DNA of 64,000 nt, taken from the NCBI GenBank assembly GCA_046861385.1, contig JBHHTW010000004.1:1-64000 (forward strand), read 5' to 3'. The position numbers and the translations under genes are program-made. Every line of letters begins with the position of its first letter. The stretch's first letter is position 1. The notes beneath the pieces are model-generated. The model made no database searches and had not been told where the DNA came from. It saw only the letters and a program-made list of their open reading frames with translations. This stretch comes from Fidelibacterota bacterium. Its GTDB lineage: Bacteria > Fidelibacterota > Marinisomatia > Marinisomatales > TCS55. This document shows, one piece after another, positions 1 to 64,000 of this stretch.

Positions 1-309
1 CATGATACTGGCCAACAACCCATACCACTATCCCAAACAAGATTACCAGATTCATTGACTATATAAAAATCGAAATTTCGACCTAAACATGGCATTGAAA
101 TAGAAACATCAAAAAAACTAATATTTTTTTACTTCTAATTTTAGAAATATTGAATCGTTTGTGGAATACCGTAATTTATCTGTCTCTATGGTATATCTTA
201 AGGGTATTCCTTCATAAGTACAGTCTAGCGTACTGGAATTGGAATAATGTTGTGGTGTACTAAGAGAATGGAGAGTAAGTACTAAGAAAATAATTTCTGT
301 TATCTTCAT
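1..309 (-). pseudogene. Frameshifted secreted protein with BsuPI/Ig-like domain, running off the window start
   Basis: The ORF MKITEIIFLVLTLH...TDKLRYSTNDSIFLKLEVK stops right after an A7 run (T7 at 124-130). Removing one base gives NISFFDVSISMPCLGRNFDFYIVNESGNLVWDSG, open to position 1. May be a sequencing error. Confidence 0.5.
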
Positions 310-373
310 TACAAAATCCCTCATTTGTGAAAAATTACAACACTTTCCCCACAAATGAAAATATCATTTTACT

Positions 374-430
374 AACCTTTCAAAGGTTCGCCTGCCCGCC
401 TATTATTTGGTGGGAAACCTTTGAAAGGAT
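374..430. repeat. REP-like palindrome (AACCTTTCAAAGGTT...AACCTTTGAAAGGAT) with a nested GC-rich hairpin
   Basis: Two 15-bp inverted arms at 374-388 and 416-430 flank CCCGCC-N8-GGTGGG. It lies just past the 438 stop codon. Confidence 0.65.
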
Positions 431-437
431 TATTATT

Positions 438-1085
438 TTACAATCCAAAATCCTTCAACACCCAAACACCCCTGTATAACAAATACATACTACCCATTTG
501 AATCACATGATAAATGTCATTGTGATTAAAATGCCTGTGCATTGAAAATCCACTCTGCTGGACAGCCGCACCGGCAAAAGACACAAGAATACTTACGATA
601 ATCCACCCAGTCCCATTACTCTGAAAACGAAGTAATGAATACAACATCAACATAAGTAACAATATCATAGCAGGTATGTAAAATTTAACGACGGTTCCAA
701 AATTATCGTGTCTCGTTATGAATATTAAATAGAGAATGAGTGCTAGAAATGGAAACCACTTCAACCACTCCATTGTTTGATGAGATACGACATGAAATAG
801 TCCGCCCATGAGCATGGTAAACGTGGTTAGTCCGATGCTATAAAGAGCCATCATCCAAAAAAATGAATGAACTCCGCCCGGAAAATGGGGGCCGATACCG
901 TGTGATAATGCACCGAATAATCCCGCGAAACCCATGAATAAAAAAACCAGCATAAAGTAAAGATGGACATCATACATTTTTGTTGTATAGATACCATAAA
1001 GTTCCCTTGCAAAATATAATCCCAGGGCAAATATCAGCAAATCCGTGAATGCTGTCATGGGTTCATAAATAAGCGGTTTATTCAT
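438..1085 (-). CDS. Polytopic membrane protein (DUF6962-like, His-rich)
   Basis: 215 aa, about 7 hydrophobic segments; EPMTAFTD and HFNHNDIYH motifs. Confidence 0.6.
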   Translation of the reverse strand: MNKPLIYEPMTAFTDLLIFALGLYFARELYGIYTTKMYDVHLYFMLVFLFMGFAGLFGALSHGIGPHFPGGVHSFFWMMALYSIGLTTFTMLMGGLFHVVSHQTMEWLKWFPFLALILYLIFITRHDNFGTVVKFYIPAMILLLMLMLYSLLRFQSNGTGWIIVSILVSFAGAAVQQSGFSMHRHFNHNDIYHVIQMGSMYLLYRGVWVLKDFGL

Positions 1086-2472
1086 TGGGACCGCAAGTCC
1101 GTTTTATGGTATGATAAACAATGCGTGTACCCAACATCAGGTTTTCCACGGAGAGCCGTTCATCCACTCCGTGGATTGATTGAATATCCGCTTCTGTTAC
1201 CATAACAGGAAGCAGACCATAGGTATCCACACCTCTTTTCTGGAAAAATTGGGAATCCGTACCACCGATTGTCATAAAGGGCATCACCAATGCATCCGGC
1301 TTTTCCCGCTGAAGTTCATCGGATAGAATATTGAAAAAGTCCGTTTCCCAACTGGATACATGCTTATTATCCGGTATCCTTTTAGGGATGAATTGGACAC
1401 GGTTATCATTGACCACCATTTTTAAATCTTTTAAGAATTCTTCCGGATCAACATGGGGAAGGAGACGTATATCCAATATGGCAGTTGCTTTTTCGGGTAT
1501 AATATTTGTTTTATAACCGGATTCCAATATGGTGAGGGATACAGTGTTTCTTAGCATAGCATTAACCGAAGTACTGGTGTTGGCAACGACTCCTCCTGCT
1601 ACATACTGAATCAATCCAATATCCAGGTTTTTCATGATAAATCCCTGCCCTCCGCCGACCTTCATTCCCATTCGATTAAACATTTCGTCAACAACTGGTG
1701 TAATTTCCAATGGCGTATCCCATCGAACAATTTTTGCCAGCGCTTTGACTAATATTTCGTTGGGATGATCCTTATAAGGCCTCATGCCATGGCCTGACTT
1801 TCCTTCCACAACTATTTCGACCCAAAAGGACTTTTTCTGTGCAACAGCCACAGCGACGGCGCTTACACCGGGAAAAGTATCTCTTGTTCCAATGCCTCCT
1901 TCATCCCATACCCATTCAGGATCCAATTGATTCCAATGATGCTCGATCATCCAGGACGTTCCCAGTTCTCCCAAAATTTCTTCGTCTGCTACCCCTAAAA
2001 ATTTTATGGTGCGTTCCGGTCTCCATCCTTCACGATGGAGTTGAATCATTGCCATAAGTTCCATTATACCCAGACTTTTCATATCCAAAGCGCCACGTCC
2101 ATAAATGAAGCCATTTTTTAGTTCGCCATCAAATGGTTTTTCACTCCAGTAATTTTCATCTACCGGAACTACGTCCATGTGATTGAGAAGCAGCAACGGC
2201 TTCAATTCCGGATTCATTCCGGTTAATTCAGCCAATATATGGATACGTCGCTGATCTTCGGGAACGGAAAAAGTTTCGAATGGAATACCCTCATCCTTAA
2301 AAATATCACCAAACCATTTTACAGCTCTTCTTACATCACCCGGTGGATTGCTCGTATCAATGCGTAAATATTGCCGAAAAAGTTCGATTGTTTCAATACC
2401 GATCCTTTCCCAATTGGGTTCCCCTTTTATTATCGATAAAGAGATAAATAGTAATAAGATTTTTCGATTCAT
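1078..2472 (-). CDS. M20/M25/M40 family metallopeptidase (aminoacylase-like) with signal peptide
   Basis: HMDVVP, GRGALDMK, ADEE, GGTDS and HGVDE motifs. Confidence 0.9.
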   Translation of the reverse strand: MNRKILLLFISLSIIKGEPNWERIGIETIELFRQYLRIDTSNPPGDVRRAVKWFGDIFKDEGIPFETFSVPEDQRRIHILAELTGMNPELKPLLLLNHMDVVPVDENYWSEKPFDGELKNGFIYGRGALDMKSLGIMELMAMIQLHREGWRPERTIKFLGVADEEILGELGTSWMIEHHWNQLDPEWVWDEGGIGTRDTFPGVSAVAVAVAQKKSFWVEIVVEGKSGHGMRPYKDHPNEILVKALAKIVRWDTPLEITPVVDEMFNRMGMKVGGGQGFIMKNLDIGLIQYVAGGVVANTSTSVNAMLRNTVSLTILESGYKTNIIPEKATAILDIRLLPHVDPEEFLKDLKMVVNDNRVQFIPKRIPDNKHVSSWETDFFNILSDELQREKPDALVMPFMTIGGTDSQFFQKRGVDTYGLLPVMVTEADIQSIHGVDERLSVENLMLGTRIVYHTIKRTCGPNE

Positions 2473-2618
2473 TAATATTCCATAATAATACGGATGAGTG
2501 GAAACATGTCGAGTAATGGGATCAGATATTTAATTGATATGAATTTAAAACGATTTAGGATACCATAACCTCTCCAATATCCGTCGAAAAATTAGTTTTT
2601 GCATTTCCCCAAGTAAGA

Positions 2619-3443
2619 TCAACCATATTTTTTTAATATTTCTTCCCATTCGGCTATTTCCCCAATTTTACGCCTCTTTTTCATTCCATTGATGATTATT
2701 TTGCATTTCTCGACTAGTATATTCCTTGTGGCTTTTTGTTGTGTTTCATTCACCTCGTCAGATTCCAGCATTTTCTCTAATGCTCTCACACGAAACCGAT
2801 CCATTCCCCAATGTTTTTTGGAAAGCTGATCTTTATGACCACCATATTTCACAATCAACGGTTCATCCACAAATAAAACCGGATATTTAGCACAAATTCG
2901 AAGCCATAAATCATAATCTTCGCACACATCCAGCGATTCATCAAAATTGCCTACAGTATCAAAAACAGATTGATGAATCATTACAGATGACGGAGAAATC
3001 ACACAAAGTGGCAAACATTTATTGTAAATCCATCCACCAAATTTCTGATGCTTTTTCATGGGGTTTACCCGTTTTCCATTTCGAACCCAAATTTCTTCCG
3101 TATGGCAAACCAATTTGTTGTTGTTGCAAATAGCTGACCATTGTTTTTCTAACTTGTTTGGCAGCCATTCATCATCAGAATCCAGAAATGCAATCCACTT
3201 ACCACCGGCTTTTTCAATTCCCTTATTTCGAGCTGCGCTGACACCCCGATTCTCCTGATCAACAATAACTAATCCGGGATAATTGTCTAAAACGGCTTGA
3301 GTATCATCCGTAGAACCATCGTTGATAACAATAATTTCCTTTGGCATTAGCGTCTGTATTGAAATAGAATCCAGCGCTCGCGGCAGTGAATGTGCCCGGT
3401 TATAAGTCGGGATAATGACAGAAATATCAGACTGGTTTTTCAC
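2619..3443 (-). CDS. Glycosyltransferase family 2
   Basis: ISVIIPTYNR, INDGSTD, FLDSDD and EDYDLWLR motifs; probable GTG start at 3443. Confidence 0.9.
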   Translation of the reverse strand: MKNQSDISVIIPTYNRAHSLPRALDSISIQTLMPKEIIVINDGSTDDTQAVLDNYPGLVIVDQENRGVSAARNKGIEKAGGKWIAFLDSDDEWLPNKLEKQWSAICNNNKLVCHTEEIWVRNGKRVNPMKKHQKFGGWIYNKCLPLCVISPSSVMIHQSVFDTVGNFDESLDVCEDYDLWLRICAKYPVLFVDEPLIVKYGGHKDQLSKKHWGMDRFRVRALEKMLESDEVNETQQKATRNILVEKCKIIINGMKKRRKIGEIAEWEEILKKYG

Positions 3444-3621
3444 TATCGCAGTAAATACACTTAGTTCCAACCTGAACATGAAATCCGCATTCCGGACAAT
3501 CCCATTCCTCAATTTCTAAATTTGTATAAGTATCTGATTTCTTATTATGAGCTGATATGAAAATAATTACACCGATCAGGGTAGTAAAAATCAATACTAA
3601 GATAAACAGTGATATATTCAT
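3427..3621 (-). CDS. Small membrane-anchored zinc-ribbon protein
   Basis: N-terminal TM helix, then CPEC...CIYC; overlaps both neighbouring genes. Confidence 0.65.
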   Translation of the reverse strand: MNISLFILVLIFTTLIGVIIFISAHNKKSDTYTNLEIEEWDCPECGFHVQVGTKCIYCDSEKPV

Positions 3622-6062
3622 CAGAATTCCAAAATAATTCCCCCAACAGGGAAAGTTTTAAATTGCCATGCAATGTCAGTGGATCCGTCCTTCAGATAAA
3701 CTGTTTCCCACGGATTATTCCGATTAAAAACATTTATAATATCCCAAAAAGCAATCAAGTTCACTTTTTCATAATTGAAACGCTGTTGAAGCAAAATATC
3801 AAACCGAATGTAATCATCATAGCGCGCGGTATTCCAGGAATCAGTTGAATTCACAAACCACTCTCTTAGGCGATGATCGTATGTCTTCGGTGTATACGGC
3901 CGTCCACCCATATACCGGAATTTGACACCAATCTCATATTCATCCGCTGGTGCAAAAGGTAACCATGAAGTCGCTTTTGCAAAGATTGTCTTTTTATACT
4001 GGTGATACCAATCATAATTAATAAATCGAATTTTATATCCACCCACCACTGTCACAACGTCACCATAATCATAATCCCAAGAATATTTTTTGTTATTTCT
4101 CGGATCGACACCTTCCGAAACAGAATGAGACCAAGCAACGGAACCGTACCAATTATTGGTATATTTTTTCTGAATAAAAAATTCTATTCCTTTCGATTCA
4201 CCTTCACCTATGTTAATTAAATGCCGCCAGTCCAAACTATCTCTTCCATCGGTATCCTGCAAAATATCAAACCCAACCATATCTTCATATTTTTTCGTAT
4301 AAACTTCCACGGTTGCTCTTGTATCGCTGCTTAAATAATATTCAAACCCCGCGACCAATTGGTCTGCAAAATAATTCTTCAATTCTTTTGTATTCCCCCG
4401 AGATGAATTCAAATGAATATTAAAGGGTGATTGGAAATATCGACCGCCTGAAAAATTGATTTTCAAAGTGGGGTTCAGATGGAAAGAAAACCCCAATCGC
4501 GGTGATAAATTACCTTCCCCGGTATAACTGATCTTTTCATATCGCAAACCCGGTGTGATTTCCAATTTGGACCCGGGTTTGATATTTACCTGTGCATAAA
4601 TACCGCCTTTTGTATAGTCCAAAACCGAGTTTGTCACTACTGTATCATAACTTCCAATGGATGCAATGGATTCAAAGCTCAGCGAATCATGACCAAAATA
4701 ATTTTCCCAGAACTCTTCTGCAGATATTTCTGTAATCGGATCGCTTTCAGATAAAGAATATCCGTAGATATTCTGAGGCTCACCCTCCCACCAATTATCA
4801 TAGTCTAAATTGATCGATTTTAAATTAAATCCGAAACTGGTTTCAATTCTTGAATTAAATCTATGTACCATATCGCCCTTTAATGTGGTTTCCCATTCAA
4901 CATCATTTTGACCGTAATACTGATCCTTCAAATTTTCAGACATTATTCGATATACGTTCGTATTCAAACCAACTCGACTTGTACTTAATGAAATAATTCC
5001 ATATCCTTTTGTTGAGTAAAGGTTTTTATACGTCAATCCAAATGTTAATTGATTTGACTGAAAATCAACATTTTCTGCGTTACGGAGTTGTGGATCATTT
5101 TCCCCTTCAATATTTATTTCGTCGATTCCGCCAATCACGTTAATAGACAATTTTTTCCTTGGACTCAAATGATAGGAAATTTTCCCTTGGCTCGTCCAAT
5201 ATTTTGGGATCGCCATTAAACCGGTACTTTGAATTACAAAATCCAGAAACGACCTTTTAAGGGAAAATATGTAAGAACCTTTTTGAGTAAATGGTCCTTC
5301 AAAATTGAATCCAAATCCGGCCATATTAAAATTGAATTCAGATAAATGCTTATCAGAATTCCCATCCCGAAGAGTTACATCCATGACAGATGAAATTTTG
5401 TCTCCATATCTTGCAGGAAATGATCCTGCATAGAAATCTACCCGTTCGATAAGGTCTGTGTCCACCATCGTGATGGGTCCGCCACCTTTACCCTGTTCGG
5501 GAAAATGGTTTGGGTACGGAATTTCAATATGATCCATGATAAATAAATTTTCACCCGGAGCGCCACCCCGAACGATGATTTCATTGGTTTGATCCGCTCC
5601 TGAAATTACAGAAGGCAAACTTTGCATCATCGACATGATATCGTAAGATCCAACAGGATCAGATCGAATCTCCTCAATATCAATGGTTCTGCTGCTGGTT
5701 ATGGCATCCTTGGTTTTTTCAAAATATGTTGCCGTCACTTCAACACTCGCCCCTTCTAACATTTGAGGATGCAGATCAAAATTGACTACGGTATTTCGTC
5801 TAGGAACAATATGAACATTTGCTCGGGACACTGCTCCATAACCAATCATGGATACTGTAATTGTGTAACTGCCCACAGGTAAACCAGGAATATTAAAATA
5901 TCCTTCTAAATCTGTGGCAGTTCCTAACTCAGTATTTTTAATAATGACGTTTGCGCCAATTAAAGGCTGATGTGTGGATGCATCGCGAATGAGTCCAGTT
6001 AATGTACCGGTTGCGCCAAATACACACCCAATTATACTCATATATATTAATATTTTTTTCAT
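3621..6062 (-). CDS. TonB-dependent receptor with N-terminal carboxypeptidase-regulatory-like domain
   Basis: Signal peptide, GTATDLEGYF domain, plug IIVRGG...ENLFIMD, FPARYG, C-terminal aromatic residue (LEF). Confidence 0.9.
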   Translation of the reverse strand: MKKILIYMSIIGCVFGATGTLTGLIRDASTHQPLIGANVIIKNTELGTATDLEGYFNIPGLPVGSYTITVSMIGYGAVSRANVHIVPRRNTVVNFDLHPQMLEGASVEVTATYFEKTKDAITSSRTIDIEEIRSDPVGSYDIMSMMQSLPSVISGADQTNEIIVRGGAPGENLFIMDHIEIPYPNHFPEQGKGGGPITMVDTDLIERVDFYAGSFPARYGDKISSVMDVTLRDGNSDKHLSEFNFNMAGFGFNFEGPFTQKGSYIFSLKRSFLDFVIQSTGLMAIPKYWTSQGKISYHLSPRKKLSINVIGGIDEINIEGENDPQLRNAENVDFQSNQLTFGLTYKNLYSTKGYGIISLSTSRVGLNTNVYRIMSENLKDQYYGQNDVEWETTLKGDMVHRFNSRIETSFGFNLKSINLDYDNWWEGEPQNIYGYSLSESDPITEISAEEFWENYFGHDSLSFESIASIGSYDTVVTNSVLDYTKGGIYAQVNIKPGSKLEITPGLRYEKISYTGEGNLSPRLGFSFHLNPTLKINFSGGRYFQSPFNIHLNSSRGNTKELKNYFADQLVAGFEYYLSSDTRATVEVYTKKYEDMVGFDILQDTDGRDSLDWRHLINIGEGESKGIEFFIQKKYTNNWYGSVAWSHSVSEGVDPRNNKKYSWDYDYGDVVTVVGGYKIRFINYDWYHQYKKTIFAKATSWLPFAPADEYEIGVKFRYMGGRPYTPKTYDHRLREWFVNSTDSWNTARYDDYIRFDILLQQRFNYEKVNLIAFWDIINVFNRNNPWETVYLKDGSTDIAWQFKTFPVGGIILEF

Positions 6063-6074
6063 TTTTTTATTTTC

Positions 6075-7247
6075 CTATTGAATAATTATATCCATTACAT
6101 CCCTGCGTGGGCTGTGTAATACTTCGTCAGCCCTTCCCATTCTGACCAACATTTGAATTGTCTGATCGTTATCAGCAAAGTCATTATGAACTTGTTTATA
6201 TAAATCTGACATTTCCGGGAATTCTTGAAGGGATTGACTCAAAGGCTGCATGCTAATACCCATCGATGAAGCTTTGAGTTGAAATCGAGTATAAAGCATC
6301 CCTGTTTCTACTTGAGTAGTTCGTGAATTATCTTCGGAAATAATCATGGCAAACGTCGGCGCCGTTTGGATATTCCGTGTTTCGGACTTAATCCAGATCT
6401 GACCAATTTTTTCCCAACCTAAAGGAAACATACTTGAAAAAAATTGAACAGCTTTTAGTTTGAATCCACTCAAACCGCCACTCATCATGGTAATACCATC
6501 CCGGTACGCTTTTTTCTCTTTTTCGGAATCACGGAATAGTCTTTCAGTCTCCATCACTTTAAATTCAGTGGTAGCTTCAACTTCTACAGCTTTTATGGTC
6601 AATCGCCGAATTTTCTCTAATGATTCGGTATCATTGAAAAATACCAATGACAGATTCGGATAATCATTCAGCGTTTGCAAAACTGCCATTTCTTCACCAT
6701 TTAAGGATTCGCCGTAATATGCAGTTCGATTGGTGACGCGCTGGAAGATCTCATTATACATTGGATCAACTTTGGGGATTTTTGAAACTTTCGCAAAGCT
6801 TTCAGTTAATGAAACTCGGGCAACGGGTTTATCTTGCATATCACTCTCAAAATTGATGTCACCATATTCACCATTTGGAAATAGTTCCATATTAAATTCG
6901 TATCCAAGATGATTGGCTGCAATTTTCGATGCTTCCAGGAAAGTTCCCTGACTAATGGTAATTTGCCGAGCAGGAGGATCTGTTTCCGGTAGCAATCTTT
7001 CAGAGTCTGTGTAAAGTTCAAATGTTAAACCTTCCGAAGGTTTGGAACCTTCAAAAGGTTCGAATAATTTGATAATCCATGGTTGGGTATTGTGCGCATT
7101 AGGAGCCAATAAACCATGTGCGGCAACCTGAATTCGAATATCCTCAAATTGCTTATAATAACCCGGTTGCCAAGGCTCATAATAGTTTGGTAAATCGATT
7201 GAACAAATGTTCATAAATGATAGAGTAATTATAATTAATACTTTCAT
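6075..7247 (-). CDS. Acg-family FMN-binding nitroreductase-like protein
   Basis: LAPNAHNTQPW, LPETDP..RQ..ISQG, RVTNR, QPLSQSLQE and SPRR motifs. Confidence 0.85.
   Translation of the reverse strand: MKVLIIITLSFMNICSIDLPNYYEPWQPGYYKQFEDIRIQVAAHGLLAPNAHNTQPWIIKLFEPFEGSKPSEGLTFELYTDSERLLPETDPPARQITISQGTFLEASKIAANHLGYEFNMELFPNGEYGDINFESDMQDKPVARVSLTESFAKVSKIPKVDPMYNEIFQRVTNRTAYYGESLNGEEMAVLQTLNDYPNLSLVFFNDTESLEKIRRLTIKAVEVEATTEFKVMETERLFRDSEKEKKAYRDGITMMSGGLSGFKLKAVQFFSSMFPLGWEKIGQIWIKSETRNIQTAPTFAMIISEDNSRTTQVETGMLYTRFQLKASSMGISMQPLSQSLQEFPEMSDLYKQVHNDFADNDQTIQMLVRMGRADEVLHSPRRDVMDIIIQ
6768..6800. repeat. In-frame 33-bp REP-like element in the Acg gene (copy 1)
   Basis: AACTTTGGGGATTTT-TGA-AACTTTCGCAAAGCT; 26/33 identical to the intergenic element at 20809-20841. 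Confidence 0.6.
7028..7060. repeat. In-frame 33-bp REP-like element in the Acg gene (copy 2)
   Basis: AACCTTCCGAAGGTT-TGG-AACCTTCAAAAGGTT; same arm type as 374-430; encodes EPFEGSKPSEGL. Confidence 0.7.
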
Positions 7248-7259
7248 CAAATATTTTCC

Positions 7260-7559
7260 TTATTCCTGATTTAACAATATGCTCAGTCGATCTACATATG
7301 CTTCAAAAGCAGTTCGTCCAAGGTCGGTGATTGAAAAAGTGGTTACCGGTTTTCGATCCACAAATTCCTTAGTAAATGAAACATAATTTACTTCCTCAAG
7401 TTTTCGAATATGGACACTTAGATTTCCATCGCTGGCGTTGATTTTATCTCGGATGTACACAAAAGGAGCCGATTCAACTGACACCAGCAGAGCCATAATG
7501 GCCAAGCGTATTCGAGAGTGGATAATATCATCTAATTGCTGATAATCGAAATCAAGCAT
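7260..7559 (-). CDS. Winged-helix transcriptional regulator (HTH_34, MarR/ArsR-like)
   Basis: LDDIIHSRIRLAIM, DGNLSVHIRKLE and TDLGRTAF motifs. Confidence 0.9.
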   Translation of the reverse strand: MLDFDYQQLDDIIHSRIRLAIMALLVSVESAPFVYIRDKINASDGNLSVHIRKLEEVNYVSFTKEFVDRKPVTTFSITDLGRTAFEAYVDRLSILLNQE

Positions 7560-7562
7560 GGA

Positions 7563-8147
7563 TTAACTACCCCAATTTTTATGAATGATATATCCAGGAA
7601 TTGTTTGAAAGAATATCATCATTCCAGCCATAAATAAAAGATGATAAAGACCCGGGAAAATAAACATAATCACCGCTCCAGCCCACCAGCCAACAGCCAG
7701 GTTTCGTATCCACTTTGCATCATAGAGCACCCCCGAAGTAAAATAACCTACAGCCAGAATGGTACATAAAATAGGTGATAAATATAAAGTACTAAAGGCT
7801 CCGGCCGCTGTGCCGACAAAGCCAATCATTGTCATGGTAATTCCAAGAGAAAGCCACATCATTCCATCCACCTTTTCAGAATAGGTTCTTACAGACCTCT
7901 TCCTTTCTACTCTTTGATTATATATTAATTCGAACAACCATCCACCTATGATAACTAAAACCCAGTGAATCCATTCTGTTATACCATTGATATTAAACCT
8001 AGCCAGAAACCAGCTGACCACCAGGGCAATGGGTATAATGATACCCCAGACCATTAAGTGAATTCCACTGGAACAAACATTTTTTCTACTTTCTTCGATG
8101 ATTTTTTTAATATAAGCCAGATCATCCTGAATTGTTTCTTGTGCCAT
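7563..8147 (-). CDS. Membrane protein of the type usually paired with HTH_34 regulators
   Basis: DLAYIKKIIE amphipathic N-terminus followed by about 6 TM helices. Confidence 0.7.
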   Translation of the reverse strand: MAQETIQDDLAYIKKIIEESRKNVCSSGIHLMVWGIIIPIALVVSWFLARFNINGITEWIHWVLVIIGGWLFELIYNQRVERKRSVRTYSEKVDGMMWLSLGITMTMIGFVGTAAGAFSTLYLSPILCTILAVGYFTSGVLYDAKWIRNLAVGWWAGAVIMFIFPGLYHLLFMAGMMIFFQTIPGYIIHKNWGS

Positions 8148-8165
8148 TTTTTCCTCATCTAATTT

Positions 8166-8190
8166 GTACTTTAATTTATAAAGTACTTTA
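8166..8190. promoter_or_regulatory. Putative operator for the HTH_34 regulator
   Basis: Perfect inverted repeat GTACTTTA-N5-TAAAGTAC (8166-8186), with a further GTACTTTA at 8183-8190, about 20 bp upstream of the operon start. Confidence 0.6.
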
Positions 8191-8232
8191 TTTATATAAC
8201 AATACTTTTTTACAATTTTTCCAATTGAAGAT

Positions 8233-8649
8233 TTAATTTATTGAAATCAGTTGAAGAATAAATATAATAAAGTTGACCAAATGTACCGTGAGACAAATGG
8301 TACATCTGGCATGTAATTTAGTCAGGCCGTATATCAAATAGATTCCGATAATAACTGTGAACAACCCCATTAATAATGGAATGTATACAGGTATAAACAG
8401 GAAAAAGGTTCCGGTTAAGACGGCTGAATAAATGAATAAAAATACAGATCCGCTTAATGCGTTTGGAATGCCGCCAATCCGACCGTAGGAAGTTTCAATA
8501 ATAGAAAGACATGTTTTTTCATCTATATGACAAATGGTTGGCATCCACCGGTCTTTTCCAGAGAAAATATGTCTATAAACACCATAAAAATAAAATGAAA
8601 GAGCCCCGCCGACCAATGCCAACAGGGCTCCAATTAAATAGACAGACAA
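8233..8649 (-). CDS. Vitamin K epoxide reductase (VKOR) family protein
   Basis: Loop Cys pair (ICHIDEKTC), SYG...GIPN and active-site CTIC; 4 TM helices. Confidence 0.8.
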   Translation of the reverse strand: MSVYLIGALLALVGGALSFYFYGVYRHIFSGKDRWMPTICHIDEKTCLSIIETSYGRIGGIPNALSGSVFLFIYSAVLTGTFFLFIPVYIPLLMGLFTVIIGIYLIYGLTKLHARCTICLTVHLVNFIIFILQLISIN

Positions 8650-8656
8650 TGCTAAA

Positions 8657-9088
8657 TCACTGTCTTAATCTGTAACAGCAACCTTCCATAGTATTCAGAA
8701 ATTTATCAACTTGGGTCGATGTGAAGAAGAGTTCATCCATTGGTTCGAATGTATCTACATCATACATGACATCGTCATATTCCCGAAGAAAATTAGATTC
8801 TAATTTTCTTACCATATCCAGCATTACTTGTTTTGGGACGCCTTTACTGCGTAAAAAATTAATTTGAAGGTTTAGTGTACCATGACTTGTCATATGAAAC
8901 AATGGTAGGATACCAAAATCAGAATTACACCTAAATGTTAATGTGCCGTGATCATTACCACGCCCCCAGGTTATTTCATCAGCATTTTTTTCACTGAACT
9001 CAATAATTGATCTACCTACTTTCGCTACTTCACGACTGCAGTTATCCGTCATGTGATCTAAAAACTTTTTTTTTGTCCAACCTGACAT
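8657..9088 (-). CDS. Hypothetical protein
   Basis: Open frame; probable start MSGWTKKKF at 9088. Confidence 0.6.
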   Translation of the reverse strand: MSGWTKKKFLDHMTDNCSREVAKVGRSIIEFSEKNADEITWGRGNDHGTLTFRCNSDFGILPLFHMTSHGTLNLQINFLRSKGVPKQVMLDMVRKLESNFLREYDDVMYDVDTFEPMDELFFTSTQVDKFLNTMEGCCYRLRQ

Positions 9089-9192
9089 ATTATATCTAGT
9101 ACCTTGAATGAAATCTCTTTTTTTTTGATTATTACACGGTATTGAATTTAAAAATATATTATGTTCCTTTAAACAAATCATTGACACTATTT

Positions 9193-9228
9193 AAAAAAAA
9201 ATAGGCCGCAAAAACGACCTATTTTTTT
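9193..9228 (-). terminator. Intrinsic terminator after ahpC
   Basis: On the minus strand, ATAGGTCG-loop-CGGCCTAT followed by a long T run. Confidence 0.75.
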
Positions 9229-9243
9229 CTGTTGAATTGTAAG

Positions 9244-9888
9244 TTATAATTCGTCTGAATGGGTCGAGAGATAACTAGATACACCTTCAGCTGTATCTTT
9301 CATTCCATCATCCCCTTCACTCCAGCCAGCAGGACACACATCACCATGTTTGGTATGGAAATCCAGTGCATCCACCATCCGCAACATCTCATCAATGTTA
9401 CGTCCCAACGGCAAATCATTTATGACTGCATGGCGAATAATTCCTTCTTCATCTATCAAAAAAGAACCACGCAAAGCCACGCTGCCGCCAACAGTTGAAT
9501 CATATTCTTCTTCTTCTGTGATTATTGTTGCCAATTCAGCATCCACCAGAACATCATAAGCTCTGGCGATGGATTTATCAAGATCTGCAATGATTGGATA
9601 CATTACCTGACCGATACCACCATCATTAACGTCCGTGTTTTTCCATGCCCAATGACTATAATGTGAATCTACAGAACAACCTAGCACTTCAACACCTCGA
9701 TTCTTGAACTCTTCCAAGCGATGATTAAAGGCAATTATTTCTGTCGGACATACAAATGTAAAATCCAGCGGATAGAAAAACAGGACGACTTTCTTTCCTG
9801 CGTAATCCTCTAAGCTGATTTCTTTAAATGAATTATCCGGCATAATGGCTGTGGCCTTAAAGCCCGGTGCAGTTTTCGTTACTAACAT
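9244..9888 (-). CDS. ahpC: 2-Cys peroxiredoxin AhpC
   Basis: [20 protein letters not shown] and VCPAGW motifs. Confidence 0.95.
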
Positions 9889-9913
9889 TAATATACTCCT
9901 ATATTTGATTTGA

Positions 9914-10285
9914 TTAGTTTACTTTACATTTCCTACATGTACCCCTCACCTTAATATGGTAACCGGATACATGATGTTGAGTTCTTAATTCCAATTCGGA
10001 AATAATATCTTCCCTATCAATTTCTATATCATAGATTTCATTGCATTCATTACATATAAAGTGATCATGAGGATTCATATTGCCATCATAATGGGCGACA
10101 CCATTTAGTTGAATCATTCTGATTAACCCTTGATCAATCAACTGATTAAGGTTCCTATAAACTGTTCCAAAACTAATATTCGGTTTTACTTTTTTTGCTT
10201 CACCAAATATCCAGTCAGCAGTTGGATGGATTTTGGTTGAAGTAATCCGTTGAAGGACCAGCTCTCTTTGTTTTGAAAATCTCAT
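9914..10285 (-). CDS. perR: Fur-family regulator, PerR-like
   Basis: [21 protein letters not shown] and CRKC motifs; directly upstream of ahpC. Confidence 0.8.
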
Positions 10286-10309
10286 AATAACTCAACAAAG
10301 TTACCCACT

Positions 10310-10328
10310 AATAGGAATTATTCCTATT
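10310..10328. promoter_or_regulatory. Putative PerR box upstream of perR-ahpC
   Basis: Perfect 9-1-9 palindrome AATAGGAAT-T-ATTCCTATT. Confidence 0.75.
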
Positions 10329-10343
10329 TATTTATAGTTCTTT

Positions 10344-11165
10344 TTAAGATTTTTTTACAACCGCCCTGATAATGACACTGCCTAAAACCATTACACCACC
10401 CCAAATAGCATATTTCCCAAGAGTCTCTCCAATTATTAAATAAACTAAAATTGGATTTATGATAGGCTCAACTGTTGGGTAGATGATTGCATCCAAAGCA
10501 GAAACATGTTTAATAACAATGGAAAATAGAATATATGGAATCCCAAGTTGAAATACCCCTAATAGAACGACCAAGCCCCACGATTGGAAATCATAACTAA
10601 TTGTATTGATAATGATCGGCAGACAAATAATTAACGTTAATATATTACCTAAAAGGACTGATTCTATGGGTGAGGCATGCTTTTGTTTCCGTAATAATAT
10701 TGTAAATAAGGCAAAGGAAATGCCGGCAACGATAGCAAAAATATTTCCTAAATAACCGGATAATGTCAAATCATCCATAAAAAACAAACCTAATCCAATC
10801 AGCATACCAACAATCGCAAGCCAATCAATGATATATGAACGTTCTTTCAGCACGAAATAGCTCAATAGTGCAACATAAATCGGAGCAGTATATTGTAGCA
10901 GAATGGCATTCCCTGCAGTTGTTAGTTTATTAGCGATAACAAAAAATGTTACTGTGGATGCATAAGATATTGCTGCTCCAATTTGATATTTTGACCAGGA
11001 AAATGTTGGCTTTTTTAAATATAGGAGAATCGTTAGTCCGGCTAATCCACTTCGCACTCCTGCAATAGCCAATGGTGGCCAAGGGATACTCTTAATCAAA
11101 ACTCCTCCTGTGCTCCATAAAAGTCCTATCAGAAGTAAGTAAAATATTGCTGTTCTATGTTTCAC
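10344..11165 (-). CDS. EamA/DMT family transporter
   Basis: About 10 TM helices; NAILLQYTAP and EPIINP motifs. Confidence 0.9.
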   Translation of the reverse strand: MKHRTAIFYLLLIGLLWSTGGVLIKSIPWPPLAIAGVRSGLAGLTILLYLKKPTFSWSKYQIGAAISYASTVTFFVIANKLTTAGNAILLQYTAPIYVALLSYFVLKERSYIIDWLAIVGMLIGLGLFFMDDLTLSGYLGNIFAIVAGISFALFTILLRKQKHASPIESVLLGNILTLIICLPIIINTISYDFQSWGLVVLLGVFQLGIPYILFSIVIKHVSALDAIIYPTVEPIINPILVYLIIGETLGKYAIWGGVMVLGSVIIRAVVKKS

Positions 11166-11473
11166 AGTTTCTCAAGACAATCCGGCAAATATCGATTCAC
11201 GTTTTATTGAAATTATGGTGGCTCTTTCTTTTCTGCAATGAGTTCGTGTCTGCCATTGTAACTGTTTTCAATTTACATATATCGAGGACTGCGATTCTGT
11301 CTTTTGAGAGTATAGAGAACCATCTTTCATTGAAATTTTTGTTCATGAAATTAATTGTTTTATGCTATTTTATTCTTAATTTTAGGTACAGAAGTAGTAA
11401 GGAATATCAACTAAAAACAGTCAGGAAGAAAAAAATTATCATAATTAGATTTGCTCTATAAAACACCCTCCAA

Positions 11474-11503
11474 CAAAAAACCCTGCTTCGGCAGGGTTTT
11501 TTG
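11474..11503. terminator. Bidirectional intrinsic terminator
   Basis: CAAAAAACCCTGC-TTCG-GCAGGGTTTTTTG. Confidence 0.9.
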
Positions 11504-11528
11504 GATTTTTGGAGGTATTTAAAGTCAA

Positions 11529-12311
11529 TTAAAGTCCTTTAACACTACCTGATTTTTTATATAATTGAAACACTATATGCCACCCCAGAGCAACAATAAT
11601 CATCAATACTAACCAATTAGTGGACTCAGTGACACCAAACCGACCCCCCGAAAGAACTGTGGTGTGTTGATTTATCATTGTCCAAATCAAGGGAACTGAC
11701 AAATACGTATTATGTTTAGAGCGGATTCCTGCCATAGCCAATAGATTTGTATCAAATGATTCACCCTTTTTTACAGCGGGAATTATTATTTGTTGGGCAG
11801 GCCAGATACGAAACCAGACGTTGAAAGCCATGATCGTCCCAAAAAGTGCTCCCAGATGGATATTAAAGGAACGATAACTAAAGTCAGACCATTCTTTCAT
11901 TAATAAGACAACTACGCCAATTAAAATAAAACTAATGATGGTTACTAAACGTACATTAGAAGTTATCCCACTTTTATATAAAGCGTCATAGATAAATACT
12001 CCAAGGAAGGTGACAGCAATCATAACAAATGAACTAATACTCCATTGTGTATCAGGATCATTGAATGTTAATCCGCCATGATAAAACACAATAAGCAGTA
12101 AAAAGAATCCGGTGAACCAAGTCCAGGCGGCTCCCCAACGGAACCAATAAAGGACCCTTGGAAATAATTCCGGTGTAATTTTTTGTTTTGTTTCCCCATC
12201 AATGGTCGCAGTAAATGGGAGGTTTATAAGATTGAACCAATAGAGAAGTCCAACCCATATAATACCGGCTAATATATGAAGCCATTTAAATATTGGATGA
12301 ATTAATTCCAT
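11529..12311 (-). CDS. Urate hydroxylase PuuD-like membrane protein (no cytochrome c domain)
   Basis: WLHILAGIIWVG, WFRWGAAWTW, GTIMAFNVWFRIWPAQ and RSKHNTY motifs; no CxxCH. Confidence 0.8.
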   Translation of the reverse strand: MELIHPIFKWLHILAGIIWVGLLYWFNLINLPFTATIDGETKQKITPELFPRVLYWFRWGAAWTWFTGFFLLLIVFYHGGLTFNDPDTQWSISSFVMIAVTFLGVFIYDALYKSGITSNVRLVTIISFILIGVVVLLMKEWSDFSYRSFNIHLGALFGTIMAFNVWFRIWPAQQIIIPAVKKGESFDTNLLAMAGIRSKHNTYLSVPLIWTMINQHTTVLSGGRFGVTESTNWLVLMIIVALGWHIVFQLYKKSGSVKGL

Positions 12312-12473
12312 TTATTTCTCCTATCTTTATTTTGAGGTTTTGTAATAAACGCATTTATTAATTTATTTTCTATTATAAATAGATTTGAACTCATGATTCA
12401 ATAATTGAAATGTAAATGCTTCAAAAGCTTACATTCTATTTAAATGAAGGATTGTATGAGTTCTATTATGGAA

Positions 12474-13049
12474 TTATTCCAAATTCTTATTTGCAAAATC
12501 CCAGTTCACAAGGTTCCAGTAAGCATCGACATATTTAGGTCTGGCATTACGATAATCAATGTAATAGGCATGCTCCCAAACATCGATTGTAAGGAGGGCA
12601 GTTTTCCCGTGTGCAAGAGCAGAATCGGCATTATTTGTATTCATAATTGCCAGTTCGTTACCTTCTTTCACTAACCAGGTCCATCCGCTGCCAAAATTCG
12701 TAACGGCATTTTTGGAAAACTGTGCTTTGAAATTATCAAAAGATCCGAAGGACTGAACTATCGCATCAGCCACCGCTTTTTTGGGCTTTCCACCGCCATT
12801 AGGATCGAGAGATTTCCAGTAAAACGAGTGATTCCATACTTGAGCAGCATTGTTAAATAACCCACCTTGCGCATTTTTCACAATTTCTTCTAGTGAGCTA
12901 TTTTCAAAGTCAGTTCCGGGAATAAGATTATTAAGATTTGTTACATATGCCTGATGATGCTTACCATAGTGGTAATCCAGTGTTTCAGCTGAAATGTAAG
13001 GTTCTAATTTATTTTTTTTGTAGGGTAATTCAGGTAATTCGTGCAGCAT
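12474..13049 (-). CDS. sodB: Fe superoxide dismutase
   Basis: HYGKHH, FNNAAQVWNH (Fe-type AAQ) and DVWEHAYY motifs. Confidence 0.95.
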   Translation of the reverse strand: MLHELPELPYKKNKLEPYISAETLDYHYGKHHQAYVTNLNNLIPGTDFENSSLEEIVKNAQGGLFNNAAQVWNHSFYWKSLDPNGGGKPKKAVADAIVQSFGSFDNFKAQFSKNAVTNFGSGWTWLVKEGNELAIMNTNNADSALAHGKTALLTIDVWEHAYYIDYRNARPKYVDAYWNLVNWDFANKNLE

Positions 13050-13108
13050 CTTGTTCTTTCTGTTAATTGTTAATTATTCAATAAATTTTCTTATGAAATA
13101 TAATAATA

Positions 13109-13127
13109 ATTAGGAATAATTCCTATT
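13109..13127. promoter_or_regulatory. Second putative PerR box, upstream of sodB
   Basis: ATTAGGAAT-A-ATTCCTATT; its reverse complement differs from the 10310 site at one base. Confidence 0.7.
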
Positions 13128-13153
13128 TAGATTACTAATTATTACAAAAAGGT

Positions 13154-14740
13154 TTAGACTAACTGGGGAAATGGAAATAAATCTTCAAGAGCTTTAATTC
13201 TTCCAAATTCATCCTTGTGAATGACATGAATTCTTGTGAATTCGGTATAATTATTTAAACCGGATGCAGCAGCAAGGGCATTTAAACCGTTACGAAGTGT
13301 AATGATATAATTAAGGACTCGCCATTGTTTTTCCTCAACCACCAACGCTTTCTGATGATTTGGATCTGTTGTCGCTACTCCAACGGGACATTTATTTGTA
13401 TGACATTTCATGGCACCGATACATCCCACTGACACCATCATTCCTCTGGCGATATTAACGAGATCTGCCCCCATCCCCATGGCAATTGCAATTTTATCCG
13501 GGCTGAAGAGTTTACCACTGGCAAATACTTTCACCCGATCACGAACACCATATTTTCTCAATGCATTGTCCAGATAAATTAATCCTGATTTAATTGGTAA
13601 CCCCATTGTATCGGCCATTTCCTGGTAAGTCGCACCGGAGCCTCCCTCGCCTCCATCCACCGTGATGGCATCGGGACCCCGACCGGTTAAAGCCATTTCT
13701 TTACACAATTCGTCGGCGGAGTCCGGGCTTCCCATAACTACCTTTATTCCAACAGGTTTACCTCCCAATTGCCTTAATTCATCGATAAAATCAAAAAGAG
13801 AGGATACATCATGGAATTGACGATGTCGATTAGGTGAATCCACATTCTGCCAGGGAGTTACTCCGCGGATAGCAGCAATTTCTTCATTCACCTTACTCCC
13901 CTCCACATGACCACCTCTAATCTTCGCTCCCTGGGCCATTTTAATTTCAAACATGGCTAGTTGAGGATTTTCAGCAATATCTTTAAATTTTTCTTTGGAA
14001 AAGTCACCATTATTTTCTCGAACACCAAATAAACCGGGCCCGATTTGCATAATTACATCCCCACCACCCAACAAATGGTATTTAGCCAGTCCACCTTCAC
14101 CGGTATGAACCCATGATCCTTGTGCTTTACCGATTCCCATACTCATAGAACTAATGGCGTTTTCGCCCAAGGCTCCGAAACTCATAGCACTCATACCAAC
14201 AGGTCCCTTTAGTCTCCATGGAATATCACAATCTTTCCCAATAATTATGGCATCTTCATCCCGTAGTAACCAGGGTTGAACTTCAACTTCTTCCAAATGT
14301 TCTCTTCGGGAAAATAATCCTTCAACTCCCACATATCGCTTGGTTTTCATTTTTGGATCACACACAATATGCATCTCTTCTGCCAACTTGGGAAACATGG
14401 AATTTCTAAGAAACCAACCCGGTTTATCAAAATCCCGCTTGGAACCAAACGCTATGAGAGTTTTCATATATTTTCCTGCCACAACTATATTCTGAAAATC
14501 CATACGACTAAATGGTTTCCCTTCATTATCAGAATCGAACATATATTGTCTTAGCTCCGGTCCCATCATTTCAAAAACATAACGAATTCGCCCCAATAAA
14601 GGAAAATTACGTAATATTGAATGCTGACTTTGTCGCTTATCAATCATGTACCAGACGAAAAAAACAATCGGTGGCACAATCAAAACAATAATAGCGAGTA
14701 TAAGAAAACCGGTGATAATAAAATCATTCATATTGATCAC
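13154..14740 (-). CDS. FMN-binding glutamate synthase family protein (YerD-like)
   Basis: N-terminal TM; SAMSFGAL, TGEGG, EIKMAQGAK, DGGEGG and CIGAMKCHTNKCPVG motifs. Confidence 0.9.
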   Translation of the reverse strand: MINMNDFIITGFLILAIIVLIVPPIVFFVWYMIDKRQSQHSILRNFPLLGRIRYVFEMMGPELRQYMFDSDNEGKPFSRMDFQNIVVAGKYMKTLIAFGSKRDFDKPGWFLRNSMFPKLAEEMHIVCDPKMKTKRYVGVEGLFSRREHLEEVEVQPWLLRDEDAIIIGKDCDIPWRLKGPVGMSAMSFGALGENAISSMSMGIGKAQGSWVHTGEGGLAKYHLLGGGDVIMQIGPGLFGVRENNGDFSKEKFKDIAENPQLAMFEIKMAQGAKIRGGHVEGSKVNEEIAAIRGVTPWQNVDSPNRHRQFHDVSSLFDFIDELRQLGGKPVGIKVVMGSPDSADELCKEMALTGRGPDAITVDGGEGGSGATYQEMADTMGLPIKSGLIYLDNALRKYGVRDRVKVFASGKLFSPDKIAIAMGMGADLVNIARGMMVSVGCIGAMKCHTNKCPVGVATTDPNHQKALVVEEKQWRVLNYIITLRNGLNALAAASGLNNYTEFTRIHVIHKDEFGRIKALEDLFPFPQLV

Positions 14741-15621
14741 TTAACAATTAAGATAGGACATTGACAAGTTTCCATGACTTTTAATGGCTTACTTCCTGCA
14801 AAAAACTTAGTAATCGGACTTTTGGTGGAGCTTCCCATTACAATAATATGGTCATTTCCAGCTTCATTAATAATCACCTCTACCGGATCTCCTACCCGGA
14901 AAATGTTTTGGTATTGAATCCTTGATCGACTCATAAACTTTCCGGCTCTCTCTGCTGCATTTTTATATCCTTTACCGAAATGCTCCCGTTTACTAACGGT
15001 AAGGATATCAACTCCGATTCCGTATGAATGGGCGACTTTTGCGCCGAATTTTACTGCTCGATTGGTTCCTCTGGAATCATCAACCGCTAAAAGAATTCGA
15101 TATGACTGATTTAAATCAATCTGATTAACAACAAAGATAGAACTGTCTATAAACTGAATTAAATCATGCGCCATGCGTCGCTTTCTGCTGCCACCGATAA
15201 TGGTAACATCATAATCACCTTTATGGACTTCATCCCTGAGTTCGGAAATAATATCTCCATTTCGTAAAATTAGATTGACATTTTTGCAAAAGGTCCCTTT
15301 CAAATACACATTCGCCCGGTTGGCACTGGTTTTGATCAGAGTATTTGTTGGAAAACCAGCTTCAATGGATTGGGGCTTGATGTATGAATGATCTGCCAGG
15401 TAATGAAAAGCCCACTCCAGCACATCCATCCCTGGTCTGTCAAACTCCCAGGATTCCATACGATCATGGGCCATGCTGACGACCTTTGAACTAAACTCAC
15501 TGATTTTCTCACCGACGTCTACAATGGTGGTGGACGCATTAAAGGCTTGGGCTATTTTCATACCAACCTGAAGAGTTGACTTCGAATATTCTTTGCTGCT
15601 GACAGCGATTAATATCTTCAT
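14737..15621 (-). CDS. Tandem universal stress protein
   Basis: Two USP domains (KILIAV; RILLAVD...IIVMGS...CPILIVK). Confidence 0.8.
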   Translation of the reverse strand: MKILIAVSSKEYSKSTLQVGMKIAQAFNASTTIVDVGEKISEFSSKVVSMAHDRMESWEFDRPGMDVLEWAFHYLADHSYIKPQSIEAGFPTNTLIKTSANRANVYLKGTFCKNVNLILRNGDIISELRDEVHKGDYDVTIIGGSRKRRMAHDLIQFIDSSIFVVNQIDLNQSYRILLAVDDSRGTNRAVKFGAKVAHSYGIGVDILTVSKREHFGKGYKNAAERAGKFMSRSRIQYQNIFRVGDPVEVIINEAGNDHIIVMGSSTKSPITKFFAGSKPLKVMETCQCPILIVK

Positions 15622-15644
15622 TGCAGTCCTATATTAACACGATT

Positions 15645-17057
15645 TTACTTGAAAAACAGCCAATAAGTATTTGAGTAGGCTACAAGCAGAATAATAGACA
15701 TAATTCCAACTTTCCAGCCTATTTTTAAAAAATCTTTAGCGCTGACCAGACCGCTGGAATAAATAATCGTACAGGCGGGGGCAGCAACGGCGGTAAAATA
15801 ACCAAAAGCAGATGCCACTACAGTAACCAAACCCAAGTGAAGAGTATCCGGTCCCAAATTCATAGTTACTGGCCCCAAGACCGCCACGGTGGCTGAACTG
15901 GATAATACGTTGGCCAACAAAGTGGTGATCAGCACAATAATTGAATCGGTAATAGAGGGGAAAATATCCATAATAGATTCAAAATAATTCACAACATGAT
16001 TGGCCATCCACAATGCCGCTCCTGTTGATTTAATATTTGATCCCAGAGAGATAGTGGCACCGAATAGAATGATCACTCCCCAGTTTGTATTACGGCTCAA
16101 ATCTTCCCATTTTACAAACCCGGCAATTAAATATAATAAAACGCCTGCCAGGGCGATGGTTCCTAAACCCAGCGAATCACTGAGAAATACCCAACCGCAA
16201 AATACCAGAAAAAATATAAAAACAGCCACGGTACTCCTGCCTGTTAAATCAGGTGATTTAGCCACCTGAACAATTAATTTCCTGACACCAGTATCCAGGC
16301 TTGAGTATTCGGAAGTAAAACTTTTTAATAACAACCAGGTGACCAGAGGAATCTGTATTAGCACCAAAGGATACAATCGAATTATCCAGCTTAAGTAAGG
16401 TAAGGATATACCGTAACCTTTTAAGTAGGAAATCATAATCACATTCCGTCCACCTCCTGAGGGAGTACCGACAGAACCAATCAGGGCACCATAAGCAATG
16501 GCAAATAACAAGACGGCACTTAACCCCCTGACTTTTTCTTTATCTTCCGATGTATATCTAATAAGAGTGAGCCCAATGGGAAGCATGAGTGCCGCAACGG
16601 TGTGACCGCCAATGAATGAAGCCATAATGGCCGAAATTGCAGTGAATCCAAAAACAATATTCTTTGTTTTATGGCCGGTAAGGGTAATGATTCCCAATGC
16701 AATTCGTTTATCCCAACCCTGCTGAATAATGGCCACTGCCAACATTAATGATCCCATAATAAAAAACACAGCATCATTCATAAAAGAATGTGAAATTTCC
16801 TCCGGGCCACCAATACCGAGGACCACTTCCATGACCAGAATATAAATGGCGATGGCTGGTAAAGAAATCGGTTCTGTAATAATCATCATGAGCGTCGTGA
16901 CCACAATGAGTATAATACGGTATCCCGCAACCGAAAGACCTTCCGGGGGAGAAAAAAAGAGGAGAATGGCCCCCAATATCATGGTGATTAAAAACCATTT
17001 CTTCTGGGTCGCCCAAAAAAGGAAGTTTGACAAAGATTTGTGTGTAAAGCCAAGCAT
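15645..17057 (-). CDS. DASS/SLC13 family sodium:sulfate/dicarboxylate symporter
   Basis: GTPSGGGRN and NWGVIILFG motifs; many TM helices. Confidence 0.85.
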   Translation of the reverse strand: MLGFTHKSLSNFLFWATQKKWFLITMILGAILLFFSPPEGLSVAGYRIILIVVTTLMMIITEPISLPAIAIYILVMEVVLGIGGPEEISHSFMNDAVFFIMGSLMLAVAIIQQGWDKRIALGIITLTGHKTKNIVFGFTAISAIMASFIGGHTVAALMLPIGLTLIRYTSEDKEKVRGLSAVLLFAIAYGALIGSVGTPSGGGRNVIMISYLKGYGISLPYLSWIIRLYPLVLIQIPLVTWLLLKSFTSEYSSLDTGVRKLIVQVAKSPDLTGRSTVAVFIFFLVFCGWVFLSDSLGLGTIALAGVLLYLIAGFVKWEDLSRNTNWGVIILFGATISLGSNIKSTGAALWMANHVVNYFESIMDIFPSITDSIIVLITTLLANVLSSSATVAVLGPVTMNLGPDTLHLGLVTVVASAFGYFTAVAAPACTIIYSSGLVSAKDFLKIGWKVGIMSIILLVAYSNTYWLFFK

Positions 17058-17087
17058 AGAAGGCTATAATTTAGTGTCTAATATCAA

Positions 17088-17495
17088 TCAGTGGATACAT
17101 TCGCTTGGAACTCTTTTTCCATCCTCCATTATCGCCCACTTCCAGATGGGCACACGTTTTTTCAGCTCAACAATAAACCAAGACATGGCATCAATCCCCT
17201 CCTGCCTATGTTTAGACCAGATAACAATGTGCAGGCTTGTCTCCCCTACATTAACCCTTCCAACCCTGTGTTTACATAATAAATTATGAATTGGGAATTT
17301 TTTCACAGCCTCTTCTGCCAACTGCTTTAGTTCAGTTTCTGCCATACCTTCATATTGTTCATATTCTAGTGCGGTAATAGTTTCATCATTCTCCGTAGCG
17401 CGGACGCGACCATTGAAGATCAATTCTGCCCCGTCTTGACGGTGGGTGTCATCTGAGGGAAAAAAGGTAATTGGACCTTTTACAATTTCAATCAT
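17088..17495 (-). CDS. moaE: Molybdopterin synthase catalytic subunit
   Basis: LEYEQYEGMA, HRVG and ELKKRVPIWK motifs. Confidence 0.95.
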   Translation of the reverse strand: MIEIVKGPITFFPSDDTHRQDGAELIFNGRVRATENDETITALEYEQYEGMAETELKQLAEEAVKKFPIHNLLCKHRVGRVNVGETSLHIVIWSKHRQEGIDAMSWFIVELKKRVPIWKWAIMEDGKRVPSECIH

Positions 17496-17549
17496 TGATC
17501 ATTGGTATTTTTTTTAATTTTGTGACTTTTGTGGATTTTGCGGCATTTA

Positions 17550-17795
17550 TCAACCTCCCTGCACAGGTGGAATGAAGGCCACTTCATCCCCATCTTTCAA
17601 TACTACTTCTTCCGGAACATATTTTTGATTTACCGCAACACGTAAACTGACGCCATCCAGTTTTCCGTCTGCTTTCTCGCGAATCAGTTTTTCTAATTCA
17701 AATGATGTTATTCCAGTTTTCAATTCCAAATTAATTTCATTTTCACCCATGGTATATTTCACTTGAGAGAAACATTTAATAGTTATTTTTATCAT
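17550..17795 (-). CDS. moaD: Molybdopterin synthase sulfur-carrier subunit
   Basis: VAVNQ...LKDGDEVAFIPPVQGG with C-terminal GG. Confidence 0.95.
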   Translation of the reverse strand: MIKITIKCFSQVKYTMGENEINLELKTGITSFELEKLIREKADGKLDGVSLRVAVNQKYVPEEVVLKDGDEVAFIPPVQGG

Positions 17796-18766
17796 AATTG
17801 TATTGTTTGCGTAGAATGGCTCATCCCATCATAGATTAGTAGTTTTCCAATAAGATTTGGTTCGAGACCAACAATCAATTTTACTGCTTCTAATGCCTGA
17901 ATATTTCCAATAATTCCCGGCAGCATTCCCAATACACCGGCATCAGCACACGTCTCCCCCCCGGAAGGCGGCTCTGGAAATAATTCACTATATCCTGGGC
18001 TACCGTCTTTATTTAGAATTGCCACTTGGCCTTCATATCGATATAATCCACCATATATCATTGGTATTCCTAATCTTTTGGATAAGCTATCGATCAATTG
18101 TCGCGTTTGAATATTGTCTGTAGCATCGATGACAACATCAAAGTCGCGCATACAATTTAAACCGTTATTTCCGTTCAAATATTCACCAAAGATTTCAATA
18201 TCGGTTTCAGAATTATATTTTTTCAAATTTCCCCTGGCAATTTCCACTTTCAATCGACCAACATCATCCACACCAAATAATGGTTGCCGCTGCAAATTTG
18301 ACAATTCAACTTTATCCCCATCAATTATTTTAATTTTGCCTACTCCAGCCATGGCTAAAGATTGGGCTGCCGGACACCCAAGTCCACCCATCCCGACGAC
18401 TGCAACAGTCGCTTCTATTAATTTCTTTTGTCCCTCTATACCTATTTCAGGAAGAACTGTTTGTCTGGCCCATCTGCTTAAGTCGTTCTGTTCAGATTGA
18501 AAAGCGCACCATGACTGTGCGCCGCCCAATAAACTGAATGCATTCTCCAAATCCTTTTCAATAATCATTTCTTCCGTTATAATCCCGAATTGGCAGATGA
18601 GGACTGATATCCCTTTCAAATCTTGTAGAGCATCAACACTAATTGCAACCGGGTTCAGACCTTTCAGGGGAAATTCGGATTGGAGTTCTTTCGACCGGAT
18701 ATCAATAATGGAAAATGGTTTTCCTTTATCGATCCATTCCTGTAATTCTTGTGGTGTAATTATCAT
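17792..18766 (-). CDS. moeB: MoeB/ThiF adenylyltransferase with N-terminal rhodanese-like domain
   Basis: GMGGLG, DKVELSNLQRQ and DATDN motifs; N-terminal IIDIR...VLIC...SLLGG rhodanese pattern. Confidence 0.85.
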   Translation of the reverse strand: MIITPQELQEWIDKGKPFSIIDIRSKELQSEFPLKGLNPVAISVDALQDLKGISVLICQFGIITEEMIIEKDLENAFSLLGGAQSWCAFQSEQNDLSRWARQTVLPEIGIEGQKKLIEATVAVVGMGGLGCPAAQSLAMAGVGKIKIIDGDKVELSNLQRQPLFGVDDVGRLKVEIARGNLKKYNSETDIEIFGEYLNGNNGLNCMRDFDVVIDATDNIQTRQLIDSLSKRLGIPMIYGGLYRYEGQVAILNKDGSPGYSELFPEPPSGGETCADAGVLGMLPGIIGNIQALEAVKLIVGLEPNLIGKLLIYDGMSHSTQTIQL

Positions 18767-18774
18767 TTTATTAG

Positions 18775-18840
18775 CCACAGAGTTATAGAGACCACAGAGA
18801 GTTTATAAAAGTATTTTTTCATAATATTTGTGACTCTGTG
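18775..18840. repeat. CACAGAG/CTCTGTG short inverted-repeat element
   Basis: CCACAGAG at 18775 and 18792, and TTTGTGACTCTGTG at 18827-18840; related TTTGTGACTTTTGTGG near 17519. Confidence 0.5.
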
Positions 18841-18841
18841 A

Positions 18842-20065
18842 TTAACCTAGTGTTTTCCATGGTAGAATGTTTACCCTAATCTTTTCACCCGTTTTTAATG
18901 GTTTATCTCCTGGTTCACTTCCCAAAATACAGTTGGCTTCCAATGATGATGAAAGCATGTGGGAACCTGTTTTAACTGAAGGTTCACACACTAATTTTCC
19001 ATTTTCTATCCACGCTTTTCCGAACAGGAAACGATATTTTTCTTTATCTCTGGGAAACGATTCTTTCAATATTCCTGTTAAAAACTTTTTCTCGGGTTTC
19101 CCCATCATTTTTTCCAAAACAGGCCAGACCCACTCCATAAAACCAATATACGCCGATACAGGATTTCCCGGCAGACCAAATATTAGGTTAGATTTCTTTG
19201 TCCCAAAAAAAAGAGGTTTTCCTGGTTTCTGTGCCACTTTCCAAAAATGCTCCTTAACACCCAGTTCCATAAAGACTTCACGGACATAGTCAAAACGTCC
19301 CATGGAAACACCACCGGAAGAAATAACCATATCACATGTTTCCAAAGCTTCGGATAAAAATGAACGTAACGATTCTCTATCATCTTTTATCACTTTCCGT
19401 ATGATGATATTCGCTCCGGCTCGTTCAACCAGTTCTGCAAGCACATAAAGATTGGAATTATAGATTTGTCCAGGCAATAATTCATTTCCAGGCTCAACTA
19501 ATTCATCACCCGTTCCAAAAATGGCAATTCTCGGTTTTTTGGAAACATTGACCTCCCCATATCCAAAAGTGGCTAATGTTCCAATTTCGCTGGGTGTAAT
19601 GCGAGTGCCATTTGGAATTAAGACATCTCCTTCTTTTATTTCTTCTCCTTGCTTCCGGATGTGTTTTCCGGAATGTGTTTCTAAATATATTTCGATAGAA
19701 TTGGTATCAGAAAATCCGCTGGTATCTTCAACCATAACAATCGTATCAGCACTATCCGGGATTTTTGCTCCTGTCATGCATTGAATACATTCGCCAGGTT
19801 TGAGCTTAACGCCGGCAGGTGTGCCAGCAGAACTCACGCTCACCATTTTAAGTGTCACTGGATTTTCCTGACTTGCATTCTTTGTATCTTCTGCGCGAAC
19901 TGCAAAGCCATCCATAGCAGAATTGTCGAACCGGGGTGATGGAAATGGTGCTACAATATCTTGGGCAAGTACACGATTACTTGCTTTATTCAATGAAATA
20001 ATTTCAGTTTTCAAAAATGGAATGTATCCTCGAATTATTTCTTTGGCTTCCTGAACGGATATCAT
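18842..20065 (-). CDS. moeA: Molybdopterin molybdotransferase
   Basis: SAMDGFAV, GTGDEL, SGGVSMG and GLPGNPVS motifs. Confidence 0.95.
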   Translation of the reverse strand: MISVQEAKEIIRGYIPFLKTEIISLNKASNRVLAQDIVAPFPSPRFDNSAMDGFAVRAEDTKNASQENPVTLKMVSVSSAGTPAGVKLKPGECIQCMTGAKIPDSADTIVMVEDTSGFSDTNSIEIYLETHSGKHIRKQGEEIKEGDVLIPNGTRITPSEIGTLATFGYGEVNVSKKPRIAIFGTGDELVEPGNELLPGQIYNSNLYVLAELVERAGANIIIRKVIKDDRESLRSFLSEALETCDMVISSGGVSMGRFDYVREVFMELGVKEHFWKVAQKPGKPLFFGTKKSNLIFGLPGNPVSAYIGFMEWVWPVLEKMMGKPEKKFLTGILKESFPRDKEKYRFLFGKAWIENGKLVCEPSVKTGSHMLSSSLEANCILGSEPGDKPLKTGEKIRVNILPWKTLG

Positions 20066-20802
20066 AGAATTTCCCTTAATAAAAAGATGATGGCGATGAC
20101 AACTACTATCCCCATGATTTTTTGAATGGTCTTCGTCTCAAATTTAAAAGAACCAAAATAAGATCCTGCGATTCCACCAACAGTCACGGCTCCTGCAAGC
20201 GGCAAAATAAATGCCAGGTCAATCGTGCCAGTTTGAGCTCTGGCTATTACGCCTGCTAATGAATTTACCCAAATAAATAATGCGCCGGCTGCGGCGGCTT
20301 CCTTTTCATTTCCCAAACCAAACATGATAATCAATGGTACCAGATATATTCCACCGCCGATTCCCACAGCGCCCGACACAAATCCGAGAACAGCACCCAT
20401 ATAAAAAATGAATATCCACTTTTGAACGCCGGATAATTGAAATTTAAATTTATAATCTGTTAACATATATATTCTCACTGTAACTAAAATGAGAGTGATC
20501 AACAACAGAATTTGAAATATTTCTTTGGACAAGTTTAATGTACCCGCAAAGTACGACAACGGGATTGACGTCGCCATGAATGGAAGAATTAAAGTAAGTT
20601 TGCCATGACCGTTGCGCCAAAAGTTTATCACTCCAATGGAGGTAACAATCAAGTTTAATGATAATGATGTCGTCGGAATAATATGATAACTAATACCGAA
20701 AATGGCCATAATTGCAGTATAGGACGATCCACCACCCAACCCGACAGATGAGTAAATCAGGGCAATGAAAAAAAACAGGATAGGTAAAATGAATTCCGTC
20801 AT
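20062..20802 (-). CDS. TauE/SafE (TSUP) family transporter
   Basis: YSSVGLGGGSSY and GAVGIGGGIYLVP motifs; about 8 TM helices. Confidence 0.9.
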   Translation of the reverse strand: MTEFILPILFFFIALIYSSVGLGGGSSYTAIMAIFGISYHIIPTTSLSLNLIVTSIGVINFWRNGHGKLTLILPFMATSIPLSYFAGTLNLSKEIFQILLLITLILVTVRIYMLTDYKFKFQLSGVQKWIFIFYMGAVLGFVSGAVGIGGGIYLVPLIIMFGLGNEKEAAAAGALFIWVNSLAGVIARAQTGTIDLAFILPLAGAVTVGGIAGSYFGSFKFETKTIQKIMGIVVVIAIIFLLREIL

Positions 20803-20808
20803 TTTATT

Positions 20809-20841
20809 ATCTTTGCGGAAGTTTTAAACTTCCGCAAAGTT
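20809..20841. repeat. Intergenic 33-bp REP-like palindrome
   Basis: ATCTTTGCGGAAGTT-TTA-AACTTCCGCAAAGTT. Confidence 0.75.
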
Positions 20842-20864
20842 CCTTTTTTAAACCATTCCATCTA

Positions 20865-21806
20865 TTAATGTTTTTCACCTTTCATCATATGAAATGAATG
20901 AAAAATAGTTGGAATTAACACTTTCAGAGCATCTTTTACTGCACCGGTACTTCCAGGCAGACAGATAACAATCGCTCCATTCACTACTCCAACTGTGAGA
21001 CGGGATAAAATGGCTGTCTTGACTTTTCCACGTCCGTATGCATGGAGAGCCTGTTCAACACCCGGCAGTTTGGAATCGAATATTTTTTCCACAGTTTCGA
21101 TGGTCAAATCCCGTGGACCCAGTCCCGTTCCGCCCGTAGTGATTATCAGTTCTACTCCTTTGTTAATCCAGGATTGAATCGTTTGGATAAGATATTCAGA
21201 ACCGTCGGGCAACACTGTTTGATGGTCAACTGTACACCCTGCATCAGAAAATCCATTGATTAATATTGGACCAGATTTATCTTCGTTTTGACCAGCAGCA
21301 ACACTGTCGCTTATGGTAATAATCCCAACTTTTGGTCGATATTCTATAGCATAGTGTGATTTTCCACCTGTTTTTTCAACTAGTTTGACTTCACCGATTG
21401 TCATTGTTTTATCGATTGACTTGCACATATCATAAATGGTCAACGCAGCTACGGATACAGCTGTGAGTGCTTCCATTTCTACACCGGTAGCTTCCCGGGT
21501 TTTGACTGTAGAGTTAATCGCAATACTATCACTCTGAATTTCAAATTCAATATCCACAAAAGACAAGTTCAGTTGGTGACACATGGGAATCAGATCGGAA
21601 GTCTTTTTTGCTGCTTGGATACCAGCAATTTTCGCAGTTGTTAACACATTGCCTTTGGGAATTGAATCATCTTGAATTGAAGTAATCGTTTCCGGGAGCA
21701 TGATGATTTTACCTTCTGCCCTTGCCGTCCGGTCTGTCGACACTTTATCAGTCACATCGACCATTCTAACATTTCCTTTTTTATCTAAATGCGAAAAATC
21801 ATTCAT
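20865..21806 (-). CDS. moaCB: Bifunctional MoaC / MogA-MoaB fusion
   Basis: MVDVTDK, LIPMCH and GVEMEAL (MoaC) followed by TTGGTGLGPRD and LPGS (MogA/MoaB). Confidence 0.92.
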   Translation of the reverse strand: MNDFSHLDKKGNVRMVDVTDKVSTDRTARAEGKIIMLPETITSIQDDSIPKGNVLTTAKIAGIQAAKKTSDLIPMCHQLNLSFVDIEFEIQSDSIAINSTVKTREATGVEMEALTAVSVAALTIYDMCKSIDKTMTIGEVKLVEKTGGKSHYAIEYRPKVGIITISDSVAAGQNEDKSGPILINGFSDAGCTVDHQTVLPDGSEYLIQTIQSWINKGVELIITTGGTGLGPRDLTIETVEKIFDSKLPGVEQALHAYGRGKVKTAILSRLTVGVVNGAIVICLPGSTGAVKDALKVLIPTIFHSFHMMKGEKH

Positions 21807-21807
21807 A

Positions 21808-22851
21808 TTATCCTCCTATTTGCGTCATGGATTCTCTGTGGTCTTTTCCGTGGTGCTGGGCTTCCCAACCATCCCTGAATTTTTTATGCATTGTATTTCT
21901 AATCATTTCTCCAATCTCTCCATCAGACACTCCACTACGCATGGCATCTCGAATGTTTGTTTCTCTTTGGCTGTACAAACAGTTTAATAGTTTTCCATCT
22001 GCGGTAATACGGAGGCGGTTGCATTCATTACATAGACTGCGGGAGTAAGCTGGAATGACGGCTACTTTCCCCTTATAACCTTTTACCCTGAAAATATAAT
22101 GTTCTGTCCGAGAACCGCCAACGGATTGGAGTTCAGGTATTATGCTTTTCAAATCCGCTACTATATGGTCTGCACCATAAAACTTTCCCGTTTTCCAAAT
22201 CTGATGAGAATCAAATGGCATGAGTTCAATAAAGCGTACTGTAATGTTATTTTCCTTTGTAAAAGCAACAAAATCCAGAAATTCATCATTGTTAAAATCC
22301 CTCATGACTACCACATTTATCTTTATAGAATGTAAACTCGACTCAATTGCTTTTTTGAATCCTTCCAAAACAAGATTCAGTCCGTCTCGTCTGGAAATGG
22401 TTTTAAATTTTTCAGGATTTAATGTATCCAGACTAATATTGATTCCAGTCAAGCCGGCATCCTCTAATTGGTCAATATATTTGCCAAGCAATATTCCATT
22501 CGTTGTCAGGTGAATAGACTCTACACCATCTGTATTTTTGGTAAATCGAATAATGTCCGACAAATCTCTTCGCAGCAATGGTTCTCCACCGGTAAAGCGA
22601 ATTTTGGATACTCCCATCTTGGAGGTCAATTCTATAAGACGATAAATCTCATCGGTAGTCAGCAGTTTATTTTTGGTGCGAAAATCGACACCTTCCTCCG
22701 GCATGCAGTACATACAGCGAAGATTACATTGCTCATTTAAGGCAAGGCGAAGATAATTGAATGTACGACCGAATTGGTCATGGATAGGCGAATGCGCCGA
22801 ATGAATCGACGCACCGCTAAAGGGTCGGATTTGTTGTTTTAGTACTTCCAT
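21808..22851 (-). CDS. moaA: GTP 3',8-cyclase MoaA
   Basis: CNLRCMYC, TGGEP, CNECNRLR...NCL and C-terminal IGG; probable ATG at 22851 (ORF extends to 22920). Confidence 0.95.
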   Translation of the reverse strand: MEVLKQQIRPFSGASIHSAHSPIHDQFGRTFNYLRLALNEQCNLRCMYCMPEEGVDFRTKNKLLTTDEIYRLIELTSKMGVSKIRFTGGEPLLRRDLSDIIRFTKNTDGVESIHLTTNGILLGKYIDQLEDAGLTGINISLDTLNPEKFKTISRRDGLNLVLEGFKKAIESSLHSIKINVVVMRDFNNDEFLDFVAFTKENNITVRFIELMPFDSHQIWKTGKFYGADHIVADLKSIIPELQSVGGSRTEHYIFRVKGYKGKVAVIPAYSRSLCNECNRLRITADGKLLNCLYSQRETNIRDAMRSGVSDGEIGEMIRNTMHKKFRDGWEAQHHGKDHRESMTQIGG

Positions 22852-23037
22852 TCTCTTTCCAATCACGGGAGCAAATGATTCCGTTTCCAGCTTCACCGTA
22901 CCGGCCTCAAACCATATCAACTACCTGTTGACTTAGGTTTTTTGGCTACGAGATGGTCTAATAAATTATGTTAAACTATTTCTTGATCAAATCTATTTGA
23001 TTTCCATCCTCAATTTGACAATGAATGGATCCATTAA

Positions 23038-24183
23038 TTAAAAATTGACAATAGTCATGAGGTAGGCAAAAGATCCATTGGCGCCATCTTCTGCTTTTAA
23101 TTTTCCGGGCATGAATAGAGAATAGCCGCCAACCAGTTTTACATTTTTAGCCAATTTATGGACGACGGTCACATCCAGCTCATTTCCAAATGAATCACTG
23201 CTCTGGTCTGCGTTAAATATATGGTATGCTGCATTCACAACATGGCCAGCGATTTTTACACCGGAAACTTTCACATGGATATCCTGAAGGCCCAGACCTG
23301 ATGTATGAACAGGCAGATTTAAGAAATAATCCATAAATCCATAATATTTATGATTGGTGGCATATAGGGTGTTGAATGATTCATCAATGTCGGAGGTGGT
23401 GGAGTCATCTCCGGAAACAAAATCCAACCCGGCTGAAACTGTCATTCCAGCGATTTTTAATCCTCCATTAATGGCATACATCATGCCACCGAAATCAACA
23501 TCATCTGATTTTGCCCCGCTTTGGGTGGCAAATTCAGCTTCATAATTCACACTTGCAATAGTACCTTTTTCATAAGTACCCAGAGTCATTCTTTCATTAT
23601 CCTGGATGGCAAAAACCTGCGTTGTATGTCCGTCCATAAGTTTTAGGTTGGTATAGGCGCCCCGAACATTGTAATCGTCCTCATCATCAACCATCCCTGC
23701 TTCTACCTGCTTATAGTTGAATACGTCCACATTGGCAAACCCATTGGTATAATTAAATACAACACCATCAAACGAGCGACCAACGTTATGCCAACCCACG
23801 GCTCCGATGAGTCGCTGGGGACCGTATACTGCTTCAAATCGACCTACTTTTGCACTCAATCCCAATCCAAACAGATTATTCAATTTAAAATATGCCTGAT
23901 GGACATCCAGCATATCTGCTGTACCATCGGTCAGCGTACTGGTTTCTGTTCCAAAAACACGAGAGTCCTGAAGTTGCACAAAAGTCAATACATCTTCGCT
24001 TTTATATGATACAGCAAATCGGGTGCGCAAATAGTTCTGGTTATTAAATCCGGTAGTATCTGAAAAATCCTTATCCACCATCTCGTATCTCTGACGAATC
24101 TGGCCTGAAAATTTTAACGGATTTGATTCAGCAAATAATATCCCAATAATCGAAATCAGGATTAGTGTTGTTCTTAAGTTCAT
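23038..24183 (-). CDS. Alginate-export family outer-membrane beta-barrel porin
   Basis: Signal peptide; VQLQDSRVFG, QRLIGAVGWHNVGRSFDG and TNHKYYGFMDYF motifs; C-terminal F. Confidence 0.85.
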   Translation of the reverse strand: MNLRTTLILISIIGILFAESNPLKFSGQIRQRYEMVDKDFSDTTGFNNQNYLRTRFAVSYKSEDVLTFVQLQDSRVFGTETSTLTDGTADMLDVHQAYFKLNNLFGLGLSAKVGRFEAVYGPQRLIGAVGWHNVGRSFDGVVFNYTNGFANVDVFNYKQVEAGMVDDEDDYNVRGAYTNLKLMDGHTTQVFAIQDNERMTLGTYEKGTIASVNYEAEFATQSGAKSDDVDFGGMMYAINGGLKIAGMTVSAGLDFVSGDDSTTSDIDESFNTLYATNHKYYGFMDYFLNLPVHTSGLGLQDIHVKVSGVKIAGHVVNAAYHIFNADQSSDSFGNELDVTVVHKLAKNVKLVGGYSLFMPGKLKAEDGANGSFAYLMTIVNF

Positions 24184-24331
24184 TTCATACTCCTAGTATT
24201 TATGTTATTTATATTGTTGTGTTCATTAATTGATTTTGGAAAAAATAATTGAAAAATAATTATTCTAAATTTGGATCGACTCGGTTAATCCACCCTATAA
24301 TAGGAGAGTAATTCGAATGGTAGCGATTTGA

Positions 24332-25501
24332 TTAAGTGTGCAATTGTAAACTCTCGTCCAAATATGGATCTTTTAATGGCACTGGGTTTTTTCCTGAAAA
24401 TGTTTTCATAAATACCCAAATCGTGGCAGCAAGTGCTCCTGCAAACATGACAACTTCAATGAGTCCAAAAATAGGCGTTTCCCAATGGGGTGGAAAAATC
24501 ATTAAATACAAATCGACCCACCGACCCACCAGAACCAGCGATGCAGCGACTAACAAACTTTTTTCGTTCCGCTTTGTTTTTCTAAATAATAAAATCGTAA
24601 ACGGAATGAGCCAATTAAGTAAAATATTCACAACCGTCAGCGCACCAAATACACCTGCATGGCGTTTAATATAGTAGACCGTTTCTTCCGGTATATTTGC
24701 GTACCAGATTAGCATATGTTGAGAAAACCATATATAGACCCAAAAGGTCGTGAATCCGAATAAATACCTTGCCAATTCGTGCAGATGGTCTACTTTTGCC
24801 GTACCACCAAACGCATTTTTTCTCTTGAGAATAATAAGAGCGATTATCAAAAAGGCCAATCCACTGGTGAACATTCCGGAAAAATTATACAGCCCGAAAA
24901 TGGTACTGTACCAATGGGGTTCCAGGGACATAATCCAGTCAAAACTGGATGCAACAAACATAATGCCGCCGATGTAAAGCCAAAAAGCCGACCAACCTAT
25001 GGCAGATTTCTTATGAGCCGTATTTCCATCGATATCTATGGCATTGGATTTTGAAATTATTTTTCTCCCCACCACTATCCAAAAAATAAAATACAAAGCC
25101 ATCCTTGCAAAGAATCCAGCAGAATTCAACCAAGCAGATTTTCCGGTTAAAAGTGCATCTGTTTTCATTACATCTGCCTTGGACCAAATATAAATATCAT
25201 TCATACCAAAATACAAAACCGCCATCATGATAAATCCCATAGGCAAAATGGAAAACATGGCTTCGGGGATCCGTCGTATAACAACATCCCATCCGGAATT
25301 GGATACAAAATGAATCGCTACCAGCATCATACCGCAAAACCCAATACCCGTCAGAAAATAAGCTGACAGAAGTAAATTAGACCACGCTCGCACAGGATTA
25401 ATAACTATCCCAATTATAAATGCAGCGACACCCAATGCCATGAAGACCTTTAACCATATTTTTTGACTGGACGTCAATAACATTTTAGTTTGTTCAATCA
25501 T
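24332..25501 (-). CDS. actF: Alternative complex III subunit ActF
   Basis: DWIMSLEPHWYSTIFG and SQHMLIWYANIPEET motifs; about 10 TM helices. Confidence 0.9.
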   Translation of the reverse strand: MIEQTKMLLTSSQKIWLKVFMALGVAAFIIGIVINPVRAWSNLLLSAYFLTGIGFCGMMLVAIHFVSNSGWDVVIRRIPEAMFSILPMGFIMMAVLYFGMNDIYIWSKADVMKTDALLTGKSAWLNSAGFFARMALYFIFWIVVGRKIISKSNAIDIDGNTAHKKSAIGWSAFWLYIGGIMFVASSFDWIMSLEPHWYSTIFGLYNFSGMFTSGLAFLIIALIILKRKNAFGGTAKVDHLHELARYLFGFTTFWVYIWFSQHMLIWYANIPEETVYYIKRHAGVFGALTVVNILLNWLIPFTILLFRKTKRNEKSLLVAASLVLVGRWVDLYLMIFPPHWETPIFGLIEVVMFAGALAATIWVFMKTFSGKNPVPLKDPYLDESLQLHT

Positions 25502-25502
25502 A

Positions 25503-26057
25503 TTAATTCCCCATGGTCCTCAAAAAGTGGATTACCTTCCACCGGTCTTCTCTTATAACTTGCGATCGGTAAGATGCCATATTCCCTCGACCGTTTGAAA
25601 CGATGAAATACAATTGTCCATCTTTCATATTCATCACTTTGTCAGAAAGTAGAGACGGTGGCGGCGGTACACCCCGTTTGGTCACCGGACCATCCCCCAG
25701 ACCTGTCAGTCCATGACAGACCTGACAATAATTTCTATAAACCCATTCACCGCGCATTACATTTTTTTCAGTAGGTTCAACTGGATTGCTCAATACATTA
25801 CCGGCTAATTCTTCTGTCAGATCACCATCAGCATACTCTGGCAAGAATCCTCGAGCGATGGTGCCTTTAACGGGTGGTTGAAGTGTTTTCCCATCGGGGT
25901 AATTCGGATTCTCTGAAAAGGCATCGAATGGAATCGAATGAACCATTTCCGGAACAAATTCTACATTTGTTTCTCTCGGGTCCATGTACAGGCAACGCTG
26001 CAATCCAATGAGCAGCAGAATAACAATGCCCAGCTTCATTATTGATTTAAATTTCAT
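25503..26057 (-). CDS. actE: Alternative complex III monoheme cytochrome c ActE
   Basis: PVKGTIARG, CQVCH and distal Met in GNMASY. Confidence 0.88.
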   Translation of the reverse strand: MKFKSIMKLGIVILLLIGLQRCLYMDPRETNVEFVPEMVHSIPFDAFSENPNYPDGKTLQPPVKGTIARGFLPEYADGDLTEELAGNVLSNPVEPTEKNVMRGEWVYRNYCQVCHGLTGLGDGPVTKRGVPPPPSLLSDKVMNMKDGQLYFIVSNGRGNMASYRSQVIREDRWKVIHFLRTMGN

Positions 26058-26578
26058 CAGTCAGATTCCAATCTCTCATTCCATTCAAAAGCGTGATATT
26101 CCGTGGCTATCTTAACAGCCCTTTCACTGTCGAAGCTTCCAACTCCTTCCGAGAGGACAAGGACAAATCGATCATCTGTTACGTCCGGAGCGAATGTGAC
26201 CGGTTTTCGTCCGGGTAATACACCCGTCAGCCATAATAAGGTAAAAACAGTCCCGAGCCCTGCAAATAGAACGGTCGTTTCAAAAGCAATAGGCAAAAAT
26301 GCCGGCATAGAGTTCCAAGGCTTACCGCCGATATTGATCGGCCAACTTATTGCCGATATCCAATACTGACCCCATAATCCGAAGACCAATCCGATAGCAG
26401 CAAAAATGAAACACACTTTAGATAGGCGGGACGGCTTCAATCCCATGGCTTTATCCAATCCATGGACGGCATAAGGCGTATATGCATCCAAAATTTTATA
26501 ACCTCTATTCATGTATTTTACGGTTGCATCTTTTAAATCAAATTCATTATCAAATGAAACTATAAATACTTTCTTCAT
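26057..26578 (-). CDS. actD: Alternative complex III subunit ActD (DUF3341)
   Basis: YTPYAVHGL, WPINIGGKP, PIAFETTVL and TDDRF motifs. Confidence 0.9.
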   Translation of the reverse strand: MKKVFIVSFDNEFDLKDATVKYMNRGYKILDAYTPYAVHGLDKAMGLKPSRLSKVCFIFAAIGLVFGLWGQYWISAISWPINIGGKPWNSMPAFLPIAFETTVLFAGLGTVFTLLWLTGVLPGRKPVTFAPDVTDDRFVLVLSEGVGSFDSERAVKIATEYHAFEWNERLESD

Positions 26579-27945
26579 CTCCCACCCCCGCTTCGGCCTT
26601 TATAGTGAAGGACATTTTTAACTTCACCAATGGAAATAATGGGTAAATACCTTATGAATAACATGAATAACGTGAAGAACAACCCGAAACTGCCAATGAG
26701 CGTACCGATTTCTACCAATGACGGTGTATACATGGCCCACGCCGACGGCAGATAATCCCGATGCAGGGACGTAACAATAATCACGAATCGTTCAAACCAC
26801 ATACCGATATTGATAAAAATGGATAGAATAAAAACCATTATCATATTGGTGCGGATTTTCTTGAACCAAAAGAATTGCGGTGTAATCAAATTACAGCCAA
26901 CCATAATCCAATAAGCCCAGGAGAAGGGCCCCAACGCCCGGTTCATGAAGACGAATTGTTCATAACCATTCCCGGAATACCATGCGATAAAAAACTCTGT
27001 CGCGTAGGACAATGTTACAATACCACCAGTTACAATAATCACCTTGGTCATATTTTCAATATGCTTTACGGTAATATATTCTTCTAATCGTAATGTTTTC
27101 CGGGCGATTAGTAATAAGGTAAGCACCATGGCAAAACCTGAAAAAACAGCGCCGGCGACAAAATAAGGGGGGAAAGTTGTCGTATGCCATCCAGGGATAG
27201 AAGATGTGGCAAAGTCAAAACTCACAATGGTATGAACCGATACAACCAAAGGCGCTGCCAATCCAGCCAATAAGGCGTAAACAGTTTCATATCGATGCCA
27301 GGTTCTGAAAGAACCGGACCACCCAAAACTCATTAGTCCGAAAATCCATTTTTTCATTTTGTTTTTCGCTCTGTCGCGAACTGTCGCCAAATCAGGAATC
27401 ATGCCAATGTACCAAAAAACAGCCGAAATAATTAAGTATGTGCTGATGGCAAAAACATCCCAAACCAGTGGTGAACGAAAATTAACCCACAGAGGACCGC
27501 GAAAATTTGGGTAGGGCATCATCCAGTAAGCCATCCAGGGTCTTCCCATATGAATAATGGGGAACAGGCCAGCGCAAATGACAGCAAAAATGGTCATCGC
27601 TTCGGCAGATCGATTAATGGACGTCCGCCATTTTTGTCTGAATAAAAATAGAATAGCTGAAATCAGGGTACCGGCGTGACCAATTCCTACCCAGAATACA
27701 AAATTGGTAATATCAAAAGCCCAACCAACGGTTTTGTTCAGTCCCCATGTTCCGATACCTGTCATAATCTGGTAGGTGACGGACACGATACCAAGAGACA
27801 ATGCACTTGCGGCCAGTAGAAAACCAAACCACCATAATCCGGTTGGTTTTCGCTCCATGATTTCGACAACATCATTGGTGACATTTTTTAAATTTTTATT
27901 GCCATGAATCAGTGGTTCTCTAATCGATTTCACCTGACTAGCCAT
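26575..27945 (-). CDS. actC: Alternative complex III quinol-oxidising subunit ActC (NrfD family)
   Basis: FVFWVGIGHAGTLISA, INRSAEAMT, HMGRPW and GMWFERF motifs; alternative start 27966. Confidence 0.92.
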   Translation of the reverse strand: MASQVKSIREPLIHGNKNLKNVTNDVVEIMERKPTGLWWFGFLLAASALSLGIVSVTYQIMTGIGTWGLNKTVGWAFDITNFVFWVGIGHAGTLISAILFLFRQKWRTSINRSAEAMTIFAVICAGLFPIIHMGRPWMAYWMMPYPNFRGPLWVNFRSPLVWDVFAISTYLIISAVFWYIGMIPDLATVRDRAKNKMKKWIFGLMSFGWSGSFRTWHRYETVYALLAGLAAPLVVSVHTIVSFDFATSSIPGWHTTTFPPYFVAGAVFSGFAMVLTLLLIARKTLRLEEYITVKHIENMTKVIIVTGGIVTLSYATEFFIAWYSGNGYEQFVFMNRALGPFSWAYWIMVGCNLITPQFFWFKKIRTNMIMVFILSIFINIGMWFERFVIIVTSLHRDYLPSAWAMYTPSLVEIGTLIGSFGLFFTLFMLFIRYLPIISIGEVKNVLHYKGRSGGGR

Positions 27946-30892
27946 GATGGTTTCCCCCTGTTTCATCTTTCCGGTTTCTCACCATGGTTAAATAGCCCAC
28001 AGTCGGTTTTATGTTCAGGTCTTCCAGCACATGATAATGGCGCGGGTCTTGAACTTTTTTTACGATTTCACTCTCCGGATCATTTAAGTCGCCAAAAATA
28101 ATGGCATCTGCCGGACAGGATTGTTGACAGGCCAGTTTAATATCACCGTCAGTAAGCTTGACACCCCTTTGTTTTGCTTCCATTTTGGCTTCCTGAATCC
28201 GCTGAATACACAAGGAACATTTTTCCATTACACCCCTGGAGCGTACAGTCACGTCGGGATTCAAAACCATATTTTCAAGCTGATCATCATGTGCATAATC
28301 AAACCAATTGAATCGACGAACTTTGTAGGGACAGTTATTGGCACAAAACCGAGTGCCGACACATCTATTATAAATCTGCTGGTTGAGTCCTTCAGAACTA
28401 TGGACTGTCGCCAAGACCGGGCAAACAGGTTCGCATGGAGAATTATCACAATGATGACAAAGCATGGGCTGAAATGCCACATCCACGTCGTCCCCTTCAC
28501 CGGAATAATAACGATCAATCCGCATCCATGCCATGTCCCGCCGACGAAGCACTTCATCTTTACCAACCACTGGCACATTATTTTCAACCTGGCAGCTAAT
28601 GACACAGGCCGAGCAACCTGTGCAGGCGCTTAAATCAATCGCCATAGCCCAGTGGTGTTTCTTGTATGGATGGTCTTCTTTCCAAAGATTTACTACTTGG
28701 TGTCCGTGGTGTCTTCCAGACGTTGGGTCTTTTTTATATTCATTAAAGGTTGTTTCCTGTATAAAGGGTCGCACTTCCATTGAGGCAGGTTTAATATGTT
28801 CCGGATTGGATAATGTATTATAAGTTTGCGTCAATGCAAGACCGGCTGTTCTATCTGTTTTTTCAATACTGACAGCTACACCGGAAAATGTCAGGTTCTG
28901 TTCATTTCGGCTCAATAAATGGTTAATGCGTTCTCCGACCCTTTCTCCTTCGGACAAAGTGGCTTTCTTCTGAATCCATTCGGGACCTAAATTTTTAAAC
29001 CGCTCCGTCCCTTTTCGACCATATCCCAAGGATACAGCCAGAATATCCTTATGCTGTCCTTCCTGAATGTAAACGGGTAATTCCACTGATTGGCCGCTGG
29101 AGATCAATTTTATAACATCACCCTGTTTCAGACCCAAATCTTCTGCCTTATGGGGCGACATGCAAACAGCATTGTCCCAAGTCAGTTTTGTCATGGGATC
29201 AGGCAATTCCTGGAGCCATGGATTTTCTGAATGACGACCATCCATCATTTGCAAAGACGAGTAAGCAACCAGTGACAGCCCATCCTCTATGTTGGATGTT
29301 GGAAGGATGCCTTTATTAAATTGCGCTGTTTTTCCTTCAATTGGTTTTACTCTGACAAATCCATCGTGTACCAGTATATCCCACCATCGGTTGAAAGACT
29401 GGCCACCTTTTTTCCGCTTATTATAAATCTTTTTCCAATAGTTCCGGACCAGATTCCGTTCATCATCTTTGTTACCGGTCCATTGGGCAAGGGATTTCCG
29501 GAAAGTCCGAGTGTCACCCAATCCTTGAATGGCTGGCTGCGTCATGGATAAAACACCTGACATAAATTCATCATCTGACCATGATTCCAGGTAATGAGGT
29601 GACGGACATTGCACCTGACAAATATCACTTGTTTCATTATCTTTCCCGGAAAAACTGACAGTCAGCGGTACTGATTTTAACAGGTCACGGAACCTATCAC
29701 CTTCCGGCAAATCATAAACAGGATTGACGCCATGAATAAATACTGCGCCAACTTCTCCTGCTTCCATATCTTTTAACAACTTGACTACATTGGAGTCATT
29801 TCCTGATTTTTGAAAACTGGGTGTATTTAATAATACTGTTTTGCCGATATTGCCCAGTGTATGATTAATCCGGTTCACAAGGACCTGGACAGCCGTATCA
29901 TTGAGACCGGAAATCACTAAACTTTTGCCATGATACAGTTTCAAATCATTTGCTATTTTCCCCGCCAGACCATCATTACCACTATGGTTAAGTGCGTGTT
30001 CGATATCTTTGACCAATTTAAGAATTTCTGCTGGTGTCTTTACGTGGCGCTCATCGGCTTTTGCACCGGTTATGGACATCCGTGATTCGACCTGAATATG
30101 TTTTGAAATGTGTTTCGAATCCAAATTTCTATTTTGCCTATATCCCTTCGTAAACTGTACAGGAGAAAGCCAAGTGCCCAGAAAATCAGCATCCAAACTG
30201 ACTATCATATCTGCTTTATCGAATTTATACTGGGGTAAAATACGTTTTCCATAATTCATTTGATGGGCATCTAATATAGCGGAGTAGGAAATAGGGTCGT
30301 ATATTACATGAATCGTATTGGGATATTTTTTTAGGAATTTTTTTATATAAAATTTTGTAGATGGACTGGTGACAGTTTCTGTCAGTAATACAATTTGTTT
30401 TCCCGCGTTACGGGTTTTTCTTAACCCGATCGCAACAAATTTATCCAAGGAATTCCAATCTGTCTTTTCTCCACCCACAATGGGATGGAACAACCGTTTT
30501 GAATCATATAATTCAATAACACTGGCCTGGCAGACAGGACATAATCCGCCTTGTGTTTGGGGATGATCAGGATTTCCTTCTAATTTTATCGGTCTTCCGT
30601 CACGATTTTTAACCAGAACCGCACAGCCAGAGCCGCAAGCATGGCTCGTTGATGCATACCAATACGCCTTCCCGGGAATAACTTCCTCCGGTTGGACTAA
30701 AAAGGGTATGGCTTTTTTCACAGGTGTTTTAGAACAGGCAACCATGAAGGTCGCTAATGAAAACCCAGCAGTTTTCAGAAAATCACGTCGGTTCCATTCC
30801 ATTGAAGTAGTTTCTAAATCAGCTGGACCCGCAAGACTTTCAACTGATTCTCCAACTTCTTTTGTCATCCAATATTTTTTTTCTTTAGACAT
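27938..30892 (-). CDS. actB: Alternative complex III subunit ActB (Tat; molybdopterin-oxidoreductase-like plus Fe-S domain)
   Basis: NRRDFLK Tat motif; NPWLQELPDP; CTGCSACVISC, CHHCDNSPCEPVC, CVGTRFCANNC and RGVMEKC. Confidence 0.92.
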   Translation of the reverse strand: MSKEKKYWMTKEVGESVESLAGPADLETTSMEWNRRDFLKTAGFSLATFMVACSKTPVKKAIPFLVQPEEVIPGKAYWYASTSHACGSGCAVLVKNRDGRPIKLEGNPDHPQTQGGLCPVCQASVIELYDSKRLFHPIVGGEKTDWNSLDKFVAIGLRKTRNAGKQIVLLTETVTSPSTKFYIKKFLKKYPNTIHVIYDPISYSAILDAHQMNYGKRILPQYKFDKADMIVSLDADFLGTWLSPVQFTKGYRQNRNLDSKHISKHIQVESRMSITGAKADERHVKTPAEILKLVKDIEHALNHSGNDGLAGKIANDLKLYHGKSLVISGLNDTAVQVLVNRINHTLGNIGKTVLLNTPSFQKSGNDSNVVKLLKDMEAGEVGAVFIHGVNPVYDLPEGDRFRDLLKSVPLTVSFSGKDNETSDICQVQCPSPHYLESWSDDEFMSGVLSMTQPAIQGLGDTRTFRKSLAQWTGNKDDERNLVRNYWKKIYNKRKKGGQSFNRWWDILVHDGFVRVKPIEGKTAQFNKGILPTSNIEDGLSLVAYSSLQMMDGRHSENPWLQELPDPMTKLTWDNAVCMSPHKAEDLGLKQGDVIKLISSGQSVELPVYIQEGQHKDILAVSLGYGRKGTERFKNLGPEWIQKKATLSEGERVGERINHLLSRNEQNLTFSGVAVSIEKTDRTAGLALTQTYNTLSNPEHIKPASMEVRPFIQETTFNEYKKDPTSGRHHGHQVVNLWKEDHPYKKHHWAMAIDLSACTGCSACVISCQVENNVPVVGKDEVLRRRDMAWMRIDRYYSGEGDDVDVAFQPMLCHHCDNSPCEPVCPVLATVHSSEGLNQQIYNRCVGTRFCANNCPYKVRRFNWFDYAHDDQLENMVLNPDVTVRSRGVMEKCSLCIQRIQEAKMEAKQRGVKLTDGDIKLACQQSCPADAIIFGDLNDPESEIVKKVQDPRHYHVLEDLNIKPTVGYLTMVRNRKDETGGNHHG

Positions 30893-30901
30893 TCACTAAT
30901 C

Positions 30902-31552
30902 CTAATAATGGCATGTAGCACAATCTAATAAAAGTTGTGTTCTTTCTGTGGCCGCATCGGCGAATTCATGCCCCTTTCGGTGGCAGTCCAAACACCAGCC
31001 CATGGCCAAACTTTCCTGTTGCTTTATCCGCTCCATTGATGCCACATCACCATGACAGCTGGCACAATCCACACCCGCTGTAATATGCGGTTTGTGGCTG
31101 AAGAATACAAAATCAGGCAAATTGTGGACTTTGATCCATTCCACTGCTTTTCCTTCTTTCCCCTCAATGGGTTTCCCCTGGGGGTCATATCCCATCGCCC
31201 CATAAATTTTCACAATCTCTAAAGAGGTTAGGGGTCGGATTTCTCTGCCTTCTTCCTTTGCCTGGTTTTCTTCCAATCGCAGATTATCTCTTGTGGCGGA
31301 GACATACTTATGGCAATTCATACATACATTCGTTGCCGGAATGCCTGCGTGACGACTTTGCCAGGCTCCGTAGTGACAATATTGGCATGATATTTCCATT
31401 TCCCCTGCGTGAAGCCGATGAGAAAAATTAATAGGCTGAACGGGTTCATAATCCTGCTGATTTCCCGGTATATGATAGGTGCTATTGCTGAAGATGATTA
31501 AAACACCTGCGAGAAAAATTAAAATAGTAATCAGTTTAAATTGACTTTTCAT
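30902..31552 (-). CDS. actA: Alternative complex III pentaheme cytochrome c ActA
   Basis: QPINFSHRLH; five CxxCH motifs (CQYCH, CMNCH, CASCH, CLDCH, CATCH); LPDFVFFSH. Confidence 0.92.
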   Translation of the reverse strand: MKSQFKLITILIFLAGVLIIFSNSTYHIPGNQQDYEPVQPINFSHRLHAGEMEISCQYCHYGAWQSRHAGIPATNVCMNCHKYVSATRDNLRLEENQAKEEGREIRPLTSLEIVKIYGAMGYDPQGKPIEGKEGKAVEWIKVHNLPDFVFFSHKPHITAGVDCASCHGDVASMERIKQQESLAMGWCLDCHRKGHEFADAATERTQLLLDCATCHY

Positions 31553-31557
31553 TTATA

Positions 31558-32256
31558 CTATGAATTCAATAATTGTTCTTCCAGCGATATTGCTTTTGGA
31601 AATAAGATATTATTTTCCAAATGAATATGTACATGAATATTTTCTTCTAATTCATTCAAATTGGTGTAAGCAGCCCGATAGGTATTGCAAGCATCTTCAG
31701 GCAAAGTATAACCACTACTTAACAGATTCATCCTTTTCAGAATATCACCGGCATTATCATGTTCCATCTTCATTACAGAAATAGGGCCATTGACAAAAGA
31801 GCTGAAAGCAGCCTGATCAGAAACCATTCTTTTGATGGCGGGAAACAGTATCTGTTCTTCTTTCATCATATGCTGATGAAGTTCAGCTAAAAGACCGTTA
31901 TACAATTTTGCTATTTCAATCGTTTCAGGATGATTTTCCCCATGGACTCGTGCTACTTTATTAATGAATTCGGCAGTAATAGGTCCAAGTTCATAGATGT
32001 ATTTGTGGTGCTGATTATAGATATGTTCAATGAGGGTATCTAAAGCCATAGATTGAAAATCTTCGACTGTTTCCGATTGAACCAAAACAGCATCAATATC
32101 CTTCATCAAATCAGCGATGTTTACACCCTTTTCAGTGCAAGCAGATTCAATCGATTTCTCACCCCCGCAGCAAAAATCTAATCCATATTTTTTGAATACA
32201 TTCGCAGTGCGAATGTTATCAGCAACAATTTGACCGATGGTTTTATTTTCAATCAT
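31558..32256 (-). CDS. ric: Iron-sulfur cluster repair di-iron protein (Ric/YtfE/ScdA)
   Basis: GLDFCCGG, HMMKEEQILFP and HIHLENNILFP motifs. Confidence 0.93.
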   Translation of the reverse strand: MIENKTIGQIVADNIRTANVFKKYGLDFCCGGEKSIESACTEKGVNIADLMKDIDAVLVQSETVEDFQSMALDTLIEHIYNQHHKYIYELGPITAEFINKVARVHGENHPETIEIAKLYNGLLAELHQHMMKEEQILFPAIKRMVSDQAAFSSFVNGPISVMKMEHDNAGDILKRMNLLSSGYTLPEDACNTYRAAYTNLNELEENIHVHIHLENNILFPKAISLEEQLLNS

Positions 32257-32277
32257 TATTTATCCTTTTTTTCTGAA

Positions 32278-33888
32278 TTAAGGGTTTTTATAGTCTGCTT
32301 TTGGTCCCAGGTAATACCAATAATTCAACACAGCGCAGACCGCATAGAAAGCTGCAAACCCATACATCGCAACTTCCGGTGTGCCCAATTTCATATTTTC
32401 ACCAATCACTTTGGGAATAAGGAAAGCGCCATAAGCTGCAACCGCTGATGTCCAACCCAAAACCGGACCCGCCTGTTCTTCATTGAAAACCATTGAAATG
32501 GTCCGGAAGGTTGAGCCGTTTCCAATTCCTGTTGCTGTGAACAAAATGACAAGAAGAACAAAGAAAGGGATAAAAAATTCCTGTGGTGTGGTAGACTGGT
32601 AGGCCAGTTTTGCATAATACCCCACACCGAGAGCTGAAAGAACCATAACAATGGATACAATCTGGGTCACAATTGCGCCACCCACTTTATCAGCAATTTT
32701 TCCACCTATCGGGCGGATGAGAGCACCGATAAATGCACCGACCCAAGCAAACATAAAGGTAGCCGGACCTTCGGGATTTGCCACATGCTGCCATACCCCA
32801 TCAGCACCTAAAATATGTTTTACACCAAAAATGAATTTGATGGAAAGACCCACCGCAGCCGAGAAGCCAATGAATGATCCAAACGTCATAGTATAAATGA
32901 TGGTCATGACCCATGTGTGTTTATTATTAAAAATTTTAAATTGTCGTTCTAAATTCTTTTTAATTTCTCCCGGAGATAACGATTTCATCATTAAAACGGT
33001 GGTAGCAATGACGATTGGGAGAACCACCCATTTAACCCAGGTCAACGCTTTAAACGCAAGGATGAAATAGAGGCCAACGGCGGCTGTTACAAATCCTATA
33101 AGCAGTAGCCAGGAAATTCTTCCAAACGAAACCATAGGACTTTTTAGACCGGGTGTCACTGCTTCTGTTGTTATATTATTCATTCGTTTCCAACCAAAAT
33201 ATGCCAGTGGAACGAGCCACAGCATCCAGACCCAGCCGGCATTAGCAAGCCATGTTTCTGACCCTGCCATAATCCGTTTAAATATGGTTCCGCTATTGCT
33301 TTTTAAAATCATCGATCCACCGCTAAATGCACCCAACATGGGAAATGTCATGACCAATGGAACAAGAATTTGCATGGTGGTTACACCAAAATTTCCCAAT
33401 CCTGCATTCATTCCCAGTGCATAACCCTGCATCCTTTTTGGGAAGAAAAAGCTGATGTTGCTCATGGATGAAGCGAAGTTTCCACCGCCAAATCCAGAAA
33501 GGAACGCCAAAATCTGGAATACCCAGAGAGGCGTATTTCGATCCTGGAGAAAAATTCCAGCTCCAAAAGAGGGAATCATTAGCAATGCGGTTGTAAAGAA
33601 AATTGTATTTCTGCCGCCGGCTAACCGAATAAAAAATGAACTGGGGATCCGCAATGTTGCCCCGGTCAATCCCGCAATCGCTGTAAGTGTAAAAAGTTCA
33701 CTCGGTGTAAAATTAAAACCAAGGTTTTTCATCTGAACTGTAATAATTCCCCACATAAGCCACACAGAGAAACCCACCAAGAGACTTGGAATTGATATCC
33801 AAAGATTTCGTGTGGCGATGGCCTTTCCAGTGGACTCCCAATATTCCTGGTTTTCAATATCCCAATTTTTTAAATCAACATTACTCAT
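32278..33888 (-). CDS. narK: NarK-family nitrate/nitrite transporter (NarK2/NarU-type)
   Basis: ATRNLWIS, GGGNFASSM, AGLGNFG and GIGNGSTF nitrate signatures. Confidence 0.92.
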   Translation of the reverse strand: MSNVDLKNWDIENQEYWESTGKAIATRNLWISIPSLLVGFSVWLMWGIITVQMKNLGFNFTPSELFTLTAIAGLTGATLRIPSSFFIRLAGGRNTIFFTTALLMIPSFGAGIFLQDRNTPLWVFQILAFLSGFGGGNFASSMSNISFFFPKRMQGYALGMNAGLGNFGVTTMQILVPLVMTFPMLGAFSGGSMILKSNSGTIFKRIMAGSETWLANAGWVWMLWLVPLAYFGWKRMNNITTEAVTPGLKSPMVSFGRISWLLLIGFVTAAVGLYFILAFKALTWVKWVVLPIVIATTVLMMKSLSPGEIKKNLERQFKIFNNKHTWVMTIIYTMTFGSFIGFSAAVGLSIKFIFGVKHILGADGVWQHVANPEGPATFMFAWVGAFIGALIRPIGGKIADKVGGAIVTQIVSIVMVLSALGVGYYAKLAYQSTTPQEFFIPFFVLLVILFTATGIGNGSTFRTISMVFNEEQAGPVLGWTSAVAAYGAFLIPKVIGENMKLGTPEVAMYGFAAFYAVCAVLNYWYYLGPKADYKNP

Positions 33889-33917
33889 TTTTATTATTCC
33901 TCATTTAAAAGTTGCAA

Positions 33918-35483
33918 TTATTGGTCAGCAAACGATCCTTTGGGTTCTTCCAAAAATATCCAACAGTAAATAAAACTCAAAAAAGCACCACCAGCGATGA
34001 TGAAAAAGAAAGTCCTGGCATCAACCATCGAATACACTACCAGATAAATCACTGCACCTACATTACCGTATGCACCGGCCATTCCGGCAATTTGTCCTGT
34101 CATTTTTTTATTAATCATGGGAATGACAGCAAATGTCGCTCCCTCTGCCCCTTGAACAAACATGGAGGCTAAAATAGTAATAACAATGGATATAATCAAC
34201 CAGCCGGTTCCATCAAACATAGGTACAACTGTTTGGACACCATCTACCACAGGTCCCCAATTACTAATATTTGCCATACCCAGAAAACCAAGGGCGATTC
34301 CGAGCATATATATGAGCATGGTTTTTTTCCGGTTTTTCATTGTGTCGGACAAAAGACCACCCAGAGGACGTGCAAACAAATTTACAAAAGCAAATGATGA
34401 GGCAATGACACCGGCTAAAGTCGCCGTCATGATGTAATTCCCTTCACTGCCAACTAATTTAGAAAAAGTCATTTCAAAAAACATAGGCAGCATGGAAACA
34501 ACTGCCAACTCTGAACCAAAATTTGCAAAATAAGTACTGTTTAATGCTGCAACACTGGACCAGTGATATTTTTCCTCTTCAGGAACACCTGCCTTTAAAT
34601 ATGGGAGATTGATTTGAAGTGTTTTCATCACATGCCCGATATAGATCAATGCCAGTAAAACGTAAACCATGGTAAGTACATTTGATGATATTAATGGCAG
34701 GCCATTGACGTTTATATTACCAATCCGCCATGCCAAAACACCCATGGCGCCCACGAGGGGAAAAGACCAAGCAAGGTATTGGACTAAATCTCCGTATGAC
34801 GTAACAATCATAGGTTCTGTTTTTTTTGTTTTTGCAATGGGACGATCGTCTGAATGATCTTTTACCAAAAAATAGTACATAAAACCATAGATGAATGAAA
34901 CACCACCGTTAAATGCCAATGCATACCGCCAGGCATCACCGTCAAGCCCCAGATATTCATTGAAGAAATTCACCGCAATCCAAGGCAGCGTCATGGCTGC
35001 AAAAGCAGATCCAAAATTTCCCCATCCGGCGTAAAATCCTTCCGCTCTTCCGATCATCTTCGGCGGGAACCAATTGGCCACCATTTTAATTCCAACGACA
35101 AATCCCGCGCCTATAGTACCCAGCACCAGCCGCGACACAAGCAGTTGGATGAATGTGTTTCCAAACGCAAAAAACATGGCAGGAATCGCCATCACGACCA
35201 TTAGCCCGGAGAATACAATTCGAGGTCCATATCTGTCAATAAGTGCGCCAATAATGATTCGGGCCGGGATCGTTAAAGCAACATTGCTGATAGCCAATAC
35301 TTTTAAATGTTCCCGAGTTAACCAGCTCACATTTTTTAACATCGTTGTTGCCAATGGCGCCATGTTAAACCAAACATAAAAAGTAATAAAAAATGCTATC
35401 CAGGTATAATGGAGAACACGTATCCGTTCTTTACTAAAATCCAGTATTTCAGGTAACTGCCGTTTTGTACTATCGTGAATCAT
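33918..35483 (-). CDS. narK: NarK/NRT2-family nitrate/nitrite transporter (second, divergent type)
   Basis: AEGFYAGWGNFGS, FGSELAVVSMLP and GMAGAYGNVG motifs. Confidence 0.88.
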   Translation of the reverse strand: MIHDSTKRQLPEILDFSKERIRVLHYTWIAFFITFYVWFNMAPLATTMLKNVSWLTREHLKVLAISNVALTIPARIIIGALIDRYGPRIVFSGLMVVMAIPAMFFAFGNTFIQLLVSRLVLGTIGAGFVVGIKMVANWFPPKMIGRAEGFYAGWGNFGSAFAAMTLPWIAVNFFNEYLGLDGDAWRYALAFNGGVSFIYGFMYYFLVKDHSDDRPIAKTKKTEPMIVTSYGDLVQYLAWSFPLVGAMGVLAWRIGNINVNGLPLISSNVLTMVYVLLALIYIGHVMKTLQINLPYLKAGVPEEEKYHWSSVAALNSTYFANFGSELAVVSMLPMFFEMTFSKLVGSEGNYIMTATLAGVIASSFAFVNLFARPLGGLLSDTMKNRKKTMLIYMLGIALGFLGMANISNWGPVVDGVQTVVPMFDGTGWLIISIVITILASMFVQGAEGATFAVIPMINKKMTGQIAGMAGAYGNVGAVIYLVVYSMVDARTFFFIIAGGAFLSFIYCWIFLEEPKGSFADQ

Positions 35484-35507
35484 TGTATCCTCTAATGTTT
35501 AATTAAG

Positions 35508-36221
35508 TTAAATATTAGTATTTGTTCTAATTTTTTTCCGATCCCAATACCATCTAACCACTTGTGTTTTTCGCCATAAATATGGATTGGGGAGTACAAG
35601 GATGTGCACCAGGCGCGTATACGGAAATAAAAGAATGATTGAGAAAGCGCCGATGATATGCAATTTGACCAATAAGGGCATGGATGCGATATAGGATAAA
35701 TCCGGATTAAGCGTTAATACTGACCAGAGATAAGGTGATAGCGATGCTGCAAACCAGCTGGAACCCCAACGATGAAAATATGCAGTCAAAATCCCTGTGA
35801 TCACCTGGAATGCAAGAATACCTAAAACAATCCAATCAGCCTTGGAAGTAACGAATCGTGCTCGCGCATTGGTTTTCCTTCTGGAGATTATATTAATTAG
35901 GCCTACCAATGTCACGAGTCCAAAAATGAACATGGCTATTTCCATAACATATAGTCGGGCAGGAACGCTGTTCCACCAGAGAACTGTTTCAGGGACCAAG
36001 AACCATATAAGATGAGCCGTAAGGACAGAAATGATACCATAATGAAATGGAACCAAACCCCAGAAATGCTGTCTGTTTTCTAAAAATTGCGACGATAAAC
36101 TTGAATAGGTGAACGCCTTTGAACGATAACGCTGAATCGTAACAATAAAAAATGTAAATAATGTCATATACGGATACAACTCAAAGAAAAATGTATCGAG
36201 ATAATTTTGAAAAATATCCAT
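35508..36221 (-). CDS. narI: Respiratory nitrate reductase gamma subunit (cytochrome b)
   Basis: SSQFLE, FHYG, TAH, KLH and PYTRLVH heme-b His ligands. Confidence 0.95.
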   Translation of the reverse strand: MDIFQNYLDTFFFELYPYMTLFTFFIVTIQRYRSKAFTYSSLSSQFLENRQHFWGLVPFHYGIISVLTAHLIWFLVPETVLWWNSVPARLYVMEIAMFIFGLVTLVGLINIISRRKTNARARFVTSKADWIVLGILAFQVITGILTAYFHRWGSSWFAASLSPYLWSVLTLNPDLSYIASMPLLVKLHIIGAFSIILLFPYTRLVHILVLPNPYLWRKTQVVRWYWDRKKIRTNTNI

Positions 36222-36745
36222 TAGGCTTGAACCTCCTCATCATAAGTGTGATGCAGCAGCACATCATTGATAAATTGCATTAAATGTTTGTATGGATTTT
36301 CGGTGTCGCCAAATCCTTCAATAATCTTTTCCGTAGCCGGGATAACGTAGGATTTGATAAATACCTTGCGGTTTTCTTCGTCCAAATGAGGCAACATAGA
36401 TAGAATATGTGTCAGATGGTCCGGCAATTCGGATGTTTCCGGAATTTCGAAGCCCCGAAGCATTTCCCGTACACGAACCATAAACATACCTCGCTCGTAA
36501 TTTTCACCATGCAAATGCCAACCCAAATCCAGACATGTTGTAGGATTCAGATCAAAAGTGTGGGTGAAGTCTTCCTGGAGTTTAGATAGGACGGTTTCTC
36601 TGACATAATCGCTAAATATTTGAAATTCCGATATATCATGATCCCCTGCTGATATCTCTATTTTTTCCAGGTTAATACTCATGTCTGTTTCCGGATAGGA
36701 GATTAAGGGTACCAAGTCGGTGTATATGGATGAATTCATTTTCAT
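36221..36745 (-). CDS. narJ: Nitrate reductase Moco assembly chaperone
   Basis: HTFD, GENYERG, ELPDHL and NPY motifs; TAATG coupling with the narH stop. Confidence 0.9.
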   Translation of the reverse strand: MKMNSSIYTDLVPLISYPETDMSINLEKIEISAGDHDISEFQIFSDYVRETVLSKLQEDFTHTFDLNPTTCLDLGWHLHGENYERGMFMVRVREMLRGFEIPETSELPDHLTHILSMLPHLDEENRKVFIKSYVIPATEKIIEGFGDTENPYKHLMQFINDVLLHHTYDEEVQA

Positions 36746-38235
36746 TACCATCCCCGATCAGGCGCATCCCGGAATCCAAACCCGGCACTTTGTTTATGTT
36801 CAAGCGGATCTTTCATCATTTCGATTGCTTCTTCTCGATGTGCCGCCGGGATGACAAAACGATCTTCGAAAGTACACAAGGATGTGAGTTTATAGATGAC
36901 ATCCGCTTCTTCCGGAGAACAGTCTGCTTCCAACAAAGCTTTTTCAGCGTCCAGAAGATCAATGTCACCAACAGTTAACGCCCGGCGATATGTCCGGACT
37001 GCGGACTGTTTCTTTAGGACATACCGTAAATGACTTTCATTACCGCCACCAAACATTTTGGCCAGATATTTAATGGGAACACGCGCTTTTTCGAAATCAG
37101 GGAAAAATTCGTCGTTGATATTCCTGACCGAGTCCCCGTCCTGGGCAGACATGACCGGCAGCATGGGCGGTACATAGAACAGCATGGGTAATGTACGGTA
37201 TTCAACGTGCGGTGGCAGGGCAATTCCCCAATCCTTAACAAACTTATAGACAGGTGATTCCTGGGCTGCTTTGATAGTAGAATCAGCAATTCCGTTCTTT
37301 TTCGCTTCTCGAATAACTGTTTCGTCAAACGGATTCAAAATCATGTCCCGCTGTGCATCCACCAATTCATTGTCAGGCCGCTTGGCTGTTGCTTCAATCA
37401 TTTCTGCATCATAAAGCAGGACTCCCAGGTACCGAATTCTGCCAACGCAGGAATGGAAGCAAGCCGGAGCTTGTCCCGTCTCAACTCTAGGAAAGCAAAG
37501 AATGCATTTTTCAGATTTACCTGTATTCCAATTATAATATGTTTTTTTGTATGGACAGGCTGAAATGCAGGATCGCCATGCACGACAACGGGATTGATCC
37601 AGCAATACGATTCCGTCTTCTCCCCTTTTATACAAAGCGCCAGAAGGACAGGACGCAACACAGGATGGATTAACACAATGATTACAAATACGTGGGAAAT
37701 AGAACATCATTAGCCGTTCAATGGCAAACATCTGTTCTCTTTGTTCTTCGGATAAACTGTCCAGATTAATGTCATTTTCAGCATAAATCGGAGAGCCGCC
37801 TAAATCGTCATCCCAATTAGGTCCCGCTTCAATATCCATTTCTTCGCCCGTCACCATTGAAATAGGCTTTGCAGTAGGCTGGTCATCCATTTCCGGAGAA
37901 TCAAATAAATCTTTGTATTTATAGGTCCATGGTTCGTAGTAATCATCCAGTGTCGGCATATTGGGATTGTGGAAAATATTCGTGACTGTTTTGGTTTTAC
38001 TCGTAGAACGCAGTTTGAGTTCGCCATTTTTCAATTCCCAGCCGCCCTTATATTTATCTTGATCCTCCCAGCGGGTGGGAAATCCGGTTCCAGGTTTGGT
38101 TTCTACATTATTCCACCACATGTATTCGGTTCCTTTGCGATCAGTCCATATATTTTTACAGGCAATACTGCATGTATGGCAGCCGATACATTTGTCCAGA
38201 TGAAACACCATTGATATTTGACTTCTGATATCCAT
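36745..38235 (-). CDS. narH: Respiratory nitrate reductase beta subunit
   Basis: LDKCIGCHTCSIACK, CNHCVNPSCVASCP and EYRTLPM motifs. Confidence 0.97.
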   Translation of the reverse strand: MDIRSQISMVFHLDKCIGCHTCSIACKNIWTDRKGTEYMWWNNVETKPGTGFPTRWEDQDKYKGGWELKNGELKLRSTSKTKTVTNIFHNPNMPTLDDYYEPWTYKYKDLFDSPEMDDQPTAKPISMVTGEEMDIEAGPNWDDDLGGSPIYAENDINLDSLSEEQREQMFAIERLMMFYFPRICNHCVNPSCVASCPSGALYKRGEDGIVLLDQSRCRAWRSCISACPYKKTYYNWNTGKSEKCILCFPRVETGQAPACFHSCVGRIRYLGVLLYDAEMIEATAKRPDNELVDAQRDMILNPFDETVIREAKKNGIADSTIKAAQESPVYKFVKDWGIALPPHVEYRTLPMLFYVPPMLPVMSAQDGDSVRNINDEFFPDFEKARVPIKYLAKMFGGGNESHLRYVLKKQSAVRTYRRALTVGDIDLLDAEKALLEADCSPEEADVIYKLTSLCTFEDRFVIPAAHREEAIEMMKDPLEHKQSAGFGFRDAPDRGW

Positions 38236-38348
38236 TTTATTTTATCCAATTATTTGCCGCAAAAGATAGAAAAAGCAAGATTAGAGCCTTCCCACCCGCA
38301 ACGGTTTTTATTAAATCATTTCTATTGTGAATTGTATGACTTTCCATA

Positions 38349-41300
38349 TTACCAGTTCAAAATTGGCAGTTTGCGCACCATGATGAAAGTATCCCGGTTT
38401 GCACCCGTGGGACCCCAGTAATTAAAGTGGTAAGAAAATTGTCCATAACCGCCAACCATTAAATTCGGCTTAAGACGCGCTCGGGTCAGACTATTATTCA
38501 TCCCTGCCCGTTTGTTCCCGCGCATGGGTGACTTCGGTACAGACAATGTTCGTTCAGTAGCGTGATAAATAATCACGATCCCGCGGGGAATTCTAACACT
38601 GACATTGGCTCGGGTTACAACGACACCATTATCGTTATAAACCTCTACCCAATCGTTGTCTACGATACCTAATTCTTCTGCATCTTTATCATTAATCCAG
38701 AATGGCTCCACACCCCGGCTTAATGTGGACATACGATGATTATCTCCATAAGTGGAGTGGATATGCCATTTCCCGTGAGGCGTAAGATAGTTAAACGTTT
38801 TTGTCGGGAATTCACTTTCACTCACGGCTAATTCAGAAAACTGCAGAGGCGTTGGTTTTGGTTTATAAGTGGGTAAATTTTCACCAAATTGTATATATCC
38901 GGGATGATCCAGGTAAAAGTGCTGACGCCCCGTAAGCGTCCGCCAAGGAACCAGCCGTTCTACATTATATGTAAATGGAGAATATGCGCGACCATTTTCC
39001 AGAAGACCTGACCACATCGGAGTATTATGTAACCGTTGCGGTTGAGAACATAAATCATCGTAACTCATTCGGACTCCTCGATTCTTCTCCGCCAAATCAG
39101 CCAACACCAAGCCCGTTCGTTTTTCCATATTTTTATAGGAGCGGTAGGCCAATTCTCCGTTGGTTACACTGGCCAACTGAAGAACAATATTGCAGACTTC
39201 CTTTGATTCTTTCAAGGATGGATATGTTTCCCCATCCCAAGTTTCTGTGGGTGTTTCAACTTTCAACCTTTCATATTCGTCTTTGACGTGGTAATGGGTT
39301 CCATGAGCGCCCAATCCATTAGCCGGTACATTGGGACCGTATGAAATATATCGATTGTATAGATTTTGATAATCCCTTTTGACAACCTTCATCCCGGGCA
39401 TTGTTTTTCCAGGGACAGCTTCCACTTCCCCGTTGATCCATTCCTTGATTTCTGTTTGGGCAATTTCTGCAGGTGTATCATGAAGTAAGGGAACCGAAAC
39501 GACGTCTTCTATGGGATCAGGAAAATGTTTCTCGGAGATTTTCGAGAATGTTTCAGCAATCGACTTAAAAATATCCCAGTCACTTTTGGATTCCCATGCA
39601 GGCGGAACTGCTTCGGCTAAAGGATGAATAAAACTATGCATATCCGTCGAGTTTAAATCGGCTTTTTCATACCAGGTTGCAGCCGGCAAAATAATGTCTG
39701 AATAGAGGGCAGATGTATCCATTCGGAAATTCAGGTCCACAACTAAATCCATTTTCCCCTGGGGTACTTTATCATGCCATACTACTTCTTCGGTGGAGCC
39801 TTCTGCAAATCGACTATCCGATACCTGATTCGTATGGGTACCCAGATAATGGTCTAAAAAGAATTCATGCCCTTTGGCGCTTCCGCCGATGGCGTTCCCA
39901 CGCCAAACAAACCAAACTCGGGGCCAATTATCTGAATTGTCGGGATCTTCAATTGAATATTTCATTTCCCGCTTTTTCAATTTTTCAACTACGTAATCAA
40001 TAATATCTTTTTCATCTTTAGCACCGTTGGCACGAGCTTCGGTCGCTAATTCCAACGGGTTGGCTTCAAACTGGGGATAAAAAGGCAACCAGCCATTTCG
40101 TACAGCTTTAATATTTACATCAATTGTATGACCTTTGGCCAGACTATCTTCCGGTTGGTCTCCCGGGACGGTGTGGTAATCGGTAAACGATTTCTCATAC
40201 CGCCATTGGTCCGAATGGACATAATGCCAACTGGGTGTATTTTGAAGACGCGATGGGCCAAACCAGTCTTTTGCCAAAGCGATCGATGCCCAGGATTCAC
40301 CCGGTGCTAATTTTTCCTGCCCGACATAATGCGCCAAGCCGCCGCCGTTTTTCCCGATACATCCGGTAAACATCAGTGCATGAATCGCTGCACGATACAT
40401 AAGATTGGCATGGTACCAATGGTTGATTCCGGCGCCTATAATCACTGTACATTTCCCACCTGTTTTTTCGGCTGTATTCGCCCACTCTCTGGCAAATCGA
40501 ATTAATGTATCCGGAGAAATCCCCGTATACTTTTCCGCCCATGCTGGTGTGTAATTCGAATCGTCTTCGTAAGAATCAGAATATCCGTCCAAACCGCGAC
40601 CGACACCGTATTGTGCCATGAGCAAATCATAGACGGTTGTAACAAGTACTTTTCCATTCTCTGTTTCGATATTTTTCGCCGGCACATTCCGCGTAATTGT
40701 ATCTCCTTCACAGAAGTCATCCAATTCAACGGAAATAATATTATCAGAATCGTTTAAAAATGTAAGCTTTGGTTCAATCTTGGATCCATCCACTGCATCT
40801 TCCAATTTGAGGTTCCATTTCCCTGTATCTTCATTTGCCCATCGATGACCTACAGAACCCAAAGGAACTTTTGTTTTGTTATCCCCTTCATCCCACATAA
40901 GGAATTTCCAGTCACCATTCTCAATATCTTTGTAATTAGCAAGTCTGTTGGCTCGGAGCAATTGTCCTGCTTGATAAGTATCATCCTTTTTTGTCAATTC
41001 AACCAGAAAAGGTGAATCGGTATATTGTTTGGAATAATCCAGAAATGATTTCGACTGCTTTTCGTGATGAAATTCTTTTAGGATAACATGATTAACTGCC
41101 ATCCACCAGGCGCCATCCTGTCCGGCGTTTATAGAAATCCATTCATCAGCATATTTGGATACTTGAGAAAAATCAGGAGAAAAAACAACCATCTTCGTCC
41201 CATTGTGGCGTGCTTCTGCGGCAAAGTGGACGTCGGGTGTTCGGGTCATATTTAGGTTGGCGCCCATAACAGCCAACATCTTGGCATTATACCAATCAGC

Positions 41301-41987
41301 CGATTCCTGAACGTCTGTTTGCTCTCCCCAGGTTTCCGGCGATGCGTTTGGTAAATCACAATACCAGTCATAAAAAGAAAGAGATACACCTCCGATAAGC
41401 TGCATTAGCCGTGCGCCGGATGCATAGCTAATCATAGACATAGCCGGGATGGGAGAAAACCCGGCGATTCGGTCCGGGCCATGTTCTTTGATGGTATGTG
41501 CCATGGAAGCAGCAATAATTTCCCGAACTGTATCCCAATTGGCACGACGAAAACCGCCTTTTCCGCGGGCTCGCTGCCACCGTTTGCGTTTTTCCGGATC
41601 GTTCACCATAGACTGCCACGCCTCCACCGGATCATCAAATTCTGATTTAGCTTCGTTCCATAAATCTAATAGTATACCGCGAATGGTCGGATATTTCACT
41701 CTCAACGGGCTATATAAATACCACGAAAATGAAATACCTCGTTGGCATCCTCTGGGCTCATAAGGTGGAATGCCGTGCTCAAGTTTTGGATAATCTAGTC
41801 CCTGCATTTCCCAAGTGACAATTCCGTCTTTTACATGAATTTGCCACGTGCAGCTTCCGGTGCAATTAACACCATGTGTGCTGCGAATAACCTTATCATA
41901 CTGCCAGCGATTTCGGTAAAATTCTTCCCAGCTTCGGTTTTTGGGTGAAACGTCATCCTGTATCCAGGACAATTTTTTATTACTCAT
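38349..41987 (-). CDS. narG: Respiratory nitrate reductase alpha subunit (cytoplasm-facing)
   Basis: [22 protein letters not shown] and [11 protein letters not shown] motifs; no Tat signal. Confidence 0.97.
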
Positions 41988-42826
41988 TATAATTCTCCTC
42001 TAACCATCGGTTTACGAACAGCCTTTAAACGACCACCCCATGCAAGGTCAAACAAAACCAGAATGAGTGCCAAACCGATAAATCCAAATATCATGAAATT
42101 AAAATTGTGAACATCGCTCACCTTTTCATTCCCCTCAGCTTTATTTTTTAGAAAAGCTACGAGGGGTAAAACTTCATTCTCATCAATAGGATGTTTTTTA
42201 TAAATGGGGGACATGGTTGCAGAAGCTGGATTGGCTAACCACGCTGCCGCAGCTGTTTTGCCACCCAGTCGCCCATAAGCTTGGGTTAAGTCCGGCCCCA
42301 AATGACCGCCGCCGAGAAAGCCCTCCCCTGCGGCCAAATGACAGCTAATACATGAAGGACCGCTGTTTTTTAGCTGGGTTGTTCCCAGAAATAACGCACG
42401 TCCAATTTGATAGTCTTCGTCAGTCAATGGACGGTCTGCAATCGTTGAACCGGCAAACCGGGATTTCTCTTTTTGAGATTCTTCTTTGATAAATTTAAGC
42501 AATGCCCGAGCCATGGATGGATCCATCTTGGCTATTTTTGGCATCACCACACCGCGTGCCTCTTTTAACAATTTTAATGCATAGACATCACCGGAATTAA
42601 TGGCGCTCTGGGGATTAACAATAAATTTTTCTAGCCAATCGCTATTTTTTCTATCCTGCACGTTTTTCAGATCAGGACCTGCTAGCCTTCCTCCACCGAT
42701 TGTATGACAACTAACACAGTTGTTTGCAAAAAATTCTTCTGCATTATTTTGACTGAAAATATTTCCATGAATTAAGATAGTTAAAACAAATAAGTAAATA
42801 TATTTAGGTTGTAATATCTTTTTCAT
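41987..42826 (-). CDS. narC: Membrane-anchored diheme cytochrome c (NarC-like)
   Basis: Signal peptide, CVSCH and CISCH each followed by GPDL, C-terminal TM helix; TAATG overlap with narG. Confidence 0.75.
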
Positions 42827-42831
42827 TCTTC

Positions 42832-43287
42832 CTACTCTTGGTTTCTACTTTGGTTTGAAATATACTCAAGCTTGGATTGGAGTTCATCGCTAAACATGGT
42901 GACATCTTTTTGTTGGAAAATATTGATGATTTCATTTTTCGCACTTACCCATTCCTTATGAATCGGACAAGGATGATCATCGGAGCAGTAAGGAAATCCC
43001 AACATACATCCGTCCAAAAAACCGTCTCCATCAATAATCCGAACAATGGTATTCAGGGTAACTTTACCTGCATTCTTATTAATTATAAACCCACCATTGA
43101 TTCCTTTATGAGAGATAACTAAATCATGTTTTACAAGTATTTGCAATACTTTACCAAGAAAATGATTGGGGATATTTAATGCACGGGCAATATCTCTTTG
43201 AAAAACAGCGTGATTTTGCGGTTGTGCCGCTAAAAACATGACGGCTTGTATTGCATATTGCGATGATTTCGATAAAAAATTTGTCAT
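42832..43287 (-). CDS. Rrf2-family transcriptional regulator
   Basis: SQYAIQA, FLGKVLQ, GINGG and CMLGFPYCSDDHPCPIH motifs. Confidence 0.92.
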   Translation of the reverse strand: MTNFLSKSSQYAIQAVMFLAAQPQNHAVFQRDIARALNIPNHFLGKVLQILVKHDLVISHKGINGGFIINKNAGKVTLNTIVRIIDGDGFLDGCMLGFPYCSDDHPCPIHKEWVSAKNEIINIFQQKDVTMFSDELQSKLEYISNQSRNQE

Positions 43288-43521
43288 TATTTTCTGTCTA
43301 AAGACAATCAGACCTTAATGTCCGATAGTCAATATTAAGATATTAAAAATACGATCATCAAGATTTATTTTTATTTTTTTAAAACATTTTTTCATCAATT
43401 TTAACTCAGTAAATATTTTATGATTATTTTATTCAAATTATATGGTTATACTTCCCATTTTTTGCTATATAGGATATAAAAAATGTTGTGTTTAGTCTAA
43501 AATTATTTAAGAAATTCTATT

Positions 43522-44091
43522 ATGATTCCCGTTTCTGCATTTATCCTTATCGGTGGTAACAGCAAGCGGTTTGGTTCTCCCAAATGGCAGGCGAAAATCA
43601 AGGATATATCAGTATTAGATATAATTTGGAAGACATGTGAAATATTTCAATCGAGATACATTATTGGAAAAGAATCGCCGGATGAATGCCAAAAGCCCTT
43701 TCTAGAGGATCTTTTGGAGATTCAAGCCCCTATCAATGGATTATACACTGCCCTGTCCCATTCAAAAACAGATTGGATTTTTCTTATCTCCTGTGACTTG
43801 CCATTAACCAACCAAACTATTTTACAAGAATTACATGATAAAAATAATCATCATGCTGATGTGATTATTCCCCTAATCAATAAAAGAGCGCAAGTAACCT
43901 GTGCGTTCTATCATAAAAGAATATTATCCTTCGTCACCCATCGTATTTCACAGAAAAAATACAGCCTAACAGACTTAGTCGAATCTATTAATACTCAATG
44001 GATCAATATGGATCATTATGAAATTGAATTCACAAATATGAACACCAGAAAAGATTATGAAACCATCCGGGAAATATTAAAAGCACCTTAA
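43522..44091 (+). CDS. mobA: Molybdenum cofactor guanylyltransferase
   Basis: ILIGGNSKRFGSPK, SCDLP and NMNT motifs. Confidence 0.88.
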   Translation: MIPVSAFILIGGNSKRFGSPKWQAKIKDISVLDIIWKTCEIFQSRYIIGKESPDECQKPFLEDLLEIQAPINGLYTALSHSKTDWIFLISCDLPLTNQTILQELHDKNNHHADVIIPLINKRAQVTCAFYHKRILSFVTHRISQKKYSLTDLVESINTQWINMDHYEIEFTNMNTRKDYETIREILKAP

Positions 44092-44197
44092 ATTATGTGA
44101 GTGAATTCTTTGAGTTAATTGGTGACAATATTCGTTATACATTTAATCAAATTATGGACGAGAAATAAAATTATTTGAGAGAATTAAGGTATTCAAC

Positions 44198-45100
44198 ATG
44201 AGTTTAGATAAATATTCTTACGAAAGAATTATTGATAATCTTCACGACGGATTATACTTTGTTGATAAAAACAGAGTCATCACCTACTGGAACAGGGCGG
44301 CAGAACAAATTTCCGGTTTTTCTTCAGAAGAAGTGGTGGGCCGGTCCTGTGCCGATAATATCCTGACCCATATAGACAGCGACGGCAATAATCTCTGTAC
44401 GGGCATCTGTCCCCTGGCAGCAACCATATTAGACAAACAACCTCGGGAAACGGAAATTTATATGCATCACAAGGATGGGCACCGGATTCCCGTTTCTGTT
44501 CGGGTCAGTGCTTTGACCAATGCGGCCGGAAAGGTGTTGGGAGGAGTCGAATTATTTACCGATATCAGTAACCAGTCGGCCAACCAGCTGAGAGTGAAAG
44601 AGCTCGAAAAATTAGCCTTGCTCGATAACCTGACTCAGCTGGCAAACAGAAATTATATTGAAAAAGAAATTCATGGGAGGTTTGAAGAGAAAAAACGGTT
44701 AAATGTCCCTTTTGGAATTTTATTCATGGATATTGACCATTTTAAGAATTTTAATGATACCTATGGTCATGATGTGGGAGATAAAGTACTACAATTCGTC
44801 GCCAATACATTCGTATCCAACTCCCGGCCTTACGATCTTTACGGACGCTGGGGCGGAGAAGAATTTTTGGGTATTATCCGGAATATTACAGCCCCGGACC
44901 TTGAACACCTTGGGAATAAAGTCCGGTCTTTGATTGAACATTCCTACATATCCCATGGAGATAATAAACTCAATGTCACTATTTCCATTGGCGCTACACT
45001 CGTAAAAGCAGACGATACCATTGAAAGCGTCATCAAACGGGCAGACACCTTACTCTATCAAAGCAAAGCAGCCGGAAGAAACAGACTGGTACTTGGGTAA
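44198..45100 (+). CDS. PAS-GGDEF diguanylate cyclase
   Basis: PAS (YWNRAAEQISG), DIDHFK, RxxD I-site (RPYD) and RWGGEEF. Confidence 0.92.
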   Translation: MSLDKYSYERIIDNLHDGLYFVDKNRVITYWNRAAEQISGFSSEEVVGRSCADNILTHIDSDGNNLCTGICPLAATILDKQPRETEIYMHHKDGHRIPVSVRVSALTNAAGKVLGGVELFTDISNQSANQLRVKELEKLALLDNLTQLANRNYIEKEIHGRFEEKKRLNVPFGILFMDIDHFKNFNDTYGHDVGDKVLQFVANTFVSNSRPYDLYGRWGGEEFLGIIRNITAPDLEHLGNKVRSLIEHSYISHGDNKLNVTISIGATLVKADDTIESVIKRADTLLYQSKAAGRNRLVLG

Positions 45101-45219
45101 TTTCCAGTTAATGATAAACATAATAACAATTAATTGAAATGTCAGCTGAAGGTGTTTATTAGTGTTGATACTGATATAGGCTCCCTGGCCATAGTCGATT
45201 TAATGAATGGATAGGAACA

Positions 45220-45657
45220 TCACCTGTCCAGTTTTTCAATCCGCCGCTGGTGCCTCCCCCCTTCAAAGGGTTCCTTCAGCCATAATTCAATAATACGAAA
45301 AATGTCAGATTCCGTCATAAAGCGGGCTCCTAAAGACAGGACATTGGCATCATTGTGTTGGCGGGATAATCTGACAATTTCATCCGGTCCGTTATAAAAA
45401 ACCGCAGTCCGAACACCTTTAATCCGGTTTGCAGCCATGGCCTCCCCCTGCCCCGATCCGCCTAAAATAATGCCTTTACTTTCTGGATCAGACGCCACTG
45501 CTTTTGCGCAGGGAATTATAAAATCAGGGTAGTCATCCTGGGAATCAAATTCAAATGCGCCATGGTCCGTCACCTCATGGCTTTTTTCAGTTAAATATGA
45601 TTTGATGGCATTTTTAAGTTCCAGGCCTGCGTGGTCAGTTGCTAAATGTATTTTCAT
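45220..45657 (-). CDS. rpiB: Ribose-5-phosphate isomerase B family
   Basis: DHAG, DDYP, GGSGQGE, HNDAN and GGRHQRR motifs. Confidence 0.92.
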   Translation of the reverse strand: MKIHLATDHAGLELKNAIKSYLTEKSHEVTDHGAFEFDSQDDYPDFIIPCAKAVASDPESKGIILGGSGQGEAMAANRIKGVRTAVFYNGPDEIVRLSRQHNDANVLSLGARFMTESDIFRIIELWLKEPFEGGRHQRRIEKLDR

Positions 45658-45720
45658 ATTTTTTATGTGTTACGGTGTTGAAGTGTTTAAGTTGGGTATC
45701 TTTGGAAAGTATCGTGTTTA

Positions 45721-47748
45721 TCATAGTAATTTTTTCAGGTGGTTCCTGATTTTTTCTTCTACCTGATCCGGTGTAAACCCGAATTCCTTTTCCAGGTCAT
45801 TGGCCGGAGCAGAAGCGCCATAATGATCCAATCCGATGGAAAGTCCGGCCGGACCTATAAACCGTTCCCAGCCGAGAGTGATACCAGCTTCCATAGATAT
45901 TTTCATACAACCTCTGGATGGAATAACAGTTTCCCGGTAATCTTCTGGTTGATCCAGAAATAATTCCCAGCAGGGCAGACTGACAATCCGGATTCTTTTA
46001 TCTTTCATGACTTCAGCGGTGGAAACGGCCAGTGAAACTTCCGAGCCAGTGGCAATGAAGACCAGCTCAGGATGACCATTGCAATCCTGATAAATATAAC
46101 CGCCCCTATGAATCCCTGCCTTTATTTTCTCAAGTGGTAAATTCGAAACAGGTACGCCCTGGCGGGTTAACAATAATGCAGACGGTGCTTTTTTTAATTG
46201 TAATGCTTTTTCAAAACAGGCGGCTGTTTCTTTGGCGTCAGCGGGGCGGAATACATAAAAGTTCGGGATAGTGCGAAGTGCCATGGTATGTTCTACCGGT
46301 TGATGGGTCGGACCGTCCTCCCCCACATAAAAAGAATCGTGGGTAAATTCATGAATTGCCCGCACTTTCTGCAACGCTCCCAATCGGAGGGCAGGTCGGG
46401 AATAATCGGAAAAAACAAGAAACGTTCCCCCAAAAGGAATCACTCCTCCGTGTAAACTCATGCCATTTATCATGGCAGCCACGGGAAATTCCCGAACCCC
46501 AAAAGCAAAATTTCGGCCGCTAGGATTTGTTTTCGAAAAATCGCCATATTTTTTTGCAAAATTTCCTGTGTAATTAGACGGTTCCAGATCGGCAGATCCC
46601 CCCACCAGGTGGGGAAGCTGTTTGGCAAAGGACTCCAGGACACTACCAAAGGCTTTCCGGGTGGCTACCGATGTTCCTTCTTCAAATTCCGGATACACCA
46701 ACGAAGGTATCTCGTCTCCAATAGCCAGTTTCCAATTGTCATGAAAAGATTCATTCCCCTGAGCAGATTTTAATGTATTTTTCCATTCAGTAACGGATAG
46801 TCTCAATGGTTCAAACCGGGACTGAAAATGAGCAATACATTGTTCCGGTACATAGAAGGATTTTTCCGGTAAATTCCATTTTTCTTTGGTGGCTGAAATC
46901 TCTTCATGAGGCAGAGGTGCACCATGGGTTTGATAATCCCCCTCCATGTTGGCGGTTCCCCTGGCCATCACTGTTTTACCAATGATGATACTGGGCTGAA
47001 GAATGACTTGTGCTTTTTCAATGGCGTCCCTGATCGCCGCATGATCGTGGCCGTTAATCTCCTGGACATGCCAGTTGAAACCTTCAAATACCATCGACAT
47101 TTGCGTTGAATCGGACCGACTTACCTTTCCGGAAATTTGGGCATCATTGGCATCGTAGTACAGGATCAGATTCGATAATTCCCAATGCCCGGCTAAGGCG
47201 GCTGCTCCTAAGGCCACCGGTTCCTGGAGGTCTCCATCGCCGCATAAAACATAAGTGAAGTGGGTAAAAAGTTCTTCTGCCTTATCGGATGTTTTTATAA
47301 ATAATTCTTTCACGACCGTTTCCGCCACCGCCATTCCAACTCCCATACAAACCCCCTGTCCCAGAGGACCTGAAGTGGCTTCCACTCCTTTGAGATCCAC
47401 CTCCGGGTGGCCGGGGGTCCGGCTTCCAAACTGACGGAAATTTTTTATTTCATTCAGAGGTAGCCAACCCATGAAATGAAGAAGTGAATAGAGAAGCATG
47501 GACTCATGACCGGCAGAAAGAATAAACCGATCCCGATTGAACCATTGGTCGTCATCTGGATCAAACCGTAGATATTCCTTAAACAGAATATAGGCAAAAT
47601 CAGCAGAAGATAAGGGACCTCCCGAATGGCCGGAGTTGGCATTCCGCACGCCATCTAAAATTAGCGATTTGATAACATTAAGTGTAAATTGGTCCTTCTC
47701 TTCCATGGTCCAGGATTCAAAAGAATTCACCTCTTTATACGTTTTCAT
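45721..47748 (-). CDS. tkt: Transketolase
   Basis: NSGH, RDRFILSAGH, GDGDLQE and GEDGPTHQP motifs. Confidence 0.96.
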   Translation of the reverse strand: MKTYKEVNSFESWTMEEKDQFTLNVIKSLILDGVRNANSGHSGGPLSSADFAYILFKEYLRFDPDDDQWFNRDRFILSAGHESMLLYSLLHFMGWLPLNEIKNFRQFGSRTPGHPEVDLKGVEATSGPLGQGVCMGVGMAVAETVVKELFIKTSDKAEELFTHFTYVLCGDGDLQEPVALGAAALAGHWELSNLILYYDANDAQISGKVSRSDSTQMSMVFEGFNWHVQEINGHDHAAIRDAIEKAQVILQPSIIIGKTVMARGTANMEGDYQTHGAPLPHEEISATKEKWNLPEKSFYVPEQCIAHFQSRFEPLRLSVTEWKNTLKSAQGNESFHDNWKLAIGDEIPSLVYPEFEEGTSVATRKAFGSVLESFAKQLPHLVGGSADLEPSNYTGNFAKKYGDFSKTNPSGRNFAFGVREFPVAAMINGMSLHGGVIPFGGTFLVFSDYSRPALRLGALQKVRAIHEFTHDSFYVGEDGPTHQPVEHTMALRTIPNFYVFRPADAKETAACFEKALQLKKAPSALLLTRQGVPVSNLPLEKIKAGIHRGGYIYQDCNGHPELVFIATGSEVSLAVSTAEVMKDKRIRIVSLPCWELFLDQPEDYRETVIPSRGCMKISMEAGITLGWERFIGPAGLSIGLDHYGASAPANDLEKEFGFTPDQVEEKIRNHLKKLL

Positions 47749-48404
47749 TTGGTATCCAGAGATGTAAATGTTTTCATGATACTCATTGGATTATCGGCGT
47801 TAAAAATTTCTGAACCGACCACTAGAATTTCAGCCCCGGCATCCAATACTTCTTTTGCATTAATGAGTTTAATGCCCCCATCCACTTCAATATTTACACG
47901 ATCTTCCAGACGGTGTTCAATCAAAAGTTGATTCAATTTTTCAATTTTATCCAACGATTCCGGAATAAATCCCTGGCCTCCAAATCCGGGCTCAACACTC
48001 ATAATCAGCACCAGATCCACTTGGTCTATGTATGCTTCAATATCGGACAGTGGCGTTTTTGGTTTCAAAGAAATCCCCACATTTTTTCCAGTATCCCGAA
48101 TCAACTGGATGATATCCTCAGGCCGATCGGTCGCTTCAATATGAAACGTGATATTATCAGCTCCTGCAAAAGCAAATGATTCCACTAGTTTTTCCGGTTG
48201 AACCACCATCATATGAACATCAATCACTTTTTTTGTTAAGGGACGTAAGGATTTCACCACAGGAGGACCGATGGTGAGATTAGGAACAAATTGGTTGTCC
48301 ATGACATCTACATGAATCCAATGAGCCCCTCCTGCCCTGCATTGGTCCATTGCCTCTGCCAGGTAAGCAAAATTCGCCGATAAAATGGATGGAGCCAGTT
48401 TCAT
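47745..48404 (-). CDS. rpe: Ribulose-phosphate 3-epimerase
   Basis: APSILSA, HVDVMD, MSVEPGFGGQ and VDGG motifs. Confidence 0.96.
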   Translation of the reverse strand: MKLAPSILSANFAYLAEAMDQCRAGGAHWIHVDVMDNQFVPNLTIGPPVVKSLRPLTKKVIDVHMMVVQPEKLVESFAFAGADNITFHIEATDRPEDIIQLIRDTGKNVGISLKPKTPLSDIEAYIDQVDLVLIMSVEPGFGGQGFIPESLDKIEKLNQLLIEHRLEDRVNIEVDGGIKLINAKEVLDAGAEILVVGSEIFNADNPMSIMKTFTSLDTK

Positions 48405-48564
48405 TCAAAACCACCTTTTAATATTAAAATTAATCCCAATATTTATTTTCCAGACTTTATTAAGTTAAATGAATTATTTTTTTGAATTTAAATTACCATA
48501 AAATTTATTCCATCCACTGTCCAAAGGCACATTATATTTCTAATCAATTTATCACGCATATCCC

Positions 48565-49260
48565 ATGACTACAACCAAACAGCCAAAAAAAATATCCGCC
48601 ATTATTTTTGATTTGGACGGTACACTTCTTGATACATTGGAAGATATCGCCCAATCCATGAATCGTGTATTGAAACGTCACGGTTATGCCGCCCATCCGG
48701 TTGAAGATTACAGAGTTTTTGTTGGAGAGGGATTAAAGCCTTTGGCTGAAAAAGCTATTCAGCAGAGTGCCCATTCGGAGGAGTCGGCAGACGAATTGTA
48801 TGAAGAATTATTTAAAGAATATGAATTATCTATGGAACATCATACCACCTGTTATGAAGGAATTCATGAGATGCTGGATGATTTATTTTCAAAACAAATT
48901 CCCATGGCAATTCTTTCCAATAAACAGGATCATTTGACTCAAAAACTTGCCAAAACCTATTTATCCAAATGGCCTTTCAGAATCATCAGTGGATCCCATA
49001 AGAATTATCCCAAAAAACCCAACGCTGCCCTGGCATTAGACATTGCCAATCGGTTGGGAGGAAAAAATGAAGAGTGTATATTTATTGGTGATACGGAAAC
49101 GGATATTCAGACAGCCAAAAATGGGGGAATGTTTTCAATCGGTGCGGAGTGGGGGTTTAGAAACAAAGAAATATTATTAAATGCAGGCGCTGATTTTATT
49201 GCAGAAAAACCGGGAGAAATTTCAGAATTTATTTCAGGGTATTATCCGAATAATGAATAA
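48565..49260 (+). CDS. HAD-family hydrolase (phosphoglycolate phosphatase-like)
   Basis: IFDLDGTL, SNK, KKP and IGD motifs. Confidence 0.9.
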   Translation: MTTTKQPKKISAIIFDLDGTLLDTLEDIAQSMNRVLKRHGYAAHPVEDYRVFVGEGLKPLAEKAIQQSAHSEESADELYEELFKEYELSMEHHTTCYEGIHEMLDDLFSKQIPMAILSNKQDHLTQKLAKTYLSKWPFRIISGSHKNYPKKPNAALALDIANRLGGKNEECIFIGDTETDIQTAKNGGMFSIGAEWGFRNKEILLNAGADFIAEKPGEISEFISGYYPNNE

Positions 49261-49269
49261 AAATGAATT

Positions 49270-50445
49270 TTAATTCGTAATCTCCCTGAATACGCGCTTA
49301 AAATTCCCACCAAGAATTTTCTGGACGTCCGATTTAGAAAATCCTCTGGCCAATAACTTTTCAGTAATAACCGGAAGGTTGGTCACATCCTCCATACCGG
49401 TTGGCATCACTTCTACCCCGTCCCAGTCGGCCCCCAGGCCAACATGATCTATGCCCATGACCATGGATAAATAGGCAATATGATCGATGATCATATCTAC
49501 GGAAGGTGCTACTTTTTGTAAGGCCGGTAGTAACATTTGATTTTCTTTATACCAATATTCGTCACCATCGGGATCATAAAGGGCTGAAAGAGAATCAATT
49601 TGAGGTTGAAACGATTCCCGGATCACTTTCGCTTTTTCCCGGAAAGTACTGTCAATATAAGATGGATAATAATTCACAAAAACAACACCGCCAATTTCTT
49701 TAATAGCAATCAATTGGTCATCTTTTAAATTTCTGAAATGAGGGCAGAGATAATAGGCAGATGAATGGGAAGCAATAATGGGTTTGGTGGTTGTATGAAT
49801 AATATCCCAAAACGTTTTTTCACCTGAGTGAGAAACATCCACCATAATTCCCAATTCATTGCAACGACGAATAACTTCTTTTCCAAAACCGGTTAATCCA
49901 ATAAATGCCAGGGAATCTTTGTTCAGTGTTTCGTCTTTTGCAGAAGTGGCCCAATCGGTCGAATTATTCCACGTAATACTGAGATATCTCATTCCTCGGG
50001 AATACAATGAATCCAAATTAATCAATTTATTTTCAATGGCATGGCCTCCTTCCACACCAATCATACATGAAAGAACCCCCCGTTGATCATTATAAATAAT
50101 TTCCTGATAATTTCTGGTAATGGACCATTTTCCTCCAGTTTGATCACATAAATTTTCCAGATGGGTAATCATTTTATTTGCCTGTTCAAAAGAGTCCTCC
50201 GGTTTAAATTCATATGGACTCACCCAAACAGAGAAAATTTCCAGATCCATTCCCCCTTTTTGAAACTTGACTAAATCCGATTGACTGTCTGGAAGTTCGG
50301 TTAAAATATCCTCGCCAATCATAGACCGGAGCAATACATCATTATGGGTATCTGCCACAAAAGAATTGAAATGAAATTCCTTATTACTGATCTTGCAGGA
50401 GTTCAAGAATAAAAGGATCATGATGGAATATATTAATTGTTTCAT
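49270..50445 (-). CDS. M19 membrane dipeptidase, probable lipoprotein
   Basis: LNSC lipobox; DTHND, GVEG, VDVSH, IASHS and GADWDG motifs. Confidence 0.9.
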   Translation of the reverse strand: MKQLIYSIMILLFLNSCKISNKEFHFNSFVADTHNDVLLRSMIGEDILTELPDSQSDLVKFQKGGMDLEIFSVWVSPYEFKPEDSFEQANKMITHLENLCDQTGGKWSITRNYQEIIYNDQRGVLSCMIGVEGGHAIENKLINLDSLYSRGMRYLSITWNNSTDWATSAKDETLNKDSLAFIGLTGFGKEVIRRCNELGIMVDVSHSGEKTFWDIIHTTTKPIIASHSSAYYLCPHFRNLKDDQLIAIKEIGGVVFVNYYPSYIDSTFREKAKVIRESFQPQIDSLSALYDPDGDEYWYKENQMLLPALQKVAPSVDMIIDHIAYLSMVMGIDHVGLGADWDGVEVMPTGMEDVTNLPVITEKLLARGFSKSDVQKILGGNFKRVFREITN

Positions 50446-50462
50446 TCTGTAAATCATCACAG

Positions 50463-50792
50463 TCACTCCTTTTTATTTTCCCATAAGTTGAATACTAAAT
50501 CGTATGGATCACGCATATAACAGTCATTTCCTTTTCCTTCCCATTTAACAACTGTACATCCATTATTTACTAAATATTTTCTGGCGGTTTCAACATCATA
50601 AACGCTGAATTCTATCACCGTTCCCCGTAAATTACCATTTTCCATGATATATAAATTCATATCACCGCTTTGAATATGAAGATGGTTTTCTTCATTTTTT
50701 GTATCCAAATCCATCACATTTTTATAAAACAATTCTGATTCCCTCCAGTCCGGATGCTGAAGAGCGATTTGATGGCTCATTTCAAATTTCAT
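50463..50792 (-). CDS. VOC/glyoxalase family protein
   Basis: HQIAL...FYKNV...YMRDPYDLVFNL; start MKFEM at 50792. Confidence 0.75.
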   Translation of the reverse strand: MKFEMSHQIALQHPDWRESELFYKNVMDLDTKNEENHLHIQSGDMNLYIMENGNLRGTVIEFSVYDVETARKYLVNNGCTVVKWEGKGNDCYMRDPYDLVFNLWENKKE

Positions 50793-50793
50793 A

Positions 50794-51441
50794 TTAATCT
50801 CCCATTGATTTAGCCAATTGTGCAAAACTTTCAGAAAAATTTTCTTCAGAAACAAATATGGGCGCTTGGTAACGAATGGTAATATCTGAAAAGAAAAATG
50901 GAATTCGTTTTTTATCCCATTGATACCAAATACGAAAAGAATGACTGCATTCGACCCGAACGGGGATAATGGGGGCTCCGGACTGCATCGACATATGCAG
51001 AACACCTTTTTTAATCACTTTAACAGGACCTTCCGGGCCATCGGGTGTAATGCAGCAAGCGTACCCCTTTTTAACTTCCTCAACAATTTTATCAGCCGCC
51101 TCTCTACCGCTATGTCCGGCTGAACCTAAAATAACTTTCACACCTTGCCATCGCAAAGCCAATATGATCTTATACATAAACCACAATGGATGACTAAACT
51201 GAACGTAATGATCCACATTTTTCTGCGCTAACCAATACATAGGCCCTTTATAATGCCAAATAGATTCGATTCGAGAAGGATATGGTTTAACAAATTCCAG
51301 TCCTTCAAAATGAATCGTGCAGGAATGCAAAACTCCCCATCGATAAAACGTAATCAGTAGAGCGCCCATATAAGAAGACAGGTAGTAAAATGGCTTGAAC
51401 CATAAGGGAATTTTAGTCACTTCATAATTCAATTTGAACAT
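50794..51441 (-). CDS. DUF374/lysophospholipid acyltransferase family protein
   Basis: WH, GS...GREA, TPDGPEGP and WDK...PF motifs. Confidence 0.8.
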   Translation of the reverse strand: MFKLNYEVTKIPLWFKPFYYLSSYMGALLITFYRWGVLHSCTIHFEGLEFVKPYPSRIESIWHYKGPMYWLAQKNVDHYVQFSHPLWFMYKIILALRWQGVKVILGSAGHSGREAADKIVEEVKKGYACCITPDGPEGPVKVIKKGVLHMSMQSGAPIIPVRVECSHSFRIWYQWDKKRIPFFFSDITIRYQAPIFVSEENFSESFAQLAKSMGD

Positions 51442-51474
51442 CTTAAATATCGTATGAAATCACGTATTGTTTTT

Positions 51475-51831
51475 TCAACCTCTAATCTCTTTTAACTGAA
51501 CCCAAGTTTTCTCTGATGCCGCCAATCGTTCTACTACTCTATCGCTTATTATTGTTGTATTAAATATTTCTTCTACATCGTTTAATGACACGTGAGTATA
51601 CCAAATATTATCAGGATAAATGACCAAGGCAGCACCCATTTCACAGGCATCCAGACATCCGCTCTTATTGGCTCTCACTATTCCTTTTAATCCATGTTGA
51701 TTAATAAGTTGGATGAATTTTAATCGGATTTCATTCCCTCCGCAACGGGCACAGTCTCCTTTAGGGTTATCCGGTGAACGTTCATTGATACAGATAAAGA
51801 TATGTTTTTTGTATTTTGGTTGGTTAGTCAT
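51475..51831 (-). CDS. Thioredoxin-like [2Fe-2S] ferredoxin
   Basis: HIFICINER, RANKSGCLDAC and IYPDNIWY motifs. Confidence 0.88.
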   Translation of the reverse strand: MTNQPKYKKHIFICINERSPDNPKGDCARCGGNEIRLKFIQLINQHGLKGIVRANKSGCLDACEMGAALVIYPDNIWYTHVSLNDVEEIFNTTIISDRVVERLAASEKTWVQLKEIRG

Positions 51832-51872
51832 TGATGTCTTTATTAGTTAAAACCATTTAATTGTAATTAATT

Positions 51873-52649
51873 TTATAAACCAAATCGTGCTCCGTCAACA
51901 GGAAAATCAGCCCCTGTAATATATCCTGATGCATCAGAGGCTAAAAAGGCGATCGCTGATGCTGTTTCTTCCGGTTGACCGATCCTGCGTAAAGAAACTT
52001 TTTTAGCCGTCAGCTCTACCATTTCATCGTAACGAATTCCATTTTCTTTTGCCTGATTTTGTAAAAGGTCTTTCAATCGATCCGTATCTGTGTACCCCGG
52101 TAAAATATTGTTTACTGTAATGTCATATTCACCTAACTCCAAAGCCAAAGTTTTTGCCCATTGCGCCACCGCTCCCCGGATGGTGTTGGAGATACCCAAA
52201 CCTGGAATCACTTGCATCACCGACATGGATATAATATTAATGATCCTGCCATGACCCAATTCCTTCATTCCCGGGACAACTACTTGAGCCAAGAATTGAT
52301 TGGAGATAACATGGCGATTAAAAGCAGCTTGAAATTCTTCTGCTTTCCCTTCAATAAGTGGGCCACCCTTAGGACCGCCCGTATTATTGATCAAAATATG
52401 AACCGGTCCTGTATCATTAATATGGTTCTCTGCTTTCTTCATAAGGTCATCTGGGTCGTTGAAATCAGCACAAATAAAACTATGTCCGTGCCCGGATAAT
52501 TTGTGCATTACTGACACAATTTTCTCCTGATTTCTCGCAGCCAATATAATCGAAGCTCCTCGTTCTGCCAATAACTGGGCAGTTGCTTTTCCAATACCGT
52601 CTGTGCTGCCGCAGACTAAGGCTCGTTTTCCTTTCAGGTTAAGATTCAT
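51873..52649 (-). CDS. SDR family oxidoreductase
   Basis: GSTDGIG, NNTGGP, SNTIR and YITG motifs. Confidence 0.9.
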   Translation of the reverse strand: MNLNLKGKRALVCGSTDGIGKATAQLLAERGASIILAARNQEKIVSVMHKLSGHGHSFICADFNDPDDLMKKAENHINDTGPVHILINNTGGPKGGPLIEGKAEEFQAAFNRHVISNQFLAQVVVPGMKELGHGRIINIISMSVMQVIPGLGISNTIRGAVAQWAKTLALELGEYDITVNNILPGYTDTDRLKDLLQNQAKENGIRYDEMVELTAKKVSLRRIGQPEETASAIAFLASDASGYITGADFPVDGARFGL

Positions 52650-52759
52650 ATCTGTTTTTGGGTTGAACAATTCTGATAAGTGTATTTGAGGAATAAATTC
52701 GAGGTAGGATTTGGAAATTCATAATCTGGAAATTATAACAATTTTTCGTTAATAGTGAG

Positions 52760-52834
52760 AGGTTACTGGTGGACTGACTGAATTCCACCATCCGGAACCA
52801 AACCGGGGTATCATGCAGCGAGTAACCTGATACT
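52760..52834 (+). ncRNA. Candidate structured RNA (multi-stem with possible pseudoknot), family unknown
   Basis: Four helices in 75 nt; GC-rich within an AT-rich spacer; G-U pairs favour the + strand. Confidence 0.4.
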
Positions 52835-52885
52835 ACTCTTCAGAAACAAAATGTATTAACTTCCGCCCCATTTATAGGATAAATA

Positions 52886-64000: not shown

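Follow-up and report, generated by a model that had tools for sequence, protein, structure and literature searches.

Organization of the nar-act Gene Cluster

The window, by which is meant the whole stretch of 64,000 nucleotides that was analysed, belongs to a metagenome-assembled genome (MAG) of the Marinimicrobia (SAR406). Its minus strand carries, in this order, genes for an Rrf2-family regulator, the dihaem cytochrome NarC, NarGHJI, two NarK transporters, RIC and ActABCDEF, the six subunits of an alternative complex III (ACIII), followed by a porin gene and Moco genes. An earlier note on this DNA had described the genes from narC to actF as one tightly spaced set, and all of them were found in place using ORFs, Pfam and NCBIfam. 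Most junctions are overlaps or gaps of 1-29 bp. According to the ORF coordinates, Rrf2 and narC, as well as ric and actA, are separated by 5 bp; the widest gap within the block is the 113 bp between narG and narH, and 148 bp lie between actF and the porin gene. The reported absence of a terminal oxidase was also borne out, since none was found in the window by a Pfam scan of 61 of the 73 ORFs of at least 100 aa, the remaining 12 being shorter frames that overlap longer ORFs. All genes described below are on the minus strand, except for one that is given as plus.

The Rrf2-family regulator (42832..43287; PF02082, 84 bits) contains a C-x6-C-x5-C motif, CMLGFPYCSDDHPC, and its gene is probably the first of the operon. 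An Rrf2 gene is found upstream of narC in five other loci too. NarC (41987..42826) is a periplasmic dihaem class-I cytochrome c with a signal peptide, two CXXCH sites (C37 and C159) and a C-terminal membrane anchor formed by a transmembrane helix at 244-262. Residues C37/C40/H41, C159/C162/H163, M95, and M205 are invariant in 19 NarC homologues. A tblastn search matched the protein to 13 Thermus plasmids with 31-32% identity over 78% of the query (E 3e-8 to 1e-6). The match on pTTJL1801 of Thermus thermophilus JL-18 (31% identity, 78% of the query, E 8e-8) is the CDS of a c-type cytochrome just upstream of narG, which encodes the nitrate reductase alpha subunit. As in a Thermus-type NarC, the gene lies directly upstream of narG, and the protein combines a signal peptide with two haem c sites and an anchor at the C-terminus. 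NarC is not specific to operons linked to ACIII, as it heads all eight inspected Marinimicrobia nar operons that have no dedicated ACIII; in at least six of these no act genes follow.

NarG (38349..41987; TIGR01580, 1496 bits against a cut-off of 1084), NarH (36745..38235; TIGR01660, 655 against 524) and NarI (35508..36221; TIGR00351, 129 against 106) are the catalytic, the iron-sulfur and the dihaem b membrane subunit, and all three score above the equivalog cut-offs of respiratory nitrate reductase. The N-terminus of NarG has no Tat signal, and the subunit faces the cytoplasm. The NarJ chaperone (36221..36751) was recognized by PF02613 (34 bits, cut-off 22), while its 48 bits with TIGR00684 are below the cut-off of 59. 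The two NarK-family nitrate/nitrite transporters (33918..35483 and 32278..33888) are above the cut-off of PF07690 (MFS_1), but under those of TIGR00886 (280 and 256 bits, cut-off 312) and of NF011608 (288 bits). RIC/YtfE (31558..32256; TIGR03652, 254 bits against 205) is a di-iron protein of iron-sulfur cluster repair.

The quinol site of NarI, to which the earlier note had drawn attention, was inspected by alignment. When NarI is aligned to E. coli NarI (1q16_C), the four haem histidines and a periplasmic-side pocket are conserved, but an arginine occupies the position of Lys86, which we take to be the quinol-site residue at haem bD. Both the four histidines and this arginine are invariant in all 35 NarI sequences from nar-act loci.

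ActA (30902..31552) is a pentahaem cytochrome c with five CXXCH motifs (Pfam Cytochrome_C7/CIII) and an N-terminal transmembrane helix at 3-21. ActB (27938..30892) is a Tat-exported fusion of a molybdopterin-like and an FeS domain; it has an RRDFLK motif and the Pfam domains Molybdop_Fe4S4, Molydop_binding and Fer4, and its top PDB matches are 6f0k_B (E 8.5e-190) and 6btm_B. ActC (26575..27966; 6btm_C, E 4e-190; 6f0k_C, E 2e-180) is the NrfD-like quinol-binding membrane subunit. In an alignment with ActC of Rhodothermus marinus, nine of nine quinol-pocket residues (W82, I86, F89, P136, H139, L166, D169, V250, and D253) and 20 of 20 residues of the proposed proton path are identical, the residues being those named in the accessible part of PMC5928083. 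ActD (26057..26578) scores 163 bits with PF11821 against a cut-off of 25.7, and ActE (25503..26057; 6f0k_E, E 1e-22) is a monohaem cytochrome c with one CXXCH. ActF (24332..25501) has no Pfam match and was assigned as the second NrfD-like membrane subunit from its best PDB match, 6f0k_F (E 2.5e-57), followed by 6btm_F (E 2.7e-43).

The ACIII complexes of R. marinus and Flavobacterium johnsoniae (6F0K and 6BTM) thus resemble that of the window in having six subunits in the same order, in providing the best PDB matches of ActB, ActC, ActE, and ActF and, for R. marinus, in the quinol pocket and proposed proton path of ActC. They differ from it in that the window ACIII lies inside a nar operon rather than by an oxidase, and belongs to a clade separate from the ordinary ACIII of its own phylum. 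The QrcABCD menaquinone reductase of sulfate reducers has a related module architecture, and Qrc NCBIfam models are the best named matches for ActA and ActB. An identification of the genes as QrcABCD was nevertheless rejected, with scores for QrcA, QrcB, and QrcC far under the cut-offs (82 against 180, 128 against 440 and 221 against 400); Qrc also lacks ActD, ActE, and ActF.

The outer-membrane porin downstream of actF (23038..24183; Alginate_exp family, PF13372, 86 bits) is kept at this place in six Marinimicrobia loci, and in a nar operon without act genes it follows narI. The Moco genes (17088..22920) encode, according to Pfam, MoaA, MoaC/MoCF, a TauE-family permease, MoeA, a ThiF/MoeB-like protein and MoaE. 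Divergent from the nar-act operon lies a plus-strand gene (43522..44091; PF12804, 68.5 bits) for a MobA-like nucleotidyltransferase of guanine dinucleotide cofactor maturation.

Distribution and Phylogeny of nar-Linked ACIII

Among the 80 loci nearest to the window ActB, 38 have narGHJI directly upstream of act. The nar-linked loci carry about seven phylum labels: Fidelibacterota, Acidobacteriota, Planctomycetota, Bdellovibrionota, Myxococcota, Pseudomonadota, and, for one MAG, Bacillota. Since the same arrangement is found in independent assemblies, it is neither due to chance nor to misassembly. In 41 relatives of the host a low-scoring class of ActD was found in eight genomes, all of which have NarH, and in seven of the eight the two genes share contig and strand at a distance of about 10 kb; NarH was above its cut-off in none of the 11 genomes with a high-scoring ActD. 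The 401 genomes of the phylum include 28 with a nar-type ActD, 25 of which have NarH, and adjacency was shown in 18. The genes between narI and actA vary from none to narK or narK and ric. In 10 of 39 nar-linked loci (window included in the 39) narI abuts actA, with gaps of up to about 100 bp and one overlapping pair of frames.

In the ActC tree 13 ordinary Marinimicrobia ACIII are split from all nar-linked ones with an SH-aLRT value of 100, in line with the separate clade that the earlier note had proposed to test for. Six of these 13 are followed by cox genes. The window ActB shares 34-37% identity with the ordinary ActB of Marinimicrobia, and 44-53% with the nar-linked ActB of other phyla, except for three loci with 39-41%. 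Both kinds occur together in two genomes, a cox-linked and a nar-linked ACIII in G063, and an ordinary and a nar-linked one in G052. The same super-clade of ACIII contains sub-clades without nar, namely Elusimicrobiota, some Planctomycetota and one locus that adjoins cyt c-nosZ-nosD-nosF. The module phylogeny cuts across phyla, which points to horizontal transfer.

Oxidases, Cytochromes and N-Oxide Reductases of the Carriers

A search of the host genome found a single ActD and hence a single ACIII, that of the window; the second act locus considered in the earlier note is absent. The sole haem-copper oxidase is an aa3-type cytochrome c oxidase on another contig, where COX1 lies about 8 kb from genes for a Rieske protein and cytochrome b. 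COX1 has the motifs HPEVY and WAHH, and COX2 the CuA motif. In most genomes of the host's family a b6-type cytochrome b is found 6-30 kb from COX1, with or without ACIII. In five carriers from other phyla cytochrome b and COX1 are located elsewhere in the genome in all five, and four have a single ActD. The nar-act-porin block has cox genes behind it in L017 and L018 and, judging from coordinates, also in genome G013, and there the nar-type ACIII could serve an oxidase. The earlier note had named three circumstances that would speak against its idea, i.e. a linkage confined to this assembly, an aerobic promoter belonging to the act genes, and a sole ACIII that partners an oxidase, and none of them was encountered.

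The host genome encodes many other c-type cytochromes, among them 22-haem and 17-haem proteins on contig C11, the C15 cluster, and on contig C58 a pentahaem protein with a weak likeness to cytochrome c552.

NirK, NirS, NrfA, and NosZ were not found in the host genome, nor in 18 of the 25 Marinimicrobia with a nar-type ACIII. Within these 25, NosZ and NirS occur in none, NrfA in three, and NirK in two above the cut-off and two weakly; the NosZ search was backed by a positive control. For the 18 genomes it is thus unlikely that ACIII feeds downstream reductases, and the alternative offered in the earlier note, that it serves NOx reductases encoded elsewhere, is disfavored.

Proposed Electron Transfer to Nitrate Reductase

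Nar is the textbook case of an enzyme that oxidizes quinol with no need for a complex III, and ACIII is usually treated as a component of aerobic respiration. A survey assigns ActB exclusively to aerobic respiration, as far as its accessible part goes (PMC10100899). The central idea of the earlier note, that the ACIII belongs with nar and not with an oxidase, is supported by its being the only ACIII of the host, by the remote oxidase, the wide recurrence and the separate phylogeny. Tentatively, we lean toward a self-contained and horizontally spread module for nitrate respiration, comprising Rrf2, NarCGHJI, the transporters, RIC and a dedicated ACIII, in which electrons would flow from menaquinol via ACIII, NarC and NarI to NarHG. 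Menaquinol would be oxidized by ActC at the periplasmic face, and the electrons would pass through the FeS clusters of ActB and the haems of ActA and ActE to the two His/Met haems of NarC. From NarC they would enter the b haems of NarI, cross the membrane and reach NarH and NarG, where nitrate is reduced in the cytoplasm. It speaks against a strict pairing of this kind that NarC also heads nar operons with no ACIII, that NarI retains its pocket, and that some sub-clades of the ACIII super-clade have no nar. Also against this route, electron entry from a high-potential haem c to the b haems of NarI would presumably be uphill locally, and the Thermus NarC is believed to work in the outward direction.

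The span from menaquinol to nitrate is about 0.5 V. Direct oxidation of quinol at NarI would mostly waste this span, while a route with two sites would exploit it. The two charges per two electrons of the ordinary Nar loop would be retained, and a second coupling site would be added if ACIII pumps protons, a putative activity that the structure suggests and that is a structural proposal rather than a measurement. With a pumping ACIII the energy conserved per nitrate could roughly double. Marinimicrobia have been reported to contribute heavily to the narG transcripts of oxygen-deficient zones in the ocean. As they are among the carriers, such wiring could bear on the energetics of the step with which marine nitrogen loss begins. 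A conserved mobile operon that joins Nar and ACIII, in which a cytochrome c subunit is the obvious bridge, suggests a way of wiring nitrate respiration that is so far unstudied.

It is possible, if somewhat unlikely, that the ACIII is instead a general quinol:cytochrome c oxidoreductase for low-oxygen or anoxic conditions that is merely co-regulated with nar in an Rrf2, nitrate or NO regulon. It would hand electrons to other periplasmic or membrane acceptors, such as multihaem cytochromes, an unrecognized nitrite or NO reductase or, when traces of oxygen are present, the aa3 oxidase, while NarI would take electrons directly from quinol as in E. coli and NarC would be an exit branch like that of Thermus. 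The conserved periplasmic-side pocket of NarI with its invariant arginine fits such an arrangement, as NarI may then oxidize quinol itself and ACIII would be dispensable for nitrate reduction. The same can be said of the occurrence of NarC without ACIII in Thermus and the eight Marinimicrobia operons, of the cox genes in L017, L018, and G013, of the many other cytochromes of the host, and of the super-clade member beside nosZ. An ACIII unlinked to cox may also serve periplasmic acceptors, according to the accessible parts of PMC9386147 and PMC9270275. However, the host and most of its family already possess a Rieske/cytochrome b complex by the oxidase, the four reductases were not found in 18 of the 25 carriers, and G063 and G052 have kept a separate cox-linked and ordinary ACIII, respectively. 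The abutment of narI and actA in 10 loci and the co-inheritance across about seven phylum labels speak for a functional unit and not shared regulation alone.

An improbable alternative to the dedicated module is that Nar works, at least at times, in the direction known from Nitrobacter, so that NarGH oxidizes nitrite and the electrons exit via NarI and NarC into the pool of cytochrome c, and from there to the aa3 oxidase or through a reversed ACIII to menaquinone. The narC-narGHJI layout resembles that of the Nitrobacter nitrite oxidoreductase as described in the accessible part of PMC7694296, the invariant methionine ligands of the NarC haems are like those of high-potential class-I cytochromes, and in L017 and L018 the module is succeeded by cox genes. 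NarG nevertheless scores as a respiratory NarG equivalog, and RIC and two NarK proteins suit nitrate respiration. The small genome looks heterotrophic, no carbon-fixation gene is found among the scanned ORFs of the window, and reverse flow to menaquinone would cost energy for no evident use.

Nitrite oxidation and nitrate-nitrite exchange have been measured in apparently anoxic ocean water, which is a puzzle. It is conceivable, but rather a long shot, that NarCGHI, ACIII and in some genomes an adjacent aa3 oxidase make up a nitrate/nitrite:cytochrome c system that can run both ways in the bacteria that dominate nitrate reduction in oxygen-deficient waters. When nitrate and reduced quinone are present, such a system would respire nitrate with two coupling sites, while with nitrite and trace oxygen, or near equilibrium, it would run backwards like the NXR of Nitrobacter. 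SAR406-type bacteria would then share in the nitrite oxidation and nitrate-nitrite exchange of the apparently anoxic ocean. Least probable of all is that the adjacency has no bearing on function, a mobile island having once brought together two sets of respiratory genes that now travel as hitch-hikers, for although the phylogeny implies horizontal transfer and the intervening genes vary, order and strand are kept down to 39-53% ActB identity over about seven phylum labels, spacing is operon-like, the ACIII clade is distinct, and the module is retained in small genomes of about 2 Mb.

Relation to Known Systems

The NarCGHJI(KT) system of T. thermophilus is similar to that of the window in that narC opens the series of structural genes and encodes a membrane-anchored periplasmic dihaem cytochrome c, and in that NarG faces the cytoplasm. 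NarC of Thermus binds NarI, carries electrons and is needed for the maturation of Nar; it is believed to lead electrons away from Nar rather than into it, and to replace complex III for the reduction of nitrite and NO (all from the accessible part of PMC7694296). In contrast, no act genes are present in 24.6 kb around the Thermus nar genes, while the window has the ACIII in the same operon and Nir, Nor, and Nos were not found. Complex III genes are located beside narGHI in Thermogutta terrifontis, and a role in nitrate respiration was suggested by the authors, but the complex there is of the cytochrome bc type, and a NarC was not found (PMC5673643).

The earlier note's view of the system as a candidate for an undescribed one has to be qualified. 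In 13 instances from MAGs of Planctomycetota and KSB1, Suarez et al. (2023; PMC10732223) saw nar upstream of a six-gene "novel NrfD-containing complex", and an iron-dependent (Rrf2-type) regulator is drawn as well according to the figure legend. The accessible part of that paper does not recognize the cluster, which is of the same kind as that of the window, as an ACIII, but suggests either a nitrite reductase resembling NrfAH or some respiratory role that it does not specify; it contains no phylogeny, NarC link or Marinimicrobia. Work on the system would also set right how clusters of this kind are annotated in Planctomycetota, Acidobacteriota, Myxococcota, and Bdellovibrionota. OFTM MAGs of Suarez et al. 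are among the loci compared here; three of them (L027, L029, and L050) have narGHJI upstream of actA-F, and their ActB is 44-46% identical to that of the window.

Organization of the nar-act Cluster

From an Rrf2 regulator gene (42832-43287, identified by Pfam) through the gene for ActF, the ORF listing, Pfam, and NCBIfam display a single unbroken block on the minus strand. The regulator gene is followed by those encoding the dihaem cytochrome c NarC (41987-42826), NarG, NarH, NarJ, and NarI (35508-41987), two NarK-family transporters (32278-35483), RIC/YtfE (31558-32256), and ActA, B, C, D, E, and F (24332-31552) of an alternative complex III (ACIII). NarG, NarH, NarI, and RIC/YtfE score above curated NCBIfam cut-offs, and ActD passes Pfam PF11821. 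Only 5 bp separate ric from actA and the Rrf2 gene from narC, the largest gap is the 113 bp between narG and narH, and the genes at the remaining junctions mostly overlap or lie less than 30 bp apart. An Alginate_exp-family porin (23038-24183) and a run of molybdenum-cofactor genes are found downstream of actF by Pfam, while mobA and a PAS-GGDEF gene lie upstream of the block and diverge from it. Gene order, tight spacing, porin, and cofactor genes were all described in the earlier note and are borne out. The same is true of the missing terminal oxidase: Pfam found none in 61 of the 73 window ORFs of at least 100 aa, the other 12 overlapping longer ORFs.

A promoter and terminator scan of 23900-43600 gave counts at shuffle level (56 vs 52.8 and 19 vs 19.3), which are therefore uninformative; the sigma-70 consensus may not suit this group. 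The sequencing runs listed for 25000-34999 are DNA runs from two studies, with no RNA run among them. The spacer between the Rrf2 gene and mobA was searched for inverted repeats, and only AT-rich pairs, not a convincing operator, were found.

The porin gene is kept directly after actF in Marinimicrobia loci, and an Alginate_exp porin gene also follows narI in an act-less nar operon (L102). The porin may be a nitrate/nitrite channel tied to nar and not to ACIII.

Conservation of the Linkage

The loci with the closest ActB (62-85% identity) are from MAGs labelled Candidatus Marinimicrobia or Neomarinimicrobiota. Among 41 relatives the ActD scores fall in two classes, 195-216 bits (11 genomes) and 156-167 bits (8 genomes). 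NarH exceeds its cut-off in none of the 11 high-scoring genomes vs all eight of the low-scoring ones; in seven of these eight narH shares contig and strand with the act genes at a distance of about 10 kb, while the act genes of the eighth begin at a contig end. Across 401 genomes of the phylum, ActD is found in 129 and NarH in 37. The low-scoring, nar-type ActD occurs in 26 of the 401; NarH accompanies it in 23, encoded 7-11 kb away on the same contig in 16 and on other contigs of fragmented MAGs in seven. Two more genomes, G052 and G063, each encode a second ActD that locus inspection showed to be nar-linked.

The linkage reaches well beyond one assembly. In 38 of the best 80 ActB-like loci narGHJI is found upstream on the same strand, and these loci carry the labels Acidobacteriota, Planctomycetota, Bdellovibrionota, Myxococcota, and Pseudomonadota, with one Bacillota-labelled MAG. 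Every locus matched through ActB comes from a MAG. The other 42 comprise 15 with too little upstream DNA, one without an ActB frame, and 26 with other contexts, mostly from Elusimicrobiota; in three of these 26 the sequence ends right behind narK or ric. Fifteen loci, the window counted, show narC upstream of narG and so have NarC. The interval between narI and actA was classified in 39 nar-linked loci, again counting the window. In 10 of them narI abuts actA, at a distance of no more than about 100 bp and in one case with overlapping called frames, and the others contain narK (16), narK and ric (seven), ric alone (one), or unidentified ORFs (five). The nar-act linkage is thus genuine, of old standing, and found in many lineages.

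The nar-Linked ACIII as a Distinct Clade

The ACIII of the window is a member of a clade that travels with nar. In nine relatives with the ordinary ACIII of Marinimicrobia, ActB is 34-37% identical to the window ActB, and in four of the nine the act genes are followed by COX2-COX1-COX3. The nar-linked ActB of other phyla are mostly 44-53% identical to it, three loci giving 39-41%. In an unrooted ActC tree (82 rows, quick IQ-TREE, LG+G4, with the long-branched row L088 flagged) a branch with an SH-aLRT of 100 separates 13 ordinary Marinimicrobia sequences from all the nar-linked ones, in keeping with the distinct clade envisaged in the earlier note. G063 encodes a cox-linked and a nar-linked ACIII, G052 an ordinary and a nar-linked one, and in the tree each copy groups with its own kind. 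Cytochrome b and COX1 are encoded elsewhere in each of five carriers from other phyla, and in four of them the nar-linked ACIII is the sole one. In most genomes of the window's family, with or without ACIII, a b6-type cytochrome b is encoded 6-30 kb from COX1.

Subunits of ACIII and Nar

The best PDB matches of ActB, ActC, and ActE are ACIII chains of 6F0K and 6BTM. ActF has no Pfam match, its best solved relative being chain F of Rhodothermus marinus ACIII (E 2.5e-57). ActB carries the Tat motif RRDFLK, ActA five haem sites and an N-terminal helix, and ActE one haem site. All 9 quinol-pocket and all 20 proposed proton-path residues, as listed by Sousa et al. (2018; PMC5928083), are identical in an alignment of ActC with R. 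marinus ActC.

NarC displays a signal peptide, two CXXCH motifs, and a C-terminal transmembrane helix. Both haem motifs, M95, and M205 are invariant in 19 aligned homologues, a pattern that fits His/Met class-I haems. In plasmids of Thermus thermophilus the cytochrome gene directly upstream of narG matches NarC (31-32% identity, 78% of the query), which is therefore a true NarC homologue. A search at E up to 1e-5 returned 2348 proteins, and the 120 matches listed have generic cytochrome c names only. Residues 29-128 of NarC, the first haem domain, resemble residues 56-153 of Flavobacterium johnsoniae ActA (6btm_A, E 1.6e-7), where a class-I cytochrome domain is fused to ACIII itself.

NarG is without a Tat motif and thus faces the cytoplasm. 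Aligned with E. coli NarI, the window NarI retains the four haem histidines and has Arg at the position of Lys86; every one of 35 NarI aligned from nar-act loci shares these residues.

Proposed Electron Path and Its Alternatives

It is proposed, tentatively and at a little less than an even chance, that electrons run from menaquinol by way of ACIII and NarC to NarI and NarHG, with putative extra pumping. ActC would oxidize menaquinol, and the electrons would pass via ActB, ActA, and ActE to NarC, then to the b haems of NarI, and would finally cross the membrane to reach NarH and NarG. NarI would separate charge just as it does in the ordinary Nar loop, and any protons pumped by ACIII would be extra. 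The standard potentials are about -0.07 V for menaquinone, about +0.2 to +0.3 V for a class-I cytochrome c, and about +0.42 V for nitrate/nitrite. With these values the span from menaquinol to nitrate would split in two steps, each enough for one coupling event, of which direct quinol oxidation at NarI would use only one. ACIII has been proposed to be a redox-driven pump on the basis of its structure (PMC5928083).

NarC is the sole candidate cytochrome c acceptor whose gene accompanies the nar-type ACIII. In 25 Marinimicrobia genomes with this ACIII, searches found no NosZ propeller (a positive control worked) and no NirS (no positive control rang), while NrfA was found in three and NirK over the cut-off in two and weakly in two more, which leaves 18 of the 25 without any of these. 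As judged by gene content, these organisms look like nitrate-to-nitrite specialists. A predicted complex of NarC (27-243) and ActE (24-184) with three haems scored 0.13 against a mark of 0.32, and with no folded controls this is evidence neither way.

Somewhat unlikely, but the strongest alternative, is that the ACIII is a co-regulated general anoxic complex III, and several findings count against a strict ACIII-NarC pairing. NarC also comes first in each of the eight Marinimicrobia nar operons that were inspected and lack a dedicated ACIII, and in at least six of the eight no act genes follow narI or narK. In Thermus NarC is present while act genes are absent from the fetched region around nar. 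The review PMC7694296 holds Thermus NarC to be necessary for Nar maturation, NarI binding, and electron transfer outward to nitrite and NO reductases, and such outward flow also speaks against the pairing. The same is true of two Marinimicrobia loci in which COX2-COX1-COX3 and another Rrf2 gene come after the nar-ric-act-porin block (L017:17678-21402 and L018:17794-21520), and of the genome G013, in which cox follows the nar-act-porin block by coordinates. In a Planctomycetota MAG (L037:3798-8695) an ACIII of the same super-clade is divergent from genes for cytochrome c, NosZ, NosD, and NosF, an arrangement that gives the super-clade a second context with an N-oxide reductase and counts against strict pairing. 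So does the conserved NarI pocket, which would leave room for direct quinol oxidation. In one act-less Marinimicrobia nar operon the two narK genes are succeeded by genes for an 8-haem cytochrome and an Rrf2 regulator (L100:1634-3244).

Reverse operation of the module, as in Nitrobacter, appears improbable. That the adjacency of nar and act is meaningless hitch-hiking is very unlikely. The path from ACIII through NarC to Nar is a hypothesis, and the module is well suited to experimental test.

Previous Descriptions

A cluster reported by Suarez et al. (2023; PMC10732223) encodes a pentahaem cytochrome, a molybdopterin/4Fe-4S protein, NrfD, ActD, "ccoP", and "quinone-binding subunit 2"; there it is stated that no described complex fits, and an NrfAH-like nitrite reductase or a respiratory role is guessed. 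Three of their MAGs are among the nar-linked loci (L027, L029, and L050). Elcheninov et al. (2017; PMC5673643) described a bc complex adjoining narGHI in Thermogutta. No paper found by full-text search names an ACIII-Nar operon or describes one in Marinimicrobia. The linkage itself is described in PMC10732223 only, the subscription papers on ACIII gene context (Refojo et al., 2010-2013) lying outside the search, and it is unmentioned in the accessible parts of PMC5317091, PMC13608581, PMC9270275, PMC8163782, bioRxiv 197269, and PMC9386147. The earlier view of a candidate undescribed system has to be tempered, the cluster having been partly glimpsed in PMC10732223.

Other Respiratory Loci in the Genome

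The assembly (2.43 Mb, 97.9% complete) encodes one ActD and one COX1 genome-wide, and the search for a second act locus suggested earlier thus found none. COX1 belongs to a cluster on contig C89, COX1-COX3-COX4-COX2-CtaA-CtaB-SCO1, with a Rieske protein, a split cytochrome b, and a 1011-aa eight-haem cytochrome c encoded about 8 kb upstream. COX1 carries HPEVY and WAHH and COX2 the CuA motif; the enzyme is therefore a genuine cytochrome c oxidase and has a bc-type complex to itself. The same motifs ruled out an NO reductase, a candidate prompted by two preceding Rrf2 genes. The earlier note had also considered that the only ACIII might partner an oxidase; ActD is indeed the sole one, yet the oxidase has a bc-type complex of its own. 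The two Rrf2 genes stand in tandem between the Rieske/cytochrome b and aa3 oxidase genes (L003:8009-9108), and a third heads the nar operon. A common circuit that senses redox state or NO may connect the respiratory loci.

NirK, NirS, NrfA, and the NosZ propeller were not found in this genome, and tblastn with NosZ from L037 gave nothing. A pentahaem protein on contig C58 was considered as a nitrite reductase; it has sub-threshold matches only (PF02335, 18.8 bits; 5ze8_A, a cytochrome c552, E 6e-7 over about 90 residues) and was therefore left without assignment. Also encoded in this stretch (C58:17916-22418; L006:1917-6419) are a beta-propeller protein, matched by Cytochrom_D1 below the threshold, and an FG-GAP protein that carries a T9SS tail. 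A second NrfD-type complex is encoded on contig C15 (73800-84150; L004:5811-16148), with an EB_dh-like haem protein, 4-haem and 5-haem cytochromes, an 806-aa molybdopterin oxidoreductase, a 4Fe-4S protein, and an NrfD subunit; genes for two further cytochromes, of 14 and 4 haems, come next. Contig C11 (1-3406; L005) encodes two very large multihaem cytochromes, one with 22 CXXCH motifs that is truncated by the contig end and one with 17. Their genes adjoin those for NAD-binding and pyridine-nucleotide oxidoreductase proteins, and the two cytochromes may have a role in extracellular electron transfer.
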